Of a stretch of DNA of 64,000 bases, positions 1-64,000 are shown one piece after another. The notes beneath the pieces are model-generated. The model saw nothing but the letters and a program-made list of their open reading frames with translations, ran no database searches and had not been told where the DNA came from. The stretch is taken from positions 434,001 through 498,000 of the forward strand of contig OZ237749.1 of NCBI GenBank assembly GCA_965178125.1, written 5' to 3'. The first letter of the stretch is position 1, and each line of letters opens with the position of its first letter. The DNA comes from Bilabrum cf. latius. Taxonomy: Eukaryota. The position numbers and the translations under genes are program-made.

Positions 1-3000
1 ACCTTCACCAGCCACGTGAGCCGAGCTGATCTGCCGCTTCCGCATTATCCTGGCGTGCTCCTCGTCGATCAGCTCGCATGCCTCGTCTACCATCGACTCG
101 GTGCGCCTGACTGCGTGCAGCGCTGTCAGCACTCCAAGCGTGGTGCAGATGACGGCAGCCATGACACCGAGGTAGGAAGGACTGACCACCATCGCAAATG
201 CGAGGCCCCACACAAGGCCCATGGCTAGGCCAGCCACGATGGAGATGAACGGAGTGTTGTCCTCGACCAGCTCATCGGCTTGGAGATCGTGCCTGTAGGC
301 AGGGAGCACGAACGGGCTGAACAGGAGCGGACCATCAGCCGCAAGCCCGCGACCCAGCGAGTCTTCCGGCGCGCGGAAAGGATCCGCACTGAACACGCCT
401 GCTCGCAGCAGGCTCATCACACCATACCCAATCAGAAGCACTGCAAGCAGCCACCAGCTGGCCGACAGGCACGCCACGATCACCGCCAAGGAGCCATCCC
501 TAACGTAGAGCACGGCACCGACGACGATTCCGGCGACGACAAACAGCATCACGACGCCTCCAAAGGCATAGTTCACGGCGGGAGGCAGGTAACCGTTGTG
601 CGCCAGAGCGTATACAATCGTGCAAGTCACAGCAAGCCCGAACAGGTAGGCGACCAGCACACCGGCGGTCACGGCGACGTTGTTGAAGACAGCGTTGGAT
701 GCCGCGATAAAGCCAATGATAACCAGCTGCGAGATCAGCAAGCACATGTACACGAACGTCGCAGATTGGGACTTTGACTTCTCCTTGGCCTCTTTGAGCT
801 CGTCGCGACGCACGGCCGACTTGGATCTCGTCAAGTCGCTCGGCCCGTCGCCGCCAGCGGCTGGCTGGTTGCTAGCTGCAGCGGGCTTGGGCCGTAGACA
901 AGCGAACATGTTGAAGAGAACTCCGGGCGCGGTCACACCTGGCAGTTGCCACTCCTCGTCTGACCACTTGTAGGCAGCAACAAGCGAAAGGATGAGCGCT
1001 GGGTACAGGAAGAAGGCGAAGAGAACAGCCAGCAGGTTCGTCCCGGCTCCTTCCACGTTGTCACTGTTCTGCTGGCCGTAATCAGCCATGATCGGGATGT
1101 GGCAAGCGGCGTGCAATGCACCGGCAATCACGAACAGGAGAATCTGCACGATGCGCAGCTCCAGCAGACCGAAGTACATGCGGACAGCCACAAAAACGGT
1201 GGCCGAAGCAAGGAGCATGCCGGCGGCATACCACGCCCAACGAATCGGCTTGAGACCAACAGCCACCACAGATGCAAACCCGACGAGAATACCGACTAGC
1301 AGAAGCGTTCCAACCAGCATCATGGTGTTCCTGAGCTAGTTTGCGCTCAGAGTACACGACTGCACGTCCTGCATGATCTTGCCGACAGAAGGCAGCTTCA
1401 GCTTCTTGGCTTCTCCATCCTCGTCGCCGAACTTTTTCTTCGTGTCCTCGTCTTCAGGCGTAGGCTTCTCGTCCCCCTCTTTGTCGCCAGAGTCTCCCCC
1501 GGCAGCACCGCCTCCAGATGCAGACGCCGCGGCAGCTCCTCCCCCGGCACCGCCAGCATCTTTGTCGGCCTCTTTGTCCTTCTCACCCGAGTCATCCTTC
1601 TTGGGTTCATCTTTCTGAGGTCCCTCTTGTTCATCGTCTTCGTCGCTGTCGCCATTCTTGGCCTTGCCATCCTCGTCGTCCTCGGTGACCTCGATTCGGC
1701 CGCACATCGTGTTGGCCGCACAGCAGCAGGGAAACCAGCCGTACCCGCCAGGAAGCACCACCGAGTAATCGTCCGACTGCAGCTGCCCGTACAGCGCAAG
1801 GAAGAGCACGTAGGCTGCGGGCAAGAAGCAGAGCGAGCCCAGGATGATGTACGAACGCGTGGCCGCAAAGAGCATGCCACCGAGACCGGCACACCCGACT
1901 ACGAACACCACCGCAGTTACCCTTGTTCCCAACGACACGATCCGTCCGCGGTCATGCCTCAGGAAGAAGTGCAAGAAGAACAGCCCAAAGCACGCCAGGA
2001 CGAGCACCAGCGCGCCCAGCCCGAAAGTCCACTGCGGGTGACTCGAGTCCAGGATCTTTACTCGGTCGCTGGGCAGGGCATCGATCTCGCCCTGGAGCCA
2101 GGCCAGAAGAGCCACAAGACCCGCGAATACCACCGTGAGCAGTGCAAGTAGGAAGAGCGGTGACGAGACAAGCTCAACCCAAGAGTTGCCGCAGAGACCA
2201 GCAGCTTTCGCCCTCTGAGTCGGTGGCTTGGGGGCGGCAGGTGCCGCGGCTGGTGCGGGGGCAGGGGCGGGGCCAGCCTTGCCAGCCTCTGCGTCACCTC
2301 CCGATGCACCCTTGGCAGGGGATCCGGGCAGGGCAGGAGCCACGCTGCTGCTGGCATGCGGGGTGCCAGACGCCGTGCTGGGACTCGAACGGGTGCCAGT
2401 ACTGCTCGCATCGTCCCCGCTGACTGCATCGGCAAGGTCGTGCAGCTGTGCGATGAGAGCAGAGAAGTACCTCGCCGCACTTTTGTACGCAAGGAACACG
2501 CCGTACGCGGCGTAGGCAAGGGCAACGCCCAGCAACCACAGCCGCGTCCCCGCCGCCAGGAGCAGGAACCTGCTTGCTGCCAGCACCAGCAGAACGGTGC
2601 CTGTTTCCAGGAAGAGACCGCCCTGAAACCCGAGAGCGGTGATGCCGTCGAGCACGAGAACGGCTCCCGCCGTTGTAATTCCGAGTCCCTTGCCGCTATC
2701 GCTGGCGTTGTCGGAAAGGACGAGAACGGTGACTGCCAGCCCGACGAGGACGAGGACAGAGAGTGAATACAGCACGATGGCCGTCAGGCGACGGCTGCCT
2801 GCCTGCGCCGCTGCCGCCCTTCGGTCGAACCAGACCGCAGCGGCGGGCGGACTGATCACGCGCACGTGGGCAGAAACCGCTTCCTTCAGGCTTCCCGATG
2901 CTTCATCGAGCGCCTGCCCCGCTTCAGCTGCGCCCAGGGCCGCCATGCTCGGTTCGTTGGCACCAGCCCCGGAAGCCGGTGGCTGACGCGAGCCACCGGA

Positions 3001-3888
3001 CGATGGTGACGAGTCGCCTGCACTGCTAGATCCGACCGCCTTGAGCTGTGCGGTTCCTACCACTCCAGAGGCCATCAAATCCATGTCGTAATGCCTCTCC
3101 GCAGAAGCCCACAGGTGCACGGCTCCCATTGCCAGCACCGCGTTGGCACCCAGAAAGGCCCAGGCGGTGGACAAAAAGGAAAAGTCGTAGCTCCTCACGA
3201 CGGTCGTATCCGTGCTTGCAGTTCCGTTGCTCGACGATCCCGTGGGCACCTCGGTGTAGTTTCCGTTGTACACGATGGCGAGTTCAAAGGCGACGATGAG
3301 GAGCAGGGCAGCAGAGGACGAGATGCCGATCGGGGACAGGACGGCGTCGACGATCCCAGGGGATCGACCAACGGCCAGCCGCCATCCACGCACGACCCAC
3401 TGTCCAATGCCGTACATGAGCAGAAAGAAGGCGGGCCCCAGCGTCAGCAGGCCTACGCCGATGAGAGCCGGCTGCACCTCCACGAGCAGCAAGATCGACC
3501 TGCGGGATCCGGGGAAAGTAAATGCAAGAGTGTTACACCAAAAATTAAAAATCCACAGGAATGCAGACTGCGCAGCCAATGTGGTGGATTAAGATCTTGC
3601 CATCGTTCCGCCGGTCACTCACCAAACAACTAGAAGGACCACCGCTGTCACAACGGCAAGATAGCCTAGCAATGACAGCCAAAATGAAGCCACAAAACTA
3701 GAAATGCAGCTTTGGAAGGCATGGTGCAGATAGGCCACGCGAAACTTTGCACTAAACACGATATACAAGGAAGCCGCCAGGAACACCGTGAAAGGTATTC
3801 CCAAGGAGATCCAGAGGCCAAAGAACTCGTCCCTCTACTTTGAATTGAAAGCAGTTTCAAACGAGTCCGCAGCAGATTGCTCTGACAT
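1..3888 (-). CDS. DEK1-like (transmembrane calpain-type) multi-pass membrane protein, N-terminal part; runs off the window start
   Basis: ATG 3888, in-frame TAG 3835, intron 3500-3622 (GT..AG), ORF 1336-3579, in-frame TAG 1336, then open to base 1. Many hydrophobic helices. Motifs PALILSLVAAYKWSDEEWQL and FSPFVLPAYRHD...GLVWGL resemble the plant DEK1 membrane domain (PAL..KWKDDxWxL; PxVLPVYVYD...GWGV). No catalytic calpain domain is visible in the window. Confidence 0.65.
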
Positions 3889-4704
3889 GGCCCTACGAGA
3901 CCAAAATAGTGAGTAATTCGCAAGGTAGCAGAATTGACCGTTTGGCTTATCGACAACTCGGATAAACTTTTGTCGTTCTTGCGGATCCAGCTTCCTATTC
4001 TGACCAGATGCTGCTCTTTCCGACCAATACTGCACGATTGAGATGGTTCCGAATTCTTGTTAGCGTGTGTTCCTGTGACAGCACGGGTCCACAATGGCAG
4101 TATTGCGCTGGTGCGGGCAGGTGGCGAGGCGTCGCGATCGTGCGGCTGCTACCGGTGGAGGCGATCTGGGCTGCGCAGCAAGATGCTGGGCAGATTGAAG
4201 GCTTCAGCAGCTACGGCAAACCGAAAAGACTTTGATCGTCGAGGCCCGCAGGACTAGCCCAGTTGTGGTGGCCCACCACCACTGGCACTGGTGGCCCCGA
4301 CTCGGGCAGCCTCAGGCTGAGGGGACAATGTGGTGATCATCAATGCCAGTGGTGCCTGTTCCATCGCACGCTAGACGTCTTGACTTTGTGTGCACGAGCT
4401 AGATGTAGAAGCATCACTAGCTCAAGGGTCCCGCGATCCGTGCAGTTCTGTAGTCTGTCGGCGCTGTTAGGCGCCGCGCGCTTGGACCATCTTGCGGAAC
4501 CAAGTAACCGGTGCAAGACCTTCTGTGGCATCTTTCGATATCTTGGCGGCCCAGCGAGTCCAACGAGCATCAAATTACGGCTGTGTATAGTTAATACCTT
4601 CTTATTCGGCTTAGCGGCCTTGCACGCGGACCTGAGTCTGCATCGCCATGTAGGCTCGCGACGGCATTTTTCCAGGGCAGGCAAGGCCTGATCACGACAA
4701 CCCC

Positions 4705-7700
4705 ATGGGCAGCGAGTTCGGGTTCAATTCAGCCCAAAGCATTGGAGAAGAATACGGACTTGTGCCGGTCAAGAAAGAGAGGTAGTGCTCAACGTGGTGT
4801 ATAGCCGCGGCTGCCATCGCAACTATAGTATTGATTGCGGTGGCCGTCACGCTTGGCGTGGTGCTGGCAGGCGGAAGCAATGATGATTCCACCAGCTAGC
4901 CATAGGATCCGGTGGCAGGATAGTCGCTTGATGCCGCTGTATTGGTGGATGCTGCCTGTGACACCCAAAGCACGAATGGAGCATTGGCGGGTCTGTTTTC
5001 GCACTACGCCCAGGTAGAGTTTGTGGCAGACAGCGACGTGTCCTGTGTACAAGCCGATAGCATATTAGATCAGCTGGAGCTTTCGTCGGGCATCGGCACT
5101 GAAGCCATACTCTTGGCCATTGAATCGCAGCCGGATTCCCGATTAGTTCGGCGTCGCGTGCTTCGGGATCGCAAGGTATAGCCCGCCACAGCCAGTGGTC
5201 GCAATGCGCGCAGGCTTTAGACATAGGTCGCATTCATTGTCAGAGCTACGTTTCTAGCTAGGAGCGAAGCCGAAGCAAATGGCGCTGCTCGACTCGTTGC
5301 TGATGCAATCAGTGATGGCAGCCTGCTGGACGGCCTGGAAGCTGCTCTCGAGGGCAGCGGCATCTAGTTTGACTATTCCACGGATGCGCAGCGCAGGCGA
5401 GTGCTCGTGGGCATTCTTACGAACGGAGACGGAGACACTACGAACGACGACCTCTCCTTACCGTCGAGCAGCGCAACCCCTTCAGTGTCCACTACAACTA
5501 CCCCAACTCCCGTCGCTCCCTCGGGCACCAGCACGGCATCGGCTCTGCCCAGCGAGAGCCCCACGACGAGCCCCACGCCATCCATCTCCAGCACGGCCTC
5601 ACCGACTGCGTCGGTCTCGAGCTCGCAGACCCCAACTCCTTCGGTGTCACCATCAGGGAGCCCCACACCCAGCACGACTGCTAGCCAGTCGCCCACACCC
5701 AGCCTCACGGCCAGCCCGAGCGTGTCTTCGACCCCGAGTACGAGCATGTCGGCGAGCCCATCCACTTCGCCGACCCCAAGCGTCTCGGCGACGCCGACTA
5801 TATCAAACACGCCAAGCATCACTCCAGTGAGTGCTGCCTCTTGCGTAGATGCACACGCTAAGATGCCGTTTACCCATCGAGAGAAGGCCTTGCTCAAGCC
5901 AGCATGCTGTTGCTGTGCCAGCCCACGAATGTTGCTGCCCCACAAGTCCATCCTTTGCACTCCCCTTTCGTGTTTCACCCCATGCAGACCCCGTCAATCA
6001 CTCCCAGTGGGACACCCACTCCGGTGAGTGCAGCCATGACACGATTATCAACGACCCCAACCGCTGCCCTCTCCACCAGCATGCGCCACGAATCGCTGCT
6101 CTACCATTTCGTTCCCGCAGTCTGCAACACCAACGCCAGTAAGTATGCCGTGCAGTATCCGTCGCACCCTGTTGTAGCTTTCCGATGAACGTTACGCAAC
6201 ACATCGCCAGCTGGAATTCTCCCACTGTAAATGTGTTGCATCTACCAAATGGCCCACAGGCACCTCTCGGCAACTTTACCATGTTCGTGAACAGCATGGT
6301 ATCCCGGAACTCTGCCACGTCAGCCAACGTCGTTGTCTACGAGCACGACACGCGGAGGCGCATCACCAACGGCACCGCCTCGAATTCGGAGGGAATCGAG
6401 GTCAACCTGCAGCACGGATCGGTGGCATACGAGGCTGTGGTGGAGGACGAGGCCTTCTATTCTCTCGAGCCAGTGATCTTCTTTCGGCCGTCCATTGAGG
6501 TCGACCTAGTGGTTCCAGCCCTGCCTGTGCTGAACGACAGCTCGATCACCTACGTGGCGCTGCAGTCGAACCAGCATCCCGTCGCTAGACTCAAGGCAGT
6601 CACGGGACCAGGCGAGAGCACGCTGGCCGCCTCGATCGTCAACAGCGTCAATTTCACGGAGAGCCAGACATGCGTGGTCCCGGGATCCTCCCCATGCGAG
6701 CTGACCGACACGAGCCTTGCCATCGGCACGGGCACCACATCATCGTACGGGTACTCTAGCCTCGTCTCGATCACCGACAAGAATGGCAGGTGTCAGGATG
6801 GCACGGCGCCGGATCCGACCCAGTGCATCGCCAGGATCACGGTGAGAGAGTGCATCGCTGCTTGCCACAGTGATACCTGTGTCGCGCTCTTGCGTGACAC
6901 TCTGCTTGCACTGCGGCTCGGGTGCAGAAAGGCTGTGTTCCGTCTCCACTCAATCATAATTCCTGATACGTGCAGCTACCCTAACATATTGATGCTTACA
7001 CTACGCAGGTCTACGGCACGAGCGCAGACGTGAAGGGCACGGTTGGGGGTGTGGGGACACCACAGATCGACGACGATCAGTGGCAGCTAGATAGGCAGAT
7101 CGATCGGCCCGGAGGTTTCGATTGGGAGCAGATCACCATGTCTGCAGGTGTGCGAGGCTTTCCTGCGCCCAGCCTGTTCGACTTTGTCGACTCGCCCGCG
7201 GTATCGATCGTGGATGCAGCCACGGGCGCAAGGACGGTCCTCCGCGCGAGGGACGCAGTCACGCAGGCTACTGTCGACTACGTCAATGAGACTGGGGCCA
7301 TCTGCAACGAGTGGCTTGCGGGGGCTGTGAACGTGTCGGACGGAAGCGTGATTGACTACCGCAATTCGACCGTGAACTCGAGCATCAACTGGGTTCTGGA
7401 GGAGTTCTTCATGACGAATTGGTACGAAGGATACGAGTGGTCCGACTAGCGCGCTATTGGTCGCAAGGACTTTGTGCCTTCCAACGTGTCTACGTATCCG
7501 TTCCTGTGCGGGCTGCCGCCATCGTTCTTGGCGGACAACCTGGAGACGATCGTTGGCGCGTACCATGACGATTATTACATCAACAGGATTGTCCGGCCCA
7601 CGTCAATGCTGTAGTGGATCGAGTATCACTTGACGAAGTCGAGCTTCGACGAGGAGAACCCCCCTTCCGCCTATTTCTACAACGTTGGTGACACGAGCAA

Positions 7701-7974
7701 GGTAGCTGCGCGGCGCTCTCTGGGTGGCACTACCATTGGCGGCAAGCACAATCACGAAGATCAGAGCGACTCCGTGAGCGATCGCCTTCAAATAGAGCGA
7801 TTGCTCGCGAACAGAGATCCACTCACCGGTAGGATGCTCATGGACATCCACGACATGCCGGACCACCTCACGGAGGAAGAGAGGGAGCATCCCGATGCCC
7901 AACGTGAGCACATGTTCTTGGGCAGGAACCCCACGCGGCCTTGGCTGCTCGAGTCAGGAGAGCTTCTCATTTGA
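4705..7974 (+). CDS. Type II membrane/surface protein with Ser/Thr/Pro mucin-like stalk, function unknown
   Basis: ATG 4705 and an N-terminal TM helix (CIAAAAIATIVLIAVAVTLGVVLAG). Several in-frame TAGs, including RRL* at 5218-5220. TPS-rich tract ~5460-5826. Predicted introns 5827-5987, 6024-6120, 6139-6259, ~6842-7008. Ends TGA 7974. Confidence 0.7.
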
Positions 7975-8165
7975 TTCGCGATCTTGCTAGCAGCCCTTGT
8001 TTTAATCTTGTCCTCTGCTACTACTGGCGCAAGCAGCTCTGCACCACACAGAGAGAGAACCTCGAGTCTTCTTCTTCATAATCAGTCCATCAAAAATGCC
8101 ACTTTCACAGCAGATTCTCGCCCGGGACTCGCTTGCAAATACTACGGCCAACAATTGTTCAAAGT

Positions 8166-11100
8166 ATGGATTCTGGTGCCGCGGAAAGATCGCAAGAGCT
8201 CGCTCAGCCTCAGCTAGTGCGAACAGCAACTGATGTGGAACGGGCGAGCCAAGCTGACCACTACTCAGTGCAAGATCCACGTTTTCGCTGGAATGAACAG
8301 CTGCAGTCAATCGTTTCATTGCCTTGCTCGACTCCAGAGGAATCACGGGTTCGGCGTGAAGCAATTGGCAGGCTTGGCAGGCGATTCGGACGAGAGATCA
8401 GACCTGTATGCGAACAAATAGTTGCCGAGATGGGGTTACCAGACCCAGAGAAGACCATAAAGCCTGCCAATGTTGGTGGTATTGCTGGGGGTGTCAAGTT
8501 TATTCACAACGGTGTCCTTCTTAAATTTGCAAGTGACGACGTAGGCATCTACGGGAACTCCAAGGAAGGGGCCGGAAAGGCTGCCAAACTTGAATTCAGG
8601 GCATTGCAGACTCTTCTCGGTCTGAGCGTCGACGGTCTTCATGTTCCATTGCAAAGTGTGGCCCAGGTGCAGGGCTACAGGATTATCGCGTGTGCCTTGC
8701 TGCCAATCTCTGCAAGCTCGCTCGTTTACGGGTCCGCCGACGGCGGCCACACAGTTCACTGCGACTCATCAAAGTTTGCAAAGGTCGCTGAATCCGTTGC
8801 CAAGCAGTTGTTTCTGGCGCAGCACCCTGTTCGAGGGGTCCCGATCTGGCTCGCAGCCGATATCGAGGGCCACAGAGGAACAGACGGGAGACTGTACCTG
8901 CTCGACGCCGCGAGACTGATGCCGGCAGAAGCGCCGCCAACCCAACTGCACGGTGCTATCATTCCAGCAGATGCTGCGGGCGAGGGGGGGCTTCCTGGTG
9001 CGTGGGTCCCAGTGTCGGTGCCGTACAGGGGCACGAGGCAGACTGCATTGATAGGTAGGGACATGCTGCTTGAGCATCTCAACACGAGAGTCTCTTCAGA
9101 AATGGAAGGTGTGATAGACGCGACTGCAGTTGCCGCCACTCAAGGCGGTTCCTCTGCAGTAGGTGCTGATCGTATCACAACCGCTGCACCGAGCCCAACC
9201 GCCGCTGCCACAGGCGGCGCTGCTGACGAGGCACCATCAGCACCAAACCCGGCGACCAGTGACTCTGACGATGCCCCCACATCTGATGTCGTGCATGCCG
9301 ATAGTTACACAGTTGTCGAATTGTCTGGAACTGGGGGTCATGTGCTCCCAGCCGATGGCTATACCGCGCTGGCAGCTGGAGGTGAAGCATCACCGGCCCC
9401 AGGCATTGCAACGCCAGCTGCCTCTGGTGCTGGTACTTCCGAAGTAAAAGCGCATGTTGCCACCGGATATGCGTCTATCGAGGAGCTGGACACTGGCCCT
9501 GACCCAGGAGTCGTGCCTGCTGTAGCCGCAGGCTATACACAGGTAGACACTGTGACGGAGGGGTGGGGCAGGTCTGCCGCATCTGCCGCTGCAGGGAGTG
9601 CTTCATCGACCGCCCCCCAAGCAGCAGTTTCCCCTTCTCCAGGTGTTTCAGACGAAGCGCAAGCGCCTGCTCTGCAGGCTACGCCGGCATTAATCGGCGT
9701 GATGCTGGTCAAGACGTCATGGCCTCGTGCGTGCGCCATTGTGATGCTGAACCAGAGCCATCCAGATGTCATTCGCATGGCTGAAAATCGGCTTGCCAGT
9801 GCCTTGTTACCCGACGGACGGACGGCCTTGAGGGGTCCTGTTCTGCTTCTATCCTGGAGGCACAAGGGAGAGCATCTCACCAGACTGCTGCGTCCAGAGC
9901 TGCTACAGCGCTTCAGGCAGCCAGTTAGCGCCGATTCGCATAGCGGATTTGGCAAGGAAGACAAAGTAAAGCACAATGCCGTCGCGCGCGAGGCGACGGA
10001 GTTTCTTGCCTCGGCTGCCATTCCTGATTTTGCCCGCTCTTTGGATTGTATATGGGGGGGAAAGGAACGTTCTAGCAAAGAGAAAGACAGTGCGACAGGC
10101 GCTGGGCAGGCACCCACATCACCACTGGCCGAACCTCAGCCTGGCTCGCAGTCCGGCGGAGACACCAGCGACAACATTGGGGCTGAATCCCTGGCGCGGA
10201 TGGAAGCGGCTGTGCGCGATCATGAACGTAAGCTCAAGTTCGGCGATAGGTCGCCAAGCAGCCGCGGGAGAGACGACTCGGAGCTGCGGCAGCTAGCCCT
10301 GACAGACCCTCGAGTTTGGTCCGCGGCGGAACATCCTTACTCACTTGATGGCACTGCCGCAATTAACCTTGAAAGCAGGTGCCACGCGGCTGGTGTGCCA
10401 TTCAGAGCTTTCGGTAGAGTCAGGAGCGAGCTGAAGAGCAAGACTGCGCGCGAAGTGGTGCTGGCAGCCGCAGTGGTCAGGGCACTTCGGAGGATCGTGC
10501 TGGCAGCCACCGATGAGCTGGAGCGGGACCAGGAGGGCGCATTGATGTCTGATGAATTGAAGTGGGCGGCGGCTTCTGATCTCTTGGGGGGTTCCGCTGC
10601 AGCTATTAGTCGTGAGGCTTCGGCCGCGCGGCCGCCTGCAGAAGTTGCGCTGCAGCTGCTCCTGAACGTGCTATCGGAGTGCATTCCGGACAGGGCCGCT
10701 GCGGCGGGATCGCATCGTCTTTCTAGCATCGTGTCGTTTATTTGCTACTCCTTCAGCAGTTTGCTGCGCATCGTGCTGCTCTCGAAGTTCGAGAAGATTC
10801 TGTCCGCTCAGGAGCTGGGAGATGGTGTGTGCCCTTGGAGGGACTGTCTCGGTGGTCAAGCCAAGCAGTGGGTCCTGCGCAGCCTGGTGGAGAAACTTGG
10901 CGCGAAATGCGAGTTGGTGTGTAAATTAAACGACGGGGGCACATCGCTTGGATTACCCGCTGACGGCGGGTCCGCCGCTCTCGTTCCTGCCAAGCAAATT
11001 GTGGTACGTAGTTTAAGTGCGATCGTGCACCACCTCGATCCAAGCTTGGACCGGCTGCATGTCGAATTCAAAGCGAATGAAGATGATTTAGGTGCCTCAG

Positions 11101-14100
11101 TTGCGACTAGAGGAATTACTGTGGACGTTGAGAGCGATAGTGTCGAAGAAGTTCCGGTTCGCAGCTCTGTCGAGGTGGAGACAAGTACCGCCATGACCGC
11201 AGCTTGGGCCTCTGTGTCAAGGCGCGGCCCCCTTGGGCTTCATGAGAGCGTGCAATGCATGCTGCGGGCCGGTCGTTTAGTTTCATCGCGCCATGGACTG
11301 TACAGCTCTGCTGCAGGGCGAGTGTCGCTGCAACTTGGACGTCTTCTCATGCAATACGATTAGTTCGCCGCGGGCGCGAGTGCGCTTCTACACGCGATCG
11401 CTGCGTTCCAGACAGCGACGGTTGCACACTACAACAGGGCATTGAGAGAGAGCCTTGGGGCGGTGGGCAACTCTCGGGACTAGCTAGTGAAGCGGTTGCT
11501 GGGCTTAGAGTACTAGGATGGCCAAGAAAAGTCTGAATGGATGATGCAGAGCGGCGAGGCATTGGCGCGCACAACAGCGACCGTGTCGTTCCTCGAGCGG
11601 TACTTTCTTCAACAGTCATGTGCCCACGTTGTTGGTGAGGTGGAGCTACCTCCTCTTCGTAGCTTCCAGTCATTGACAGACGCCATTCTAGGCTAGATCC
11701 CGAGGCCTTGCGCTATCGGAACGGAAATTGACCTGGGCTGGTCAAGGCTACTGCTCTCCAGCTGCCTGTCTAGGATTGGTCAGCCCATGCCAGCCCAAGA
11801 GCTTGTGTCCCAAGCATTGAGAAGTTTCGATAGATTTGGAGGCGTCGGTCCGTCGCTCGAAGCGTTCGGGTCTTGGAGTTGTGCCATCGCTGCGACCACA
11901 CTAGAGGCGGGGAGATCAGCGCCCGCTTCTTGCATTGTGGCAGCGTCCAAGTTGATGCAAATGCCGGAGCACTCCATGCTGAAGCAGCAATACATTAGTC
12001 TCAGTCGGGTGCTGGAGGGAACCAACGCGAGATTCTGGGATGGTAAGAGCTCGATCTCGACTGGATCCACGGCTGGTTTAGATGGCCTTCTTTCTACAGT
12101 TGGGCGGCACACGTTTCGGTCTGCAGTTTGCGTTATTGAGGCCATGCTTTCCACCTGTACCAGCTCTAACGTGCTAAGGTAGCATAATGTAGTGCGAAAG
12201 GATCAGAAGTTTGGCGGCAAAGGGTTACAACACGAGTCGGTCTCACATTTCCTGCGGGACATCGTGGCTGAGTTCATGCAGGCTATTGGTGTAGACAAGG
12301 CGCTCATCCCCGATGTTTAGTAGAGTCAGTCCGATGGTCGAGAGTTGGCACGGTGCGCTGAGGTTCCTGGGCCGATCCTAGCAACCACTTTGTCTGCCGT
12401 AATAAGCTCACATCTGTATGCGATGGGTGGCTCTATCGCAGCTGAAGGCGGCGAGGATCGAGGGTATGCTCATGCCGGCGGTCTGCTCCTGCGCTGCGCG
12501 AAGTATGTGTTTGGTCTGATCGGCTTAGAATGGCCGTGGAAAGGACGCGAGTCCAGTGATCAGAGTTTCCGTGCTACTGCATCTCCCGGCAAGCTGGTCT
12601 GGCAGGCCGGGGGCGCTAGCGCAGATGCACCCGATAGCTCTCAAGGCTTGCCTCTTCCAGGGTCGATCGTGCGCATTCCATCCAGCCGCATCACGTATCT
12701 GCGGGGCAAAACGCTGCAGGATTCCTTTGTTTTAGCGTGCGATGCCAGCCTTGCTTTGAGCCAGCCGGCGCTGGCTGCTGTGTTCGCCCAGCTTGCCGGA
12801 CAGACCTTGCTGAACGGCTGCAGGGCAGCCGACCACGCAGCTATGTACTTTCAAGATGCATCATATGCGCTACCCAAGCATAGAAGCGCGGCTGGTCCAT
12901 CGGGCAGCGCGCCTCTACCGAGCACAGCGGAGGGGGCATTTGAAGCTTCTGTCTCCAAAGCGCTGACAGATGCGGCGCATCTCCGTGGCACCAGTGCTGT
13001 GCTTCCAGCCATTCGGATTGGTCTCTTGCTGTTCTACACCGGCCATCTTGACTTGGCTGAGGATGTCTTTGCATTCCTGCTTTCATCAGGACCCCCTGTT
13101 CCGGCGGGTCAACGACCGCCAGGCCATGTTCTGTTTGCAAGGGATTACTCAGCTCGGTCAGCAAAGTACAGGGAAGTGATGTCCACGTATTCAGAGCTCG
13201 GTGTTGATCCTCGCTAGCTGCTACTGTGCCTGGAGGCATGTATGTCCATGGAGCCCGGCCGAGATGAAGCTGACGTGGAGGCGGCAATCGAGCTCTGCCT
13301 GGAAGGTGCGGGCCCTGCGTAGCTCATGCAAACTGCAACGATGAGGCGAGCCGGTCAGTTGCGCGCAATTTCCTCATTGGCTGACCAGTGCAAGCTAAGA
13401 CTAGACTTTAGCCGGCGGCTGCCAATTTGCTTGCAGTACGGTGCGGGCCAAGCATGGTCAGAGCTGAAGAATGTAATGTAGTCGGCGAAGCTGCAACAGC
13501 AAGAGAGTGCACGAAAGCTTGCGGCTGCTTCTGGAAGGAATACGACCTCCGGTGCCGGAAATCATGAGCTTAGCAACAAGTTTGTCGAAACTGCGACAAG
13601 CCAATCAAATTGCACTCGTTTGGCTGACAAGGGCAACTCGAGTGGCGACGCAGATGACAGCCAAAAGGCAACACCTGCAACAACAGACGATATTGATGAC
13701 TTGCTTGCGCTGGCACTGGACGACTTGGGGATTGAATCCGAGACGCCAGCAACCGGTGCAGCTACCGGTAGCAGCAACAAGACCGCCTCGCGAAAGACCC
13801 CGGACGGCTTCGAAGTGCTTCCAGGTTTGCAAGCCCTCGGCAGCCGGCCAGCATTCGTGAGCCCGTTGGGTAACCACGAGCACCAGATAGTGGACATGAC
13901 GGGATCGCACGGAGAAGAGGGGTGGGGACACGGCAGCACCGCTGTCCACTCGTGCTGCTAGTGGTTGTGCCCTTGGCAAGACAATCCAATCTAGATGACG
14001 GCACAGGTCAAGTGGAAGTTTGGCGGTCCCGATCCGATCGACTACGTGAACTGCTATCGGGTTCCTGCGGCGCGTGGAGCCGATGGGCAAGAATTTCCAG

Positions 14101-15173
14101 AGCATTGGTTGTTTGTGACGCAAGGTTTAACCAACACTGGCGATGACAATGCGCAGTTCACGTGCAGAGGCTAGAACGTACTCGCGGGGCTTCCGCCGGG
14201 CATCGGCGGATTCTAGCGATCTGGGTTTGGCATCGAACTCACGATGAGGCTGGTTGCTTTGCCCGCTGAAGGATCGATCCCAATGTGGCCTGTGCGGGCC
14301 CTGCAAACCCTTGCGCGATACATGCACCACAGCAAGAACGTCTTCATGGAGCATCACTTCACACCGTCGCTATTCAAGAGAGACGACTGCATCCCGGGAC
14401 ACGTCACATTCGGGAGAGACCCGCAGCTGCCCGCAGGTATCCTTACAAAGCACGGTGTTGTGGAGTTTTTGCAAGTGATAGGATTGGTGGGGGATGAGTT
14501 TCAACTCGGCCAGCAGTGGTCATTCGGTGGGATGCTTAGGCTACTGAAGGCTGCCCGACATCATGCCGTTTAGGTCGGCCCACTGGGACTCATCGACAGG
14601 AATCGGAGGACTTCTGCTTTCAAAGCTTGCCCCGATCTATTGCGCATTGCCAAGCAGAGGCAGGCAGTCGAGGGTGCCAGCACAGGGTAGTTGTCTGGCG
14701 ATATGACATGGCGGGCCGGATCCGACTCCTTCAAACTAGACGGCTCCCTGATGATGACCAACGCAAGGCTTCGGATGACCGTCCCTGTCCTGCACGCAAT
14801 CGTTCAAGCGCTCAAGCACAGGCTGCGCCATGGGAAGCCAATGCTGTTTCATGATACGGGGTAGGCTCCTGCAGTCGATGACAGGGAAGGGAAAGACGTA
14901 CTGCTTGTGCCTGATGCGGTCAGCGCCGACCAGCACGCGCAGTTTGGGCCTGAGCTATACGTCGCCAGCGCAATGCAGCCACTCGTGTGCACTCCTTCGC
15001 AGCGACTTGTGGTGTTTGTGGACCGTGTGGCCGCAGAGCGGGTCGCTGACGCTATTGACTCGCTGCAACTGGACGAAAGCTCTGTATTGCCTGCCACGAT
15101 CTCGCTGCAGCCTCACTTGCCCCTGCAGCTGCTCGTGATACCCAATGAGGAGACTGAAGGCGACTATGCGTGA
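8166..15173 (+). CDS. Clu (clustered-mitochondria) domain protein fused to a C-terminal Suppressor-of-fused (SUFU) domain, ~2335 aa
   Basis: ORF pieces 8133-11363, 11787-12182, 12345-13217, 13620-13961, 14244-14573 and 14907-15173 share one frame and are separated by TAGs; final stop is TGA. Clu motifs: GGIAGGVKFIHNGVLLKFA, LVYGSADGGHTVH, DIEGHRGTDGRLYLLDAARLMP, HLTRLLRPELL. SUFU motifs: QDNPI*MTAQVKWKFGGPDPIDY, PEHWLF, SGFGIELTMRL, WPVRALQTLARY, DPQL..GVVEFLQVIG. Confidence 0.85.
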
Positions 15174-15394
15174 GGTTTGATGGATGCTGGTGATAAACTA
15201 TCTGGGCTATCTGGATACGTTGGTTGTGGGGATGCGGAGTAAACATGGGCCTTGGGTCAGCATTGCGTGAAATTAGCCGACGTGGCGCTGTAGAGTAGTG
15301 TGCTAGAGGCAGTGCTCAAGCAGGGTGTGGGGCCCTTGCAGCCATGGCATTTATTCGATTCGATTGTGCTTTGTAGTCTTGGAGAACTCATGCA

Positions 15395-17025
15395 TCAAGA
15401 GCCTTTCTTCAGAAAAGCAAGCATGGATTTTTGGCCACGTGCGGGCAGGCTGGCCCCCTTCTTTGACTTTGGCGATTTTCGCCTGCCAGGACTACCATGT
15501 TGTGCCAGGATCCCTCCCAACCTCTACGGCGACATGCGAGCCTTCTTGCCCATTGGAGGCCGAACATCCTCTTCTTTTTGACGCTCCTGAGCCTCAGTTG
15601 CTCCAGACGATGAAACTCCGCCGTCTTCTCGTTCACCGCTGTCGCTATCGCTCGAGGAATCGTCCAGGAGAGACACCTCGCCGGCCGCTGCGGCACCCGC
15701 TCCGCCGGTGCCTCGGCTTCGTTTCTAGCCGACAACGGCACCAGAAGTCCCACTTGGATCGGTCGAGTCCGCAGCTGCTTCGGCTTGCAGACCAGAAGGT
15801 GTAGATGACGGCGTTGCTGATGAGCTGCTTGTGGCCGTCACGCCGAGCGCAGAGGACTCTCCTGCTTTGCTACTTGAGGGGCCAACACTGGCAGAAGCTG
15901 AGCTTTCGCCGTCACCACCCGTGGCTGATGCAGCTTTCTCTGCCCCACTTCTTGTACTTCCCTTTCCACCTGCCGCCTTCTTGCCTCCAACGAAGAAACG
16001 CTTGATGCTGGCGGCCTCTTTCTTCCGCTTGATCGCTTCTAGGTCGAGCGGCTCGGATGTGTCTGGCTCCCGGTACCTCATGTTCGATACCTTCCTGTCG
16101 ACAGGGTGCCACCTAAGCTTCGGCGCATGCTCGGGACTCAGTTTCTTCCGCAATGCGGGCTCGTACATGAACTTATCAAACGGGACCTTGTCAGTACGGA
16201 GCCATTCGTCAGCGTCGTCCCAACTCGCAAACATGACCGGCATCCGCGTATGTATCGCGCTGAAATCTTTGGACGAGTTCTCTGTAACTATAGCGTACGA
16301 GTATAGTTTGACAGGCTTTCCATCTTCGTCGACGGTGTCCCAAATATCCCAAAGGCCCGCAATCAGGAGTGGGGCAGCGCGGTCGTCTTCGTCATCCGCC
16401 GTAGTATTGCCGTCGGGGTTCGAGCCGGCTTGCACAAAGTACGGCTGCTTGAAGCGCTCACCATCCCTCTCCTCCGTGTGCCATTCGAAAAACCCTTCCA
16501 CCAGTATGACACAGCGCCGGCGATTCACGAGATTGCGAAACGTTGGCAGCTAGTGGCAGGTCTCGCTCCGAGCGTTCATGCACCCGTCACACTGCCAGCA
16601 GTGCACGGCGAAAACGGCCTGCCAAAAGAACTCAAAAACTCACAAAAGCTGTTGAGACCCCAATGCATGGAGCGAACGACACGGATGTATTCACCGCTAG
16701 ACGCACCACTCCCACTGCTCGGCGACTTGGACGTAGTTGCAGAAGAAGCATCGGCACTTTCGCGTACAGCACTCGGCAGAAAAGATGGCTTCTCGTAGTA
16801 CACCACCGGGGTAACCATGCCTGGTATACAATTGTATTGAGGTTTGTCTGCGATTATAGGGATAAACAGACTGTATATGCATCGAATGCAGTGAGAAGAA
16901 ATGCTGGATCGCTGGAATATCCACGTGCTTTCACATTTGTCTTCGTCAATCCACCTTTTTGCTGGAACCCTTGCTTTGCGATACACGGTAGATTTCTTGA
17001 AGGCGCACCTAGTTCGCCCACACAT
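15395..17025 (-). CDS. HMCES: SRAP-domain abasic-site protecting protein (HMCES/YedK family) with C-terminal PIP-box-like motif
   Basis: Starts MCGR (catalytic Cys2). Motifs MHWGL, NARSETCH*LPTFR, RRCVILVEGFFEW, KQPYF, IHTRMPV. Intron 16848-16934, plus a second GTGAGT intron near 16592-16643 whose junction appears one base off. In-frame TAGs at 16550, 15725 and one further downstream. Ends GQKSMLAFLKKGS-TGA 15395. Confidence 0.92.
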
Positions 17026-17042
17026 TGCACAGAAAATATTGA

Positions 17043-17346
17043 TTGTGTGTGCGCTGCAGCAACTGCAAGAAATGCAGAATTATCACGCAACTTGTTGCAA
17101 CCAGACACACCACTGAGGGCTTGTGGGGGACCACATTGATGGCGAATGAAGGGGACTCGGCGGTGTAGGCTGAGATTGGGGGGCCTTTGGCCTGAAAGGG
17201 TCGGGGGTCTTGTAGTCCTTGTTTGAGGACTCCTCTGGATTCAGGTGATCACTCGAACTCCTTCGGGGGCAACGGTGCATCTGGGTGCTTGTGGAATCTT
17301 TACCCAACAATGTATTTCTGTATTTTCTGTATTTCTGTACACACAA
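17043..17346 (+). ncRNA. Candidate structured non-coding RNA, family unassigned
   Basis: Intergenic. Hairpins TGTGG-GGGA-CCACA (17122-35), CTCGGC/GCTGAG (17156-74), a 13-bp G.U-rich stem with GAAA loop (17181-210), AGTCCTT/GAGGACT (17214-31) and CTCC-TTCG-GGGG (17258-69). These are enclosed by longer-range pairing (CCAGA..CACC with GGTG..TCTGG; 17043-79 with 17312-46). G.U pairs point to the + strand. Confidence 0.55.
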
Positions 17347-17378
17347 AAATGTGTCACAAATACAGCGACCCTGGGTGC

Positions 17379-19866
17379 TCACCAGCACTATTCAGAATTG
17401 CCCTGTTCGACAACTTCCCACGCTGAAGCCTCTTCAGCGGTGAAGTCCGTGAGAGTTTGGTTGGGAGCCCCAGCCAGGCATTGGGTGTTGCCGATCAGCC
17501 TGTTGTGCACGGGAGTGCAGTACTTGTCACCAAGAGCCCGGGTCAGGTGCGGGAAAGCTGCCTTCCAAGCGGGCTTCTGAGATTGCTCGGTGAGTGTCTG
17601 GTTGTTCTGCCCATGGCAGCTCGCCTCCTGCCAGCCGAGCCCGCGGTCATCAATGTGAATCGCTACTGCCTTGGTGCGATTCAGGGCGAAATAGTTGCCT
17701 CTCACTGTGGTATTGCGCCCACCGCCGATGAACACGCCCTTGTTGCAATCGATGAACGTGTTGTTCTCGATCGTCCACCACGACATTTCGCTGCGCGATC
17801 AAGGGAAGGAAGAAATGACGACAGCGCGGACAGGTTGGTGCAAGTGCTACTTGATTCCGATGATGGCGCAGTATTCGACTAGCGGTGGTGGTTGGAGTCA
17901 TCACCTGGACCCATGGCACCCCAAGGACTACATAGTAACAGTACGCTAGATGCCGACAGGATGCAAGTGTGAGCAGTGAGCAAGTGCGACGGCCCCGGCA
18001 ACCACTGCATACCATGTGCATGGCAGAATCACTCACTCGTCCAGGTAGATGGCCTGCACCGAAGGAAATCCCAGAGCCACGGGTTCGATGTTGTATACCC
18101 TGCGGAACGTGTTACCCACAAGACTCGAGTTTGGGTTGATGAAAGCCTCGCCGCTCTGCCCGCACGTATAGAACGCGCCCGAGTCCGACACCTCCCAGCT
18201 GACTGCGATGTAGATATTGAAAGAAGCAAGTGCAAGCGCCTCGCAGGGTGAACGTAAGGGGCGCGCAAAAGCGATGCATGCAGGGGGAGGTGATCGTGTC
18301 GCTACTCCCAAGACCTCAGGTGCAGCTATTTGGAAGGCTTAGGTTCTCACCGTCTTCGATCACGTTGCCTCGCACCACCGTGTTTACCCCTGAATAAATA
18401 TTTCCACCGCCCATCATGCCTTGATGCGGCCCGTTGAACACATGGTTGTTCTCCAAAACGACACCCACTCCGCCCCAGTTGATTCCCGGCATGTAGGTCC
18501 GCTTCCAGCGACCCATCTGGTGGATGCTCGTGTTTCTCACCACGATGCCGGAGGGCTTCAATGCATCGAAATCGGCCGGTGGACCCGAAACGCCGACTCC
18601 CACGCAGCCTACGCCATACACTTCCGAAGAATCGATCAAAGTGCCGGCTGAGTCGTCGATGGAGATGCCACGCTAGCCATGCAGAGCCGACACCACGCTT
18701 GAGACAATAATGTTGGTGCAGTTCCCGCCCGTGCAGTTGATCCCCGACCCCCGCGAAGATTCCAGGACCAAACCTTCGAAGCGAATGTTCTTCGTGCCTG
18801 GCAAAAGCTGGAATACATCCTGTGCAACGCCGAAATAAGCGCCGTCGTTCACGGCTGGTCGGCTCACACCCCGCCGCCCCGCAAGCATGGGAGCAGCTGC
18901 TCGCTGCTCCTCCGAGTTGCCGTCGAACCGCTCCAAATCGGACTGGGAGGGAGGGTAGAAGTACAGCGTGAGATCCGGGTCGGCTGTGTCGACATACCAT
19001 TCCCCTGGTGCGTCGAGTTCTGACAAGAGGTTGATCCCGATGAATCGTGCATTCTTTTTCCAAGCGGCCGGACGCGTCGCATTCGCAATGGATACGAGGG
19101 CGCCTCCTCCATTCGGGAGAGCAGACACGCCCGAGATTTTTTCGTACTCGTCAGCCCAGTCGATGGAGACGTATCCGTGGATCCAGGGGTCGCTCTCTTT
19201 GGACCAACGAAGTGGCCGGCTGCTTGTCGTGTTGAACCACGCTGCAGTGCCGCCGTCCGCATGAGCGAAGATCCAGGAACCGTTCGCAGCGATGTTCGGG
19301 TACCTCGCCAGCGGCATCCAAGCGGAGTTGTATGACATGACGGCTCGGTTGTGCTGGCAATCGATCAGGCCACCGGAAAGGAACGATCCGACCTGATCAT
19401 CGGTGATTCCAAGCTTAGCCAGCGATGTGCACACGACCGAATCCGGCAAGCCTGCTTCAAGCAGCGCAGGATGCTTGCTCTGGCTTCCAGAGCAAGACCC
19501 CCAAGCATCCTATGGAATATGAACACCTCCAGACACCTTCGTGACTGCACCTGCATCTGTCGATTTGATCACGAGGGGTACGTCCGGTGAAAACCCAGAA
19601 TCTTCGGCCTGAAGTTTAATCGGCGCCTCTCCAGCGTACACGCCTGGCAGGACGTTGATAAACGCACCGTTTTCTTTCGATTTGCTACGCATCGTTGATA
19701 TTGCTTTTGTAATACTTCGCAAAGCTGAACACGGAGAGGTTCCAGAGTTTGCGTCGCTGCCGTTCGTGGCGACGTATAGATCTACTTGAGCAGAGGCTGA
19801 GCCTGTGAAAGCTACGAGCGCAATCAGACTAGGGATGAAAGTAGCATACTACATACAGAGACGCAT
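17379..19866 (-). CDS. Secreted right-handed parallel beta-helix protein (putative carbohydrate-active enzyme)
   Basis: ATG 19866, signal peptide, then YVATNGSDANSGT, LARYPN, GINLLSELDAPGEWY, DSGAFY, AIYLDDEMS and IGGGRNTTVRGNYF. Introns 18203-18350 and 17791-18036. In-frame TAGs near the start and at 19510, 18673, 17388. Ends TGA 17379. Confidence 0.85.
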
Positions 19867-20023
19867 TTTATTTCCGTGCGTCTGGTCGTGGATACATGTT
19901 GCCGCGCGCACACCCTCAGGTTTGCGGAACCACCCCCACGCTCATCTACTCGTGACGAACTGCGGCAGCGAACCTAACAGAGTCAAGATATCTAGTCAGA
20001 AATTCTCCATTCCGAGACCTGCA

Positions 20024-20186
20024 CCACCAGCCTCGTGGCCTGCGCGCTTTCCGGCCTGGTCAGCACGTCCCTGGCCGCCACGGTCCACTGCAGCAGCTCA
20101 CTCACCCGCAGCGCCGATCGCCTGGACCACATGGCGTGCATCTCGCGGAACATCGCATACCGATCCACAGGCTGCCGCACAGCAAC
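20024..20186 (-). pseudogene. Orphan near-identical inverted copy of the 3' coding end of the Zn2Cys6 gene at 28882-32307
   Basis: 163 nt matching 32119-32281 with about 3 substitutions (VAVRQPVDRYAMF[R/Q]EMHAMWSRRSALRVSELLQW...); flanks are unrelated. Confidence 0.85.
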
Positions 20187-20514
20187 TACATGTGTCTGCC
20201 CGTACCGACACACCCAGCATGGACCCAGTGCGGTCGGACCATGGTTGCACACTGCACCTACTCGCAGCTAGCAGTGCCGGGAGGGGGTGCACCTACTTGC
20301 TACTAGCAGCGGCAAACACGAGATCAACTGGATTCGGAGCATGTCTATGGCACTTGTTCACATTTCAACTCGCACTATACACTGCAAAACAAAACAAAAT
20401 GCTTCAAAGCAAGCGAGCAAACTGCAAGCCTCGTCATGGTTAAAAACACTCGTCACATGGAGAAGCACAGGCAGCGAGGCTGCCAGTGGGGGCCAGATTC
20501 CTATCGATTCAGCC

Positions 20515-21485
20515 ATGGCTACGGATAGAAAGAACAAGAAACCTAGTACTGTTGTTTCAGCGTACTTGACTGCTTACAATTTCGCGTCATTTGTGGGATG
20601 GGCAAGCGTGCTGGTGCTGACAATCAAGAGATTGCTTGACGTCAAGTATTTTGACAAGATCGGCAGCGTAGACTTGTGAGACCATTATGTAATGCTGCTC
20701 TTATCATTATATGTGTCATCTTCCTGGCTTGATCCGCGCTTAACCGCAAGACCAAACCACCTGGCACGCAGCTCCACGATCCCCCCAACGTTCCCCGAAA
20801 TCAACGGACTGTACCGCGAGATCGGGTTCGTAACCCTGTGGGTGCAAACCGGTGCTGTCTTAGAGATTGTCCACTCTATCTTGCGCCTGGTGCGCTCGCC
20901 TTTCCTGACGACGTTCCTGCAGGGTAAGCATGACTGACAAGGTTTCAGTTGCGATGCGCCCAACAGCCAACATTGCTCCCTATGCCTAATTAACTTGTCC
21001 CTGTCGCAGTGATGTCTCGCATCTACATTGTTTGGGGCATCCTCTACCTGGCTGACGATGCGCACAACTCGTTCTACCACGCAATGATGTGCATCGCCTG
21101 GTGCTGTGCTGAGCTCCCGCGCTACTTGTTCTACACGCTGAAAGAGATCACGGGAGATGCAAACAAAGTACCTTTCCCTCTCTTCTGGCTGCGCTACAGC
21201 GTCTTTGCAATCCTGTACCCGATTGGCATCTCCGGCGAGTGGATCGTGTCGTGGCTCTCGCTGGCGAAGATCGAGAAAGAGGGCAAGATCGACTGGGCCC
21301 TGGGGCCGCAGAACCCCTACAACTTCGTGTACTGGCACGCTGGGGTCATCTACTTTGTTCTCTTCGTACTGTACCCCTTCGGCTCTTACATGATGTACAC
21401 GCACATGCTCAAGACGAGGAGCAAGACCTTCCAGAAGCGCGCCGAGGCTCTCAAGGACATGCAGGAGCGCGCCAAAGCTGAATAA
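20515..21485 (+). CDS. HACD: Very-long-chain 3-hydroxyacyl-CoA dehydratase (PTPLA/PHS1 family)
   Basis: YLTAYNFASFVGW, QTGAVLEIVHSILRLVRSP, QVMSR, ELPRYLFY, WLRYSVFAILYPIGISGE, MYTHMLKTRSK. Introns 20676-20771 and 20924-21009. Ends TAA 21483-85; no in-frame TAG. Confidence 0.95.
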
Positions 21486-21806
21486 GAGGCCAAGAACCAG
21501 TGAATTGTGGCAACTCCCAGTCATTTGCCCCTGTGCGTGGCTCCCAAGCGCGCGTAGGTGTGGTTTTGTTGGTGAGCAGGACGTTGTCTTCGTGCCGGGC
21601 GGTACATCCATTGATGTGATCAAGATCCGTGATCCGTGCTCAGCACTAGACAAAAATAACTCAAACTCAAATTGGCTGCAATCACAAGTGTCGTAAAGAT
21701 GGCCCTCTTTATCCATGAATCTCTTTGCGATCCGCCGGAACTCACCAGTCCTCAGTGCAACACGATCCCGGGTGCCATTACCTCTTCATCCACTCTCCTC
21801 AGGTCA

Positions 21807-24800
21807 TCACCAATCCTCACTGTGGGACGCTGCCATTACCTCTTCGTCCACTCTCCTGAGGTCTGCACCGCTCGGCCTCCTCGCCTAATCGAAGAGGTTC
21901 TGAAACTGCCGCAGTTCAGACACCCTGACCACTTGCCGGGTCTAAAATAGCCCCTCTAGTGCGAATAGAGAGGTGGATGCGTCAACGGTGGTGCCCCCTG
22001 CCTTGTCCTATGCTTTGGATCCGACCCTGCCCATGGCATCCGCAGGCCCAGCCATCAGCTCAACACCAGTTGCGATTCCATCGGGGCCGTTCTACCCGGC
22101 ACCACCACTCGCGCTGTCATCGCTGCTCTGCGGTGCCATTGCTCCAATCGACATGGTGGCAACCTTCTGGAATGTTCGGAGGGCCCTCTTCATCGGCACG
22201 CTGCCTGCCGATATAGAGGACCACTCTCCGCCCGATGACTCCGACGACTCGCTGCCGGGCTTGGATTCGACAGGCACGCTGCTTGGGCTTGCGTTGCCGT
22301 GCGACTCCGGGCCAAAGGGCGACGCATGGCCGCTGGCTGGTGTGTACGTGGAGCCCACTGAGTCCAAGGGCGGCTGCTCCGCTGTCTCGGCGCGTGACGG
22401 GCCAGCGGTGCCGCTGTTTCCCACTCGCATGGTAACTCGGTGATCCTGCGATTCTGCGCCTTCATTCATGGAATTGCCAGCCCAGCCACTTTCTATTCTG
22501 ATTCGTTTCGGATCTCTTTCATCCTACTGGGATCCTGTCGATCGGAATGCAGCGGCTGGCACTGGTGCCTCTGATTCGCTCACCACTCTGAACGTATCCT
22601 GAGAATTGGCCTGGTGGCCAATGTGCCGAGTGCTCGAACTTGTTACTGTCTACTCTGCTCTCCTTGTTTTATTATTTCCAGAGACATGGTCTGCGCCACC
22701 ATCTTCGTCGTCTGCATCCGTCATCATTGCGGCGGCTGTATCGTCATCTGCCTCGGCTTCGCCGTCGCCACCCAGTAGATCCAGCCCAACGCTGGCACGA
22801 CACCCCGCAAACGGATCCACGTTGAACTCGAATGCGTCTCGGATGACCTCAACCACGGGATCCTGCATGGGTAGGCCTAGTTCCATTGCGAACTCAAGGG
22901 CGTCCTCATGTTCTGTCGCCTGCTCCGACAAGGACATGCCCGAGACGGAGTCGGAGCAGCTGAAACTGGTATCCATCGAATCCGACCGCTTCCTTTTACT
23001 GCCAATACCAGGCTTGGACTCGCCAACAGCACTGGACTCAGCAGCAGCCGCATGCTCGCTCGTTTGGCTCCTATCGGGGACTGGCTGCGAGTTCGTCGAA
23101 CTAGCAGAAGAACTTGAACGTATTTCCTAGCCGGCTGGAGCATCACCAAATCTTGCGAGCGGCGCTGCAGCACCCTGCTCTTCCAGAGCTTCGTCTATCA
23201 GCTTGGCCAGCTCTGCCGGCGTGCAGGAGCTGGCGGGCGGCAGCTCGAAAGACTGCATTTTCCCCACGTCTAAAGGAGTTTCGATCGGAATCACAACCAT
23301 CGTCACGGCCCGCGGCACTGACCCTAGCCATTCAAGCACGGCTGCCATGTTGCATTTAAGCCGTGAGCACAGCATGCGATCCTCAACAAATCGCCGAACT
23401 TCGTCTATGGCTTGGTTTACCTTCCCAAGCTACGACTGCAGACTTCCTATGCTGGCACTTGACGCAGGACCAGCGGAGCTTGCGATTCGCGCCCCTGCAC
23501 CTCTCGAACTGCTTGAACTGCTTGAAATTGATGCGGGCCTTGATGGCAGGCGTGGCTGGTCAAACGCGATGCTTGCCGCGTCTGCCTCCCCATCCGTCGC
23601 TTGGTCCAGCCTCTGCGGCTCGACGAGAAGCTCCTCCTCAAGCCCGTCAAAGGCTTCCACGCCGACTGAACCGGCTGATAGTGCCTCCGCTATTTCTGCC
23701 TGCAGCTTTCCCTTCCGGGTATCGAGTTGCTAATGCAACCCTACGAGCGTCATGCAAGCAGCACCCGACACTTCGTCGCAGATGGCATACCGAAGCACAT
23801 CCAGTCGGTACACGACCTGCCTCTGTCTCTGCAGGAGGGCCCCAAGGAGCTTTGATGAGCTTTCCATTGTCTCAATGGGCATATTTTCCGGCAGGTCTAT
23901 GACCTTGCATCGCTCCATAGCATCTGCAACTGGGTTGGAGCCAGCAGCTACCGCTTTGGCCGCAGCTCGATTCATTACACCCTGAGCGAATTGCATCGTC
24001 TCAGGGTGCACAATGCCCCTAAAGCATGCAACAGACGATGACGAAAGCCTGGATGCCTGCTCCGCGTCTCTATCTGCCAAGTAGCGAAGCACTCTCTTGC
24101 TGTTAGCACCCGATGGCAGATCGGGCCTCCCGCCTGGCAGGATCCTCCGCTGCAATGCACCCAGCGTGCGAGGACCCCTCCAGACCCAGTTGTATCCTCT
24201 GGAGCTTAAGAACATGGACATGTTTGCGGGCACTCTGCTCCTGCCGAACAGCACGCGGACAGTGCCCCTGCTGTCTCTCTGCACGAGCATCCTGGGTGTC
24301 GGCATGCCTCGGTGGATGGACACAGTCATGGCACGACTGGAAACGCGATCCGTCGCTTTTGACTCGTCGTCATCGAGACCCGTGTGAGAGTCTCGTGCTG
24401 GTGGTGACACTGCAAGCAGGACCTGATCCGGATGAGCGTCTACAAAACCAAGGCCGGGCCAGCCTCTGCCACCACTCTGCTGCAGTGCGGTAGCGAACGA
24501 GAAGGAGCCCCCGGTGCCGCCTCGTGCTGGTGCTGGACCTGTCGACGATGCAAGTGTGCCGCCGGTATCCTGTGGTGCAAAGCCCACATGAATGCCGGTA
24601 CCAAGCTGCACAAGCTTTTTGCTGTCTCGGTCGGCCACCGATACCGCAGAAGCAGCGCCACGAGCAGCTGGAGCTGGAGCTAGCCCTGCGGCGGCTCCTG
24701 CCACATCAAGAGAAGTCGGCCTGGAATTGCTGCTATTCACCGTGCTTCCATTCCACATGCTGCTACCGATACTGCTGCTGCTACTTGCGACCAATGCACC

Positions 24801-25646
24801 CCCCAGGCTATTGCCCCGATTGCCCTCAGGCTGCCAGTGTGCCCCATCAAGTTGCGACCACACCGTCTACGAGCCCGGTCCCGTGGTTTTCTGGTCTCTA
24901 GTAAGCATGTCGGCGACTCCGATTCGCTAGCTTAGGGTTCCACCTACGGGCAAGGATGATGGTGGCTATGCGTTCGCCTGCGTGCTTGCAGCTTCGTAGT
25001 GCTCGCGTGGAGAGGTCGGCGTGATCCACCCACCCGCCGCCGCTGCCGAAGCCGCCGAGGAGTGCACCTGACTCCATACGGGGGCCGATAATCCGTGTGA
25101 TGTGTTCGAGGCTATTTCTCTCGAAACTGAAGTCCCAGATCCTCGCAGCAGAACACCATTCTGCCATGTGGCGCCAGAAGCACTTGCTGGAGGTGCGGGA
25201 ATTGCGGACTGCCCGAGGGACGCCAAAGCTAGTGCAGCGCTATGACTTCCAGAATCTACCGGCCCAGTAGCAGCAGACTTATCAGCGGGCTTACTACTCT
25301 ATTTCCTTCGACTATTTCGCTTTGGGCCTTTGGGCTGCGGTACTTGTCGCGGTGCTTCAGGAGAATCACCAGCACGAAGAGCACGCATTGCAATCTATGC
25401 ACCCACAGAAACACTATCAGACTTCGACGATGCAGGTAGTGCAACAGATTCAATCATGTCTTTGTCAAGAGTCGTCAGATCAGAGCGGCCTTTGCCGCGG
25501 TATTTGCTCTTTCTACGATCAATTCGGTCCACGCATGGTATGCTGAGTTTTGTGCACCTCTAGCACGGTCGTTCGGATCCACACTTGCGTCTGTTGATCT
25601 AGCATGCAACACATGCTTTCTTCTTGGTGCTTGTTTTCCCTGACAT
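21807..25646 (-). CDS. Zn(II)2Cys6 transcription factor, paralog A (~1279 aa)
   Basis: MSGKTSTKKKACVAC*INRRKCGSERPC*RCTKLSIPCVD, missed by the ORF track because of TAGs at 25599 and 25560. Same-frame pieces 24966-25226, 23730-24863, 23430-23660, 23127-23375, 22650-22976, 22092-22469 are joined by TAG. Ends TGA 21807. Family motifs LPGGRPDLP, LEWLGSVPRAVT, VSELRQF. Confidence 0.88.
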
Positions 25647-26509
25647 GCACAAAGTAACTACAAATGGTAGGGCACGTCACCGTCCGGTTTTTGAGCGCCG
25701 AAGGTTCCGTCATAGAGAAATACACACGCTTGTCGACTCCATTGGTTGAACGGACAATGGCACAGATAATCATATCGAATTCATTTCTATGTTTTCATTG
25801 CAAAGATCACGAGGTGGAAGTGTGCTGTGTGAATTTGTGACCTTGAGAGAGTCGAGCAGGGTGAGACGAGCAGCAACCACTACACGCCGCCGAGCGATAT
25901 GTAGACTGAACAGACGGTGCTAGTAGCTGGCGTACTGAACGGTATGCAAGGCGGGTAGCATTGTTTCCGATGAACCGACTCGCTTGACAGTTATAGGACA
26001 GCAATATGTCGACCGGTATTTACCTGCGTTGCCACTGTATGGATTGCCATGATTACTGGCGGCGTGATTTATGCGCATCACATGAATTCGTAGTGGCGTA
26101 GCACCGCAACAAGGCGCAACGGTAGTGCAACCAAGCGTTTGTTGTGGCTCGGGCTGATAGTCTCTGGCAATAGGTTAGGTACGAGTATCCAGGCACAGCG
26201 GTCAGTTCATTAGTAGGCCTCGCACTGCTTTATGGCATGCTCAGAAGCCCTGCACGACGAACAAACGAACCCTGCCAGTGCCGTCCCGACGACGAGTTCC
26301 GGGTCTTGACTCATCAAGTTGGCCGGCGCGGGACCCTCTCATTGGCTAATCTGCCGCAACTCGTTCGTGCCACAAAGGCTCGCTGGATTCTCACCCTACA
26401 GTAAAAGCATCAACAAGCAAAACAGCACTGGAAGGTGGCAAGTGTGGCGTCCTTGTTGTGGTATCACGTATCACCCACTGTCCCGCCGTTCTATCACCCA
26501 AGCACAGCG

Positions 26510-28251
26510 ATGCAATCCGCTGGTGACGTCGAGCTCTCTTCGCTTCCAGTCGGGCCCCCGACTGAGCACTGGTTAAATCTCATCACTAAAAAGATGGATA
26601 TAGGGCCGGATGCCGTGGAGGATCTCACGAATGCAGCGCGAAGGGACAGCATGAAAGGAGACGCGCAAGGACTCGGGAAAGATGCACCCGCCAATGGAAT
26701 GCCAGCAGGCCGTACCAGGGTTTTTGCGTGCGTAAATCTTCACGAGCTCCGCAGCATTGACCCGGCCAACGAGTCCTTTGAAGTACGGGCGCGCCTGTAC
26801 CTCTGCTGGCGGCCTCCCATCCTGCACATGAGCCCCCTCGACGACCGCCCTGCACTGGAGAGCGAGAGCGATGAGGAGCTGGACGATGGAGAGGTACAGT
26901 CGGCATCTGGAAGCAACGTTTCTCCAACCAAGGCGCCTACCGACATTTTGTCTGCCAACCCTGCAGCCGGCAGCGGGCAGGGAGAATTTTGCCGCGAGGG
27001 TTGCACGAGAACAGATCCCGGCGCAAGTCGGTGGCACGGTCGAGCCGTACGGGTCGCCGATTAACCATGCTTCAAAAAGTCCTGCGCTAGCACTCGGCTG
27101 GAACCTCCGTAGGATCAGACAGCCTCTCCCCCGAAGAGATCCTGCTAGAGATGCAGCGCATTGCCTGGCGGGCCCGAGAGCAGGGTAAGCGAGTGTGCCT
27201 GTCGGACGAGGAGGTGGAGCGATTCCTCAAGATCCTTCACGTTCCAAAACTCAGCTGGATGAACGCTGCAGATTAGGAGGAAACGGACTCGCTGCCATCC
27301 CTGCGGGTCTACTGGACCCATGGTGCCCCCATGGTCATGTACAACATGGGCTACAAGCTCACCATGAAGGAGCACTTCGAGCTGGAGAATTTTCCATTCG
27401 ACACCCAGGACCTTCAGCTGCACCTGGCGTAGAACGATTCATGTACATGGGACGACTTTGACCTGGCGGTTGTATCAGTACTGTTCTCTAAATCAAGTCT
27501 CGAGATGGCTGAGTGGCACCTGCACGAGCCGATCGTGCAGCGGGCTAGCGGCAGCAGCGCGCACAAGAGCACCACGATAAGGCTGCAAGCGCGGCGAGAG
27601 CCTGGTTTCTACCTGGCCAACATTGTGGGCATCATGCTTATGCTTTCCTTGCTGGGCTTGACGCTCTTCGCCCTGCCCCGCGACCAGTTTGGCGAGCGCA
27701 TCAATGTGGTGCTAACTCTCTTGCTCACGGCTGTCGCTTTCAAGTTTGCCATCGCCGATAGCATTCGAAAGGTGGGATACAACACCTTGCTTGACGATTT
27801 CATCCTGTTAAACATGTATTTTTTGTTCTGCACTGGGATTATCTGCCTCGCTGCGTACATACTGGAGGATGCTTTCGATGGTGCGGATGGGCTTGCCCTG
27901 CCCAGCGGAGGCGTCATGCTGGCTGCTCTCATGCCTCGAGACCTCCATGCCCCCGCTGCAGCGGACCAGAGCGTAGAGGGCAAGTCAAACGAACTGCAGC
28001 TCTCGACTCGGATCTTGCGGCACGTTGGCGGATACAGCGTCAACACGGCGGGGTTGGCTGTTTCTCTCCTCGTGTTTGCGGCAATCCTGCTCACTTGGTA
28101 CTCGAGGATGAGGCGGGCAGTCTCCAACGAGAAACGCACTCGCGCGATCAAAAAAAAAGAAGGCACCAATTGGTACAACTACATCTACGGTGCCGCCGAT
28201 GTGCTGCCGGTCCCCGAGCGCCACGGCAGTGCGAATCCAAAGCAGTTGTGA
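26510..28251 (+). CDS. Pentameric ligand-gated ion channel subunit, Cys-less (GLIC/ELIC-like Pro-loop) type
   Basis: LHELRSIDPANESFEVRARLYLCW, FELENFPFDTQDLQL, EWHL, ARREPGFYLANIV, GERINVVLTLLLTAVAFKF, VGYNTLLDDF and an M4 helix. A frame change near 26890-26990 needs an intron (e.g. 26894-26973) or a 1-nt indel. In-frame TAGs in the extracellular domain. Ends TGA 28251. Confidence 0.88.
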
Positions 28252-28881
28252 CAGACACGATTCTTGACCAAGGGCGGCCGAACGGCTCCTCAGTGACTAG
28301 CAAGGTGATATGGGAAGCTGCAGTGCTGGACAATCGTGTTAGCTCGCGATGAATCGAAGCTCCTGCTAGCACTGTGGCGCTGGGCCAGCGGCAGCTGAGC
28401 AGGGGGGCGGGGGGCAAAGTCGCCGCAAGCCATGTGGCCTCACCGCAAGGGGAAGAGCAAGTATCTGAAGATAGGATCTAGGTCTGAGAGTGGGTTCGTG
28501 ACGATATCAATCTTCCTGCGTACTGCACTACCGCACGCAAGCATCCATCCATCCATCCCGCGTACCACCATGCATTCCGTCGTGCCCCATCCAAGCCCAC
28601 CGACGCCCCAGCCAGCCCCATCACTCGCGGGCATCACCCGGTTGGCAGCAGTGTCCAATGGTATAGCAGCTCTCAATGCCAACAGTGTTCTGCTTGTATA
28701 GAGACCCAGCTTCGCTGGCCGTCTGCGACTCAGCACAGGTCAGTGATGACGGGCCCGGGCCTAAAAAAGGAACCTTCATGATGCCACTTGCTCCCGAGAT
28801 GTTCCGCCTCTCCGCCTTCGGCTCACAGCGAACAGTACGAGACATCAAATTCGCTAAACCTTTGCCAGCTCGCATATTATA

Positions 28882-31800
28882 ATGCCAGGATTTCGCCGGG
28901 GCCATTCTACAGCGAAGCGGGCTTGTGTGTCATGTCAGATTGCGAAGAGAGTGTGCAGGGACAAGAACGGCGGCTCAACACGCCCCTGCGCTAGATGTGA
29001 ACGATTGGGTATACCATGCGTTGATAAGGCAGATCGTCGAAGAAGGGAGAACCGCGGAGCGGAACCCGACCAAGGCATCTCAATGGTGTCCAACCCAACC
29101 GCACACTCCGTGTTGACGACAGCTGCGATGCGAAGTCGCTCAAAAGGTGCTATTGCAGCTGCTTTTGTGGCACGCCAATCACAACTTGGCATCAAGCGGC
29201 AACGGGATGGTAGTAGATCTACTCAGGTTTTCGGCCCCCCCCTTCCGCCTACAAGTCTTGGAAAGCCGCCTGAGCGGGCATTGCTGCGGATGCCTGGAAG
29301 CGGCGGTCTGGAAGCCCAAGGTGTTGCAGTTGATGCGGCACTTGTACAGCAGCGGGGCCTCGATGGTGCTTGTATGGCGGGGAGCGCTGCTGCTCCTGCG
29401 CGTGACAGCGCTGCATCCCAATTCCCAACCCATGGTCAGCCAAGAAGCGAATCATAGGCAGCACTAGGAAGCTACATGCTTCCATAGCCCGGAACAGGGC
29501 CGTATAGAAGCGACTGGACAGCAGACCGCTCGCCCAAGCAGACTCAGGTGATGGAGGCAAGCCCAAGCCCAGCCACCGCGGCGTCGGCAGGGCCGCAAAA
29601 ACATCAAAATAGTCTGGCAAAGTTTGCCAAACATGACCTCAGTGCTGGAACTGGTATATTTGCCGGCGCAAGCCCAGAAGCTCGATGTGGATGTGCTGTA
29701 AGTGTCAGCACTTCGCCCAAGCCAAGCCCGACCGGCAAGACGCAGCCGCTGGCTCACACCTCCACTTCTAGTATCGGGTCTGCGTCAATCAGCGGATCCA
29801 GTCGTGCAGACAAGTATCATTTTGCTAGCTAGGTATTGTCGTGTCCGCCTTATGGCGTGAGCGTGCAGGACAAGGATGTTGGGTCGTGGAGTGCGACGAC
29901 TGCGGCTGCCACATTTCCTCCCGACAGCCCTGCTGACCGTGCCAGTGGTGGCCCCTCACGCTCAACTGGGACTAGCCAATCAGAAGCAGCCGAATATTCA
30001 TTCGAATCCGAGCACGATTAGACCCACCCCTCGGGCAGCACTGTGCCTGTGGTGGTGGAAAGCGACTCATTCGGAGCCGCGAAGATCACGTACGCAGCAA
30101 GGCACTTGGAGCCAAGCATCAAGAGGTGGTTCGAACCACACGGCAGCGACTGGATCGTTGTCCCGCCTGCGGTGAAAAGAGCCTTATCTAGTAGAATCCT
30201 ACCCGATGGGAAGCCCGATCTCCCCTTGTCAGCTACAACTATGGCAGGCTGGCAACAGCTGAGATTCAGCGATGCCGTTGCCAGCGAGAGGATATCTAGG
30301 ATGAGCCGGCCTTGCTTTCGCATGACTTTCGATATATCCACACTCGGAGTCATGACAGGGCACATAAATGCCGGTGCAGCCAAACTGATCGGATTCAATG
30401 AGGACTTGCAGGTGATGGAGGGCGTGGGCATGCTTGCCCTTCCCACCAGCACGCCGGTTCAACTGCGTGGCAGCTCGGTGCTGATGCTCAGGGCACTACT
30501 ACTCAAGCAGCCAGCGGTCGAGTACGACATTCATATGCCCACTTTCTTCTACGATAGCGATACAGGCAGGAAAGAGTGCCGGGTAGCGGCTGGCTTGGTT
30601 CCTTTGATCCGAGCAGGCACAGAGGCTCAGGAGCTCCTCATTGCTGGAGCTGCGGCTGTGGCTGCAACCGGGGATAGTGCCGCAAGCGGTGCATCGCGGT
30701 CAGATGGTTCAAAGGTGGCGGCTGGCCTCTCTCCATCCCAGCAGTCTACTGCCATCGCTCTGATTCACCACTTCATCGCACAGAGGATGGTCACGAAGCA
30801 GCGCAAGCAGAGGGCTCGCAGCAGTTTTGAATGGGTTGGGAGCGTCCCGAGGTCGATCACGACTGAGATTCTCGACTCCGGCAGAGAGGTGCCCAGTGGC
30901 GAGGCCCTGGAGCAGCTGCCCACTAGGATAGGCTTTGCCTCCGTGCATGACCTCATTGCTGGGCTCAGGCAGCTGTTCGGCAAGGATGCAGTGCGGCAGC
31001 TCGCTTTGCACGCCACTCCCATCCCCGAGGCGCGAGAGGCGCTGCTGGCAGAGCACGCGTCGCCTGCTGCTGGAGTGTCGCTTGCCCTGCAGTACCAAAC
31101 TATCCTGGGGTCGATGCGGGGCATTGTGCGGGGCAATTCGCTGGACATGCTGCATGCCGGGCTTGCAGAGCAGCTGAAGCACCTGCTTGTCCAGCCGGGT
31201 GTCGATCCTCAGCCATACGGTGGGGGGAGCAAGCCAATGGTGCTATCGCCGGCATCACTTGCACTACTCTCGATGAGTGTCGACGCTGGCACTGGCCAGC
31301 CGGCGCTTCAGGACGCGGATGGCTCCATCGCTCGATCGGTAGCTTCCCTGGCGGATTCATTGCGATCGTGCGAACTCGACAGGCAAGGAGGGCTTGCAGG
31401 TGCGGGCAACGCCAGCTTGGTCTCCTCTCTGGATTTGCCGGATGACCGATCTGATGATGGGAGCGTGAGTCTGCTTGAGTCCTCAGCCATGGCAGGAGCT
31501 GATAGTCAATTCTAGCCGTCACAGTCGCCAAAAAGGTCCTCGTCATCGGGCCCGCCAGCAGGTCGGAGGGGAGGCGGAACTGGAAGTAGCTATGGTTGCA
31601 CTGGTTTTGCTGCTACTGTTCCCGATGCAACAGTCGGCGGCAAAGCTTCTGTAGCAGGTAGCGACGCAGAGCCTCCGTCCAAAAAAATGCGACATGACCC
31701 TTCGTTGCCGAACGATTCGGATGGTGCTGCAGCTGCAGTTGGTCCTATAGATTGGAGTCACGCAGCCCGTGGTCGTGGACCTCCCCCAGCTGCTCACGAT

Positions 31801-32307
31801 TGTGCCTCGAGTATCGGCGTGGATTCAATGTCATTCCACAGTGGTCTGACGACGAACGTTGATGCTAATTTGCAGGGACACGACAGTCCACGTAGCCAGC
31901 CACACGGAGGCAATACGCAAGATTCCCAATGTGCTGATGTTGCAGACACTAGGGCATAGCGAGAGGGTTGTGCTATGACCGAGAACGTAGGACTAGCACC
32001 AGGTACCATGGGGGCAGGTGAGTTGGAAGATGGTGCTGTGTAGGGACACCAGTCTTTCACTAGGTCAATGGGCGCGTAGAGCAGTTCGGTCGCATCATAG
32101 CAAGGATTACGACGAGCGGTTGCTGTGCGGCAGCCTGTGGATCGGTATGCGATGTTCCAGGAGATGCACGCCATGTGGTCCAGGCGATCGGCGCTGCGGG
32201 TGAGTGAGCTGCTGCAGTGGACCGTGGCGGCCAGGGACGTGCTTACCAGGCCGGAAAGCGCGCAGGCCACGAGGCTGGTGGCCGAGGTCTTGGAGGGGAT
32301 TGCGTGA
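28882..32307 (+). CDS. Zn(II)2Cys6 transcription factor, paralog B (~1141 aa)
   Basis: RACVSCQIAKRVC...RPCARCERLGIPCVD. Same-frame pieces 28882-29457, 29548-29832, 29836-30021, 30043-31515, 31687-31959, 32125-32307 are joined by TAG. Ends TGA. Motifs LPDGKPDLP, HINAGAAKLIGF, FEWVGSVPRSIT. Confidence 0.88.
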
Positions 32308-32551
32308 CCAAAACGGATCCACTCGGAATCAAATCTAAATCTCTACTTCATCCAAAGGCCATATATTATACACTAATAGAGCAAACTGTTCACGACAAGT
32401 CAAGGTGCGTGAGTCTCGGTCCGAGAGAAAGGCACGCATTGAATTGCAACCCCGCGAACCGGGTACCAAGGACTGACAAGGGGTTGCAATGTGCGCTGTT
32501 CTCTTGGACCGAGTATTGGAGAGCAAATCTCTTATTGAGCCGACAAACTGG

Positions 32552-35500
32552 TCACCACCGCTGCGATTTCTGCATAATTTTCCTTGTCAGCTCCTCGCCA
32601 AGCTTCGATCCGGGTCTCTGCAACCGCGTGATGAACTCATCCCTCCAAGACGCAATCTCAGAATAGAAGAAAAACTTCCGTGCTGTGAGGCCCTGATCAT
32701 GGGGCGCCAGCAAAGCCTGGATGTCAGGATCAAGACAATCGACTTGCGGTCCACGTCCAAAGCTCGGGGCTTGTGTAGCCCGCGAACCACCTTGCGCCCC
32801 GTGCTACGTGCTTGAATCCGCCTGCATCGGCTCTTGCACTGAGCTGCCTCCTGCCATCGGCGAAGGACTTCTTTCGATCCTGGCCCGCTTACTCGCTGGC
32901 TCGCCTGCATGATGTGCCTCGCTGCCGTTGCTCCCGAACGACTCGAACGACTCGCGACGACGTCGCCGCCCTACTCCTAGCTCAGCATCTGGTCTGCTTG
33001 CGTTCGACCCGCTAGCAACAACACCACCGGTATGACCCATTGCACTGCTACTCATCGCTGATGGGCGCTGCTTACCATGATTGGAGCTTGGGCCCAGCAG
33101 TCGAGTGCTACCATTGTAAGGCACCCCGAGGCAAGGGGCTTCCACGTACGTGGTGGCTGACCCGGCCGGACGATCAATCCTGTGCAGCTCCGCGGGGCTT
33201 AGCTTAGGAGGAACAGCTGGCTGCTCCAGAGACCCCGCACCTCCTTGAAGCTGGATGAAGCCACTACCGGAGTCGAGCTCGCCCGCAGCGGACCCGCCAC
33301 CTGCATTGGCTGACGCAGATGAGGACGACGACGAAGCTGAAGGGCGAAATCGGTTTCTTCCACTTGGGCTATCAACAGATGCGCTTCCTACCCTGGACCC
33401 AAGCCCCCCCACAGACCCACCAGTGGAGTAGCTTCTAGCAGTGGGACTCAGGCACGCACCATCCCCCAAGCCCTCTTCGTCCAGCACGCTCACCTGACCC
33501 ACGCTGTTGCCAACTCGCACAGAAGGGGGTCTGCGAGCAAGAGATCCTCCGCAATCGGAGAGAGCAATGGAGCCATTGTCAGCGCGACTAAGACGTGAAC
33601 CAGGCCTGTCGCGTTGCACACCAGGAGCCAGAAAACCCCGTCTCATGGCAGCCCCTGACAAGACCGATGCCGACAGGGACGAGGCAACACCAGCATGAAT
33701 GTAGCTGCCAATGCCATCCTCATCCCTCGGCCCAACCGAGTCAGGGTGCACAATTAACGGCACCCCGCCAAGGAAGCCGGCACCCACACCTGCGCCCCGT
33801 TTCAGTGCTGCACTGGCCGATGACATGACAGAACCACCGTCCGAAGCAAAATCTGCTGGTCCTTGTGGTGCGCCTTCGTCATCGTCCATTAGAGGCTGTT
33901 CTTGCGAAGATACTCGAACAAGCGCTCGTCTGCTGCTGGTATTCAGCCCAGTGCTATGTGGGTCATGTGAATGGCTCATGGCAGTGGTAAGTCCAGAGCC
34001 TGCGAATGACAATGAGTCATCATCGAGGACATTCTGGTCACCTGCGGTGCCATAGTTCTATTCGCGGTCTGCCTATCGTGCACTGTGCTGCGCACCACCT
34101 GTTGAGTCCACAGCGCGATGCCTCTGAAAGTCATTGTGTTCCTCAGGTACCTATTTTCTGGAAGCACCGCTAGACGTATCCGCTTCCTGAGGTCCATGCC
34201 TGGATACTGATTGCTTGCCGAATCTGGCCGCAGGTGCTCCCTTGGACTATCTCCTCAGCGCTTGCTTCGTCCTCATCTCAGCAAGCCGGTGTTCCAGGTC
34301 GGGCCTCACGTCATCAAGCTCCGGCACCTTGCTTGTGGGAAGCGTGGTCATAGTGACCGCCCGCGGGACCGAACCGAGCCACTCGATATCCACCCTGAGA
34401 TCACTGTTGATTGGCATGCAGACGATGCGCTCGGCAATGAACAGCGGCATGTCGTAGTTGGTAGAACTTGGATTCGCTTCCATGTTCACGTCGTCATCAC
34501 CGGTGCTGATACCATCGAAATCTCCCTGCTCGGAGGCACGGCCAGTCGCTGGCTCCCTCTCCTGGGATGTCTTCTCGTCATCACACGGGCTGCTACCCCG
34601 GCTCTTCTCTTCACCAGCACCACAAGACGGAATTTCAACATTAGTCTGCTGGACCAAGTGGGCCCGCATCACCCTAATCCTCCCGTTGGACGAGCTTGAG
34701 GTGCTCGATGCAGCACTATCGTCCACATACTCACTAGATGCAGCGGTACCATCGCTTTTGCGTACGCTTGCTTCCGACTCCTTTATGGCCCTGTCCTCTG
34801 CCAACCGCGGAGACATGCCTGCCTTGACTAGGCTCGTGTAGCGGATTACCTCGCTCCGGCATCGGTCATCAGGGAAAAAGAAGCGCAAAAATTGAGTCTT
34901 GATAGTCATCTACCTCCTCCTCTGCAACATTCCTGCCATGTTCTCCACAGATGTCAAGAAGACTTGCACCGGATTCATCACGGTCAGCTGCCACATGTGT
35001 TCCTGGGTTGCCTCCAACAGCTGCACATCAGGCGACAGCAAGTTAATGCCAGCTTTGTTGATGAAGGCTTGCTGTGGCTGCAGAGAGTTGGGATCCAGCG
35101 TGGTTCGCATGACGGCAATGGGAGACCGGGAGAGCTCCTGCAGCACGCGCGCCTCCTTCACGAACATGTCGTGGTAGAATCCGGGCCCCCTCGCTGCTAG
35201 TGGGAGTGACGGGCTGACTCCATCCGGCAAAAGCATGGAATTGACAGCTTGGTCGATAGCAGGCGGCACCAGAATGTTCACGTTGTAGTCTGGACCGAAC
35301 ATCGCAGCAAGGCTCGGGGCGACTGGCAGGCGTCCGCACGTGATCTGCACGCTGCCCATGCTGTCCTCCTGCATGACATACGGCGGACATGAAAGAGATG
35401 ACGGTAGCCGAGCAAAGGGCCCCATCCGCGACACGTCGATGGATATTCCAGAGGCAGATCGGCTGCTTCGGTTCCCATGCGACACGGCCAAAGAGTCTCT

Positions 35501-37354
35501 GCCAATGGCAGCGAGCACCCGCTGCAACTCGCTAGTTTGGCCCTTGGCAACCTCATCCTGGTCCTGTTTATCGCGCTTGCTGTCCCGGTTCTCTTCGCTG
35601 GGACTCTCCTGACTCTTCTCTAGAAGATCAAGCACATGCTGCGGCAATCTCGCGCCCCTGTGAGCATCTGCGTCTCCGCCCTGCTCCTGAGTGGGCCTGG
35701 CGGGTCCAAAGCGCGCAAGGGAGCCCGTTCCCGACTGCACAGAACTGGCTTTCCTTGAAGGAATCAGCGTTCCTGTGGCGCCCCAGGGGCGGGGCAATCC
35801 AACGTCGATCGATCGCTGCCTCGTGGATTGGGGTGGCCTGTTCGGGCTGCCCTGACCGCCTCGACCTGGCCCAAGCTACGAGCCCCGACCAGCCTGTTCG
35901 GTCGATTGCGCGCGCACCGATTTTTCGAAGCTGGGTATCCGCGACGATGACGCAGAAGACGCAGTACCGATCGGCTTGTCATGCTGCCTCTGGTCGAGCA
36001 CGCTGCCGCGCTATAATCCAGGCATGCTACCACCGTGCATTGCACCTGCTGCGGCCCACTGCAAGTTATTTTGGGTGCCGTGTGCAGAGCTGCTGCTGCT
36101 TGCCGAATGCCGTGCTGACGTGTTCGGTTGCCGCAGCATCCCGCCTTGAAGGACGGGCCAGCTTGACGAGCCTGCGGGGCCGTGGGAGTGCAGTGGATGA
36201 ATTCCAGTGCCAGTGCCAGTGGACCCTGCTGCCATGGTCAGGGGCAACATGTGCTGCGAGCTGGGTAGCCCAATCAATGGACGATGTCTCTGCACCGCTG
36301 TCGGCTAGATATAGCCAGGGGCGTGATGGTACCGAGGACCGGCCCGACCTGGGTCGTGGCGGTGATTGAAGCCTGTGTTTGCGCTGAGACCAGTCACTGC
36401 ATTGTATCGCATTCCAAAGCCAGAGCCTGCCCCGGCAATACTATACGGTCCATGGGAATACGCTGCTCCGTCAACCCTTCCTCCCCCGCTGCCTCCTGCC
36501 ATGTGCTTTGCTGCGGGTGACGAGCCACGGGACGAGCTTGCCAGCGGGTCGTGCATCGATGTCAGGCTGGCCAGCAAGACGGCAGCATCGTCCGGCGACC
36601 CAAACGCAGCTAGTTCTGGAGCGATGGTTGCAGAAGCTGGGCCGCCTATGCCGGGATGCTGGAACGGTGGGGCTGCATCACCGGCGCTGCGGGTCCCGGG
36701 AGGTTGGCGAGCTCGCCTGAAGCCGATTGCATTGCCTGATGAGACGGCCCCGGTCTGCCTCCCAACATCAACTTGGCGCTCCGCTTCCATTCTTGCCGTG
36801 CTATTCGAATTGGGATGAAAGGTTATATCCGCGGGTACAGAGCCTATTCGTGAATCCCGTGGTTCTGACACAAAGCGGTGAGATGGGATTCCGCTGGTTG
36901 CTCCCGTGGCCTTTTCAGTCACAACATCGGCAGCTTGGGCCAGGGCATCAACCCCTCTCGAAGCCACCATGTGATCGATACTACCGGTATCACCCCCAGT
37001 GGCCGCAAGACGAGCAGCAGCACTGGCAGCTTGACGTGCTCCAATCGATGAGAGGCCACGACCTCCGCGACTTTTTCCTGACTGTTGTGGTGGTGCTGCA
37101 AGCCCTGTAACTACTGCAGTTTTCGCCCTGCTTTCTTTACTTGCTCCAGCAGTTGCCTTTCTAAACTCTTTAGTTCGCTTGTCCAACACATCAACGCATG
37201 GAATGCCACGTTTAGCACATCGAGCGCACGGCCGAGCGCCGTCGCACGATCGTTTGTTCGTTCTGCACGCCAGGCAACTGGCCTTCTTCTTCGGTCTACT
37301 CGTGTCAATATCTATTGTTTGTCCACCGGCCAGGTGCTTTCGTTTCCCTCTCAT
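32552..37354 (-). CDS. Zn(II)2Cys6 transcription factor, paralog C (~1600 aa)
   Basis: ATG 37354, SCLACRTNKRSCDGARPCARCAKRGIPCVD. Same-frame pieces are joined by TAGs at 36305, 36011, 34910, 34247, 32804. C-terminus SEIASWRDEFITRLQRPGSKLGEELTRKIMQKSQRW-TGA 32552. Confidence 0.88.
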
Positions 37355-37664
37355 TTGGAGGAGCCTAGGTCGCGTGTTAAAGCCGAAATTTCTTCGTCGT
37401 ACCACGGGTTCGTTCGAGTTGATGAGGAACGTTCGGTTCTACGTTAGGCTGGAGAGCGACCATGAGTTGCTCCCTACCAGTCTGCATTCCTCGCAATACC
37501 AGTAGAATACCACGTTAGTTTTCTAGTTGGTGTTATTGTCCGCTTTGTCTCACAGGTTGTACCATTGACTCGTATGTGTCGTCTCAATCGACGATCTTGC
37601 GGTATGCGTTGCCACGGAAACCTCAGAAAATTATGTCCTTTACCGCCTACTATGCAGGTGAATC

Positions 37665-38846
37665 ATGTCAGCAATAATTGATATGCCATTAGGTGCTATA
37701 ATCGAATAGCGGAGGAAGGAAAGTGCGCAGACTGCGTCAAAGGGTTCAAAGGCTACGAGTGGTGCGGCCGGCCAGCAAGGTAAAGGGAAAGGCTCGAGCA
37801 AACCATCTGTGTAGCAGTCCGGCAAGTCTCCTCGAGGACGGTAGGGCGGCAGTGGGACACGCGGCGTCGGCAAAGCCCAACAGCAGAAGCAGCAGCATGG
37901 CAAAGCCGCTGGGTCTGGGAAGGGGAAGCATGCGACGCAAGGTAGAAGCAAGGGCGCCAAATCCGATGCAGCTAGGGCGGCAGGACATGACAAAAACAGC
38001 TCTCGAAAGCGACGCTCCATGGAAATGGTTGGTGCTAGGACCAAGAAGCAGCAAATCCGTGTCGAAGCCAACCGCAAAGACGGCAAGGGCCAGGGGAAGG
38101 GATAGGGCGGCAGCAGATCAGGACCAGGCAGGGCGTTCGGCGGCGGTGGAGGTGCATTGGCAGTGGTCACCACTGCCCGGGGACCTCACAAGGGTACCGC
38201 TGGAGGCGGCAGGGGATCGCAACCTGGCACGGGTGGTCGCAAAGGCGGCCCGGGCCAGCAGCAGCAGCATCCAAAATCAAAGGGCGGTAGTATGTCACAG
38301 CAGGGCGGCGGGAAGAAGCAGCAGCAGCAGCGATCGCATGGCTCTCAAGAAGCTCCTGGGTTCTTCTCCTCTGCGGCAACAGGAGGGCAGTTTCGGCTCC
38401 CTGAGGATAAGAACATCGTCATCACCCTGCAGAACAGCAGGGGCGGTGGACGGGGCAGGGGGAGGGGACAGGACCAGCCAAGACCGTCGGCGCCAGCACC
38501 AGCACCTGCGCCATCACCGGCACCAGCCCCAGCCCCAGCACCTGCACCTGCACCAGCCGCAGCACCAGGGCCCTCGCCTGCGCCTGTGCCTGCACCTGCG
38601 GCACAGAATGGGGCCGCCTTACCGCAGCGGCAGCAGCGGCGAAGAGAGCGGGGCAGGGGCTCAGCTCCTGCTGCTGATGGTGGCTCCACGGGCCGTGCAA
38701 GCAGCAGCGATGGCGCTACTGTTGCTGCTCAGGCCACGGGCGAGGGTTCGTTGCTGAAACCGGGCCAGCCGCGGCCTGGGGCAGTGGTTGCCGTCGGGGA
38801 TAGTGAGAGGAGGCTGCCCACTGGGGGCACTCTCCGCAGGCTGTGA
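37665..38846 (+). CDS. Basic Gly/Lys/Gln-rich disordered protein with N-terminal UAP56-binding-like motif (ALYREF/UIF-like, tentative)
   Basis: MSAIIDMPLGAIIE*RRK resembles the LDMSLDDII motif. Single frame with 4 TAGs joins ORF 38157-38846. RG-rich segment and (AP)n tract. Ends TGA. Confidence 0.55.
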
Positions 38847-39122
38847 CGAGCCCGGGCGATTCGACTGATCCGAAGTGTGGCCCCTGGAACGAATCCCGGT
38901 GCTAATTCGGATCGAGGATCGGGCTTCGCAGGGAAGGAGACCAGGGGGTGTCTGGGGAGAACGTCGCGTCCAGTTGTTTGCGCGCACCCAAAGACTCGAC
39001 ACCCATCGGATGTGCCCGGTGGTTTGTTTGCAACAAAACGAATTCAAGGTGGAAAAGTTCAACTTTCTGTATTCACAGGCATGTACAGCCCTAGCCAATC
39101 CGGATTCCGGATGCGGCTGCTG

Positions 39123-42100
39123 TCACCCCTTCAACATGTCCGGTTGCCTCCGCTGCGAGCAAGCGATGATCTGCCTCGTCAGCTCCTCGCCCAGTCTTGC
39201 CCCCGGCTCCTGCAGTCGAGCTGCGAAGTCCTGCGTCCACTGCTTGATCTCCCACATGTAAAAGACCCGCCTTCCCAGATTCGCCCGATCCTTCGCTGTC
39301 AGCAGCTTGGCAACGTCCTCGGTCACCCCGCTCGAACTCACAGACAGCGGGGCTGGCGCTGCACCTTGCGGCTGGTCCTCTTCCATGCCATCTACCGGTG
39401 CGCTGTGCTTGTCGTGCGGCATGCTGGCGCTCACCGGACCGGCCTGGTGCCTTGCTGTCCTGGCTCGCTTCATGGGTCGCGGGCTGGGGTCGTTGGTGGC
39501 TGCAGCCGCGTTGCGAGGAAGCCCTGCGCCCCTCGATTGGTTCGATGCATTGACGAGTCCACCTGCACTTGCAGCATGCGAAGTGCTTGACGCAGCCGAC
39601 GACCCACCAGCACCGCCAGTGCGAACATCAGCCCCATTGGGAGCCTCTGCGGCATCCCCTCTCGAGTGGCCATCGCCCTCTCTCGTCGGATTGCTGCTGG
39701 CGTGCAACGCCGGGCGGAAGGCGGCGCTGGATGAGGTCGATGTCCTGGTGAGCTGACTTGCAATGGACTCGTCGTCGCGAAGAGCACTGCATCCAGAGTA
39801 CGGCAGGCCCAGCCTCGGTGCCTGCACGTATGTGGTTGCGCTGCCCACGGCTGGTTCCAGCTGGTTGATCTGGCTTGCACTGAAAGGCCTTATGTGCACT
39901 TGGTCTGGTATGTGTCCTCCCCACGGCATGGGCGGAGGAAGGGGATCGTCCGGCTGCATGAGGGCCTGCGAACTGCCTGCACTGCTGGCAGCGGATGGCA
40001 TAGCTGGCTGGTTTGACCGGGAGGCTCTGCCGCTCCTGCCATTCACATCTTTGCGAGACCCGCTAAGCAACTCGCATCTATCAGCATGCTCGCCTTGCAC
40101 GGATGAACTTCCGATGGAACTGGCCTGCTCAGTCCATTTTTCCGACTGCGACTGCATCGCCATCGGTGAGAAGCCAACGGAATCACCAGGGTAGCCAAAG
40201 CCGAGAGACTCGTTCGCTCCAAGTGCTGATATGCTAGACAGTGCAACCGAAGCAGCGGCATTCACCAAGCCCTGGCCTGGCCTAGACATCACAGAATGCA
40301 CATCAAACGGCGTTCTCGGCAGCTACTGGAGGGCCTGGCGTCGGCTTGGCTCGCAGTCAACACTGGGCGACGCCCGAGCTTCACAGCCATAAAGGGGCTG
40401 CTGGCTGCCCCCGGTGACAGACCCGCTTCGGCAGCCCGACAACTCCATATTCACGGAGTCAGTAGTGCCACTTGCCGTCGACCTACTTGCTGCAACCATG
40501 CCTGGTAGCCCGCCAGTCGTGAAGGCATCATTGCGAAACCCGGGTATGCCATCGCCGATGATGTTCCTGCCACTTGGGAGGCTGGAGAGATCAAGGCTGC
40601 CCACAGAGGAAGCTGCGTCCTGCTTCTAGAAGTTCGGATTGGTGTCATCAAGCAGGCCGCTGCCTTCCTGCAACATTGGTGAGGCACTGGGACTCGTGTG
40701 TGCCACCGATCCAACGCCAAACGCTCCACCTCTCGCACAGGAGCCGACTGCACGCTGGCCGGGGTCCATCCCAGCTCCCCCTGCGTGCTCAATCCGACCT
40801 GGAGACTGGCTAACACTGACATCGTCACCTTGGGCCTCGTCGGCAACAATGTCACTGAACTGACTTCCGCACGAGGCGGACCGTGCACGAGGCCTGGCAA
40901 TTCCGACTGGTGTGAGATGTTCATTGTTGCTGGCTTCCCAAGCCCCATCATCAGCACCCCTTTTCCCATCAAGAGGGGGTGGTGGAGGCCTTCTCACATT
41001 CTGCCTGAGCCACTGCACCCCTGCCGGGTACTCCTCGATATTCGGGATCCTGCCATTCGGCCTGACTGTAACGAGGCTGGTGCGGGGACACGAGCCCACC
41101 CAATCGAATGCAACGCTGACGCGGCACCTGTACGCAACCGCAACGATCCGGTCTTCCAGGAACGATGGCATACTCGACAGCTAGTCACCACGATGCGTTG
41201 ACATGTTGAGATCATCATCTGTCAGTTCCTCGCTTCGACCAGGAGGCAGCCATTTGAGGTGCATCGTGTCGCAGACTTCCATGAAGTCAGATCCTGTTTG
41301 CGGGCTTGTTGCGCCTGCTTGGTCCCTCTCCTCTTCCCACTTATCCCCATAGTGAATGGCGAGGCGGATGGCTACTTCTTCTTTCGCTCCTTCATCCATC
41401 AGGCGGTTGAAGTGGAAGCACTCCACCCTGGCTCGCCCGTCAAGGAACGAGTACTTGCAGAATACCATGTCCAAGTCGGCATCCCGGGTCCTTCCCACGA
41501 GGCTGCCCAGCTGACATACGGAGGACGCGAAGAGGCTCACAGGATTCATCGGCGTCAGATCCATTGTGTACTTCTGGATAATGAAGTAGAACGACGGGTC
41601 GTCAGACAACTGCTGCATAGCTCTCTTGTTGGAAAAGTACTTGATCGGACGCAGCGTCTATGGGTCCAGCACGGAGTAGCTCGCTGCCGTGGCACTGCGA
41701 GACAGTCGACTGACCACGCTGTCGTCATGCGCCTGCAGCTGCCGGAAGAAGGCCGGGTCCCTGGCTGCGGCGGGAAGAGCTGCCCTGCCTTCGGGCACCA
41801 TGATTCGGTCGACGGCGGCGTGGATGGCTGGAGGCACGAACGTGGTGATGTTCATCTGCCCCATCAGCATCGATGCGAGCCCCGGTGCAATACCAGGTAT
41901 CTTCCGCACGTACATCATCACGCTCCCGAGCGAATCCTTCACCATCTGAAGGGGCCCAGCACTCGGCGATGCAGGGATGCGGGTCTGCACCACCGGCACC
42001 AAGGTGCCGCGGCGCATGCCTCGCGAGGAATCGTCGTCGTCATCGGTTGAATCATACAGCAAGGAGATAAGACCGTCGCTCAAGTATCTTCCGCCGTCAG

Positions 42101-42920
42101 AGTCGCTGTGCTCGCCACTTGCAGATGCTCTGCCTGCTCCACTTCGAGCGCCGTGTCGCGACCCGTTCTCGACCAAGCGAGTGCCCAGCGACACAGAGGA
42201 TGAGCTGCTGGCCGAGTGCCCCTCCGATCGAGCCAGCATGACATCGATTGGCCGCACCGCCGCGCTCTGCGATGTAGCCACTGCAGCGAGCAGGTCCATG
42301 GAGGCCCCGTGCAGCTGCTCGAGATGAGCCTCTGCGCTTGGACCGAGGCTCAGCGCCACTTCCTAGCCATTGCGGTGACGACTTCCATCTCCGCGATCTT
42401 CACTGCCTGTCATCGAGCTCGCCATAGACTCCAAGGTCGCTGCAGCCTGCTCCTCGCCCAGTCTCTCGGGCTCTCGGCGTTGTCGCTTTCTCGTCGAAAG
42501 CCGGCTCGGTGCAGGGCCACTGCTTTGCTCCTTGGCTGCACTAGTATCAACCTTAAATTGATCTAGCAATGTACCACTTTCGCACTTCCCAGACTGCTAT
42601 AGGGCAGAAGCAGCGGCCTGCAATGCTGCCCTAGCGCCATGCGAGACATGCTCGGGACGATTCCGCCTCTTGCGGCTCCCCTTCGAGACTGGCCGCCCGA
42701 GCCGAGCCGGAACAGATACATTGGTCACTATAGGCTAGCCGGATCCAGCCTTGCGCTCCTTGTACTGCTTTGACCGGCGGTCGAGGGCTTGCACGCAAGG
42801 AATGCCGCGTTTAGCGCAACGAGCGCACGGAAAACCCTCGCACTTTCTCTTGTTCTGCTGGCATGCAACACATGCACGCTTGGTACTTGTAGTTCGTGTT
42901 TTGCAGGATGGGGTTGGCAT
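39123..42920 (-). CDS. Zn(II)2Cys6 transcription factor, paralog D (~1265 aa)
   Basis: ATG 42920, RACVACQQNKRKCEGFPCARCAKRGIPCV. One frame with seven TAGs (42735, 42597, 42363, 41658, 41181, 40626, 40323) and no TAA/TGA until TGA 39123. Confidence 0.9.
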
Positions 42921-43108
42921 TACAGGACTTTTTGGCTTCCTGGACGTCGAAAAATGTGTATCGCCGCAATCAGAAAAATCCAGAACCATCGGCAGTTTAA
43001 AAATGAAGATGAAGATACAACGCATAAAAAGCGTTCCTCGGATTGTCGCTTGTGTGAATTACGTGCTGATACTCTATCATCTCTCTTCGCTTTGCAGTAA
43101 GTTTACCT

Positions 43109-46100
43109 TCAATCACACGCCATGTCCGGTTGCCTCCGTTGCGAGCAAGCGATGATCTGCCTCGTCAGCTCCTCGCCCAGTCTTGCCCCCGGCTCCTGCA
43201 GTCGAGCTGCGAAGTCCTGCGTCCACTGCTTGATCTCCCACATGTAAAAGACCCGCCTTCCCAGATTCGCCCGATCCTTCGCTGTCAGCAGCTTGGCAAC
43301 GTCCTCGGTCACCCCGCTCGAACTCACAGACAGCGGGGCTGGCACTGCACCTTGCGGCTGGTCCCCCCCCATGCCATCTGCCGGTGCGCTATGCTTGTCT
43401 TGCGGCATGCTGGCGCTCACCGGACCGGCCTGGTGCCTTGCTGTCCTGGCTCGCTTCATGGGTCGCGGGCTGGGGTCGTTGGTGGCTGCAGCCGCGTTGC
43501 GAGGAAGCCCTGCGCCCCTCGATTGGTTCGATGCAGTGCCTAGTCCACCTGCACACGCAGCATGCGAAGTGCTTGACGCAGCCGACGACCCACCCGCACC
43601 ACCAGTGCGAACATCAGCCCCATTGGGAGCCTCTGCGGCACCCCCTCTCGAGTGGCCACCGCCCTCTCTCGTCGGATTGCTGCTGGCGTGCAACGCCGGG
43701 CGGAAGGCGGCGCTGGATGAGGTCGATGTCCTGGTGAGCTGACTTGCAATGGACTCGTCGTCGCGAAGAGCACTGCATCCAGAGTACGGCAGGCCCAGCC
43801 TCGGTGCCTGCACGTATGTGGTTGCGCTGCCCACGGCTGGTTCCAACTGGTTGATCTGGCTTGCACTGAAAGGCCTTATGTGCACTTGATCCGGTATGTG
43901 TCCTCCCCATGGCATGGGCGGAGGAAGGGGATCGTCCGGCTGCATGAGGGCCTGCGAACTGCCTGCACTGCTGGCAGTGGCTTGCATGGCTGGCTGGTTT
44001 GACTGGGAATAATCCTTGTCGTAGTTGTCGCCGTGAATCCCAACGTATGATCCATGCCTTGTTGCACTCATACCTTGCGAGCGAAATCCCTCGTTCTAGT
44101 TTGATCCCTCGGTCCGCATCGCTGAATGTGCGTTCGTATCCGTCGGGGAGCAACCAGTTCTAGAGCTAGCCCAAGGCTATTCGACTTGAATTGCTTGGTG
44201 GCTCCCGCCAGCCACTCCCCCCACCTCTGGCTAGAAGTGAGTCAGACCGGATACCGAGCTGCCTGCAAGGCTTCCTGCAATTGATCTGCTCGCAGAAACC
44301 ATTCCAGTCAGCCCGCTGGATGCTGACGGGTCGTCATTGCCAACATCGGGATCCCTGCCAAGTGGCATGCCGGACTAAAATAGGCTTCCCACGGAGGAGG
44401 CTGCATCTTGATGCTGATATCTGCCATCCGACCACTTGAGCTTGTGCCATCGATCGCTGGGTACTACTGGAGTGTCCAACTTCGAGTCAAGACCGACGGG
44501 GCTAGCTGGTGCACGAGGTGAGCCACCTCCAATTTTACTAGAGTCAGCCACGCCTGCCACTGGAAGATTGGCACTAACCCCTGAATTTGTGTCTATTCGA
44601 ACTGGATGCTACACATATCCGTCAATGTATGCCTCCAGGACGCTAGGATCGATGTCATCGACTTCTTCCGCACGCCGAGAGTCTTGTCGCTTTCCAGCCC
44701 CATCCGTTGCTGATGAATCTCGTGCACGCTCCTGACCACCTCGACTTTCAGCTGCCGCACAAGATGGTGGAGGCCTTCTCACATTCTGCCTGAGCCACTG
44801 CACCTCTGCTGGATACTCCTCGATATTGGGCAGTCTGCCATTCGGCCTGACTGTAACGAGGCTGGTGCGGGGACACGAGCCCACCCAGTCGATGGCAACG
44901 CTGACGCGGCACCTGTTCGCAACCGCAACGATCCGGTCTTCCAGAAACCGTGGGATGGTATACGGCTATCCATTATTGGTCGTATTCATGTTGAGATCAT
45001 CATCTGTCAGTTCCTCGCTTCGACCAGGAGGCAGCCATTTGAGGTGCATCGTGTCGCAGACTTCCATGAAGTCAGATCCTGTTTGCGGGCTTGTTGCGCC
45101 TGCTTGGTCCCTCTCCTCTTCCCACTTATCCCCATAGTGAATGGCGAGGCGGATGGCTACTTCTTCTTTCGCTCCTTCATCCATCAGGCGGTTGAAATGG
45201 AAGCACTCCACCCTGGCTCGCCCGTCAAGGAACGCATATCGGCAACACACCATGTCCAAGTCGGCATCCCGGGTCCTTCCCACGAGGCTGCCCAGCTGAC
45301 ATACAGAGAATGCAAAGAGGCTCACAGGGATCATCGGCGTCAAAAGAAATATGTACTTCTGGATAATGAAGTAGAACGACGGGTCGCCGGACAACTGCTG
45401 CACCCCGGCCTTGTTGGAAAAGTACTTGATCGGACGCAGCGTCTATGGGTCCAGCACGGAGTAGCTCGCTGCCGTGGCACTGCGAGACAGTCGACTGACC
45501 ACGCTGTCGTCATGCGCCTGCAGCTGCCGGAAGAAGGCCGGGTCCCTGGCTGCGGCGGGAAGAGCTGCCCTGCCTTCGGGCACCATGATTCGGTCGACGG
45601 CGGCGTGGATGGCTGGAGGCACGAACGTGGTGATGTTCATCTGCCCCATCAGCATCGATGCGAGCCCCGGTGCGATACCAGGTATCTTCCGCACGTACGT
45701 CATCACGCTCCCGAGCGAATCCTTCACCATCTGAAGGGGCCCAGCACTCGGCGATGCAGGGATGCGGGTCTGCACCGCCGGCACCAAGGCATTGCATATG
45801 TGTTCTGCGGACTCCCACTTGGATGCGTCATCTTGCACAGCAGCAACGGCATTCCTAGGCACTATTCTGCTGATCTCTAAATCGCTGTGCTCACTTCTGG
45901 CAGATGCTCTGGCTGCTCCGCTTCGAGCGCCGTATCGCGACCCGTTCTCGACCATCATGCGAGTGCCCAGCGACACAGAGGATGAGCTGCTGGCCGAGCG
46001 CCCCTCCGATTGAGCTAGCATAGCATCGACTGGCCGCACCGCCGCGCTCTGCGATGTAGCCACTGCGGCGAGCAGGTCCATGGAGGCCCCGTGCAGCTGC

Positions 46101-46696
46101 TCGAGATGAGCCTCTGCGCTTGGACCGAGGCTCAGCGCCACTTCCTAGCCATTGCGGTGACGACTTCCATCTCCGCGATCTTCACTGCCTGTCATCGAGC
46201 TCGCCATAGACTCCAAGGTCGCTGCAGCCTGCTCTTCGCCCAGTCTCTCGGGCTCTCGGCGTCGCTTTCTCGTCGAAAGCCGGCTCGATGCAGGGCCACT
46301 GCTTTGCTCCTTGGCTGCACTAGTATCAACCTTAAATTGATCTAGCAATGTACCACTTTCGCACTTCCCAGTCTGCTATAGGGCAGAAGCAGCGGCCTGC
46401 AATGCTGCCCTAGCGCCATGCGAGACATGCTCGGGACGATCCCGCCTCTTGCGTCCCCCCTTCGACACTGGCCGCCCGAGCCGAGCCGGAACAGATACAT
46501 TGGTCACTACAGGCTAGCCGGATCCAGCCTTGCGCTCCTTGTACTGCTTTGACCGGCGGTCGAGGGCTTGCACGCAAGGAATGCCACGTTTAGCACAACG
46601 AGCGCACGGAAAACCCTCGCACTTTCTCTTGTTCTGCTGGCACGCAACACATGCTCGACTAGTACCCCTTTTCGTTCCACGACGACCAGAAGGCAT
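43109..46696 (-). CDS. Zn(II)2Cys6 transcription factor, paralog E (~1195 aa), recent tandem duplicate of D
   Basis: ATG 46696, same Zn cluster as D. TAGs at 46514, 46376, 46145, 45443, 44966, 44609, 44375, 44177, 44096. Ends TGA 43109. Confidence 0.9.
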
Positions 46697-47175
46697 TTTA
46701 AAGAAAGCTGGCTCCTTGGATGTCGAAAAATGTGCATCGCCGCAAATTTACCGACCGCCAAAACCGAAGATGGAGATTTTAAATGACCTCCTCACTGGCA
46801 GGCTTGGATGTGCTGAGAGCAAGTTCGTGGCAAGCTTGGCCACGCCACATTAGTGGCCGGGCAATCCTCTGGAATCCACTAGGGGGCGGGGCAACTTCTC
46901 GTGTGGCCCTTTACAACGCACCCCTGTCATGTTGTTCGTTGGGGCTGGCGGGCAGCTCTCACGGCTTCAGCCGTGAATAATATCAATGCTTGCCAGTATG
47001 CCTCGCATGCGTTTGTGTCGTATGAAACTAAATGTCGTAGATACAAAAGATACACGGGGCACCATCCGGATCCACATGTCCCATCCGGGTGCCCATGGGC
47101 CAAGCCCTGACCAAGCAGAGATACCTCCGCTGCATCCGGACCTTCATCTGATCCGATCGCATGGAGCCCCTCGTT

Positions 47176-50100
47176 TTACCCCATTGCTGCGCTAACACGC
47201 ATCTATCCACGAGACCAAGCCATGATCTGCCTCGTCAGCTCCTCCCCCAGGCTAGACCCAGGCTAACGCAACCTAGCTGTGAAGCTCTGCCTCCACCGCT
47301 CAAGCTCGCTCAGGAACATGACGGGCCTTTTGGAGAGCTCCAAGTCCTCTTGGGACAGCAACGGGGTCAGCAACCGAATGCACTCTTTCGTAGATATGAT
47401 GCCGCTGTCGTAGCAACCGCTGCTGGGGTGAACGCCTTGACTGGGCTGCCCAGTGGCTGCTGCACTGCCGCTGCTGGTTGAGGCATCCGCACGACCGTAG
47501 CCTCGGCGGCTCGTTGCTCCAGGCCCCCGCACGCTCTTGTGGTCCACCAGCGATCCAACTCTGGAACGCTTCACCGGCGGCCTCCCGATGCTGGAAATGA
47601 CGCTGCCAGCCACCGACGGGTCCGCTGCTTCACGACCAGGGAGCGAGTCGTCGGTCAATCCACCGGTGGATCTCGCATCCATCGGGGCGCCGATCCCGGA
47701 CGCTCTCCTGCCGTCACCACCCGTGGGTCTGAGTTCCTGCCCTCCGCCAGCAGGCGCAGCTGTGCCTGCTTCGCTCGGCGGCACCGATGGCGGGCCGCTG
47801 AGCCGGCTGCTGCCGTTGTACGGCACCCCAAATGCAACTGCCTGGACGTACGTGTCGGCCTGCCCAAGCATGGGCAGCATTCGTCGTGTGGCACTGTCAG
47901 GCACGGGGTCCATGGTGATGCTGCCCTCGTCCTGCAGGAAGGCGCCTGGAGGCAGTCCTGAGGCGAAGTCTTCCCTTTGCCCGGTAAGGCCAGTCATCAC
48001 GCTCTCGCCGCCGTCCATCCTGAGCTGTATCGGATCTCCATGTGCGTCACCTTCCGCGTCTGGTTGGCTGCAAGGCCTTGATTGCGATGACAGCGAGACC
48101 GGTGGCAGCGATGAATGGCCGCCCACCCCAACGAGGTCAATCGCAGAGGGTCCGTCGTCCCCTCCCTGCAGCGCAGCAACGTGCAGCAGCTCATCATCGT
48201 CGTCGTGCGTGGTCGATTGGTCACCCATGGCGGGCTGTGCCATCGTCCCACTAGCGCCCGCCCCGTACTCCGACACGCTTGCCAGGCTATGCCCGGCAAC
48301 AGACTGCTGTCCAACAGAGGCAGCAGCTCCTGCCATGACCTACCCGCTGCCATACGACGTATATCCACTGGCGTGGCCCCTGCCATTCCCGCTCTGGAAC
48401 ATGGATCCAGGTTGCAGAGCCGAGTCCTGGCTGTGCAGCTGCAGCCCGGATCGACCGCTAGAAACGCCGCTCTCACACAGCTGCCCAAGCCCTCCACGGA
48501 TGTCGGCAGAGCGCAAGGAGACATCGCTCGTATACATATCGCCACCTGAAGCAGATGTGATGCCGCTATCATAGGCCATGGGTCTCGAGGCAGGCGAATA
48601 AGATGAATCGATATGGGCCGCCCGGTGGCTCCCTGTGCCTGTAGATGGCGCGTCTTGTATCACTTGTGCGAGCATCCGGCATGGTCCAGAGGAGACTAGC
48701 GAACTGCCAAATCCCTTCTAGGATCGAAAAGCAGCCGCACACATTCCTGCACTGCTAGTAAAGCCATGGCCGTCCTGAGGTATGGTGCCGCCAACATGCC
48801 GCTGCTGCCTGCTTGAAGATGCTGCAGCAACCCCATCCTCCTGGGAGAGGTCGGTCATCTGCGTCATCTGCGTCATCTGCGTCATCTGCGAGACCATGCG
48901 ATCTAGTGGGCGCCTAGAGGTGGAGGAACGCGCTGCGCCCTTTGCGGCCACAGCCTCCGCGTAACTCGGAAGCCGCGGGCCGTCAGCTGCTTCGGTGCTT
49001 GCCTCCGATGCGGCAGACTCGCCAGCTGCAGATGGAGGCTCACCTACCTCAGCTGCAGCCCCTGGAGTACCCAGTGCACCAGCCGTCGTATCAGCAGACT
49101 CGCAGTCTCCGCCGATCCCTGCTGCAATGCTCGATGATGATGCTTGCGTCGGCGGTTGCTCGGCTGCTCTCGGCACCGCCGCCTTATGCGATGATTCCCG
49201 CCGCTTTGCCTCACGCGCAGCCAGAACCTGAGCCACCTCCTCTGGGAAGTCTGCCAGCGATGGTATCTTATTCTTTGGCATCATCGTGACGGTGCTTGCC
49301 CTTGGTACGGTCCCCAGCCAATCAATGGAGACCCGCGATTCGATCTCGAATGGCATGCACAGGATGCGGTCCATCACGAACATGGGGCACAGCATTGCGG
49401 CGGCCTCTTCGTCATCGTCATCCGCCCCACCCGTTGAGGCCTCGCCGTCCGACATGCATACGCTAGCTCCATCCATTCCCTCCCTCACCTGCCGCTACCC
49501 TTCGTTCCTGGCTCCATCGCCGCTTCCGCTGCCTTCCGACTGCGCTGACAGCGATGCGGCTGTGCTGCTTCCGCCGCTCTTGGCAGCAACAGGGGCGTCT
49601 GTCCCGCCTCCGAGGCCTGCAGCCGCATCCAGCAACGCATCATCATCATCCTCATCATCATCATCCCCGATACCGCATGCCCCACCTGACTTGCCCAACC
49701 GGGCCTCGGCCTTGATTGGCGCCAGCTTGACCGCCACGGCAGGGGGCACCTCCCTCTCAAGCATGCGGCAGAACTCAGCGACTTCCAGCTTGTCCCGCTT
49801 CGAGGCGAATTCGTAGCGCATGTACAGTGTCTCAAAACCGTACGATTTCCGCTGCGACGCAATTCCGCCGAGCTGCCTCACCGACTCCACAAAGCTGTAC
49901 AGCGGTGTGGTGAGCGGAAAGGAAGACATTGTGGTGACCACCAGCTCGAGCATCGAGTCCTCTCCGAATAACACTCGCAACGCGGCCTTGTTGACGAATC
50001 CACCGATGGATTGCAGCGTGTAGGGGTCGTGGACGCACCGCCCAACCGCCACCGGGGACTTTGACAGCTGAGCCAGGACACGCTGGTCGTGCGCGTGGAG

Positions 50101-51288
50101 GTCGTGGTGGAACCCGGGCCGCAGGGCTTGAGGTGGCAGGCCGGGCCGCTTTCCATCCGGCATGAGGATGTTGTTGATGACCCTATCTATTGATTTGGGC
50201 ACGAACACGTTCACGTTGTAGTCTCCTCCCAACACGGCAGCTAGCCCCGGGGGGACCGCCCTTCTCCCCATCATGAGGCGCATGCTGCCCTGGCTGTCTG
50301 TCTGGACCATCATGGTCTGCGGTGGGATGCTGCGGGGAACTGGCGCGTATGGCTCGCGCAGTGCGCGCCTAAGTTCGGCATACTGCTCCTCTGTGGGTTC
50401 GTGGAACTGGGCATCTGCTTCGAAGCCGAGCTCGAGTGCTGCTAGCACGCGAGACACGTCTGCCTCCGTGACGGGCTCTGGGCGCCTGTCTCGCCGCCTC
50501 GTGTTTCGTTCCAAGCTCCTGCTGCTGGATTCATCGTGCGCTGAGCGCTGGCCTGGGCGCCTACGCGGCTTCCGAACGCTGCCGCCGTCGAGCTTTGCAA
50601 GATCTGGAATAGGCACCGCAAGAGTTGCTGCGGGACCCGGTCCGCCTAGCGAACCATTGGAAGGAGCTGCATCTCCAGTGTACTCTGTCGAGGCACGCCA
50701 CTCGCCTCCAACCGGTGGAACGGGGCCAGCAGCGCCCTCATGCTCCGGAGGATGCGGCCCTTGCTCCAACAATGACCTTCCTTGCTGCAAAGCAGTTCCG
50801 CTGATGCTTGCATCTTCTCTTTGCTTAGACTGCTGCATTGACGGTTGAGGTTGCGATGCTGACGAGACGGCCCTTTGTTCGCCCCCAAGTTGCTCTGCGA
50901 GCAGAGCCGCAACCGCCATCGACTACCGCGCTCCTTTTGACAGCTAGGTCCCATTGATCGGCTGGAGAGTAGTACTACCGGCAGCCACGGGGTCAGAAAT
51001 ATTCGTAACTATTGCTCCATCCGAAGATACGCCTCTGGCCTTGAAGGCTTTCGTCCGACGATCTTCTACTTCAACGCACGGTATGCCTTTTGCTACACAG
51101 CGGGTACAAGGGCGCTTTCCATCGCATGATCTTTTCCCAGTTTGACAGGCAAGACAAGAGCGCTTGCCCTTCCTAGAACCGGTTCGTCGCCCTGTTTTCT
51201 TCGGTTTCTACGCTTGCTATCCCGCTGGGGCGCTTGAATTCTATATTGTACCACCCTCATCTCTCTTCCGTTTCCCGCCGCCGAGCAT
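47176..51288 (-). CDS. Zn(II)2Cys6 transcription factor, paralog F (~1370 aa)
   Basis: MLGGGKRKRDEGGTI*...KRSCLACQTGKRSCDGKRPCTRCVAKGIPCVE joins via TAGs to ORFs 49495-50919, 48718-49488, 48340-48675, 47263-48336. The family motif LGEELTRQIM lies after TAG 47263. Ends TAA 47176. Confidence 0.88.
48854..48890. repeat. 9-bp tandem repeat (GTCATCTGC)x4 encoding (QMT)4 in paralog F
   Basis: Directly visible in the sequence. Confidence 0.9.
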
Positions 51289-51481
51289 TCTTTAAGGACA
51301 GCCTGAAGCTGTAGCAGCCCGAGAACTTTCCGTGCAAACCTCTGGTGCAATCATTGCGACCAACACAGCGGCAGCATACAGAGGGCCAGACTGTCCTGGT
51401 CAAGACACCTATTAAATTGAAAAGGTGTACCAGCGTTAGTCACTATAAGCGCGGCGTCGAGAAACGCTCTGGTACCGCAGG

Positions 51482-52900
51482 ATGCCTTTCTTTGCGCTGC
51501 TGGCTGCAACAATCCCATTTCTGATTATTTGCTCTGCCGCAAAGGCTGAGTCTAGCAGTCTGCCGCTTGCCAGGACATATGCGCAGTCCTCCGATCGCAT
51601 TTGCGTGACTCACTGGGGCGGATGCTACAACCGAAGCACGACGGCGTACATTATGGACGGCGCACAGCAAATCTGGGACTTCGGGTCTCGAGCAATCAAG
51701 ATTAACCTTGTGGCCGGTCGCCAAGCGTATCGCTGGAACAGCCCTGGGTGGCCAAATCGATTTAGCTCTGCGCTTGAAGCTGCCCAGCACCCGTACATAC
51801 GGAGCGTGCTTGACCCTGCAGGCAATTTTCAATGGAGCACCGTCACCATGATCGTGTATGCACTCTAGAACGATTCAAGCAGTAACAACTATTGGCGGGA
51901 TTCATTCACTGCAAATGATGCTGCGCGAGAAGAGGAGCAATTCAAGGAACTCACGGTCCACCTGCTCGAAACGTACCCCAACATGCACTTCGTTTTGCAG
52001 CATTGGGAAGGCGACTGGTCTATCCGGCCTACAAGCGATCCATCGCTTCGTCCAACACCTCAAGCCACTAAAAATATGATTGCTTGGCTGGGCGCGAGAC
52101 AGAGAGGGGTGCAGGCTGGCAGGGAGCTGGCTGAGGAGCGCAGGGCACGGTCCGGGAGACGCTGGCAGGCCGGGGCTGGAGCCGGCGGTGGGTCGGTCCT
52201 GCACGCAAGCGAGGTCAATTTGGTCCGCAGCAGCATGCAAACCGGCTTCCCAAACGTGGTGAACACGGTGCTCCCCCACGTCGCCCTCGATATGGTGTCT
52301 TATTCGAGCTACGACACGCAAGGGAATGGGGGTCCTCTCGGATACAGGGCAGCTCTGAGCTTCATCGCGGAGCACGCCAACCGCACGGCAGAATCCCCCA
52401 AGGAATTCGTTTTCATCGGGGAATACGGCACAAAGCAAGAAATCGCCCCTCTCCATGTCACGCAGGCAGTGAACGAGGTGGCGGCAGCTGCGGTCCTGGG
52501 CAACGACACGATCGGCCCGCTCGATTTCGTGGCAAGGGCGTGTTTCTGGGAGGTGTACGGGAACGATCTGGTAGATGGCCCCAGTGGTGGCTTGCCTGTG
52601 CTGCAATCGTCCATGGGCAGGGGTGGAATAGGGTTGCTTGCCGGTGTGGCAGGTCACTAGCACAACCTGCCTAGCTGGCTGCTGGCTCGGGCGGAAGGTC
52701 GCAGGGTAGAGATCGAAGGGGAGGCAAGGATCGGATCAATGCAGGGGGTCGGATCAAGCGATCTCCGCCATGGTAGATGCACCACCGAGCCTGTATTCAA
52801 TGCCTCGCAGCTGGGCGGGCTGTGGCTTGTGAAGCCTGACGGGAGCCATGCGTGGCCGTATGACTATCTGAGGGGTCGCATTCTAGACGGGGCGGCATAA
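51482..52900 (+). CDS. Secreted protein, putative TIM-barrel glycoside-hydrolase-like (~472 aa)
   Basis: Signal peptide; HWEGDW, LDMVSYSSYD, VFIGEYG, FWEVYGND and GLWLVKPDGS motifs. In-frame TAGs end at 51868 and 52660. Ends TAA 52898-900. Confidence 0.7.
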
Positions 52901-53148
52901 GAGACGCTTCGTGAAGGTAGTATTACATGCGATGATACAGTGCATGCACACGAACGAAATACACCTCTACCGCATGCTTGGGATCCTTTTTAGGATTCTT
53001 TTAGGATTCTGTCACTAAGCGTCCATTTAAAGCACCAAGGTGACCCCTGGACCAGGCCCTGCCCTGGACCCCCAACGCACCGCCTGGCGGTGACAGGCGG
53101 GGGATCAACCAGCGCAACAAGAGCACCGGTGGCGCACGCCCACCGCCC

Positions 53149-55253
53149 TCAGTCTCCCTTGATCTGTCCGTAGATGAAGTCCACGAACCAAAATGTCGCC
53201 AAGAACCCCACCGCTCCAAACATGACAGAAAAACCGGCGGACATGACGCCCATGTACCCGAAGTACACGAGGCTCTGCAGCATGCCACTCATCCCGCTAT
53301 GCTGATAGTAGTAAACAAAGGAATACGCGAAGATGAACGCGCCCACCATGCTGCCGCTTAGGTAGGCCCTCCACTGCCACGTGTAGTCTTGCCTTGACAA
53401 CTGCAGGTACGCCAGAGCGATGCAGATGAACGCAACCACCAGGGTGAGCAGCCCGAACGCCAGTAGCAAGATGCCAAACATAGTGTACACCATGTGGCCC
53501 CAGATGGCGATGAAAATGTAGTGCAGCTGCACCGAGATCGCACTGAACGGCAGCAGCCCAGCCCCCAGCAGGTGCACCGCAGTCCCTTGGTACCACGGCG
53601 TCTCAGGCAGTGTCCTCATCGTGGTGCTAACTCGGCAAGGAGGGGAATAGTCCTGCCCGGAACCTCTCCCGCACCACGCCCCAAAGAGGCCTCCTGGCAA
53701 CGCGACTACGGCAAACAGACCCAGAAATGCCGCGATGGTGGCAGCTGGCAGCGCCACAGAGGAGCCTTTCTATATGGCCACAGAGTTGATCACAGAGAAA
53801 ACGGCGAGTAGAATCCCAGGAAATAAGCACATGCTGATGATGGCCGACTGAGTGCGACTGCCACCGTCCCCTGCTGCAGCATCTCCCTTGCCTGCCCCTC
53901 GCTGGGCCGAGTCGCGGGCCGCAGCAGCCCCTGCTGAGGCGCCCACAGTCGAGGACCCGAATCGGTTGTACCCTGTGCCCCGAGCCGTTAGCTGGGCGAA
54001 GAGCCGCGAGGCCACGAAGCCACCGATAGGCGCGGTGATGCAGTAGAGGACCATGGCGGCCACCACGATGGCACCTCGGCGGGTCACGTGGAACGTGTTT
54101 GTCACGGCGAGGACTAGCAGCAGCGTGGCGGTGGTGAAGAGGTGCATGCCCGCACCCACCAGACCGGCGAGGGTCGCGTGGCTGCCGGGAGTGCGGAAAA
54201 CGTTCGTGCGGATGAGCTTCCAGCCGTTTTCATCGGCGGTGTCCCCCTCTTCGTCGCGCAAGGCAGCGGCGAAATCGCTGCGCACCACGCGCGCCAGGAC
54301 AACGCCCAGAAAGGAGACGAGCAGGACGACGAGGACCACTGAGTTTGAGATGCTGTACCAGTGCACCTGGGTGCTGCCCGGCAAGAAGGAGCTGTCGTGG
54401 TAGCGGCCCATCCGATCGTGCCACTTCTCCGTCGTCTGGATCCACTCCACGCTGTAGCTGAACTCGATGGACAGAGGCGATTGCCTGCCGTGGGGGTAGC
54501 TTGCCGTGGGCTCGTCGGACCTCGAGAGCTCCACCCTCTTCTCCGGCGGGGCGGTAATGTTGATCGCAATGATTTTGTCGTCATTGTACGCGATGGAGAA
54601 ATGCAGGTGGGTATAGACGTAGTCCTTGCTCTGACCCGTGGCATCGCCGATGAGCCCAGTTTCGTCCTCGTGCTCGCCCACGAAGGACCAGGCCGGCAGG
54701 CCGTCGAGCACGAACTCGAACTGCGATAAGAGCCGGAGAAGGCAGTTACGTTGCAAGTGCCAATGAACCATCGGTAACTTGTACAGTTGTGTGCTTGTCA
54801 ATTCGCTCACAAAGTAGTCTTCTTGAACGGCAAGGCGCAGCCGATCAACCTCGCCATCCGATAGCTCTTTCTCGCACAGCAGCCGCCACTCGTAATTCAC
54901 AATATATCGAATGTCATAAGCTGTGGAGTATCGCCTATCCCCGGCTAGGTACTCTCCAATACTGTGCGCAACAACAACAAAAAGTGGTGCTCGGACACTT
55001 GGAGTACCATGCAACATGAGTGGATTCGATTCCAGCGACGCAGAGCTTTATCTTACCTGTGCTATTTCCTATCATAATTCTTGGGGGGGCAAAACGGCAT
55101 AGAATAGTAGCTGTACGTTTCCGAGGGGTTGTTGAACGGTGAAGTCTTGGCCGCCTGCAAGTCAACGCTGTCGTGAAACTGGTATGTCTTTGGCCTCGAG
55201 GCGGTTGCCATGGCTGCCAAAAGTGATGTTCCCACACACAGACAAGACCACAT
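53149..55253 (-). CDS. TM9SF: Transmembrane 9 superfamily (nonaspanin/EMP70), TM9SF1-like
   Basis: PFNNPSETYSYYSMPFC, SIGEYLAGDR, VHWYSISNS, GWKLIRTNVFR, GLLPFSAI, WQWRAYL and C-terminal IKGD. Introns 54962-55056 and 54721-54810. In-frame TAGs at 55062 and 53770. Ends TGA 53149. Confidence 0.95.
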
Positions 55254-55400
55254 ATTGCAAAGTACTTGTGTCAGCCAGCAGCCTCCAACGTGGTTTCGCC
55301 AAACGGATGAACCTCGACGGAACCTTCGGCAACTGTGAAAGCGACGAAATATCGTAACTACGTTGGCTCCGAGGCTGCAGCTTACGTTTGAACAGGAGCA

Positions 55401-56021
55401 ATGTTTACTAAAGATTAGGGTCCACTATGGAGAAGGATGATGGTGGTGCTAGAAAGAGCAGGAAAGTTCAATAAGCTCCCTCCGGTACCCGAGTTGAAAG
55501 CAATGGTGCTCGAATATTAGGTACTGCAGCTCAAGCTGGCACAAGTGGAAGTTGTTGCAAATCATGGGAATGGACTTGTCAAAGCGATAGCCACATGCGA
55601 CGGAAAGCTCAGCCGTGTGGAGTTAAGTGGTCGAGCGAAGGAACTGCCTCGTGAAGGCCTGCAAGAGGTCGTGACGGCGGCGGTCAACGACTCCATTGAG
55701 AAGGCTAGACTACGACAGCGAAAGGCAGACGAAGTTCTGATGGACAAGCACGTTCCAGCCTTGATTGAGCTTGCCAAAACTGTCTTTATGGCAGACCCCG
55801 AGCTGAGGGCAGCATCGTTGCGCCTCGAAAACCTCGAGAGCGAGGCCGAGGCCGAGAGAGACATGGAGCGGCTTCGGAAAGAAAAGGGAGATTTGGATCA
55901 GAAGGCGCAGCAGGCATCATCGGGTGGGCAGTACGGCGGCGCGGAAGGGACAGTGGTAGAGGCGGAGGAGATAGAGGTAGAGGCAGGGGCAACCGAGGGG
56001 CAGCAGGGGGGCAGGCAGTGA
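55401..56021 (+). CDS. YbaB/EbfC-family (bacterial nucleoid-associated-like) protein
   Basis: ATG 55401, two in-frame TAGs, then LEY*VLQLKLAQVEVVANHGNGLVKAIATCDGKLSRVEL...LQEVVTAAVNDSIEKA, matching the YbaB pattern. Ends TGA 56021. Confidence 0.8.
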
Positions 56022-56253
56022 ATGGTGTGGAACGAAGCGCAATTCATTGCAAGAGTGTAGCAGCAGCAAGGCGCATCTTTTCGTTGGCTGCCAGCTCCTA
56101 CAATACAATGCATTCAACGACGATCCGAGATGCTATATGGGGTGCCGGTCCATGCAGGCAGATAGATACCAGGCAGCGCGAACGCAGGGCACTGCTGGCA
56201 GTGACACTGCTAGATCCAGTACGTCTATGCAGCAGGATAGAAATCAACCCAAG

Positions 56254-57260
56254 TCAAAGCCTCATGGGCGGCTCATCCATTTCGAGAGCGGGGTCCTCTT
56301 CATCCGGGACGGTCTGGGCCACGTACTTGACCCGCTCCGTCTAGAGGAAGCCCCTCAGCTGCCCCCTGACGTGGAGCCTCTCCTCGCTTCCGTCCACCAA
56401 GAGCAGTCGGGAGGGCTTTGACGGCTGCGCGAGCGTGTCGAGAGTCAGCAGGGAGAAATCGAGAACCCCCGCGCTGGTCTTCTGGGCCTCCAGAGACACG
56501 AGCCCGCTGCCCTGCTCGCCTTCCACGCTGAAGAGCATGTGCACCCTGGGGTGCAGCCACCCGAAGGAGCCCTTGGAATCGAAGCCAAGCTGCCCGTTGC
56601 GTAGGGCGTAGGCTCGCAGGCTCCCCGAAGTGACCTTGTTGCCCAGCAGGCCCTTCACGTCGGGGTGGTTCCGCAGCTTGCCGAGCGCGGCGCCGTGAAC
56701 CTGCTCGGGGCGGATGCTCCACTGCCGCTGAGCAGCGTACGCGGCGGCTGCTACCGTTCCAATAGATGCAGCTCCCGTGCCAAATCCGGCGTAGAACACA
56801 TCAGTGAACGAAATTGACATGAAGGACGTCGTAATGTACATGAATACTCTTGAACTAGCGTATGCGAGGGCAAGCCCGGCCGATCCCACGATCAGCGTGT
56901 TTGCATTCTTCTTAACCCAGCCAAGACTAGAATCTGAATCGTCTTGGCCAGATTCTTCCGGTGCTTTTAAGATACTGCTGCGAGGAATGACAGAATTTAG
57001 GACACCACCATCGCTTCATCAGCGCAATTAAGTTACACTGCTCCCCTCACAACGGCTAGCACTTTGATTTATCAATTCTCTCACTTTGATGAGCCCGTCT
57101 CAGATTTGGGACTGGCTCGGCTGTTTGATGGGTCCTTCGTTCCAAAGCTACGCTAAGCAAACCCGCTTTCCACCGCATTTAGCGTCCTAATTTCTCGACT
57201 AAATACATGTCTCGAGACACTCAATATTTGAGAACTGCGTCTGCTAACCTACCGCAACAT
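56254..57260 (-). CDS. Mitochondrial inner-membrane Tim21/Coa1-like protein
   Basis: Presequence-like MLR*VSRRSSQ...FA*RSFGT, intron 56978-57084, TM segments, PEQVHGAALGKLRNHPDVKGLLG and MLFSVEGEQGSGLV. In-frame TAG 56341; ends TGA 56254. Confidence 0.65.
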
Positions 57261-57434
57261 TTTTTTGCCAGGTCTTCCGGAAATTTGGTGTTTTGGTTCA
57301 CTTTATCCCGAGCCAAGTAAAGATCCGGAATTGAAATGGTGTTTTTTTGCGACCATCAGTGCGACTCGAATTGAGCAGAAACCGAGTGCTGGAGTATAGT
57401 TTCCGCGCTCCTTGGAGCTGCAAACTGGCGTCAA

Positions 57435-60400
57435 ATGATGCGAACAGTTCTAATATCTTGTATAGTCCTCATAAACGGTGGCCTAGCGCAGTGTTCTTGG
57501 AATCAAGAGCCCTTGCGGCTGGCACAGGTTCGGCAATGCTTCGATGACGGTGGTGCTTACAATGAAACCAGAGCTCAGCAAGAAGTCAATATTGTCCGGC
57601 ATGCAATGGATCATTACTCATATTTGGATCTGGTACGAAATAGCGGGCCGCCATGGGACTATAGGCTCGACACGACAGCAGTCTTGCAGAACCTATCGGA
57701 AACAGCATCTGTCCCAGGAGCCTATGCCCAAGATTGGTCGTTCTACGTGAGTGAAGCGCACGAAGTGCCCAGTAACGCAGTATATACCCACTCATGCGTA
57801 TTTTTGGGACAACTTTAGCTGTTGTGCGGCGTGGGGGGAGTCCGTTCAGCCCGGCATGGCGCCAATTCCGCTATCACACTTTCCCTTTCACAACCTTGCC
57901 ATCCGCATGTTCGATGGCCCTGTCCGCCCCATTTTTATTGAATGCGCAGGAAGCACTATCTACGCCGCTACGAGCCATGGGTGACTCTCATGTTGCGGTG
58001 CTAAAGCCCTCCTGCTACGCAATCATTGGCGCCCAGCCGGTATCTCCTGCACCATTTTACCTAGACAGGCAGAACCCAAACCAAGTTCGATATTTCTTAA
58101 CAGAATTTAAACTTGGCTAGCTAGATCTCGCCAGGACGTACGATCCCGGGGCCGTGGCGTTCCTACCAGCGCGTGAGGTCAGCCGCAGCGTCCTCCAGCT
58201 GTACGAGGTGCTGGCAGTCGATGGACTAGCACCGGCGGAGTACATTGCAAGTATCATTAGTGATCCAGCAATCACGTCGCCGTACAGCCACGATCCTTCC
58301 GTGAGCTTCACCGCGGCTCTGCGCAACCTGCAGGCGAGCCTGCGGCTGCTGCAGCTAGACTCTTTGCCGGCAAGCAGATAGGTTACCTACACCTTGCGGC
58401 GATGCGAGGCCCCCATGTCTGGAACAGACGTAGACTCTGCGGATCTGACGCAGCTGGCCTGCGCGTAGAACCTTGCTTCGAACGAGGTCACGCTGCGGGC
58501 CGATTGGCTCTTCTTCCACACGGCTGCTCGCCGGCCCACCACTGCTGCACAGTTTGCTCGCCTGTGCGAGCGGCAGTCGGCCCGGCCCGAAGTAAGGACA
58601 GGAAGCAGCTGCAGGGCCTCGGCAGTGCCGCGCTCGTCGGACGACGGCCGTCGCGAGCCCGGCTGGCTGGCCAGGGCGAGCATGTTTACCAGCGAGGGAG
58701 CGAGGGGTGCCCTGCTGCGCAAGAGCATACTGGAAGACGCGCGCTCGTCACACCAGGGGAGGTTTCTCGGGGAGCACCCTCGACAAGGGCAATAGGAGGA
58801 AGAGGAAGGAGGTGTTGAAATGGTGCCAAAGGTGAGCGGGTACAGGAGCGCACTCAAGCACATGCTCGGGAGCATCGAGCGGAGGCATGCCCGCGAGGAG
58901 CCGAGCACCGGAGGTCGACGGGCCCGAGCAGGGGCCCAGGGAACAAAGGAGGAAGGCTCAATCTTCGCGTTGAATGCCCTGCGCGCCCTTGACGACTCGG
59001 AGCCGGTCTGGGCGACGGGCACGGGCACGGGTGCTGTGGCCGGCGGTGTGCCCTCTGGGGCGGCGCTGGAGCAGCTGCGCGAGGCTGACTTTTCGCGCGC
59101 TCTGCAGGAGAGCGGCACTGGTGGCAGCGGGGCCACATCGCGGTCGGACCTTGCTGACGTGTCCACCGTGCGACGTCTTTAGGCCGCGGACTCCTCCGAC
59201 GAGCAGTCCATCTTCGAGGTCGTGCGCACCGTGTTCAACACTCATCACACCCAGGAGCTGCGGGAGGTGGAGGAGAGGCGCCAGGCCCTCATTGCTGATC
59301 CGAACGTCACCGCAGTGCCCACGAAGGAGCTGCTGCTGACGGCCCGCAACTACACCTACACGAGCATTTTGCTCAAGATACCCTCCTTTTCCCCCAGCGT
59401 GTTCACGTCGTGCTTCGCTGGGGTCGACGTCACGTGCGGCACCGACGTGGCGCTCAGCGAGCTGGACACGTGCTTGAGCAACGCAGCTGCGACCTTCCTG
59501 CGGCGGGGCGCCGCGGGCGCTTACCAGTTCGCACGGGCGAGGAATGCTTCCCAGATCATCGTGGACGTGACCGGCAACGATGGGGGGGTCGTGCTCCTCG
59601 GCAGGATGACCGCAGCTGCGCTCAGTGCGCAGGTGACGAACGTTCCGTCGCTCGCCGAGTACGCGAACGAGATGCGCCCGGGGTCTGTCGTGTCGGCCAT
59701 GGCGAGGTTCGTGGATCAGCAGAACGGTGTTGGCTCGGCTCGACGCCTCGCCTCTATGCTGGGGCTTGAGGAGGTGCCCGGTGCTGGGCGACAGCAGCAG
59801 CAGCGGCAGTAGGGGCACGCGAGGTCACACATGGACAAGCGGAAGGACAGGAACGATATCGATGCTATTCACAGCAGGCGGCTGCAGCAGACCGTGACAG
59901 CCAGGCACTTCCCCTCCTTCCCTCTTTGGGGCCTCCTCGACCCCGTCGATACCGCCGTGAGTGCTACTAGTCCGGATGCTTCCATCGCCGTGGACGACGT
60001 GGACGGCGGGCACGGTTGGTTCTATGCTTCTGACGAGACGCGGCGCTGGGGCGGTGGCAGGCATTCGGTGACCAAGGCCGTGAAACTCTTCGACCTCACC
60101 GCCGAGATGGCCGAGCTGCCTGCCGATGTGTTCCCCAGGAGTCCTGGGGAGCTGATTGCTCCCATTCCGATCATCATTGCCTCGGACGGCATGTGCGGGT
60201 CAACGTGCGCGTAGTTCCTTCGGTCCATCGTGGACACGGGATTGGGCACGGTGCTTGGCCTCGTGGCAAGCGCTGGCACTGCCTATCCGGTCAGCGTGAC
60301 CGACAGCTTCGCCGGCGGCTTTATCGTTCAGGACTCCGACAGCCAGCTGGTGCTACCGTACATGGAGGCAAGGGAGCTGGGAATGGCCGACCCGGCCACG

Positions 60401-62581
60401 TTCGCAGACGGAACCCCCTTCGAGCCCCCTGCCTTCATGCCTAGCTCGGCCAATGTTGCCTACAACTTTGGCTCGGCGAGGTCGAAGAGGAGACCGACCT
60501 ACCCCCTATAGTTTGATCCGCAGAGGGCAGACGCCTACGCCGTGGACCAGAGCCTCAACATTGCCCAGCCTCCGAGCGACCTGCAGTTCGCCGCGTATCT
60601 GGCCTCTGAGGCAGGGCGCAGGCTCCCGTACACGTCCAACCCCTTAGTTGCCGCTGCCACGCTGGTTGAGGCGGGCACTAGGAACGAGCTGCTGGCGCAG
60701 GCGGTGGATACCCAGGCCTTGGATTCCGTCGTGGAGGACGAGGTGCAGAGGAGGGCCAATGCCACGCTTCTCGTGCTCCTCGCTGCTGTGGGCGACACTG
60801 TCAGCCGGCGGGACTACAACATCCTGCTGTACGTGTGCATCGCGCTGGCGGTCGTTGCGGTGATCGCGCTCCTCCTCGCCCTGCTGCTGATCTGCTGCCT
60901 TGGCGGCGGAGAAGAGGAGAAGGACGTGCAGGTCTCGCAGAGCACGACGCTCACGAGGAAAGGCTCCAAGCGAACCGTGACTGTGCGCCGGCGCACCATT
61001 CGAAACCTGAAGAGCGAGAGCAGCCTCCAGCTCGACCCCAACTCAGGGGAAGCGGGCAGCAGCGCGGAGCACAGGAAGAACTCTTTGCACACAAGGTCCT
61101 TCCGTGTCGTCACCGCCAAGGGCAAGAACAAGCGATCGGGCGCTGGGTCCAGCGAGGAGTCCAGTGCCAAGGGCAAGAACAGGCTGCGAACCAAGGGCAA
61201 GGGCACCAGCTCGTACGGCAGTGAAGCTAGTGATGTGGGTGAGTTTGATGAGGAGATAGATCTTGGTGACAATGCCATGTCCAAGAACCGGCTCAAGGGC
61301 AGAGATAAGGGGAAGGGGGAGCGGGGCGCGGCGCTTGATCTGGAGCTTGAGCCCGAGAAGGAGGGGAACAGCAGCGGGGACGGGCTGGCTTCGGTTGGAG
61401 TGTCCCCGTCGGAGCGAGGGATGCAGAGGGAGATGTCGATCGTGAGAGAGGAGGAGGAAGAGGAGGACGAGACAGAGGACGAGGGATCGATGAATCGATA
61501 GGCCAGCTCAGGCATGGTGGACGGGCAGTTTTCCTTCCAGAACGCACTTGAGAAACAGGAGGAGAGGAGGAGCAGGCGAGACAGCAAGGAGAGCGGCAGC
61601 GCGGACAGCAGGGACTATGAAGGCAGAGACAAGGTATCGCATGACGTGGAGAGGCACATATTCAGGCACAGATACGAGGACGACAGGGCGCAAGGGTCCG
61701 CGCACAGTCGCGCTCAAACGTACGGAGGCTCCCATGTTGTGCATGCGTGGGGCACAAACGGTGGTCCTACATCGGGAGGCAGCCAGTACCGATCCATGCG
61801 CCATGCCGTCGGCTCCTTTAGGTACGGGTATGGCAGGCCACGGGCAAATTCGCCTCCCAAGGCGATCGCGGCGACCACTAAGCCTAGGTGGGAGTCGCAG
61901 GACGGCTCTGACGGCGTCACAGATGACAGATCGGTGGCGACCTCGGTGGCTGCAGGCGAAGCCTCTGCGGCAACTAGTGCAGCACCTGAGACGCACGGCT
62001 AGACAAGTGCGTCTCACGGCTACAGCGCCTCTGCGGGTAGCAGCACCAGCCTTCGCGCCAACAAACCCACGGCTCATGCCCATGCCCGGTCCCAGCGAGG
62101 CATGGTCCGCGGCCGCAGCAGCAAGCACGGGTTCCACGATCCGTTGGCCGACCCGGACCACGAAAGGAGCCCCGCCCCCCTCAAGCAGCGGCCCAGCCAG
62201 CTGGACGTGCGGGGCAGGCAGGCGCCTCTGCGGGTCGCGGTCTCTTTCCAGGAGCAGTCTCAGATGGCAGAGAGGCTCGAGCGAGAGAACGAGCTGCAGC
62301 GGCAGGCAATGGGAGAGGCTCTCGTTTTTTCGCAGGGAGGTGACCAAAAAGCCGCGGAGGCTGGCGTGTATGCTGGCCAAAGCAGGCCGGCCACGACCAC
62401 TGCCGCTGGCGGGGCCGAATCGCCGGCTTCGAATGGTAGCAGAGGCCCCGGGCCGCAGAGCCCGAGCACGCCGCGGGTGCGGGTCACCATCAGCGAGCTG
62501 ATGACGGCGGGCAAGGAAGACGGAGGTGGGGGCGGAGATTAGGACTCCGGCAAGGGGGGTGGCGCTGCTGCGAGCACCTGA
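57435..62581 (+). CDS. Large type I membrane protein with eukaryotic S41 (tail-specific protease-like) peptidase ectodomain and disordered cytoplasmic tail
   Basis: Signal peptide, intron 57747-57949, MGDSH, IIVDVTGNDGG, IIASDGMCGSTCA*F, SFAGG and a TM helix ILLYVCIALAVVAVIALLLALLLICCL. Same-frame pieces are joined by TAGs ending at 58120, 58381, 59182, 59812, 60214, 60511, 61501, 62002, 62542. Ends TGA 62581. Confidence 0.75.
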
Positions 62582-62755
62582 CTAGACGATGGTGTGGGTG
62601 CAGGGGTTGGTGGGTGTGGAAGTGGTCCGGCATATTGTAAAGTACACATTCTCGTTACACTCTATTTCAAAAGAATCAGTCGAATCCTCCCGGCGTTGGT
62701 ATCAGTACCAGTCGCACAGGACCGGATCAACAATGCATTGAATGTCCATTCAAAC

Positions 62756-63989
62756 TTACAAGCCCAGCCACGACTTCCATGAGAGCGCCTCCCTGTGGGC
62801 TGCTTCGTCGTCGGCGGTCTGGTTGGGCATCTTGAGCGCCTTTCGGATCCACTTCTTGGCCTCGTCTTGGTGCCCCAGCTGGTAGTGGCACATGCCCAGA
62901 TGCAGCACGTTCTGCTTCCAGAAGCCCGGCCTGAGGTCTTCCGCAGCCTTGAAGTGCTTCAGGGCCTCTTCGAACGTGCTGGTCGGGGGCTTCCGGAACA
63001 CCATCGCGGCGATGTTTCGTGTGACAGAGCTCATGTTGGAGACGTCGTAGCACCACCGCCCGAGCAGGTGCCTCGCGTTCGGGTCCTTTGGGTTGAGCTC
63101 GACCGCTTTGAGCCACTGGTCGCGCACACGGTACGATTTGGCGATGTAGTCGCTCGTGGTGGAGAACTCCCCCGTCGAGTTCATCGCAATGCCGTAAAAT
63201 CGCCTGGCAGACGCGCTGTTTTCGTTCAACATGACCGATGTGGCCGCGGTGCGCTCAGCGAGCTCCAGCAGCCGCTGGCGCTCGTCTGCCATCATCCTGT
63301 GGTCCTCCTGCGTTAGCTGAATGGCGGCGCGCGCCAGTCGCCACCCGAGCTCTGCAACAAAGAATCGCTCAGGGGCAGACATTGCATCGGGGTCCAGCGG
63401 CTCGTCGTCCGATGACTCAGCGACGGCATCGTACGCTCGCTTGCACGTCTCATACACAATCCGCCGGGTGTACTTGCTCGCTTCTCTTTCCTTCTCGTCC
63501 AGCTGCAAACAAGTAATTCAAACAACTTCAGGTAAACTTAAGTACAGCGAAAGTACAAGGCGTTGCGATGAAGCGCCACACCACACCGGCGAATCGTTTT
63601 TTCTGTTCCTGAAACGAAGGCAGTCTTCGACACAGGAAGAAGCAACGGCTGCAGATGGTGCTTTATTGCACATATGACACTCAACATTATAGCGCATCGC
63701 CTCAGACAACTCTCACTTCTTCAAGGGCATCTTCTGTTCGCTTGCCACGCAAGAAAGATTGGATCTTCTAGCCTATCGTCGGTCGGTCGGGCGTCGTGGA
63801 GGGCGGTCTCATGTCAGCAGACCAAGATGTTGAGCTTGATTTGGATGCTTCGTCCGTACAACGGATGTTAGCTGTTGTGCCAGCAGCCGCAATAGAAATC
63901 GCACCTGCGGCTGCCAATCCGACTGCGCTTACCTTTGCTGCACGGCCCAGCGCAGCCCTTCCGGCTGACGCTCTCCTGGTAAGCAACAT
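62756..63989 (-). CDS. RMDN: Regulator of microtubule dynamics (RMDN/FAM82) family TPR protein
   Basis: ELGWRLARA, KAVELNPKDPNARHLLGRWCY, PPTSTFEEALKHFKAAE, EAKKWIRKAL. N-terminal exon from ATG 63989 with TAG 63768, probable intron 63503-63716. Ends TAA 62756. Confidence 0.9.
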
Positions 63990-64000
63990 TGAAGTTGATC

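What the first reader, a model, noticed from the sequence alone, without database searches (positions are those of the whole stretch)
1..64000. Non-standard nuclear genetic code: UAG is a sense codon throughout the window
Seen: in nearly every gene, consecutive ORF fragments are in the same frame and separated by TAG. I found no internal TAA/TGA outside introns in the junctions checked. Gene D has 7 TAGs, the S41-like gene at least 9 and Clu-SUFU more than 10. TAGs fall inside essential domains (Zn2Cys6 cluster 25599/25560, SRAP 16550, TM9 53770, next to the S41 active-site motif 60212), and conserved motifs continue after them. Four TAGs are retained at homologous positions in duplicates D and E. 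Established: nuclear reassignments usually couple UAA and UAG; UAG-only cases are known from few lineages (the fornicate Iotanema, a rhizarian, some ciliates). Inference: this GC-rich, non-ciliate-looking protist may be an independent case.
Basis: partly seen in the sequence, partly recalled or inferred. Interest (0 to 1): 0.95.

Follow-up and report, generated by a model that had tools for sequence, protein, structure and literature searches.

The report
UAG read as glutamine, not stop
In this GC-rich eukaryotic DNA the stop codon TAG sits inside nearly every gene and in the mature mRNA, and it is most likely read as glutamine while TAA and TGA still end genes, a rare but already known type of altered genetic code in an organism that could not be named.

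Summary
With TAG read through, stop-to-stop frames of at least 1000 aa rise from 1 to 9. Reading TAA or TGA through leaves 1.

In 12 genes (14,584 codons) there are 97 in-frame TAGs and no internal TAA or TGA. Off-frame counts are TAG 109/135, TAA 40/49 and TGA 247/302.

Two runs carry GT..AG-spliced contigs. One unspliced contig with no differing letters spans all 17 TAGs of a CLU-SUFU gene. This excludes introns, editing and assembly error over 1-20000.

Genes end in TGA (11 of 13) or TAA (2 of 13).

Glutamine is the best reading. It is the aligned residue in 10 of 36 pairs, against a 4% background, and in 3 of 5 sites in a close relative.

A metagenome contig from a more distant relative shows the same recoding.

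The code type, UAG=Gln with UAA and UGA as stops, is already known from Iotanema and some ciliates. No tRNA or eRF1 could be examined, because no genome is held.

The taxon is unresolved. It is not Amoeboaphelidium. The "S41" label is not supported.

Verdict: a real recoding, and a new member of a known kind if the lineage is unreported.

The parts
1..3865 (-). Multi-pass membrane protein gene that runs off the window start. It has one in-frame TAG at 1336-1338 and an intron at 3498-3620.
   Evidence: The frame 1-3579 is open only with TAG as sense. The RNA-like contigs of X6 and X7 skip 3497>3621 with CT..AC ends and cover the TAG with no differing letters. No Pfam family was found.
4542..7937 (+). 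Spliced gene for a Ser/Thr/Pro-rich secreted or membrane protein. The joined exons give a 918-aa frame with 11 TAGs.
   Evidence: Joints 5826>5988 and 6840>7008 have GT..AG ends in X6 and X7 and are absent from the DNA runs X1 and X5. The joined frame was read. The borders of the small middle exon are approximate.
8133..15173 (+). CLU-SUFU fusion gene of 2346 codons with 17 in-frame TAGs. It ends in TGA.
   Evidence: Pfam CLU 8e-42 and SUFU 1.3e-18. Human SUFU matches at 4.7e-34 across four TAGs. X6 record 19 covers 9017-15384 with no differing letters and no gaps. Orthologues were found in L001 and in P0068, P0087, P0088 and P0094.
15395..16935 (-). SRAP (HMCES/YedK-type) gene with a TAG at 16550-16552 inside the domain and two more TAGs in the tail. 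An intron lies at 16848-16934.
   Evidence: Pfam SRAP 1.6e-34. Human HMCES matches at 1.5e-14. The joint 16847>16935 has CT..AC ends in X6.
17304..19941 (-). Beta-helix repeat protein gene with at least 3 TAGs and introns at 17791-18036 and 18203-18350.
   Evidence: Pfam Beta_helix 4e-05, which is below the curated cut-off. Both joints have CT..AC ends in X6. Intron ends are GTGAGT..CAG and GTGAGA..CAG.
21807..25652 (-). Zn2Cys6 paralogue A with 16 TAGs, two of them inside the zinc cluster (25599, 25560). It ends in TGA.
   Evidence: Pfam Zn_clus 1.4e-05. The conserved C-terminal block shared with the paralogues lies downstream of 14 of its 16 TAGs; one more TAG lies just before the block and one inside it.
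28882..32307 (+). Zn2Cys6-like paralogue B with 9 TAGs. It ends in TGA.
   Evidence: It aligns with the other five paralogues, including the CxxC..C block. It has no Pfam hit at E 0.001.
32552..37513 (-). Zn2Cys6 paralogue C with 10 TAGs. It ends in TGA.
   Evidence: Pfam Zn_clus 2.2e-07.
39123..43025 (-). Zn2Cys6 paralogue D with 7 TAGs. It ends in TGA.
   Evidence: Pfam Zn_clus 4.3e-05. It shares 5 TAGs with E, and one of its TAGs aligns to CAG in E.
43109..46696 (-). Zn2Cys6 paralogue E with 10 TAGs. It ends in TGA.
   Evidence: Pfam Zn_clus 4.2e-05. It is 85.5% identical to D over 3533 aligned bases.
47176..51288 (-). Zn2Cys6 paralogue F with 10 TAGs. It ends in TAA.
   Evidence: Pfam Zn_clus 2.4e-06.
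26989..28251 (+). Possible ligand-gated channel-like membrane protein with 3 TAGs.
   Evidence: Pfam Neur_chan_memb 3.1e-04, below the cut-off. This annotation is weak.
51482..52900 (+). Secreted protein of unknown family with 2 TAGs. It ends in TAA.
   Evidence: The frame is open only with TAG as sense. No Pfam family was found even at E up to 5.
53149..55017 (-). TM9/EMP70 gene (downstream exons) with one TAG at 53770-53772. It ends in TGA at the same C-terminal position as its homologues.
   Evidence: Pfam EMP70 1.1e-121. In the alignment with 8 homologues, the C-terminus IK.D is shared, and a 28-residue in-frame insert absent from all 8 is taken to be an intron.
57794..62581 (+). It ends in TGA.
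   Evidence: The frame is open only with TAG as sense. No Pfam S41 hit and no PDB sequence match.

Best explanation
The organism uses a nuclear code in which UAG is an ordinary sense codon, most likely glutamine. UAA and UGA remain the only terminators. By analogy with the known cases, UAG would be read by a tRNA-Gln with anticodon CUA, one base away from tRNA-Gln(CUG). That anticodon cannot pair with UAA. The release factor eRF1 would have lost recognition of UAG but kept UAA and UGA. Shown here: TAG is in frame, is kept in mature mRNA, is spread along genes and is shared by relatives; TAA and TGA are excluded from coding frames; glutamine is the commonest aligned residue. Inferred, not shown: the tRNA, the eRF1 change and the actual residue in the protein.
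For: 1. Frames. Frames of at least 1000 aa number 9 with TAG as sense, against 1 under the standard code, 1 with TAA as sense and 1 with TGA as sense. Adding TAA as sense merges no long frames.
2. Codon counts. There are 97 in-frame TAGs in 14,584 codons, with no internal TAA or TGA. Off-frame counts are TAA 40/49 and TGA 247/302.
3. Real genes. Domain matches run across TAGs: SUFU against human SUFU at 4.7e-34, SRAP at 1.6e-34 and EMP70 at 1.1e-121.
4. mRNA. X6 and X7 contigs carry canonical intron-skipping joints (six in X6, three of them shared by X7) that are absent from the DNA runs X1 and X5. X6 record 19 spans 9017-15384 with no differing letters and no gaps, so it includes all 17 CLU-SUFU TAGs.
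5. Terminators. Eleven of 13 complete frames end in TGA and 2 in TAA. The TM9 C-terminus coincides with those of its homologues.
6. Relatives. The L001 contig has a 2011-codon CLU-SUFU frame with 25 TAGs, while its longest standard-code frame is 312 aa. Three fragments of a close relative end exactly at our TAGs 1954, 2014 and 2147.
7. Glutamine. The close relative has Q, A, Q, K, Q at our TAGs, and P(3 or more of 5) is 6e-4. Over 36 aligned pairs Q occurs 10 times, with P = 1e-6 against the 4% background. BLOSUM62 sums are Q 47, E 26 and S 14. The conserved SUFU column NP.Q.TA holds H 58 and Q 39 of 116. Two TAG/CAG exchanges occur between duplicates D and E.
Against: No tRNA was found in the window or in L001, and no genome is held. 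So tRNA-Gln(CUA) and eRF1 are untested.

Most TAGs lie in variable or disordered regions. At single sites the aligned residue is E (HMCES), T, R, A or S.

In the subset of our TAGs aligned to L001, E scores 10 and Q scores 9.

The 36 pairs were picked with a local-identity threshold of 0.29 that I chose. They are not fully independent: the SUFU Q column is counted in both the L001 and the human pairs.

Transcript evidence covers only 1-20000. X6 was labelled 'RNA? (probably DNA)' by the tool; I take it to contain cDNA on the strength of its joints.

That no gene ends in TAG holds partly by construction, because frames were defined with TAA and TGA as the stops.
Confidence: 0.8

Rival explanations
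1. UAG is a sense codon but codes for another amino acid. Glutamate is the most likely alternative, followed by serine, lysine or leucine.
For: E is aligned to TAG in HMCES and at three well-aligned CLU-SUFU columns against L001. In the subset of our TAGs against L001, E scores 10 and Q scores 9. UAG=Glu, Ser and Leu all exist elsewhere (PMC11687900 passages).
Against: The close relative has E, L and S at none of 5 sites and Q at 3. Overall sums are Q 47, E 26, S 14 and K 10, and L occurs once in 36 pairs. TAG/CAG exchanges are seen between paralogues.
Confidence: 0.08
2. UAG has a dual meaning. It is sense inside genes and also ends some genes, depending on context, as in Condylostoma or Blastocrithidia.
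For: This cannot be excluded from 64 kb. Paralogue F has a TAG 9 codons before its TAA, close to where paralogue C ends. The last tenth of the frames holds 15 of 97 TAGs, and some of these could be true stops followed by short in-frame tails.
Against: TAGs are not depleted towards 3' ends. In paralogues A and B the conserved C-terminal block lies downstream of nearly all their TAGs. TM9 and CLU-SUFU end at TGA where their homologues end. The SRAP tail after two TAGs ends in a motif resembling a PCNA-binding box, QKSMLAFL; the motif's meaning is recalled, not tested.
Confidence: 0.1
3. The TAGs are not translated. They would be assembly errors, pseudogene lesions, edited sites or parts of introns.
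For: None was found.
Against: Four runs from four studies agree with the window. Only 2 single-letter differences (both G>A) and 1 one-base deletion were listed over 20 kb, and none lies in a CLU-SUFU codon. The spliced contigs keep the TAGs, and no joint removes one. Internal TAA and TGA are absent while TAG is common. The same pattern is seen in two other organisms.
Confidence: 0.01

Closest known systems
Iotanema spirale (Fornicata): UAG=Gln with UAA and UGA as stops (Panek et al. 2017, PMC5304391; abstract, Background and mechanism section read)
   Same: Only UAG is reassigned, and glutamine is the inferred residue. UAA is kept as a terminator. The predicted mechanism is a tRNA-Gln(CUA) plus an eRF1 with weakened UAG recognition.
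   Different: There UAA is the primary stop; here TGA ends 11 of 13 frames. That organism is an anaerobic metamonad known from a transcriptome. Here there is a 58% GC genomic contig with 87-246 nt GT-AG introns. No relationship between the two is shown.
Ciliates with UAG=Gln only: Protocruzia tuzeti and two phyllopharyngean lineages (McGowan et al. 2024, PMC11687900; passages read)
   Same: The same codon table, and evidence of the same kind (in-frame UAG, with UAA and UGA as stops).
   Different: In those ciliates UAA is the commonest stop and UGA the rarest, and GC is 27.4-53.6%. Here TGA dominates and GC is about 58%. A 64 kb contig with at least 15 genes, a tandem Zn2Cys6 family and introns over 80 nt does not look like a ciliate macronucleus; this is inference, not a test.
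Amoeboaphelidium protococcarum (Aphelida): UAG and UAA both Gln (Karpov et al. 2013, seen only as cited in PMC5304391, PMC6299283 and PMC11687900)
   Same: Stop-to-glutamine recoding in a non-ciliate that is kept with algae. Zn2Cys6 factors would fit a fungus-related organism.
   Different: TAA is not a sense codon here: 0 internal TAAs in 14,584 codons, and no frames merge. The Amoeboaphelidium genomes have 40% GC (PMC10608142 Table 1), against 58% here. The TM9 search found nothing above 47% identity.
Rhizarian exLh and some phyllopharyngeans (UAG=Leu); Scotinosphaera (UAG=Ser)
   Same: UAG is uncoupled from UAA.
   Different: Leucine is aligned once and serine four times in 36 pairs, against ten for glutamine.
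NCBI translation table 15 (TAG=Gln, with TAA and TGA as stops); the table's content is recalled, not checked with a tool
   Same: It would translate this window correctly if glutamine is right.
   Different: It is a table, not a lineage. It says nothing about origin.

Membership tests
UAG-only stop-to-glutamine nuclear code (Iotanema / Protocruzia type) | In-frame UAG inside conserved protein-coding sequence | tested here: met
   There are 97 in-frame TAGs in 12 genes. TAGs lie inside the SUFU, SRAP, EMP70 and Zn_clus matches.
UAG-only stop-to-glutamine nuclear code (Iotanema / Protocruzia type) | UAG present in mature mRNA (not spliced out, not edited) | tested here: met
   This was tested for 1-20000 only. 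The spliced X6 and X7 contigs keep the TAGs, and X6 record 19 spans 17 TAGs with no differing letters.
UAG-only stop-to-glutamine nuclear code (Iotanema / Protocruzia type) | UAA and UGA not used as sense codons and used as terminators | tested here: met
   No internal TAA or TGA in 14,584 codons, against off-frame 40/49 and 247/302. No frames merge with TAA as sense. Frame ends are TGA 11 and TAA 2.
UAG-only stop-to-glutamine nuclear code (Iotanema / Protocruzia type) | UAG aligns with glutamine in homologues | tested here: met
   Q in 10 of 36 pairs, P = 1e-6. Q at 3 of 5 sites in a relative 85-97% identical. BLOSUM sums are Q 47 and E 26. The sample is small and many columns are variable.
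UAG-only stop-to-glutamine nuclear code (Iotanema / Protocruzia type) | A tRNA with anticodon CUA and glutamine identity | not testable with these tools
   No tRNA in the window or in L001. No genome is held.
UAG-only stop-to-glutamine nuclear code (Iotanema / Protocruzia type) | eRF1 N-domain changes that weaken UAG recognition | not testable with these tools
   eRF1 is not in the window, and no genome is held.
UAR=Gln code (table 6 type; Amoeboaphelidium, many ciliates, some ulvophytes) | UAA also read as glutamine | tested here: not met
   No internal TAA. Two frames end in TAA. In-frame TAA lies just upstream of at least 8 long frames.
UAG=Leu code (rhizarian exLh type) | UAG aligns with leucine | tested here: not met
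   L in 1 of 36 pairs. L is not among the six best-scoring residues.
Context-dependent stop/sense codes (Condylostoma, Blastocrithidia) | The same codon also terminates, with sense copies depleted near 3' ends | tested here: inconclusive
   No depletion: 15 of 97 TAGs lie in the last tenth of the frames. Termination at TAG cannot be excluded from frames that were defined by TAA and TGA.
   No Pfam S41 hit at E up to 5. The best PDB hit has E 0.29 and is an antibody chain.

The most novel reading that the evidence does not exclude
An independent origin of UAG-to-glutamine recoding in a eukaryotic clade not yet recognised as recoded. The clade is GC-rich and terminates mainly with UGA. It has at least three sampled members: this organism, a close relative, and an environmental relative only 35% identical in the shared gene. 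A more distant lineage carries the same CLU-SUFU fusion in an uninterrupted standard-code frame, which would bracket when the change happened. This would be a recoding under GC pressure, the opposite of the AT-driven loss of stop codons usually invoked.
Probability: 0.4. Interest if true: 0.75.

Novelty: new member of a known kind. Interest (0 to 1): 0.62.

Why it matters
Nuclear codes in which UAG and UAA have different meanings are few. Each new lineage tests whether eRF1 and a CUA-anticodon tRNA can be separated from UAA decoding in the same way every time.

This case differs from the published ones in two respects. The genome is GC-rich, and UGA, the leakiest stop, is the main terminator.

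There is also a practical consequence. Standard-code gene callers break this organism's proteins at every TAG. The database fragments of its relatives end exactly at TAG positions. Annotations, protein databases and phylogenomic sets built from this clade will therefore be wrong unless TAG=Q is used.

Tried and rejected
Whole genome, tRNA and eRF1:
- No genome is held.
- No tRNA was found in the window or in L001.
- No Rfam family matched.

That protein was not sent again.
- The atlas on the standard-code CLU N-terminus gave only generic CLU clusters with plant and animal labels, which is no help for placement.

Taxon:
- TM9 found 11 hits, all 47% identical or less. The named cluster members are a dictyochophyte, a diatom and a sponge.
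- The CLU N-terminus found 3 unnamed hits.
- The SUFU hits carrying names are animals at 34-36% identity.
- No placement follows from any of this.

Aphelid idea: rejected on GC (40% against 58%), on TAA not being a sense codon, and on the lack of near-identical proteins.

Phyllopharyngean ciliate idea: judged unlikely from stop usage and GC.

RNA runs: no listed holder is on record as RNA. X6 and X7 were taken as cDNA-bearing only because of their joints. Parts of 1-20000 without X7 cover are not interpreted.

Uninformative columns:
- The TM9 TAG column is variable: A, S, V, I.
- Six of the 7 SUFU-region TAG columns are variable or mostly gaps.
- P0095 is too distant (29% identity) to inform TAG columns, except the SUFU Q.

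S41 label: not supported.

Literature: nine searches found no report of a GC-rich non-ciliate UAG=Gln lineage. The library lacks most subscription journals, and supplements were closed, so this is not proof of absence. Karpov et al. 2013 itself was not seen.


Full report
**The window.** The window is 64 kb with 55-61% GC throughout. It has no tRNA and no Rfam match. No whole genome is held for it.

**Frame test.** Under the standard code the longest stop-to-stop frame is 1093 codons, and one frame reaches 1000. With TAG read through, nine frames reach 1000 and the longest has 2363 codons. With TAA read through there is still one. With TGA read through there is also one, although many short frames lengthen because TGA is the commonest stop triplet. 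Adding TAA to TAG as sense lengthens frames only slightly and merges none of the long ones.

**The long frames are genes.**
- Pfam finds CLU (8e-42) and SUFU (1.3e-18) in one 2346-codon frame.
- It finds EMP70 (1.1e-121) and SRAP (1.6e-34).
- It finds the Zn2Cys6 cluster in five of six tandem paralogues.
- The SUFU part matches human SUFU at 4.7e-34 in an alignment that runs across four TAGs.
- The SRAP part matches human HMCES at 1.5e-14 across one TAG.
- Duplicates D and E share five TAGs, not four.

**Codon counts.** In 12 genes (14,584 codons) there are 97 in-frame TAGs, about as many as in the two off frames (109 and 135). There is no internal in-frame TAA or TGA, against 40/49 and 247/302 off frame. 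TAGs are spread evenly along the frames. Eleven of 13 complete frames end in TGA and two in TAA. TM9 ends at TGA at the same C-terminal position as its homologues. Some TAGs near frame starts may lie in leaders, because frames were opened at the first possible start codon.

**Transcripts.** Ten public runs from five studies hold the CLU-SUFU stretch or a part of it; six of them hold half of its sampled words or more. I laid four of them on 1-20000.
- X6 and X7 carry joints with canonical ends: 3497>3621, 5826>5988 and 6840>7008 in both runs, and 16847>16935, 17790>18037 and 18202>18351 in X6 only.
- X1 and X5 lack these joints and run unspliced. The script confirms GT..AG ends for five of the six introns; for the intron at 6841-7007 they fit only with the one-base shift of the cut that notes.
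- I therefore treat X6 and X7 as holding cDNA, although the tool labels X6 'RNA? (probably DNA)'.
- X6 record 19 covers 9017-15384 with no differing letters and no gaps. It therefore contains all 17 TAGs of CLU-SUFU.
- Across 20 kb and four runs only two single-letter differences (both G>A) and one one-base deletion were listed, and none lies at a TAG.
- Introns, editing, pseudogenes and assembly error are thus excluded for this third of the window.

**Relatives.** A search with the SUFU region found P0067 (57% identity) and P0068 (83%).

P0067 led to a 15.3 kb metagenome contig, L001, with 54% GC.
- Its longest standard-code frame is 312 codons.
- With TAG as sense, a 2011-codon CLU-SUFU orthologue with 25 TAGs opens. 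So do frames of 1022, 522 and 474 codons. All of them end in TAA or TGA.
- A 272-codon frame also opens, and Pfam finds a TAF9 domain in it (4.1e-8). Pfam also confirms SUFU (1.1e-21).
- The orthologue is 35% identical to ours over 1902 aligned positions, and no TAG column is shared. That is what synonymous turnover would give.

The exhaustive search found four fragments of a much closer relative (85-97% identity). Three of them stop exactly where our TAGs 1954, 2014 and 2147 lie. So that organism has stops, by the standard reading, at the same places.

A 1977-residue protein, P0095, has the same CLU-eIF3_p135-TPR-SUFU fusion in an uninterrupted frame. It is 29% identical to ours.

**Which amino acid.**
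- At five of our TAGs the close relative has Q, A, Q, K, Q. P(three or more Q) is 6e-4 at the 4% glutamine codon frequency.
- Against L001, in columns with local identity of at least 0.29 (a threshold I chose), the partners of our TAGs are Q, E, I, E, Q, D, R, V, T, S. The partners of its TAGs are E, S, N, T, L, S, R, R, G, Q, Q, Q.
- Human SUFU gives R, Q, T, A, S. HMCES gives E and YedK gives T. Human TAF9B gives T and Q, at a weak E-value of 0.027.
- Together Q occurs in 10 of 36 pairs (P = 1e-6). BLOSUM62 sums are Q 47, E 26, S 14, K 10. These pairs are not fully independent.
- The only TAG in a well-conserved SUFU column (NP.Q.TA) faces H 58 and Q 39 of 116 homologues.
- Duplicates D and E show two TAG/CAG exchanges.
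- Against glutamine: in the subset of our TAGs against L001, E scores 10 and Q scores 9. Most TAG columns are variable, including the TM9 one.
- I put glutamine at about 0.85, given that TAG is a sense codon.

**Mechanism.** The mechanism is inferred from the published cases. A tRNA-Gln(CUA), one base from tRNA-Gln(CUG), reads UAG but not UAA. An altered eRF1 no longer binds UAG (PMC5304391, Background and mechanism sections read). Neither molecule could be looked for here.

**Comparison with known codes.**
- UAG=Gln with UAA kept as a stop is published for Iotanema spirale (PMC5304391, abstract), and for Protocruzia tuzeti and two phyllopharyngean lineages (PMC11687900, passages).
- UAG=Leu and UAG=Ser also exist (same passages).
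- In the phyllopharyngeans UAA is the commonest stop, UGA the rarest, and GC is 27.4-53.6%. Here TGA dominates and GC is about 58%.
- Amoeboaphelidium is reported to read both UAA and UAG as Gln (as cited in PMC5304391 and PMC6299283). Its genomes have 40% GC (PMC10608142 Table 1). TAA is not a sense codon here, so I reject that identity.

**Taxon.** The taxon stays open. TM9 hits reach at most 47% identity, and their named cluster members are stramenopiles and a sponge. The SUFU hits that carry names are animals. The CLU N-terminus found three unnamed proteins.

**Literature.** Nine literature searches found no report of such a lineage. This is weak evidence, given the library's gaps and the closed supplements.

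**Verdict.** The recoding is real. It is UAG-only and most likely to glutamine, and it is shared by a small clade. The code type is known. The lineage may be new.

Noticed in passing
window 21807-51288: There are six tandem paralogues of a large Zn2Cys6 protein. They share a middle block and a C-terminal block. D and E are recent duplicates: 85.5% identical over 3533 bases, near 100% at both ends, and diverged in the middle.
   Followed up: partly
window 8133-15173; L001 1-6036; P0095: A CLU (clustered mitochondria) protein is fused to a metazoan-type SUFU domain. The fusion is conserved in a distant metagenome relative. It is also present in an unnamed 1977-residue protein with an uninterrupted standard-code frame.
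   Followed up: partly
window about 17113-17340: This is a short intergenic repeat. Depth is about 1600 in X1 against 14-29 for neighbouring bins, and many different loose ends lie on both sides. That suggests a dispersed element of roughly 100 copies. No Rfam family matches it.
   Followed up: no
window 15395-15440 (minus strand, C-terminus of the SRAP gene): The SRAP protein ends in QKSMLAFLKKGS, downstream of two TAGs. This resembles a PCNA-binding box of the kind reported for HMCES (recalled, not tested).
   Followed up: no
runs X1-X7: Near-identical sequence is held by runs filed under four different organism labels in four studies. Small shares also occur in an algae metagenome and a protist metagenome. 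The organism may live with, or contaminate, other cultures.
   Followed up: no
window 54724-54807 (minus strand): A 28-residue in-frame insert in TM9 is absent from all 8 aligned homologues, so it is probably an unspliced intron. The N-terminal part of TM9 seen in the homologues is missing from the frame, so further exons should lie upstream of 55017.
   Followed up: no
It has one predicted membrane span and a long charged tail, and it remains unassigned.
   Followed up: partly
L001 7264-8688 and 11048-11866: The relative's contig carries a weak P2X-receptor-like gene (1.6e-05, below the cut-off) and a TAF9 gene, both interrupted by TAG.
   Followed up: partly

What the first reader, a model, noticed from the sequence alone, without database searches (positions are those of the whole stretch)
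5218..59812. Six independent positions identify the UAG amino acid as glutamine
(1) SUFU QDNPI*MTAQVK (TAG 13992-94) vs animal SUFU QPNPLQVTAIVK. (2) YbaB LEY*VLQLKLAQVEV (55518-20) vs E. coli EKMQKMQEEIAQLEV. (3) Paralog A CVAC* (25599) vs CVSCQ, CVACQ, CVACQ and CLACQ in four in-window paralogs. (4) RRL* (5218-20) vs the RRLQ motif encoded with CAG near 59880. (5) Internal repeat GKGQ-GKG* (38103-05). (6) PolyQ run CAG CAG CAG CAG CGG CAG TAG (59810-12). A few sites align to Glu instead (47263 vs QEPG; SRAP 16550), which is compatible with conservative Q/E exchange. The external sequences are recalled from memory.
Basis: partly seen in the sequence, partly recalled or inferred. Interest (0 to 1): 0.88.

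Follow-up and report, generated by a model that had tools for sequence, protein, structure and literature searches.

The report
UAG read as glutamine, UAA still stop
This stretch of a GC-rich single-celled eukaryote's genome uses the usual stop codon TAG as an ordinary codon, almost certainly for glutamine, while TAA and TGA still end genes: a rare but already known kind of genetic-code change.

Summary
All six cited TAGs exist and are in frame. Three carry real weight: SUFU 13992, YbaB 55518 and Zn-cluster 25599. The RRLQ comparison is between unrelated proteins. The GKG-repeat and polyQ sites are anecdotes.

TAG is clearly a sense codon. Reading it as sense gives 9 open frames of 1149-2363 codons, against a longest of 1093 under the standard code.

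New tests point to Gln:
- In relatives 71-93% identical, 10 window TAGs face Q 5, K 2, A 2, T 1. The same scoring recovers 58 of 58 sense codons.
- Of 11 relatives' protein fragments, cut at standard-code stops, 4 end opposite a window TAG and 5 opposite CAG.
- The one conserved SUFU column holds Q in 36 of 50 homologs.
- A 35%-identical ortholog on a metagenome contig (L001) also reads TAG as sense, and its TAG partners mirror those of CAG/CAA.

TAA is not reassigned: 0 internal TAA against 190 CAA in 16,517 codons, and two ORFs end in TAA.

This is the UAG=Gln, UAA=stop code known from Iotanema and some ciliates. The host is apparently another lineage, which I could not place. No tRNA, eRF1 or whole genome could be examined.

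The parts
8133..15173 (+). 2346-codon ORF with an N-terminal CLU domain and a C-terminal SUFU domain; 17 in-frame TAG, ends in TGA
   Evidence: One continuous ortholog lies in L001 and in the 1977-aa protein P0028.
13992..13994 (+). TAG at the one conserved SUFU column
   Evidence: Q in human SUFU, CAA in L001, Q in 36 of 50 homologs. The TAG is shared with the close relative: P0002 ends here and P0021 starts here.
13215..13217 (+). TAG facing Q in the 85%-identical relative P0002
13479..13481 (+). TAG facing Q in P0002
14862..14864 (+). TAG facing Q in relative P0024, with 19 of 20 flanking residues identical
13959..13961 (+). TAG facing K in P0002, E in L001 and R in human SUFU (variable column)
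13320..13322 (+). TAG facing A in P0002
23430..23432 (-). TAG in Zn-cluster paralog A facing K in the 91%-identical relative P0018
25599..25601 (-). TAG after the second Cys of the Zn2Cys6 motif of paralog A
   Evidence: Paralogs have CAG, CAG, CAG, CAA and AGA; Pho7 has Q.
25560..25562 (-). Second TAG in the Zn2Cys6 motif of paralog A
   Evidence: Pho7 has Q. In-window paralogs have A x4 and T x1.
55518..55520 (+). TAG in the YbaB-like domain
   Evidence: Q in both solved YbaB chains; Pfam YbaB_DNA_bd match.
58118..58120 (+). TAG facing Q in the 79%-identical relative P0169
59180..59182 (+). TAG (RRL-TAG) facing Q in the 71%-identical relative P0170
58379..58381 (+). TAG facing T in P0169; shared as a fragment end with the 95%-identical P0172
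58466..58468 (+). TAG facing A in P0169
59810..59812 (+). TAG closing a CAG-rich run (Q Q Q Q R Q TAG)
5218..5220 (+). TAG after Arg-Arg-Leu in ORF 4648-6027 (9 TAG); the cited comparison has no value
38103..38105 (+). TAG in a GKGQ-GKG-TAG repeat; the coding frame is only weakly supported
16550..16552 (-). TAG in the SRAP domain facing E (HMCES) and T (YedK)
47263..47265 (-). TAG in paralog F facing E in 2 paralogs and R in 3
47176..47178 (-). TAA stop of Zn-cluster paralog F, at the same C-terminal place where paralogs C, D and E stop with TGA
52898..52900 (+). TAA stop of ORF 51482-52900
21807..51288 (.). Cluster of six Zn2Cys6 paralogs (A-F) carrying 62 in-frame TAG. The tandem pair D/E shares 5 TAG at identical positions.

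Best explanation
The window is nuclear DNA of a GC-rich (58%), intron-poor eukaryote. In its genetic code UAG is an ordinary sense codon read as glutamine, and UAA and UGA remain the terminators.

Shown here:
- TAG is translated through, not terminated at.
- Its aligned residues behave like those of CAG/CAA.
- TAA is not used as a sense codon.
- At least one distant relative (metagenome contig L001) and several close relatives share the code.

Inferred from established knowledge of other UAG=Gln lineages, not seen here: decoding by a tRNA-Gln with anticodon CUA, one base change away from tRNA-Gln(CUG), together with an eRF1 that no longer recognises UAG but still recognises UAA and UGA.
For: TAG is a sense codon:
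- The standard code gives a longest open frame of 1093 codons. TAG-sense gives 9 frames of 1149-2363 codons; TAA-sense gives no such gain.
- 116 in-frame TAG lie in 17 ORFs, 14 of which end in TGA and 2 in TAA.
- Pfam domains lie downstream of TAGs: SUFU lies after 11 of them.
- The tandem paralogs D and E keep 5 TAG at identical positions.
- Contigs of runs X7 and X8 cover at least 10 TAGs with 0 differences. Those runs also hold spliced GT..AG joints.

The residue is Gln:
- Close relatives (1369 aligned columns, 87% identity): 10 window TAGs face Q 5, K 2, A 2, T 1. Q wins under PAM30, PAM70 and BLOSUM62/80/90.
- The same scoring recovers 58 of 58 sense codons and 9999 of 10,000 ten-site subsamples.
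- P(5 or more Q in 10 by chance) = 2e-5.
- Of 11 relatives' fragments, the window codon just after the last residue is TAG in 4, CAG in 5, AAT in 1 and GAA in 1. P(5 or more of 7 on CAG) = 3e-7.
- For P0001 the terminating codon is seen in DNA to be TAG, opposite window CAG.
- L001, both directions pooled, n = 32: Q 7, E 4, R 4, A 3, S 3. The BLOSUM62 sum is Q 26 and E 13. This profile matches that of CAG/CAA codons in the same alignment (Q 20, E 12, A 10 of 88).
- Family columns: 13992 has Q in 36 of 50. 55518 has Q in 2 of 2 solved YbaB. 25599 and 25560 both face Q in Pho7. 25599 faces Q in 4 of 5 paralogs.
- E and K cluster strongly with themselves in these proteins, but are not enriched around TAG (z = -4.4 and -3.4). 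Q gives z = -1.5.

TAA is a stop:
- There are 0 internal TAA against 190 CAA.
- Paralog F ends in TAA where its paralogs end.
- L001's ortholog ends in TAA.
Against: - TAG sites are less conserved than ordinary Gln sites. Q faces Q at 47 of 54 CAG/CAA sites, but at only 5 of 10 TAG sites.
- Two TAGs face Lys in close relatives, although Q-to-K was 0 of 54 and K-to-Q 1 of 31 in the same alignments.
- In the strictest L001 subset (local identity 40% or more, n = 10), Glu scores 19 and Gln 16.
- Six of the seven SUFU-region TAG columns are variable and say nothing.
- 25560 faces Ala or Thr in the in-window paralogs.
- 16550 faces E or T.
- Q is not enriched next to TAG.
- No tRNA was found in the window or L001, and no whole genome is held. 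The decoding machinery is therefore unseen.
- Only one of the five CAG-facing fragment ends was checked in DNA to be TAG.
- There is no protein-level evidence.
Confidence: 0.88

Rival explanations
1. UAG is a sense codon but encodes glutamate, as UAR does in peritrich ciliates and Blastocrithidia, and UAG does in one oligohymenophorean ciliate.
For: Glu is the runner-up in the distant ortholog comparison (E 13 against Q 26). It leads in the strictest 10-site subset (E 19, Q 16). 13215 and 13959 face E in L001. 16550 faces E in HMCES. 47263 faces E in two paralogs.
Against: 0 of 10 close-relative sites face E. None of the 5 informative fragment ends faces GAG, and the single GAA end is probably a contig end. 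The conserved SUFU column has E in 1 of 50. E is depleted around TAG, although E clusters with itself 1.63-fold (z = -4.4).
Confidence: 0.03
2. UAG is a sense codon but encodes lysine.
For: 2 of 10 close-relative sites face K (13959, 23430). K is the runner-up in the BLOSUM matrices.
Against: Q outscores K in every matrix (44 against 23 in BLOSUM80). K faces none of the 32 TAG-aligned sites in the L001 comparison. No fragment end falls on AAG. The conserved column has 0 K in 50. K clusters with itself 2.07-fold but is not enriched near TAG (z = -3.4).
Confidence: 0.03
3. UAG is decoded ambiguously or inefficiently. One version is decoding by near-cognate tRNAs, giving mostly Gln with some Lys or Tyr. 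Another is context-dependent stop or sense, so that no single residue is correct.
For: TAG sites are markedly less conserved than CAG/CAA sites (5 of 10 against 47 of 54). TAG is absent from the first 1076 codons of the CLU-SUFU gene, which hold 39 CAG/CAA (P = 0.0015). There is an excess of K partners. That near-cognate readthrough of UAG can insert Gln, Tyr or Lys in yeast is recalled knowledge, not checked here.
Against: No Tyr partner was seen in 42 aligned sites. TAG sits at a strongly conserved Q column and is itself conserved there in the close relative. All 16 complete ORFs end in TGA or TAA, none in TAG.
Confidence: 0.05
4. The TAGs are not translated as such. The ORFs would be pseudogenes, or the transcripts would be edited (U to C, giving CAG) before translation.
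For: None positive. Editing would also produce Gln-like columns.
Against: 116 TAG lie in 17 ORFs, with protein-level conservation continuing downstream. TAG positions are shared between relatives and between paralogs. Contigs from runs that contain spliced transcripts carry TAG unchanged at 10 or more sites. Caveat: those runs are only guessed to be RNA and may contain DNA.
Confidence: 0.01

Closest known systems
Iotanema spirale (Fornicata) nuclear code: UAG = Gln, UAA and UGA = stop (PMC5304391, passages read)
   Same: Only UAG is reassigned and it goes to Gln. UAA is kept as a terminator, so the two UAR codons are uncoupled.
   Different: Iotanema terminates mostly with UAA; here TGA dominates (14 of 16 complete ORFs). 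The window's gene content points to another lineage: a fungal-type Zn2Cys6 cluster, and a SUFU domain whose three named best homologs are all animal proteins. The window is also GC-rich (58%).
Phyllopharyngean ciliates and Protocruzia tuzeti: UAG = Gln, UAA = stop (PMC11687900, discussion passages read)
   Same: The same code variant.
   Different: No direct test of ciliate origin was made. What the window shows is a 64-kb, 58% GC, multi-gene stretch with 86-96 nt GT..AG introns.
UAR = Gln codes (NCBI table 6): many ciliates, Dasycladales and other ulvophytes, Hexamita, Streblomastix, Amoeboaphelidium protococcarum
   Same: A stop codon reassigned to Gln. Amoeboaphelidium is also an alga-associated opisthokont.
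   Different: TAA is not a sense codon here (0 against 190 CAA). Amoeboaphelidium genomes are about 40% GC (PMC10608142, Table 1 read) against 58% here.
Code 15 in crAss-like and other gut phages (TAG = Gln; PMC9523058, abstract only)
   Same: The same codon-to-residue change.
   Different: Those are bacteriophages using suppressor tRNAs late in infection. This is a eukaryotic nuclear genome with spliceosomal introns.

Membership tests
Nuclear code UAG = Gln with UAA/UGA = stop (Iotanema type, old NCBI table 15) | In-frame UAG inside conserved protein-coding genes | tested here: met
   116 TAG in 17 ORFs. SUFU, YbaB, SRAP, EMP70 and Zn_clus domains are all interrupted by TAG.
Nuclear code UAG = Gln with UAA/UGA = stop (Iotanema type, old NCBI table 15) | Homolog residues at UAG-aligned columns favour Gln | tested here: met
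   Close relatives give Q at 5 of 10 sites, and Q is best in 5 matrices. L001 gives Q 7 of 32, the best score. Column 13992 has Q in 36 of 50. The method recovers 58 of 58 sense codons.
Nuclear code UAG = Gln with UAA/UGA = stop (Iotanema type, old NCBI table 15) | UAA is not used as a sense codon and does terminate genes | tested here: met
   0 internal TAA against 190 CAA in 16,517 codons. 2 ORFs end in TAA and 14 in TGA. The L001 ortholog ends in TAA. This rests on one 64-kb window only.
Nuclear code UAG = Gln with UAA/UGA = stop (Iotanema type, old NCBI table 15) | A tRNA with anticodon CUA and glutamine identity | not testable with these tools
   No tRNA in the window or L001 (ARAGORN; Rfam). 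No whole genome is held.
Nuclear code UAG = Gln with UAA/UGA = stop (Iotanema type, old NCBI table 15) | An eRF1 that has lost UAG recognition | not testable with these tools
   eRF1 is not in the window.
Nuclear code UAG = Gln with UAA/UGA = stop (Iotanema type, old NCBI table 15) | Gln seen at UAG positions in peptides | not testable with these tools
   No proteomic data were available.
UAR = Gln code (NCBI table 6) | UAA also read as Gln | tested here: not met
   No in-frame TAA in any of the 17 ORFs. About 49 would be expected if TAA/CAA equalled TAG/CAG (counts).
UAG or UAR = Glu codes (peritrichs, Blastocrithidia, ciliate PL0344) | Aligned columns favour Glu | tested here: not met
   E at 0 of 10 close sites. 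E scores 13 against Q 26 in L001. E leads only in a 10-site subset.
UAG = Leu (rhizarian exLh, some ciliates) or UAG = Ser (Scotinosphaera) | Aligned columns favour Leu or Ser | tested here: not met
   L and S are each 0 of 10 in close relatives. In L001, L is 2 of 32 and S is 3 of 32.
Amoeboaphelidium (aphelid with a reassigned stop codon) | Genome composition of about 40% GC and the UAR = Gln code | tested here: not met
   The window is 55-61% GC in 4-kb bins, against 40.5% and 39.9% in PMC10608142 Table 1. TAA is not a sense codon here.

The most novel reading that the evidence does not exclude
An undescribed clade of GC-rich protists has independently evolved the rare uncoupled code UAG = Gln with UAA = stop. 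The clade looks opisthokont-like: an animal-type SUFU domain and a fungal-type Zn2Cys6 family in the window, and a P2X-like receptor gene on L001. It is at least as deep as the 35%-identity split between the window and metagenome contig L001.

In this clade UAG would be a second-class Gln codon. It is kept out of constrained regions: 0 TAG in the first 1076 codons of the CLU-SUFU gene. It sits at sites that change faster than CAG/CAA sites. Both hint at slower or slightly ambiguous decoding.
Probability: 0.35. Interest if true: 0.7.

Novelty: new member of a known kind. Interest (0 to 1): 0.5.

Why it matters
UAA and UAG almost always change meaning together. Only a few nuclear lineages are known to split them: Iotanema, Protocruzia, some phyllopharyngean ciliates, a rhizarian and Scotinosphaera (PMC11687900, PMC5304391).

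Another, non-ciliate lineage with UAG = Gln and UAA = stop would be one more independent data point on how eRF1 and tRNA-Gln co-evolve.

There is also a practical consequence. Standard-code gene calling shatters this organism's genes. The public protein fragments found here end exactly at TAG, so annotation of this genome and of related metagenome contigs needs the variant code.

Tried and rejected
- Whole genome: none is held for this window.
- Sequencing runs: no RNA holder listed.
- Laying runs X6-X9 on 8133-28132 showed a roughly 87-90% identical relative in X9 across all 30 bins. Only 40 of 1756 differing positions were printed, so its bases at TAG sites could not be read.
- tRNA and RNA-family scans of the window and L001: nothing found.
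- TM9SF (1 TAG): no solved homolog.
- pLGIC ORF: its TAG columns fall in poorly aligned loops of ELIC.
- Fragment search with paralog A gave only 2 fragments, because low-complexity words swamped the candidate list.
- L001 shares no other gene with the window. Its other ORFs gave only a weak P2X match.
- Neighbour-composition test: it gives no positive signal for Q and is used only against E and K.
- In-window paralog columns are mostly in low-complexity, poorly aligned regions. Only about five are usable.
- Amoeboaphelidium as the source: rejected on GC content and TAA use.
- The RRLQ motif argument: rejected.
- Literature searches found no paper describing UAG = Gln in a GC-rich non-ciliate lineage of this kind. 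Subscription journals and supplementary files were not searched.

Full report
**What the window is.** The 64-kb window is 55-61% GC. Under the standard code its longest open frame is 1093 codons. Reading TAG as sense gives nine frames of 1149-2363 codons, while reading TAA as sense gives no comparable gain. The long frames encode eukaryotic proteins:
- a 2346-aa protein with a CLU domain and a C-terminal SUFU domain;
- an SRAP-domain protein;
- a TM9SF/EMP70 protein;
- a YbaB-like protein;
- an ELIC-like pentameric channel;
- six paralogs with a fungal-type Zn2Cys6 cluster.

Contigs of three public runs join 20675 to 20772 and 20922 to 21009 across GT..AG introns. This is therefore spliced nuclear DNA.

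**Checking the six sites.** All six TAGs are in frame.

It aligns to CAA in the ortholog on L001. Of the 166 proteins I aligned, 50 have an ungapped context at this column; 36 of those have Q and 9 have H.
- Site 2 (55518) aligns to Q in both solved YbaB proteins.
- Site 3 (25599) faces CAG, CAG, CAG, CAA and AGA in the five paralogs. It faces Q in S. pombe Pho7, the best solved homolog, which also has Q at the neighbouring TAG 25560.
- Site 4 compares a three-residue motif between proteins with no detectable similarity (E = 0.79), so it is worthless. A second RRL-TAG at 59180 does face Q in a 71%-identical relative.
- Sites 5 and 6 are present as written but are anecdotes. Over 17 ORFs, Q is no more frequent within three residues of TAG (3.8%) than in the background (3.9%).

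Three of the six sites therefore carry weight.

**Close relatives.** Public protein collections hold fragments from organisms 71-97% identical to the window's proteins. They were called under the standard code and so are cut at stop codons. Ten window TAGs lie inside such fragments:
- Q at 13215, 13479, 14862, 58118 and 59180;
- K at 13959 and 23430;
- A at 13320 and 58466;
- T at 58379.

I summed substitution-matrix scores over these ten sites. Gln comes first in PAM30, PAM70, BLOSUM90, BLOSUM80 and BLOSUM62 (for example 44 against K 23 and E 11 in BLOSUM80).

As a calibration, the same procedure on the same alignments assigns the right residue to 58 of 58 sense codons with five or more sites. 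It also does so for 9999 of 10,000 random ten-site subsamples.

**Fragment ends.** For the 11 fragments I looked at the window codon opposite the position just after each fragment's last residue. It is TAG in 4, CAG in 5, AAT in 1 and GAA in 1. The GAA case belongs to a fragment that also lacks a start codon, so it probably runs off its contig. CAG makes up 2.7% of codons, so five or more of seven on CAG has P = 3e-7. For one of the five (P0001) I hold the DNA, and the terminating codon is TAG. For the other four this is inferred.

**A distant relative with the same code.** Metagenome contig L001 (54% GC) carries the ortholog of the CLU-SUFU gene at 35% identity. It is open for 2011 codons only if its 25 TAGs are read through, against a longest standard-code frame of 312 codons. 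The ORF ends in TAA.

I pooled both directions, pairing a TAG in one genome with the residue in the other. I kept sites where at least 16 of the 20 flanking columns were ungapped, which left 32:

| Partner residue | Count |
|---|---|
| Q | 7 |
| E | 4 |
| R | 4 |
| A | 3 |
| S | 3 |
| G, T, L, I | 2 each |
| N, D, V | 1 each |

Gln scores 26 and Glu 13. The same scoring recovers 57 of 61 sense codons, and 4010 of 4300 subsamples of 32 sites. The partner profile of TAG closely matches that of CAG/CAA in the same alignment (Q 20, E 12, A 10, R 8, H 8 of 88). It does not match that of Glu codons (E 46 of 146) or Lys codons (R 12, K 10 of 61).

**Results against the reading.**
- In the strictest L001 subset (n = 10), Glu edges out Gln, 19 to 16.
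- TAG sites are less conserved than ordinary Gln sites: 5 of 10 against 47 of 54.
- Two Lys partners are more than the observed Q/K exchange rate would predict.
- Six of the seven TAG columns in the SUFU region are variable.
- 25560 faces Ala or Thr in the in-window paralogs.
- 16550 faces E or T.

A side argument helps against the two runners-up. Glu and Lys cluster with themselves 1.63-fold and 2.07-fold in these proteins, yet are not enriched around TAG (z = -4.4 and -3.4). Gln's deficit is within noise (z = -1.5).

**UAA and UGA.** The 17 ORFs hold 16,517 codons: 116 TAG, 446 CAG, 190 CAA and no internal TAA. Fourteen ORFs end in TGA and two in TAA. Paralog F's TAA sits where paralogs C, D and E stop. 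The code is therefore UAG = Gln with UAA and UGA as stops, not the commoner UAR = Gln.

**Transcripts.** Contigs from runs X7 and X8 contain the spliced joints. They also match the window without any difference across TAGs at 13479, 13959, 13992, 14571, 14688, 14862, 16550, 22524, 22650, 23127 and 27430 (table 8). This argues against U-to-C editing. The caveat is that these runs are only guessed to be RNA.

**Mechanism.** By analogy with other UAG = Gln lineages, I expect a tRNA-Gln(CUA) and an eRF1 that has lost UAG recognition. Neither could be looked for. No tRNA or Rfam family lies in the window or in L001.

**Comparison with known cases.** UAG-only reassignment to Gln is reported for Iotanema spirale, Protocruzia tuzeti and two phyllopharyngean ciliate lineages (PMC5304391 and PMC11687900, passages read). 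UAR = Gln is reported for Amoeboaphelidium (PMC6299283, passage read).

The window is not Amoeboaphelidium, which is about 40% GC (PMC10608142, Table 1). I made no direct test of ciliate origin. The three named proteins among the ten top SUFU-domain hits I looked up are all animal SUFU. Together with the Zn2Cys6 family, that suggests an opisthokont-like protist, but I could not place it.

Six literature searches found no description of such a lineage. Supplementary files and subscription journals were not covered.

**Verdict.** The interpretation (UAG = Gln) is supported at about 0.88. The code type is already known, and the host lineage appears to be an additional one: a new member of a known kind.

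Noticed in passing
window 8133-11360: The first 1076 codons of the CLU-SUFU gene hold 39 CAG/CAA but no TAG. The remaining 1270 codons hold 17 TAG and 58 CAG/CAA. P = 0.0015 at the window-wide TAG share of 15.4%. In the L001 ortholog, TAGs are spread over the whole gene.
   Followed up: partly
window 21807-51288: Six large paralogs (1141-1653 aa) lie in a cluster. Each has an N-terminal Zn2Cys6 motif and a shared C-terminal region. D (39123-43025) and E (43109-46696) are a recent tandem pair at 79% identity overall, with a diverged middle.
   Followed up: partly
window 8133-15173; L001 1-6036; P0028: An unusual architecture: a CLU domain at the N-terminus and an animal-like SUFU domain at the C-terminus of one protein of about 2000-2350 aa. 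It is conserved in L001 and in a 1977-aa standard-code protein, P0028.
   Followed up: partly
window 20675-21009: Two GT..AG introns (96 and 86 nt) on the + strand are seen as joints in contigs of three runs. The 343-aa minus-strand ORF 20685-21716 listed by the ORF listing is therefore probably not the gene here.
   Followed up: no
window 15395-16606 (-): The SRAP match starts at profile position 76 of 214. The catalytic N-terminal part, including the Cys2 region, must lie in an upstream exon or be missing.
   Followed up: no
window 17103-19224: Runs X6 and X8 each hold a second contig about 86-90% identical to the window, alongside an identical one. Three runs have loose ends at 17113, and X9 replaces 17103-17358. 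This suggests alleles, homeologs or a strain mixture, plus a structural variant.
   Followed up: no
window 55401-56021: The YbaB-like protein also gives a weak, non-significant match (E = 0.31) to mitoribosomal protein mS60 of entry 7aor.
   Followed up: no
window 26989-28251; L001 7264-8688: The window encodes an ELIC-like pentameric ligand-gated channel (E = 4e-10). L001 encodes a weak P2X-receptor-like protein. Both are eukaryotic signalling genes interrupted by TAG.
   Followed up: no
runs X1-X8: Four different coded organism labels, in four of the five studies listed, hold this stretch at shares of 0.35-1.00. The source may be an organism that travels with other cultures, or one filed under several names. 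I did not pursue this.
   Followed up: no

Follow-up and report, generated by a model that had tools for sequence, protein, structure and literature searches.

The 64-kb stretch of DNA analysed here (the window) carries many TAG triplets inside its genes, which raises the question of whether UAG is translated and, if so, whether UAA has kept its role as a terminator. To our knowledge, UAA and UAG are nearly always reassigned jointly, the coupling being broken in very few nuclear genomes. The window comes from the nucleus of a GC-rich eukaryote (about 58%, range 55-61%); it contains spliceosomal introns and genes of eukaryote-only families, and poly(A) is present. TAGs are kept in its mRNA, no UAA or UGA occurs in frame, and UAA stands at conserved C-termini just before mRNA 3' ends. 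We consider it highly probable that UAG is a sense codon in this genome, most likely for glutamine, and that UAA and UGA are the only terminators (the pattern of NCBI table 15). The initial annotation had likewise read UAG as sense and UAA and UGA as stops, and had set the code apart from the ciliate-type UAR=Gln; this is borne out by codon counts, C-terminal homology and RNA contigs.

Across 16 confident coding stretches (15,626 codons) we counted 102 in-frame TAG and neither a TAA nor a TGA, in line with the earlier mention of dozens of internal TAGs and no internal TAA; the sample is one 64-kb window with about 20 genes, in which a rare or context-dependent sense UAA, below roughly one in 5,000 codons, could escape detection. 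Read in its two off-frames, this DNA contains 112 and 140 TAG, 42 and 51 TAA, and 266 and 319 TGA. Set against these off-frame counts, TAG is about as frequent in frame as in the background, and the exclusion of TAA is as strict as that of TGA. Were TAA a glutamine codon, the CAA:CAG ratio of 176:429 would predict about 42 in-frame occurrences, and even the most skewed A/G pair (TTA:TTG, 27:185) about 15, against the zero observed. Taken alone, this codon count is partly circular because the stretches were delimited by TAA and TGA, a circularity that is broken by RNA contig ends and homology.

TAGs are present in 14 of the 16 stretches, conserved CLU, SUFU, SRAP and EMP70 domains among them. 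Their distribution along gene bodies resembles that of CAG and CAA: in 15 CDS, 6 of 101 TAGs fall within the last 50 codons and no depletion near the 3' ends was seen. When TAG is read as sense, ORFs of at least 300 aa increase from 19 (8,300 aa) to 33 (21,842 aa), compared with only 22 (9,550 aa) when TAA is instead read as sense. Twenty genes have their stops inside the window, 16 of them TGA and four TAA, and none of these about 20 genes requires TAG as a stop. The initial annotation had listed 15 genes ending in TGA and four in TAA. Its four TAAs each proved to end the reading frame named, and its count of TGA stops has been raised to 16. Features discussed below are collected in Table 1.

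Table 1. Coordinates of the genes and stop codons on which the reading of the code is based.
Feature	Position	Strand	Details
CLU+SUFU fusion gene	8166..15173	+	2,335 codons, 17 in-frame TAG, TGA stop; main source for TAG as probable Gln
TAA ending HACD/PTPLA last exon	21483-21485	+	exon 21009-21485
Six Zn(2)Cys(6) paralogs	21807-25676(-), 28858-32307(+), 32552-37549(-), 39123-43058(-), 43109-46747(-), 47176-51291(-)		within 21807..51291
TAA ending Zn(2)Cys(6) paralog F	47176-47178	-	CDS 47179-51288
TAA ending GH-like secreted protein gene	52898-52900	+	CDS 51482-52897
EMP70/TM9SF gene	53149..55251	-	introns 54721-54810 and 54962-55056; TGA 53149-53151
Main exon of 1,600-residue gene	57950..62581	+	11 in-frame TAG, TGA stop
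TAA ending RMD1-3 (RMDN) gene	62756-62758	-	sequence TAA GTT TGA

Of the four TAA cases, those of paralog F and the GH-like gene are informative; HACD and RMDN are ambiguous because a TGA follows six and two codons past the TAA, respectively. The ambiguity of HACD had been pointed out before and stands, but it had been presented as the only such case, and RMDN must be added to it.

Paralog F belongs to a set of six Zn(2)Cys(6) genes with 7-16 in-frame TAGs each in their trimmed CDS, five ending in TGA and one in TAA. The Pfam profile Zn_clus matches all six: five of them pass the gathering score of 21 bits, with E-values of 2e-07 to 4e-05, and the match of paralog B is weak (E 0.0099, 16.4 bits, under that score). 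F had been described as ending at the same point as paralogs C, D and E, which have TGA stops, and its C-terminus indeed lies within one residue of those of D and E. Beyond the TAA, the frame stays open for 83 codons to the next in-frame TGA. RNA contigs of three runs stop at 47040, 47023 and 47159 (given as 136-153 nt past the TAA), and no further in-frame stop lies between the TAA and these contig ends. The two sides of the TAA are not told apart by a codon-usage score (0.06 for the 50 codons before it, -0.03 for the 50 after it).

The GH-like gene gave no Pfam match. A relative that is 87% identical ends at the same position, and one in L001 (65% identity) has its final residue two positions earlier, followed by TGA. 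No homolog similarity was found past 52897, all 11 tested homologs losing significance at or before this position. After the TAA the frame remains open for 135 codons, up to a TGA within the CDS of EMP70 on the opposite strand, and the RNA contig ends at 52959, 59 nt past the TAA. The codon-usage score is again not separated (0.04 over the 50 codons before the TAA, -0.06 after it).

In HACD, the TAA is followed by five sense codons and then an in-frame TGA at 21501-21503. The Pfam PTPLA profile (8e-34) is matched to its end (162/162), 15 residues before the TAA; in the alignment, a relative of 94% identity ends two residues later and one of 80% identity three residues earlier. The RMD1-3 profile (1e-27) is matched to 224/235 in RMDN, eleven residues before the TAA. 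The RMDN RNA contig runs unspliced through a GTAAGT that overlaps the TAA, and 121 nt past the TAA, at 62635, a loose end of 23 T indicates a poly(A) tail.

The RNA evidence comes from three runs from two studies (X5-X7). These runs have the properties of RNA: five GT..AG introns retained by the DNA run X2 are missing from their contigs, one of which has a poly-T loose end. The intron-skipping joints argue against X5-X7 being DNA. When long RNA pieces are compared with the DNA, no other letter is found over the TAGs and TAAs of F, the GH-like gene, EMP70 and the 1,600-residue gene, all TAGs of the last being seen in an RNA contig. The TAGs are unchanged in RNA, and RNA editing is therefore excluded. 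EMP70 provides an RNA-supported TGA control, with contigs ending 167-177 nt past the stop. Overall, contigs reach 59, 121 and 136-153 nt past TAA and 33 and 167-177 nt past TGA, similar UTR lengths, with the proviso that contig ends are not the same as mapped 3' ends and that a poly(A) trace was found for RMDN only.

How do other readings of the same data fare? Under a standard code, the TAGs would not be translated as written and would represent pseudogene lesions, assembly errors or codons edited to CAG in mRNA. The rarity of code changes is a general prior for this view, whose probability is negligible in the face of 102 TAGs spread over 14 of 16 stretches, conserved domains included, with no TAA or TGA alongside, of RNA contigs that keep them, and of relatives at 85-97% identity with stops at the same positions as the window TAGs. 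If the code were instead UAR=Gln (table 6, of the ciliate, hexamitin or Amoeboaphelidium type) with UGA as sole stop, TAA could be scarce simply from GC richness. TAA is indeed the rarest triplet over both strands (415, against 1,024 TAG and 1,723 TGA), TGA ends 16 of the 20 genes, and two of the four TAA stops have a TGA within 2-6 codons. This reading nevertheless appears highly improbable: the A/G codon-pair ratios predict 15-42 in-frame TAAs where none was found, and F and the GH-like gene would be extended past their RNA contig ends into sequence without homology, the latter into its neighbour's CDS on the other strand. F, moreover, ends level with its paralogs' TGA stops. UAA could also be dual and position-dependent, a terminator towards the 3' end of the mRNA and an occasional sense codon within genes, as in codes that do exist in Condylostoma, karyorelicts and Blastocrithidia (PMC4967479, PMC12153298). 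The window samples about 20 genes only, and wherever RNA was compared the TAA stops lie near RNA 3' ends; we still judge a dual UAA very unlikely, with no internal TAA against 102 TAG. In the ambiguous codes described so far, the dual codon occurs often within genes. An ambiguous stop/sense code was rejected for the about 20 genes of the window, where TAA and TGA are never in frame, no gene needs a TAG stop and TAG shows no depletion towards the 3' ends.

With UAG read as sense and UAA and UGA as stops, the amino acid is most likely glutamine, as judged from homologous positions. The single conserved SUFU column occupied by a TAG has Q in 23 of 49 homologs and H in 22, with no Leu or Ser signal at this column; the remaining TAG columns are mostly variable. 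In protein fragments from close relatives (85-97% identity), Q stands at three of five TAG positions and A and K occupy the remaining two, and all five of the relatives' fragment ends lie directly before TAG (three) or CAG (two) codons of the window. The sample that favours glutamine is small, consisting of one conserved column and of close-relative comparisons, which partly reflect mutation because CAG and TAG are one transition apart. The same stop pattern could accommodate Leu, Ser, Glu, Lys or His, given that most SUFU TAG columns vary, that the conserved one holds Q or H near-equally, that A and K occur in relatives, and that Leu (rhizarian exLh) and Ser (Scotinosphaera) are published for UAG-only codes (PMC5304391; PMC11687900). 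Q is nonetheless the most frequent counterpart in both comparisons, both fragment ends that are not at TAG fall at CAG, and the conserved column lacks Leu or Ser, so we regard an amino acid other than glutamine as unlikely.

By analogy with published cases, a UAG=Gln, UAA=stop code could arise through a tRNA-Gln with anticodon CUA, one base from the CUG isoacceptor, which would pair with UAG and would be unable to pair with UAA owing to a C:A mismatch at the wobble position. eRF1 would then either have no affinity for UAG or be outcompeted there, UAA and UGA still being recognised. We infer an eRF1 that reads UAA and UGA but not UAG; alternatively, a normal eRF1 may be outcompeted by an abundant tRNA(CUA). 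An altered eRF1 would be expected to differ in its N-domain, at the positions reading the third base of the stop codon (GTS, NIKS and YxCxxxF motifs), and the tRNA set would be expected to include tRNA-Gln(CUA) and to lack anticodon UUA. The 64-kb window contains neither a tRNA gene nor the gene for eRF1.

The split between UAA and UAG is rare, yet it has precedents, and the window is probably a further case of UAG-only reassignment, a previously published kind of code. Nuclear codes with UAG as sense and UAA as stop are reported for at least five lineages, namely Iotanema, Protocruzia, some phyllopharyngean ciliates, a rhizarian and Scotinosphaera (PMC5304391, PMC11687900). In the fornicate Iotanema spirale, UAG encodes Gln and UAA and UGA are stops (Panek et al. 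2017, PMC5304391), so that the codon table is the same as the one most likely used here, with UAG as the sole reassigned stop and UAA kept as a terminator. The mechanism proposed there combines a tRNA-Gln(CUA) with an altered eRF1 (T32G in the GTS motif) (PMC5304391). UAA is described as the predominant stop in Iotanema, whereas TGA dominates here (16/20). The organism studied here also differs in being GC-rich (about 58%) and in having fungal-type Zn(2)Cys(6) factors and the mitochondrial-dynamics gene CLU, and nothing in the window suggests a fornicate affinity.

Among ciliates, Protocruzia tuzeti, Hartmannula sinica and Trochilia petrani are reported to use UAG=Gln only, with UAA and UGA as stops (PMC11687900). 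In the reported data, UAG occurs along gene bodies like ordinary Gln codons, as it does here, but UAA is found at 93.5-100% of aligned C-termini, where the window has mostly TGA (PMC11687900). Introns in the window measure 90-214 nt. Such long introns together with high GC do not look typical of a ciliate. The codes of exLh (UAG=Leu) and Scotinosphaera (UAG=Ser) are likewise described as decoupling UAA from UAG and keeping UAA as a stop (PMC5304391; PMC11687900); they differ in the amino acid, the evidence from the window pointing to Gln and not to Leu or Ser. Amoeboaphelidium protococcarum, reported to use UAR=Gln (Karpov 2013 as cited in PMC5304391, PMC6299283, PMC11687900), is a non-ciliate with a stop-to-Gln reassignment, and a lineage related to fungi would be in keeping with the fungal-type Zn(2)Cys(6) genes of the window. 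As reported, however, TAA also encodes Gln there, whereas it terminates here, and Amoeboaphelidium genomes have a GC content of about 40% (PMC10608142, Table 1), compared with 55-61% here, so that the window cannot come from that organism. The phage 'code 15', in which TAG=Gln in crAss-like and other gut phages (PMC9523058), has the same codon table as the probable one of the window; it is described for a prokaryotic virus system with suppressor tRNAs and RF2, whereas the window is eukaryotic.

We raise only tentatively, with the balance tipped slightly against it, an independent and undescribed origin of UAG=Gln with UAA=stop in a GC-rich, intron-bearing lineage that is neither ciliate nor fornicate, and common to the relatives at 85-97% identity. 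Each independent uncoupling tests whether a tRNA with anticodon CUA accounts for the asymmetry, and which changes in eRF1 allow a stop codon ending in G to be distinguished from one ending in A. If such an origin is true, the organism would offer a tractable system for eRF1 discrimination of UAG from UAA, as DNA and RNA data exist for several strains. The code also matters for annotation. Under the standard code, genes of this genome are cut short at TAG, and database fragments from relatives break at TAG positions. Table 6 would instead read through real TAA stops, adding 83 codons to F and 135 to the GH-like gene. The appropriate annotation table is one in which TAG is sense, most likely Q, and only TAA and TGA terminate.

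UAG is translated in the genes of the window, and UAA and UGA end translation. The initial annotation had proposed that UAG is sense while UAA still terminates, in place of a UAR=Gln code, and codon counts, C-terminal homology and RNA contigs bear this out. With the standard three stops, the window contains 19 open reading frames of at least 300 aa (8,300 aa in all); reading TAG as sense gives 33 such frames (21,842 aa in all, the longest 2,363 aa), and reading TAA as sense with TAG kept as a stop gives just 22 (9,550 aa). GC content is 55-61% along the whole window. By their Pfam families, the long TAG-bearing frames are real eukaryotic genes: a CLU and SUFU fusion, SRAP, HACD/PTPLA, EMP70/TM9SF, RMD1-3, and six paralogous genes that share a Zn(2)Cys(6) domain of fungal type. 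They also include a Cys-loop-channel-like protein, whose weak match (E 0.00034) does not reach the gathering score.

Over 16 confident coding stretches totaling 15,626 codons, TAG occurs 102 times in frame (112 and 140 times in the +1 and +2 off-frames), and neither TAA (42 and 51 off-frame) nor TGA (266 and 319 off-frame) occurs in frame, a count that is partly circular because the stretches were bounded by TAA or TGA. Were TAA and TAG used in the ratio of CAA to CAG (176:429), about 42 in-frame TAA should appear, and about 15 at the ratio of the most skewed A/G pair (TTA:TTG, 27:185). The circularity is removed by homology and RNA contig ends at two TAA stops, those of paralog F, one of the six Zn(2)Cys(6) genes, and of the GH-like gene, which encodes a secreted protein. 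All four terminal TAA codons originally proposed were found in place; the accompanying tally of 15 TGA and four TAA genes stands for TAA and rises to 16 for TGA (20 genes with a stop in the window). Of the three stop triplets, TAA is the least frequent over the whole window, yet it is the nearest upstream in-frame stop for 9 of 21 frames (20 genes, one as two exons), and it seems to gather in DNA that is intergenic or untranslated. TAG density varies strongly by gene: HACD and RMDN (the RMD1-3 gene) have none, a 1,193-codon membrane protein has one, and EMP70 has one in 523 codons versus 16 in 1,279 for the Zn(2)Cys(6) paralog ZnA. More conserved genes seem to contain fewer TAG.

Ten public sequencing runs contain part of the window, and four were compared over 44000-63999, with HACD outside that span. 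The DNA run X2 gave a single colinear 17.4-kb piece there. X5, X6 and X7 (two studies) were taken as RNA from their spliced contigs alone, no run being recorded as RNA; these contigs skip five short GT..AG introns and stop near gene ends (see table). One has a 23-T loose end that corresponds to the poly(A) tail of RMDN mRNA, transcribed from the minus strand. Across paralog F, GH-like, EMP70 and a 1,600-residue gene, the long X5-X7 pieces contain no letter that differs from the DNA; the in-frame TAGs and terminal TAAs are therefore present in mRNA, and RNA editing is excluded. Untranslated regions are alike in length after TAA (59, 121 and 136-153 nt) and after TGA (33 and 167-177 nt). For two convergent gene pairs, RNA contig ends lie about 13-23 nt apart, so the intergenic space is very tight.

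Positions of the features discussed, in window coordinates
Feature	Position	Strand
CLU + SUFU fusion gene	8166-15173	+
Parallel beta-helix-like gene	17379-17798 and 18316-19941	-
Zn(2)Cys(6) paralog cluster	21807-51291	
Cys-loop-channel-like gene	26405-28251	+
Cys-loop-channel-like gene, upstream frame	26405-27064	+
Paralog F, TAA	47176-47178	-
Paralog F, RNA contig ends	X5 47040, X6 47023, X7 47159	
GH-like, coding sequence	51482-52897	+
GH-like, TAA	52898-52900	+
GH-like/EMP70, RNA contig ends	52959-52982	
Introns skipped in X5-X7	54720>54811, 54961>55057, 56977>57085, 57746>57950, 63502>63717	
1,600-residue gene/RMDN, RNA contig ends	62614-62635	
23-T loose end	62635	
RMDN, GTAAGT overlapping TAA	62753-62762	-

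Of the four TAA stops, those of paralog F and GH-like are decisive and the other two ambiguous. All six Zn(2)Cys(6) paralogs end 0-10 residues past a common motif, and the end of paralog F falls at most one residue from those of its siblings D and E, which stop at TGA. Reading through its TAA would add 83 codons up to the next TGA; the RNA contigs end at most 153 nt past the TAA and contain no second in-frame stop in that stretch. The sequence GTAAAA at this TAA was considered as a splice donor and rejected, as the RNA contigs cross it unspliced.

The GH-like protein matches no Pfam family at E 0.01. It belongs to a conserved uncharacterised family, with at least 19 members in the databases, in which Glu, Trp and Asp columns are invariant; a C-terminal Cys-rich domain is present in some members. 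Among the 11 of 19 database relatives that were aligned, the C-terminus of the closest (87% identical) coincides exactly with that of GH-like, that of the second closest falls two residues short of it, and those of another three are within a few residues; six bear unrelated tails or Cys-rich domains. A relative from the metagenome L001 (65% identity) has a TGA stop two residues earlier, and tblastn found no homolog with significant similarity past 52897. Readthrough would add 135 codons and enter the EMP70 coding sequence, which lies on the opposite strand. The RNA contig ends 59 nt past the TAA, leaving 13-23 nt to the 3' end of the EMP70 contig that converges on it. The codon-usage score is too weak to separate coding from non-coding sequence past the TAA of either paralog F or GH-like.

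HACD is ambiguous, as first noted: a TGA comes after its TAA with five sense codons in between. In the alignment, the relative at 94% identity ends two residues further on and the one at 80% stops three residues short, which fits the TAA somewhat better than the reading extended by six codons. RMDN, not flagged in the initial annotation, is ambiguous too and reads TAA GTT TGA. Its RNA contig crosses the TAA and reaches a poly(A) site 121 nt downstream. A perfect splice-donor consensus, GTAAGT, overlaps the RMDN TAA; a role as donor was rejected, since it is unspliced in all three RNA runs. Searched in the Atlas, the RMDN exon matched broad RMD1-3 clusters only.

The best reading of TAG is glutamine, which we consider probable; histidine, lysine or glutamate is possible. 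A HMMER search with the SUFU region returned 490 relatives, and an alignment of 49 of them covers seven TAG positions. Six of these lie in columns that are variable or gapped, and the seventh, in a conserved column, faces Q in 23 of 49 sequences and H in 22. The top matches include short fragments at 85-97% identity, which are orthologs of close relatives cut up by a standard-code gene caller. At five window TAG positions these fragments have Q, A, Q, K and Q, and all five fragment ends examined fall exactly before a window TAG (three) or CAG (two), and none before CAA. From these ends and residues, the relatives use the same code, with TAG and CAG replacing each other among them. The distribution of TAG over gene bodies also resembles that of CAG and CAA: in the 15 coding sequences examined, 6 of 101 TAG lie within the final 50 codons. 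Paralogs D and E share four TAGs, and their few differing sites (CTC, AGA, TAC, GAG) are uninformative for its meaning. The SRAP TAG lies at a variable position in a PDB alignment, and EMP70 had no PDB match at E 1e-10.

The pattern is that of NCBI table 15. Published work describes UAA stops alongside UAG=Gln in Iotanema spirale (PMC5304391) and in Protocruzia tuzeti and two phyllopharyngean ciliates, UAG=Leu in other phyllopharyngean genomes and one rhizarian, and UAG=Ser in Scotinosphaera (PMC5304391; PMC11687900). By analogy with cases in PMC5304391, a tRNA-Gln(CUA) would read UAG and not UAA, and eRF1 would be weakened at UAG; the earlier proposal of an eRF1 that recognizes UAA and UGA and not UAG is a reasonable hypothesis. 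The same paper reports T32G in Iotanema eRF1 and, in the rhizarian protein, alanine at the position of L69. No tRNA gene was found within the 64-kb window.

TGA is the dominant stop in the window, in contrast to the published UAG-only cases, from which this genome also differs in style, with its high GC, introns of 90-214 nt and fungal-type Zn-cluster factors. Amoeboaphelidium is reported to use UAR=Gln; its GC of about 40% (PMC10608142), against 55-61% in the window, rules it out as the source. In a partial coverage of the literature, we found no GC-rich non-ciliate of this kind described as having a UAG-only code, and earlier publication is possible. The window is probably a further case of an already known type of code variant, of specialist interest and important for annotating the Bilabrum genome, with no new principle.

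Several genes have features of their own. CLU (clustered mitochondria; N-terminal) and SUFU (C-terminal) are fused in one 2,335-codon gene; the fusion may be kept in some lineage, because database proteins of 1,977-2,337 aa (P0028, P0084, P0109, P0116) show the SUFU match in that same C-terminal location. All six Zn(2)Cys(6) genes are packed inside 30 kb and share the C-terminal motif; D, E and F are neighbours, head to tail on the minus strand, with D and E 79% identical. The cluster reflects recent expansion, at this locus, of a fungal-type family of transcription factors. The parallel beta-helix-like secreted protein seems to have a second exon past its first in-frame TGA, which would then be intronic. 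In the Cys-loop-channel-like gene, the extracellular part is encoded in a frame of its own further upstream, and the two parts must therefore be joined across an intron; the TAA closing that frame would likewise be intronic.
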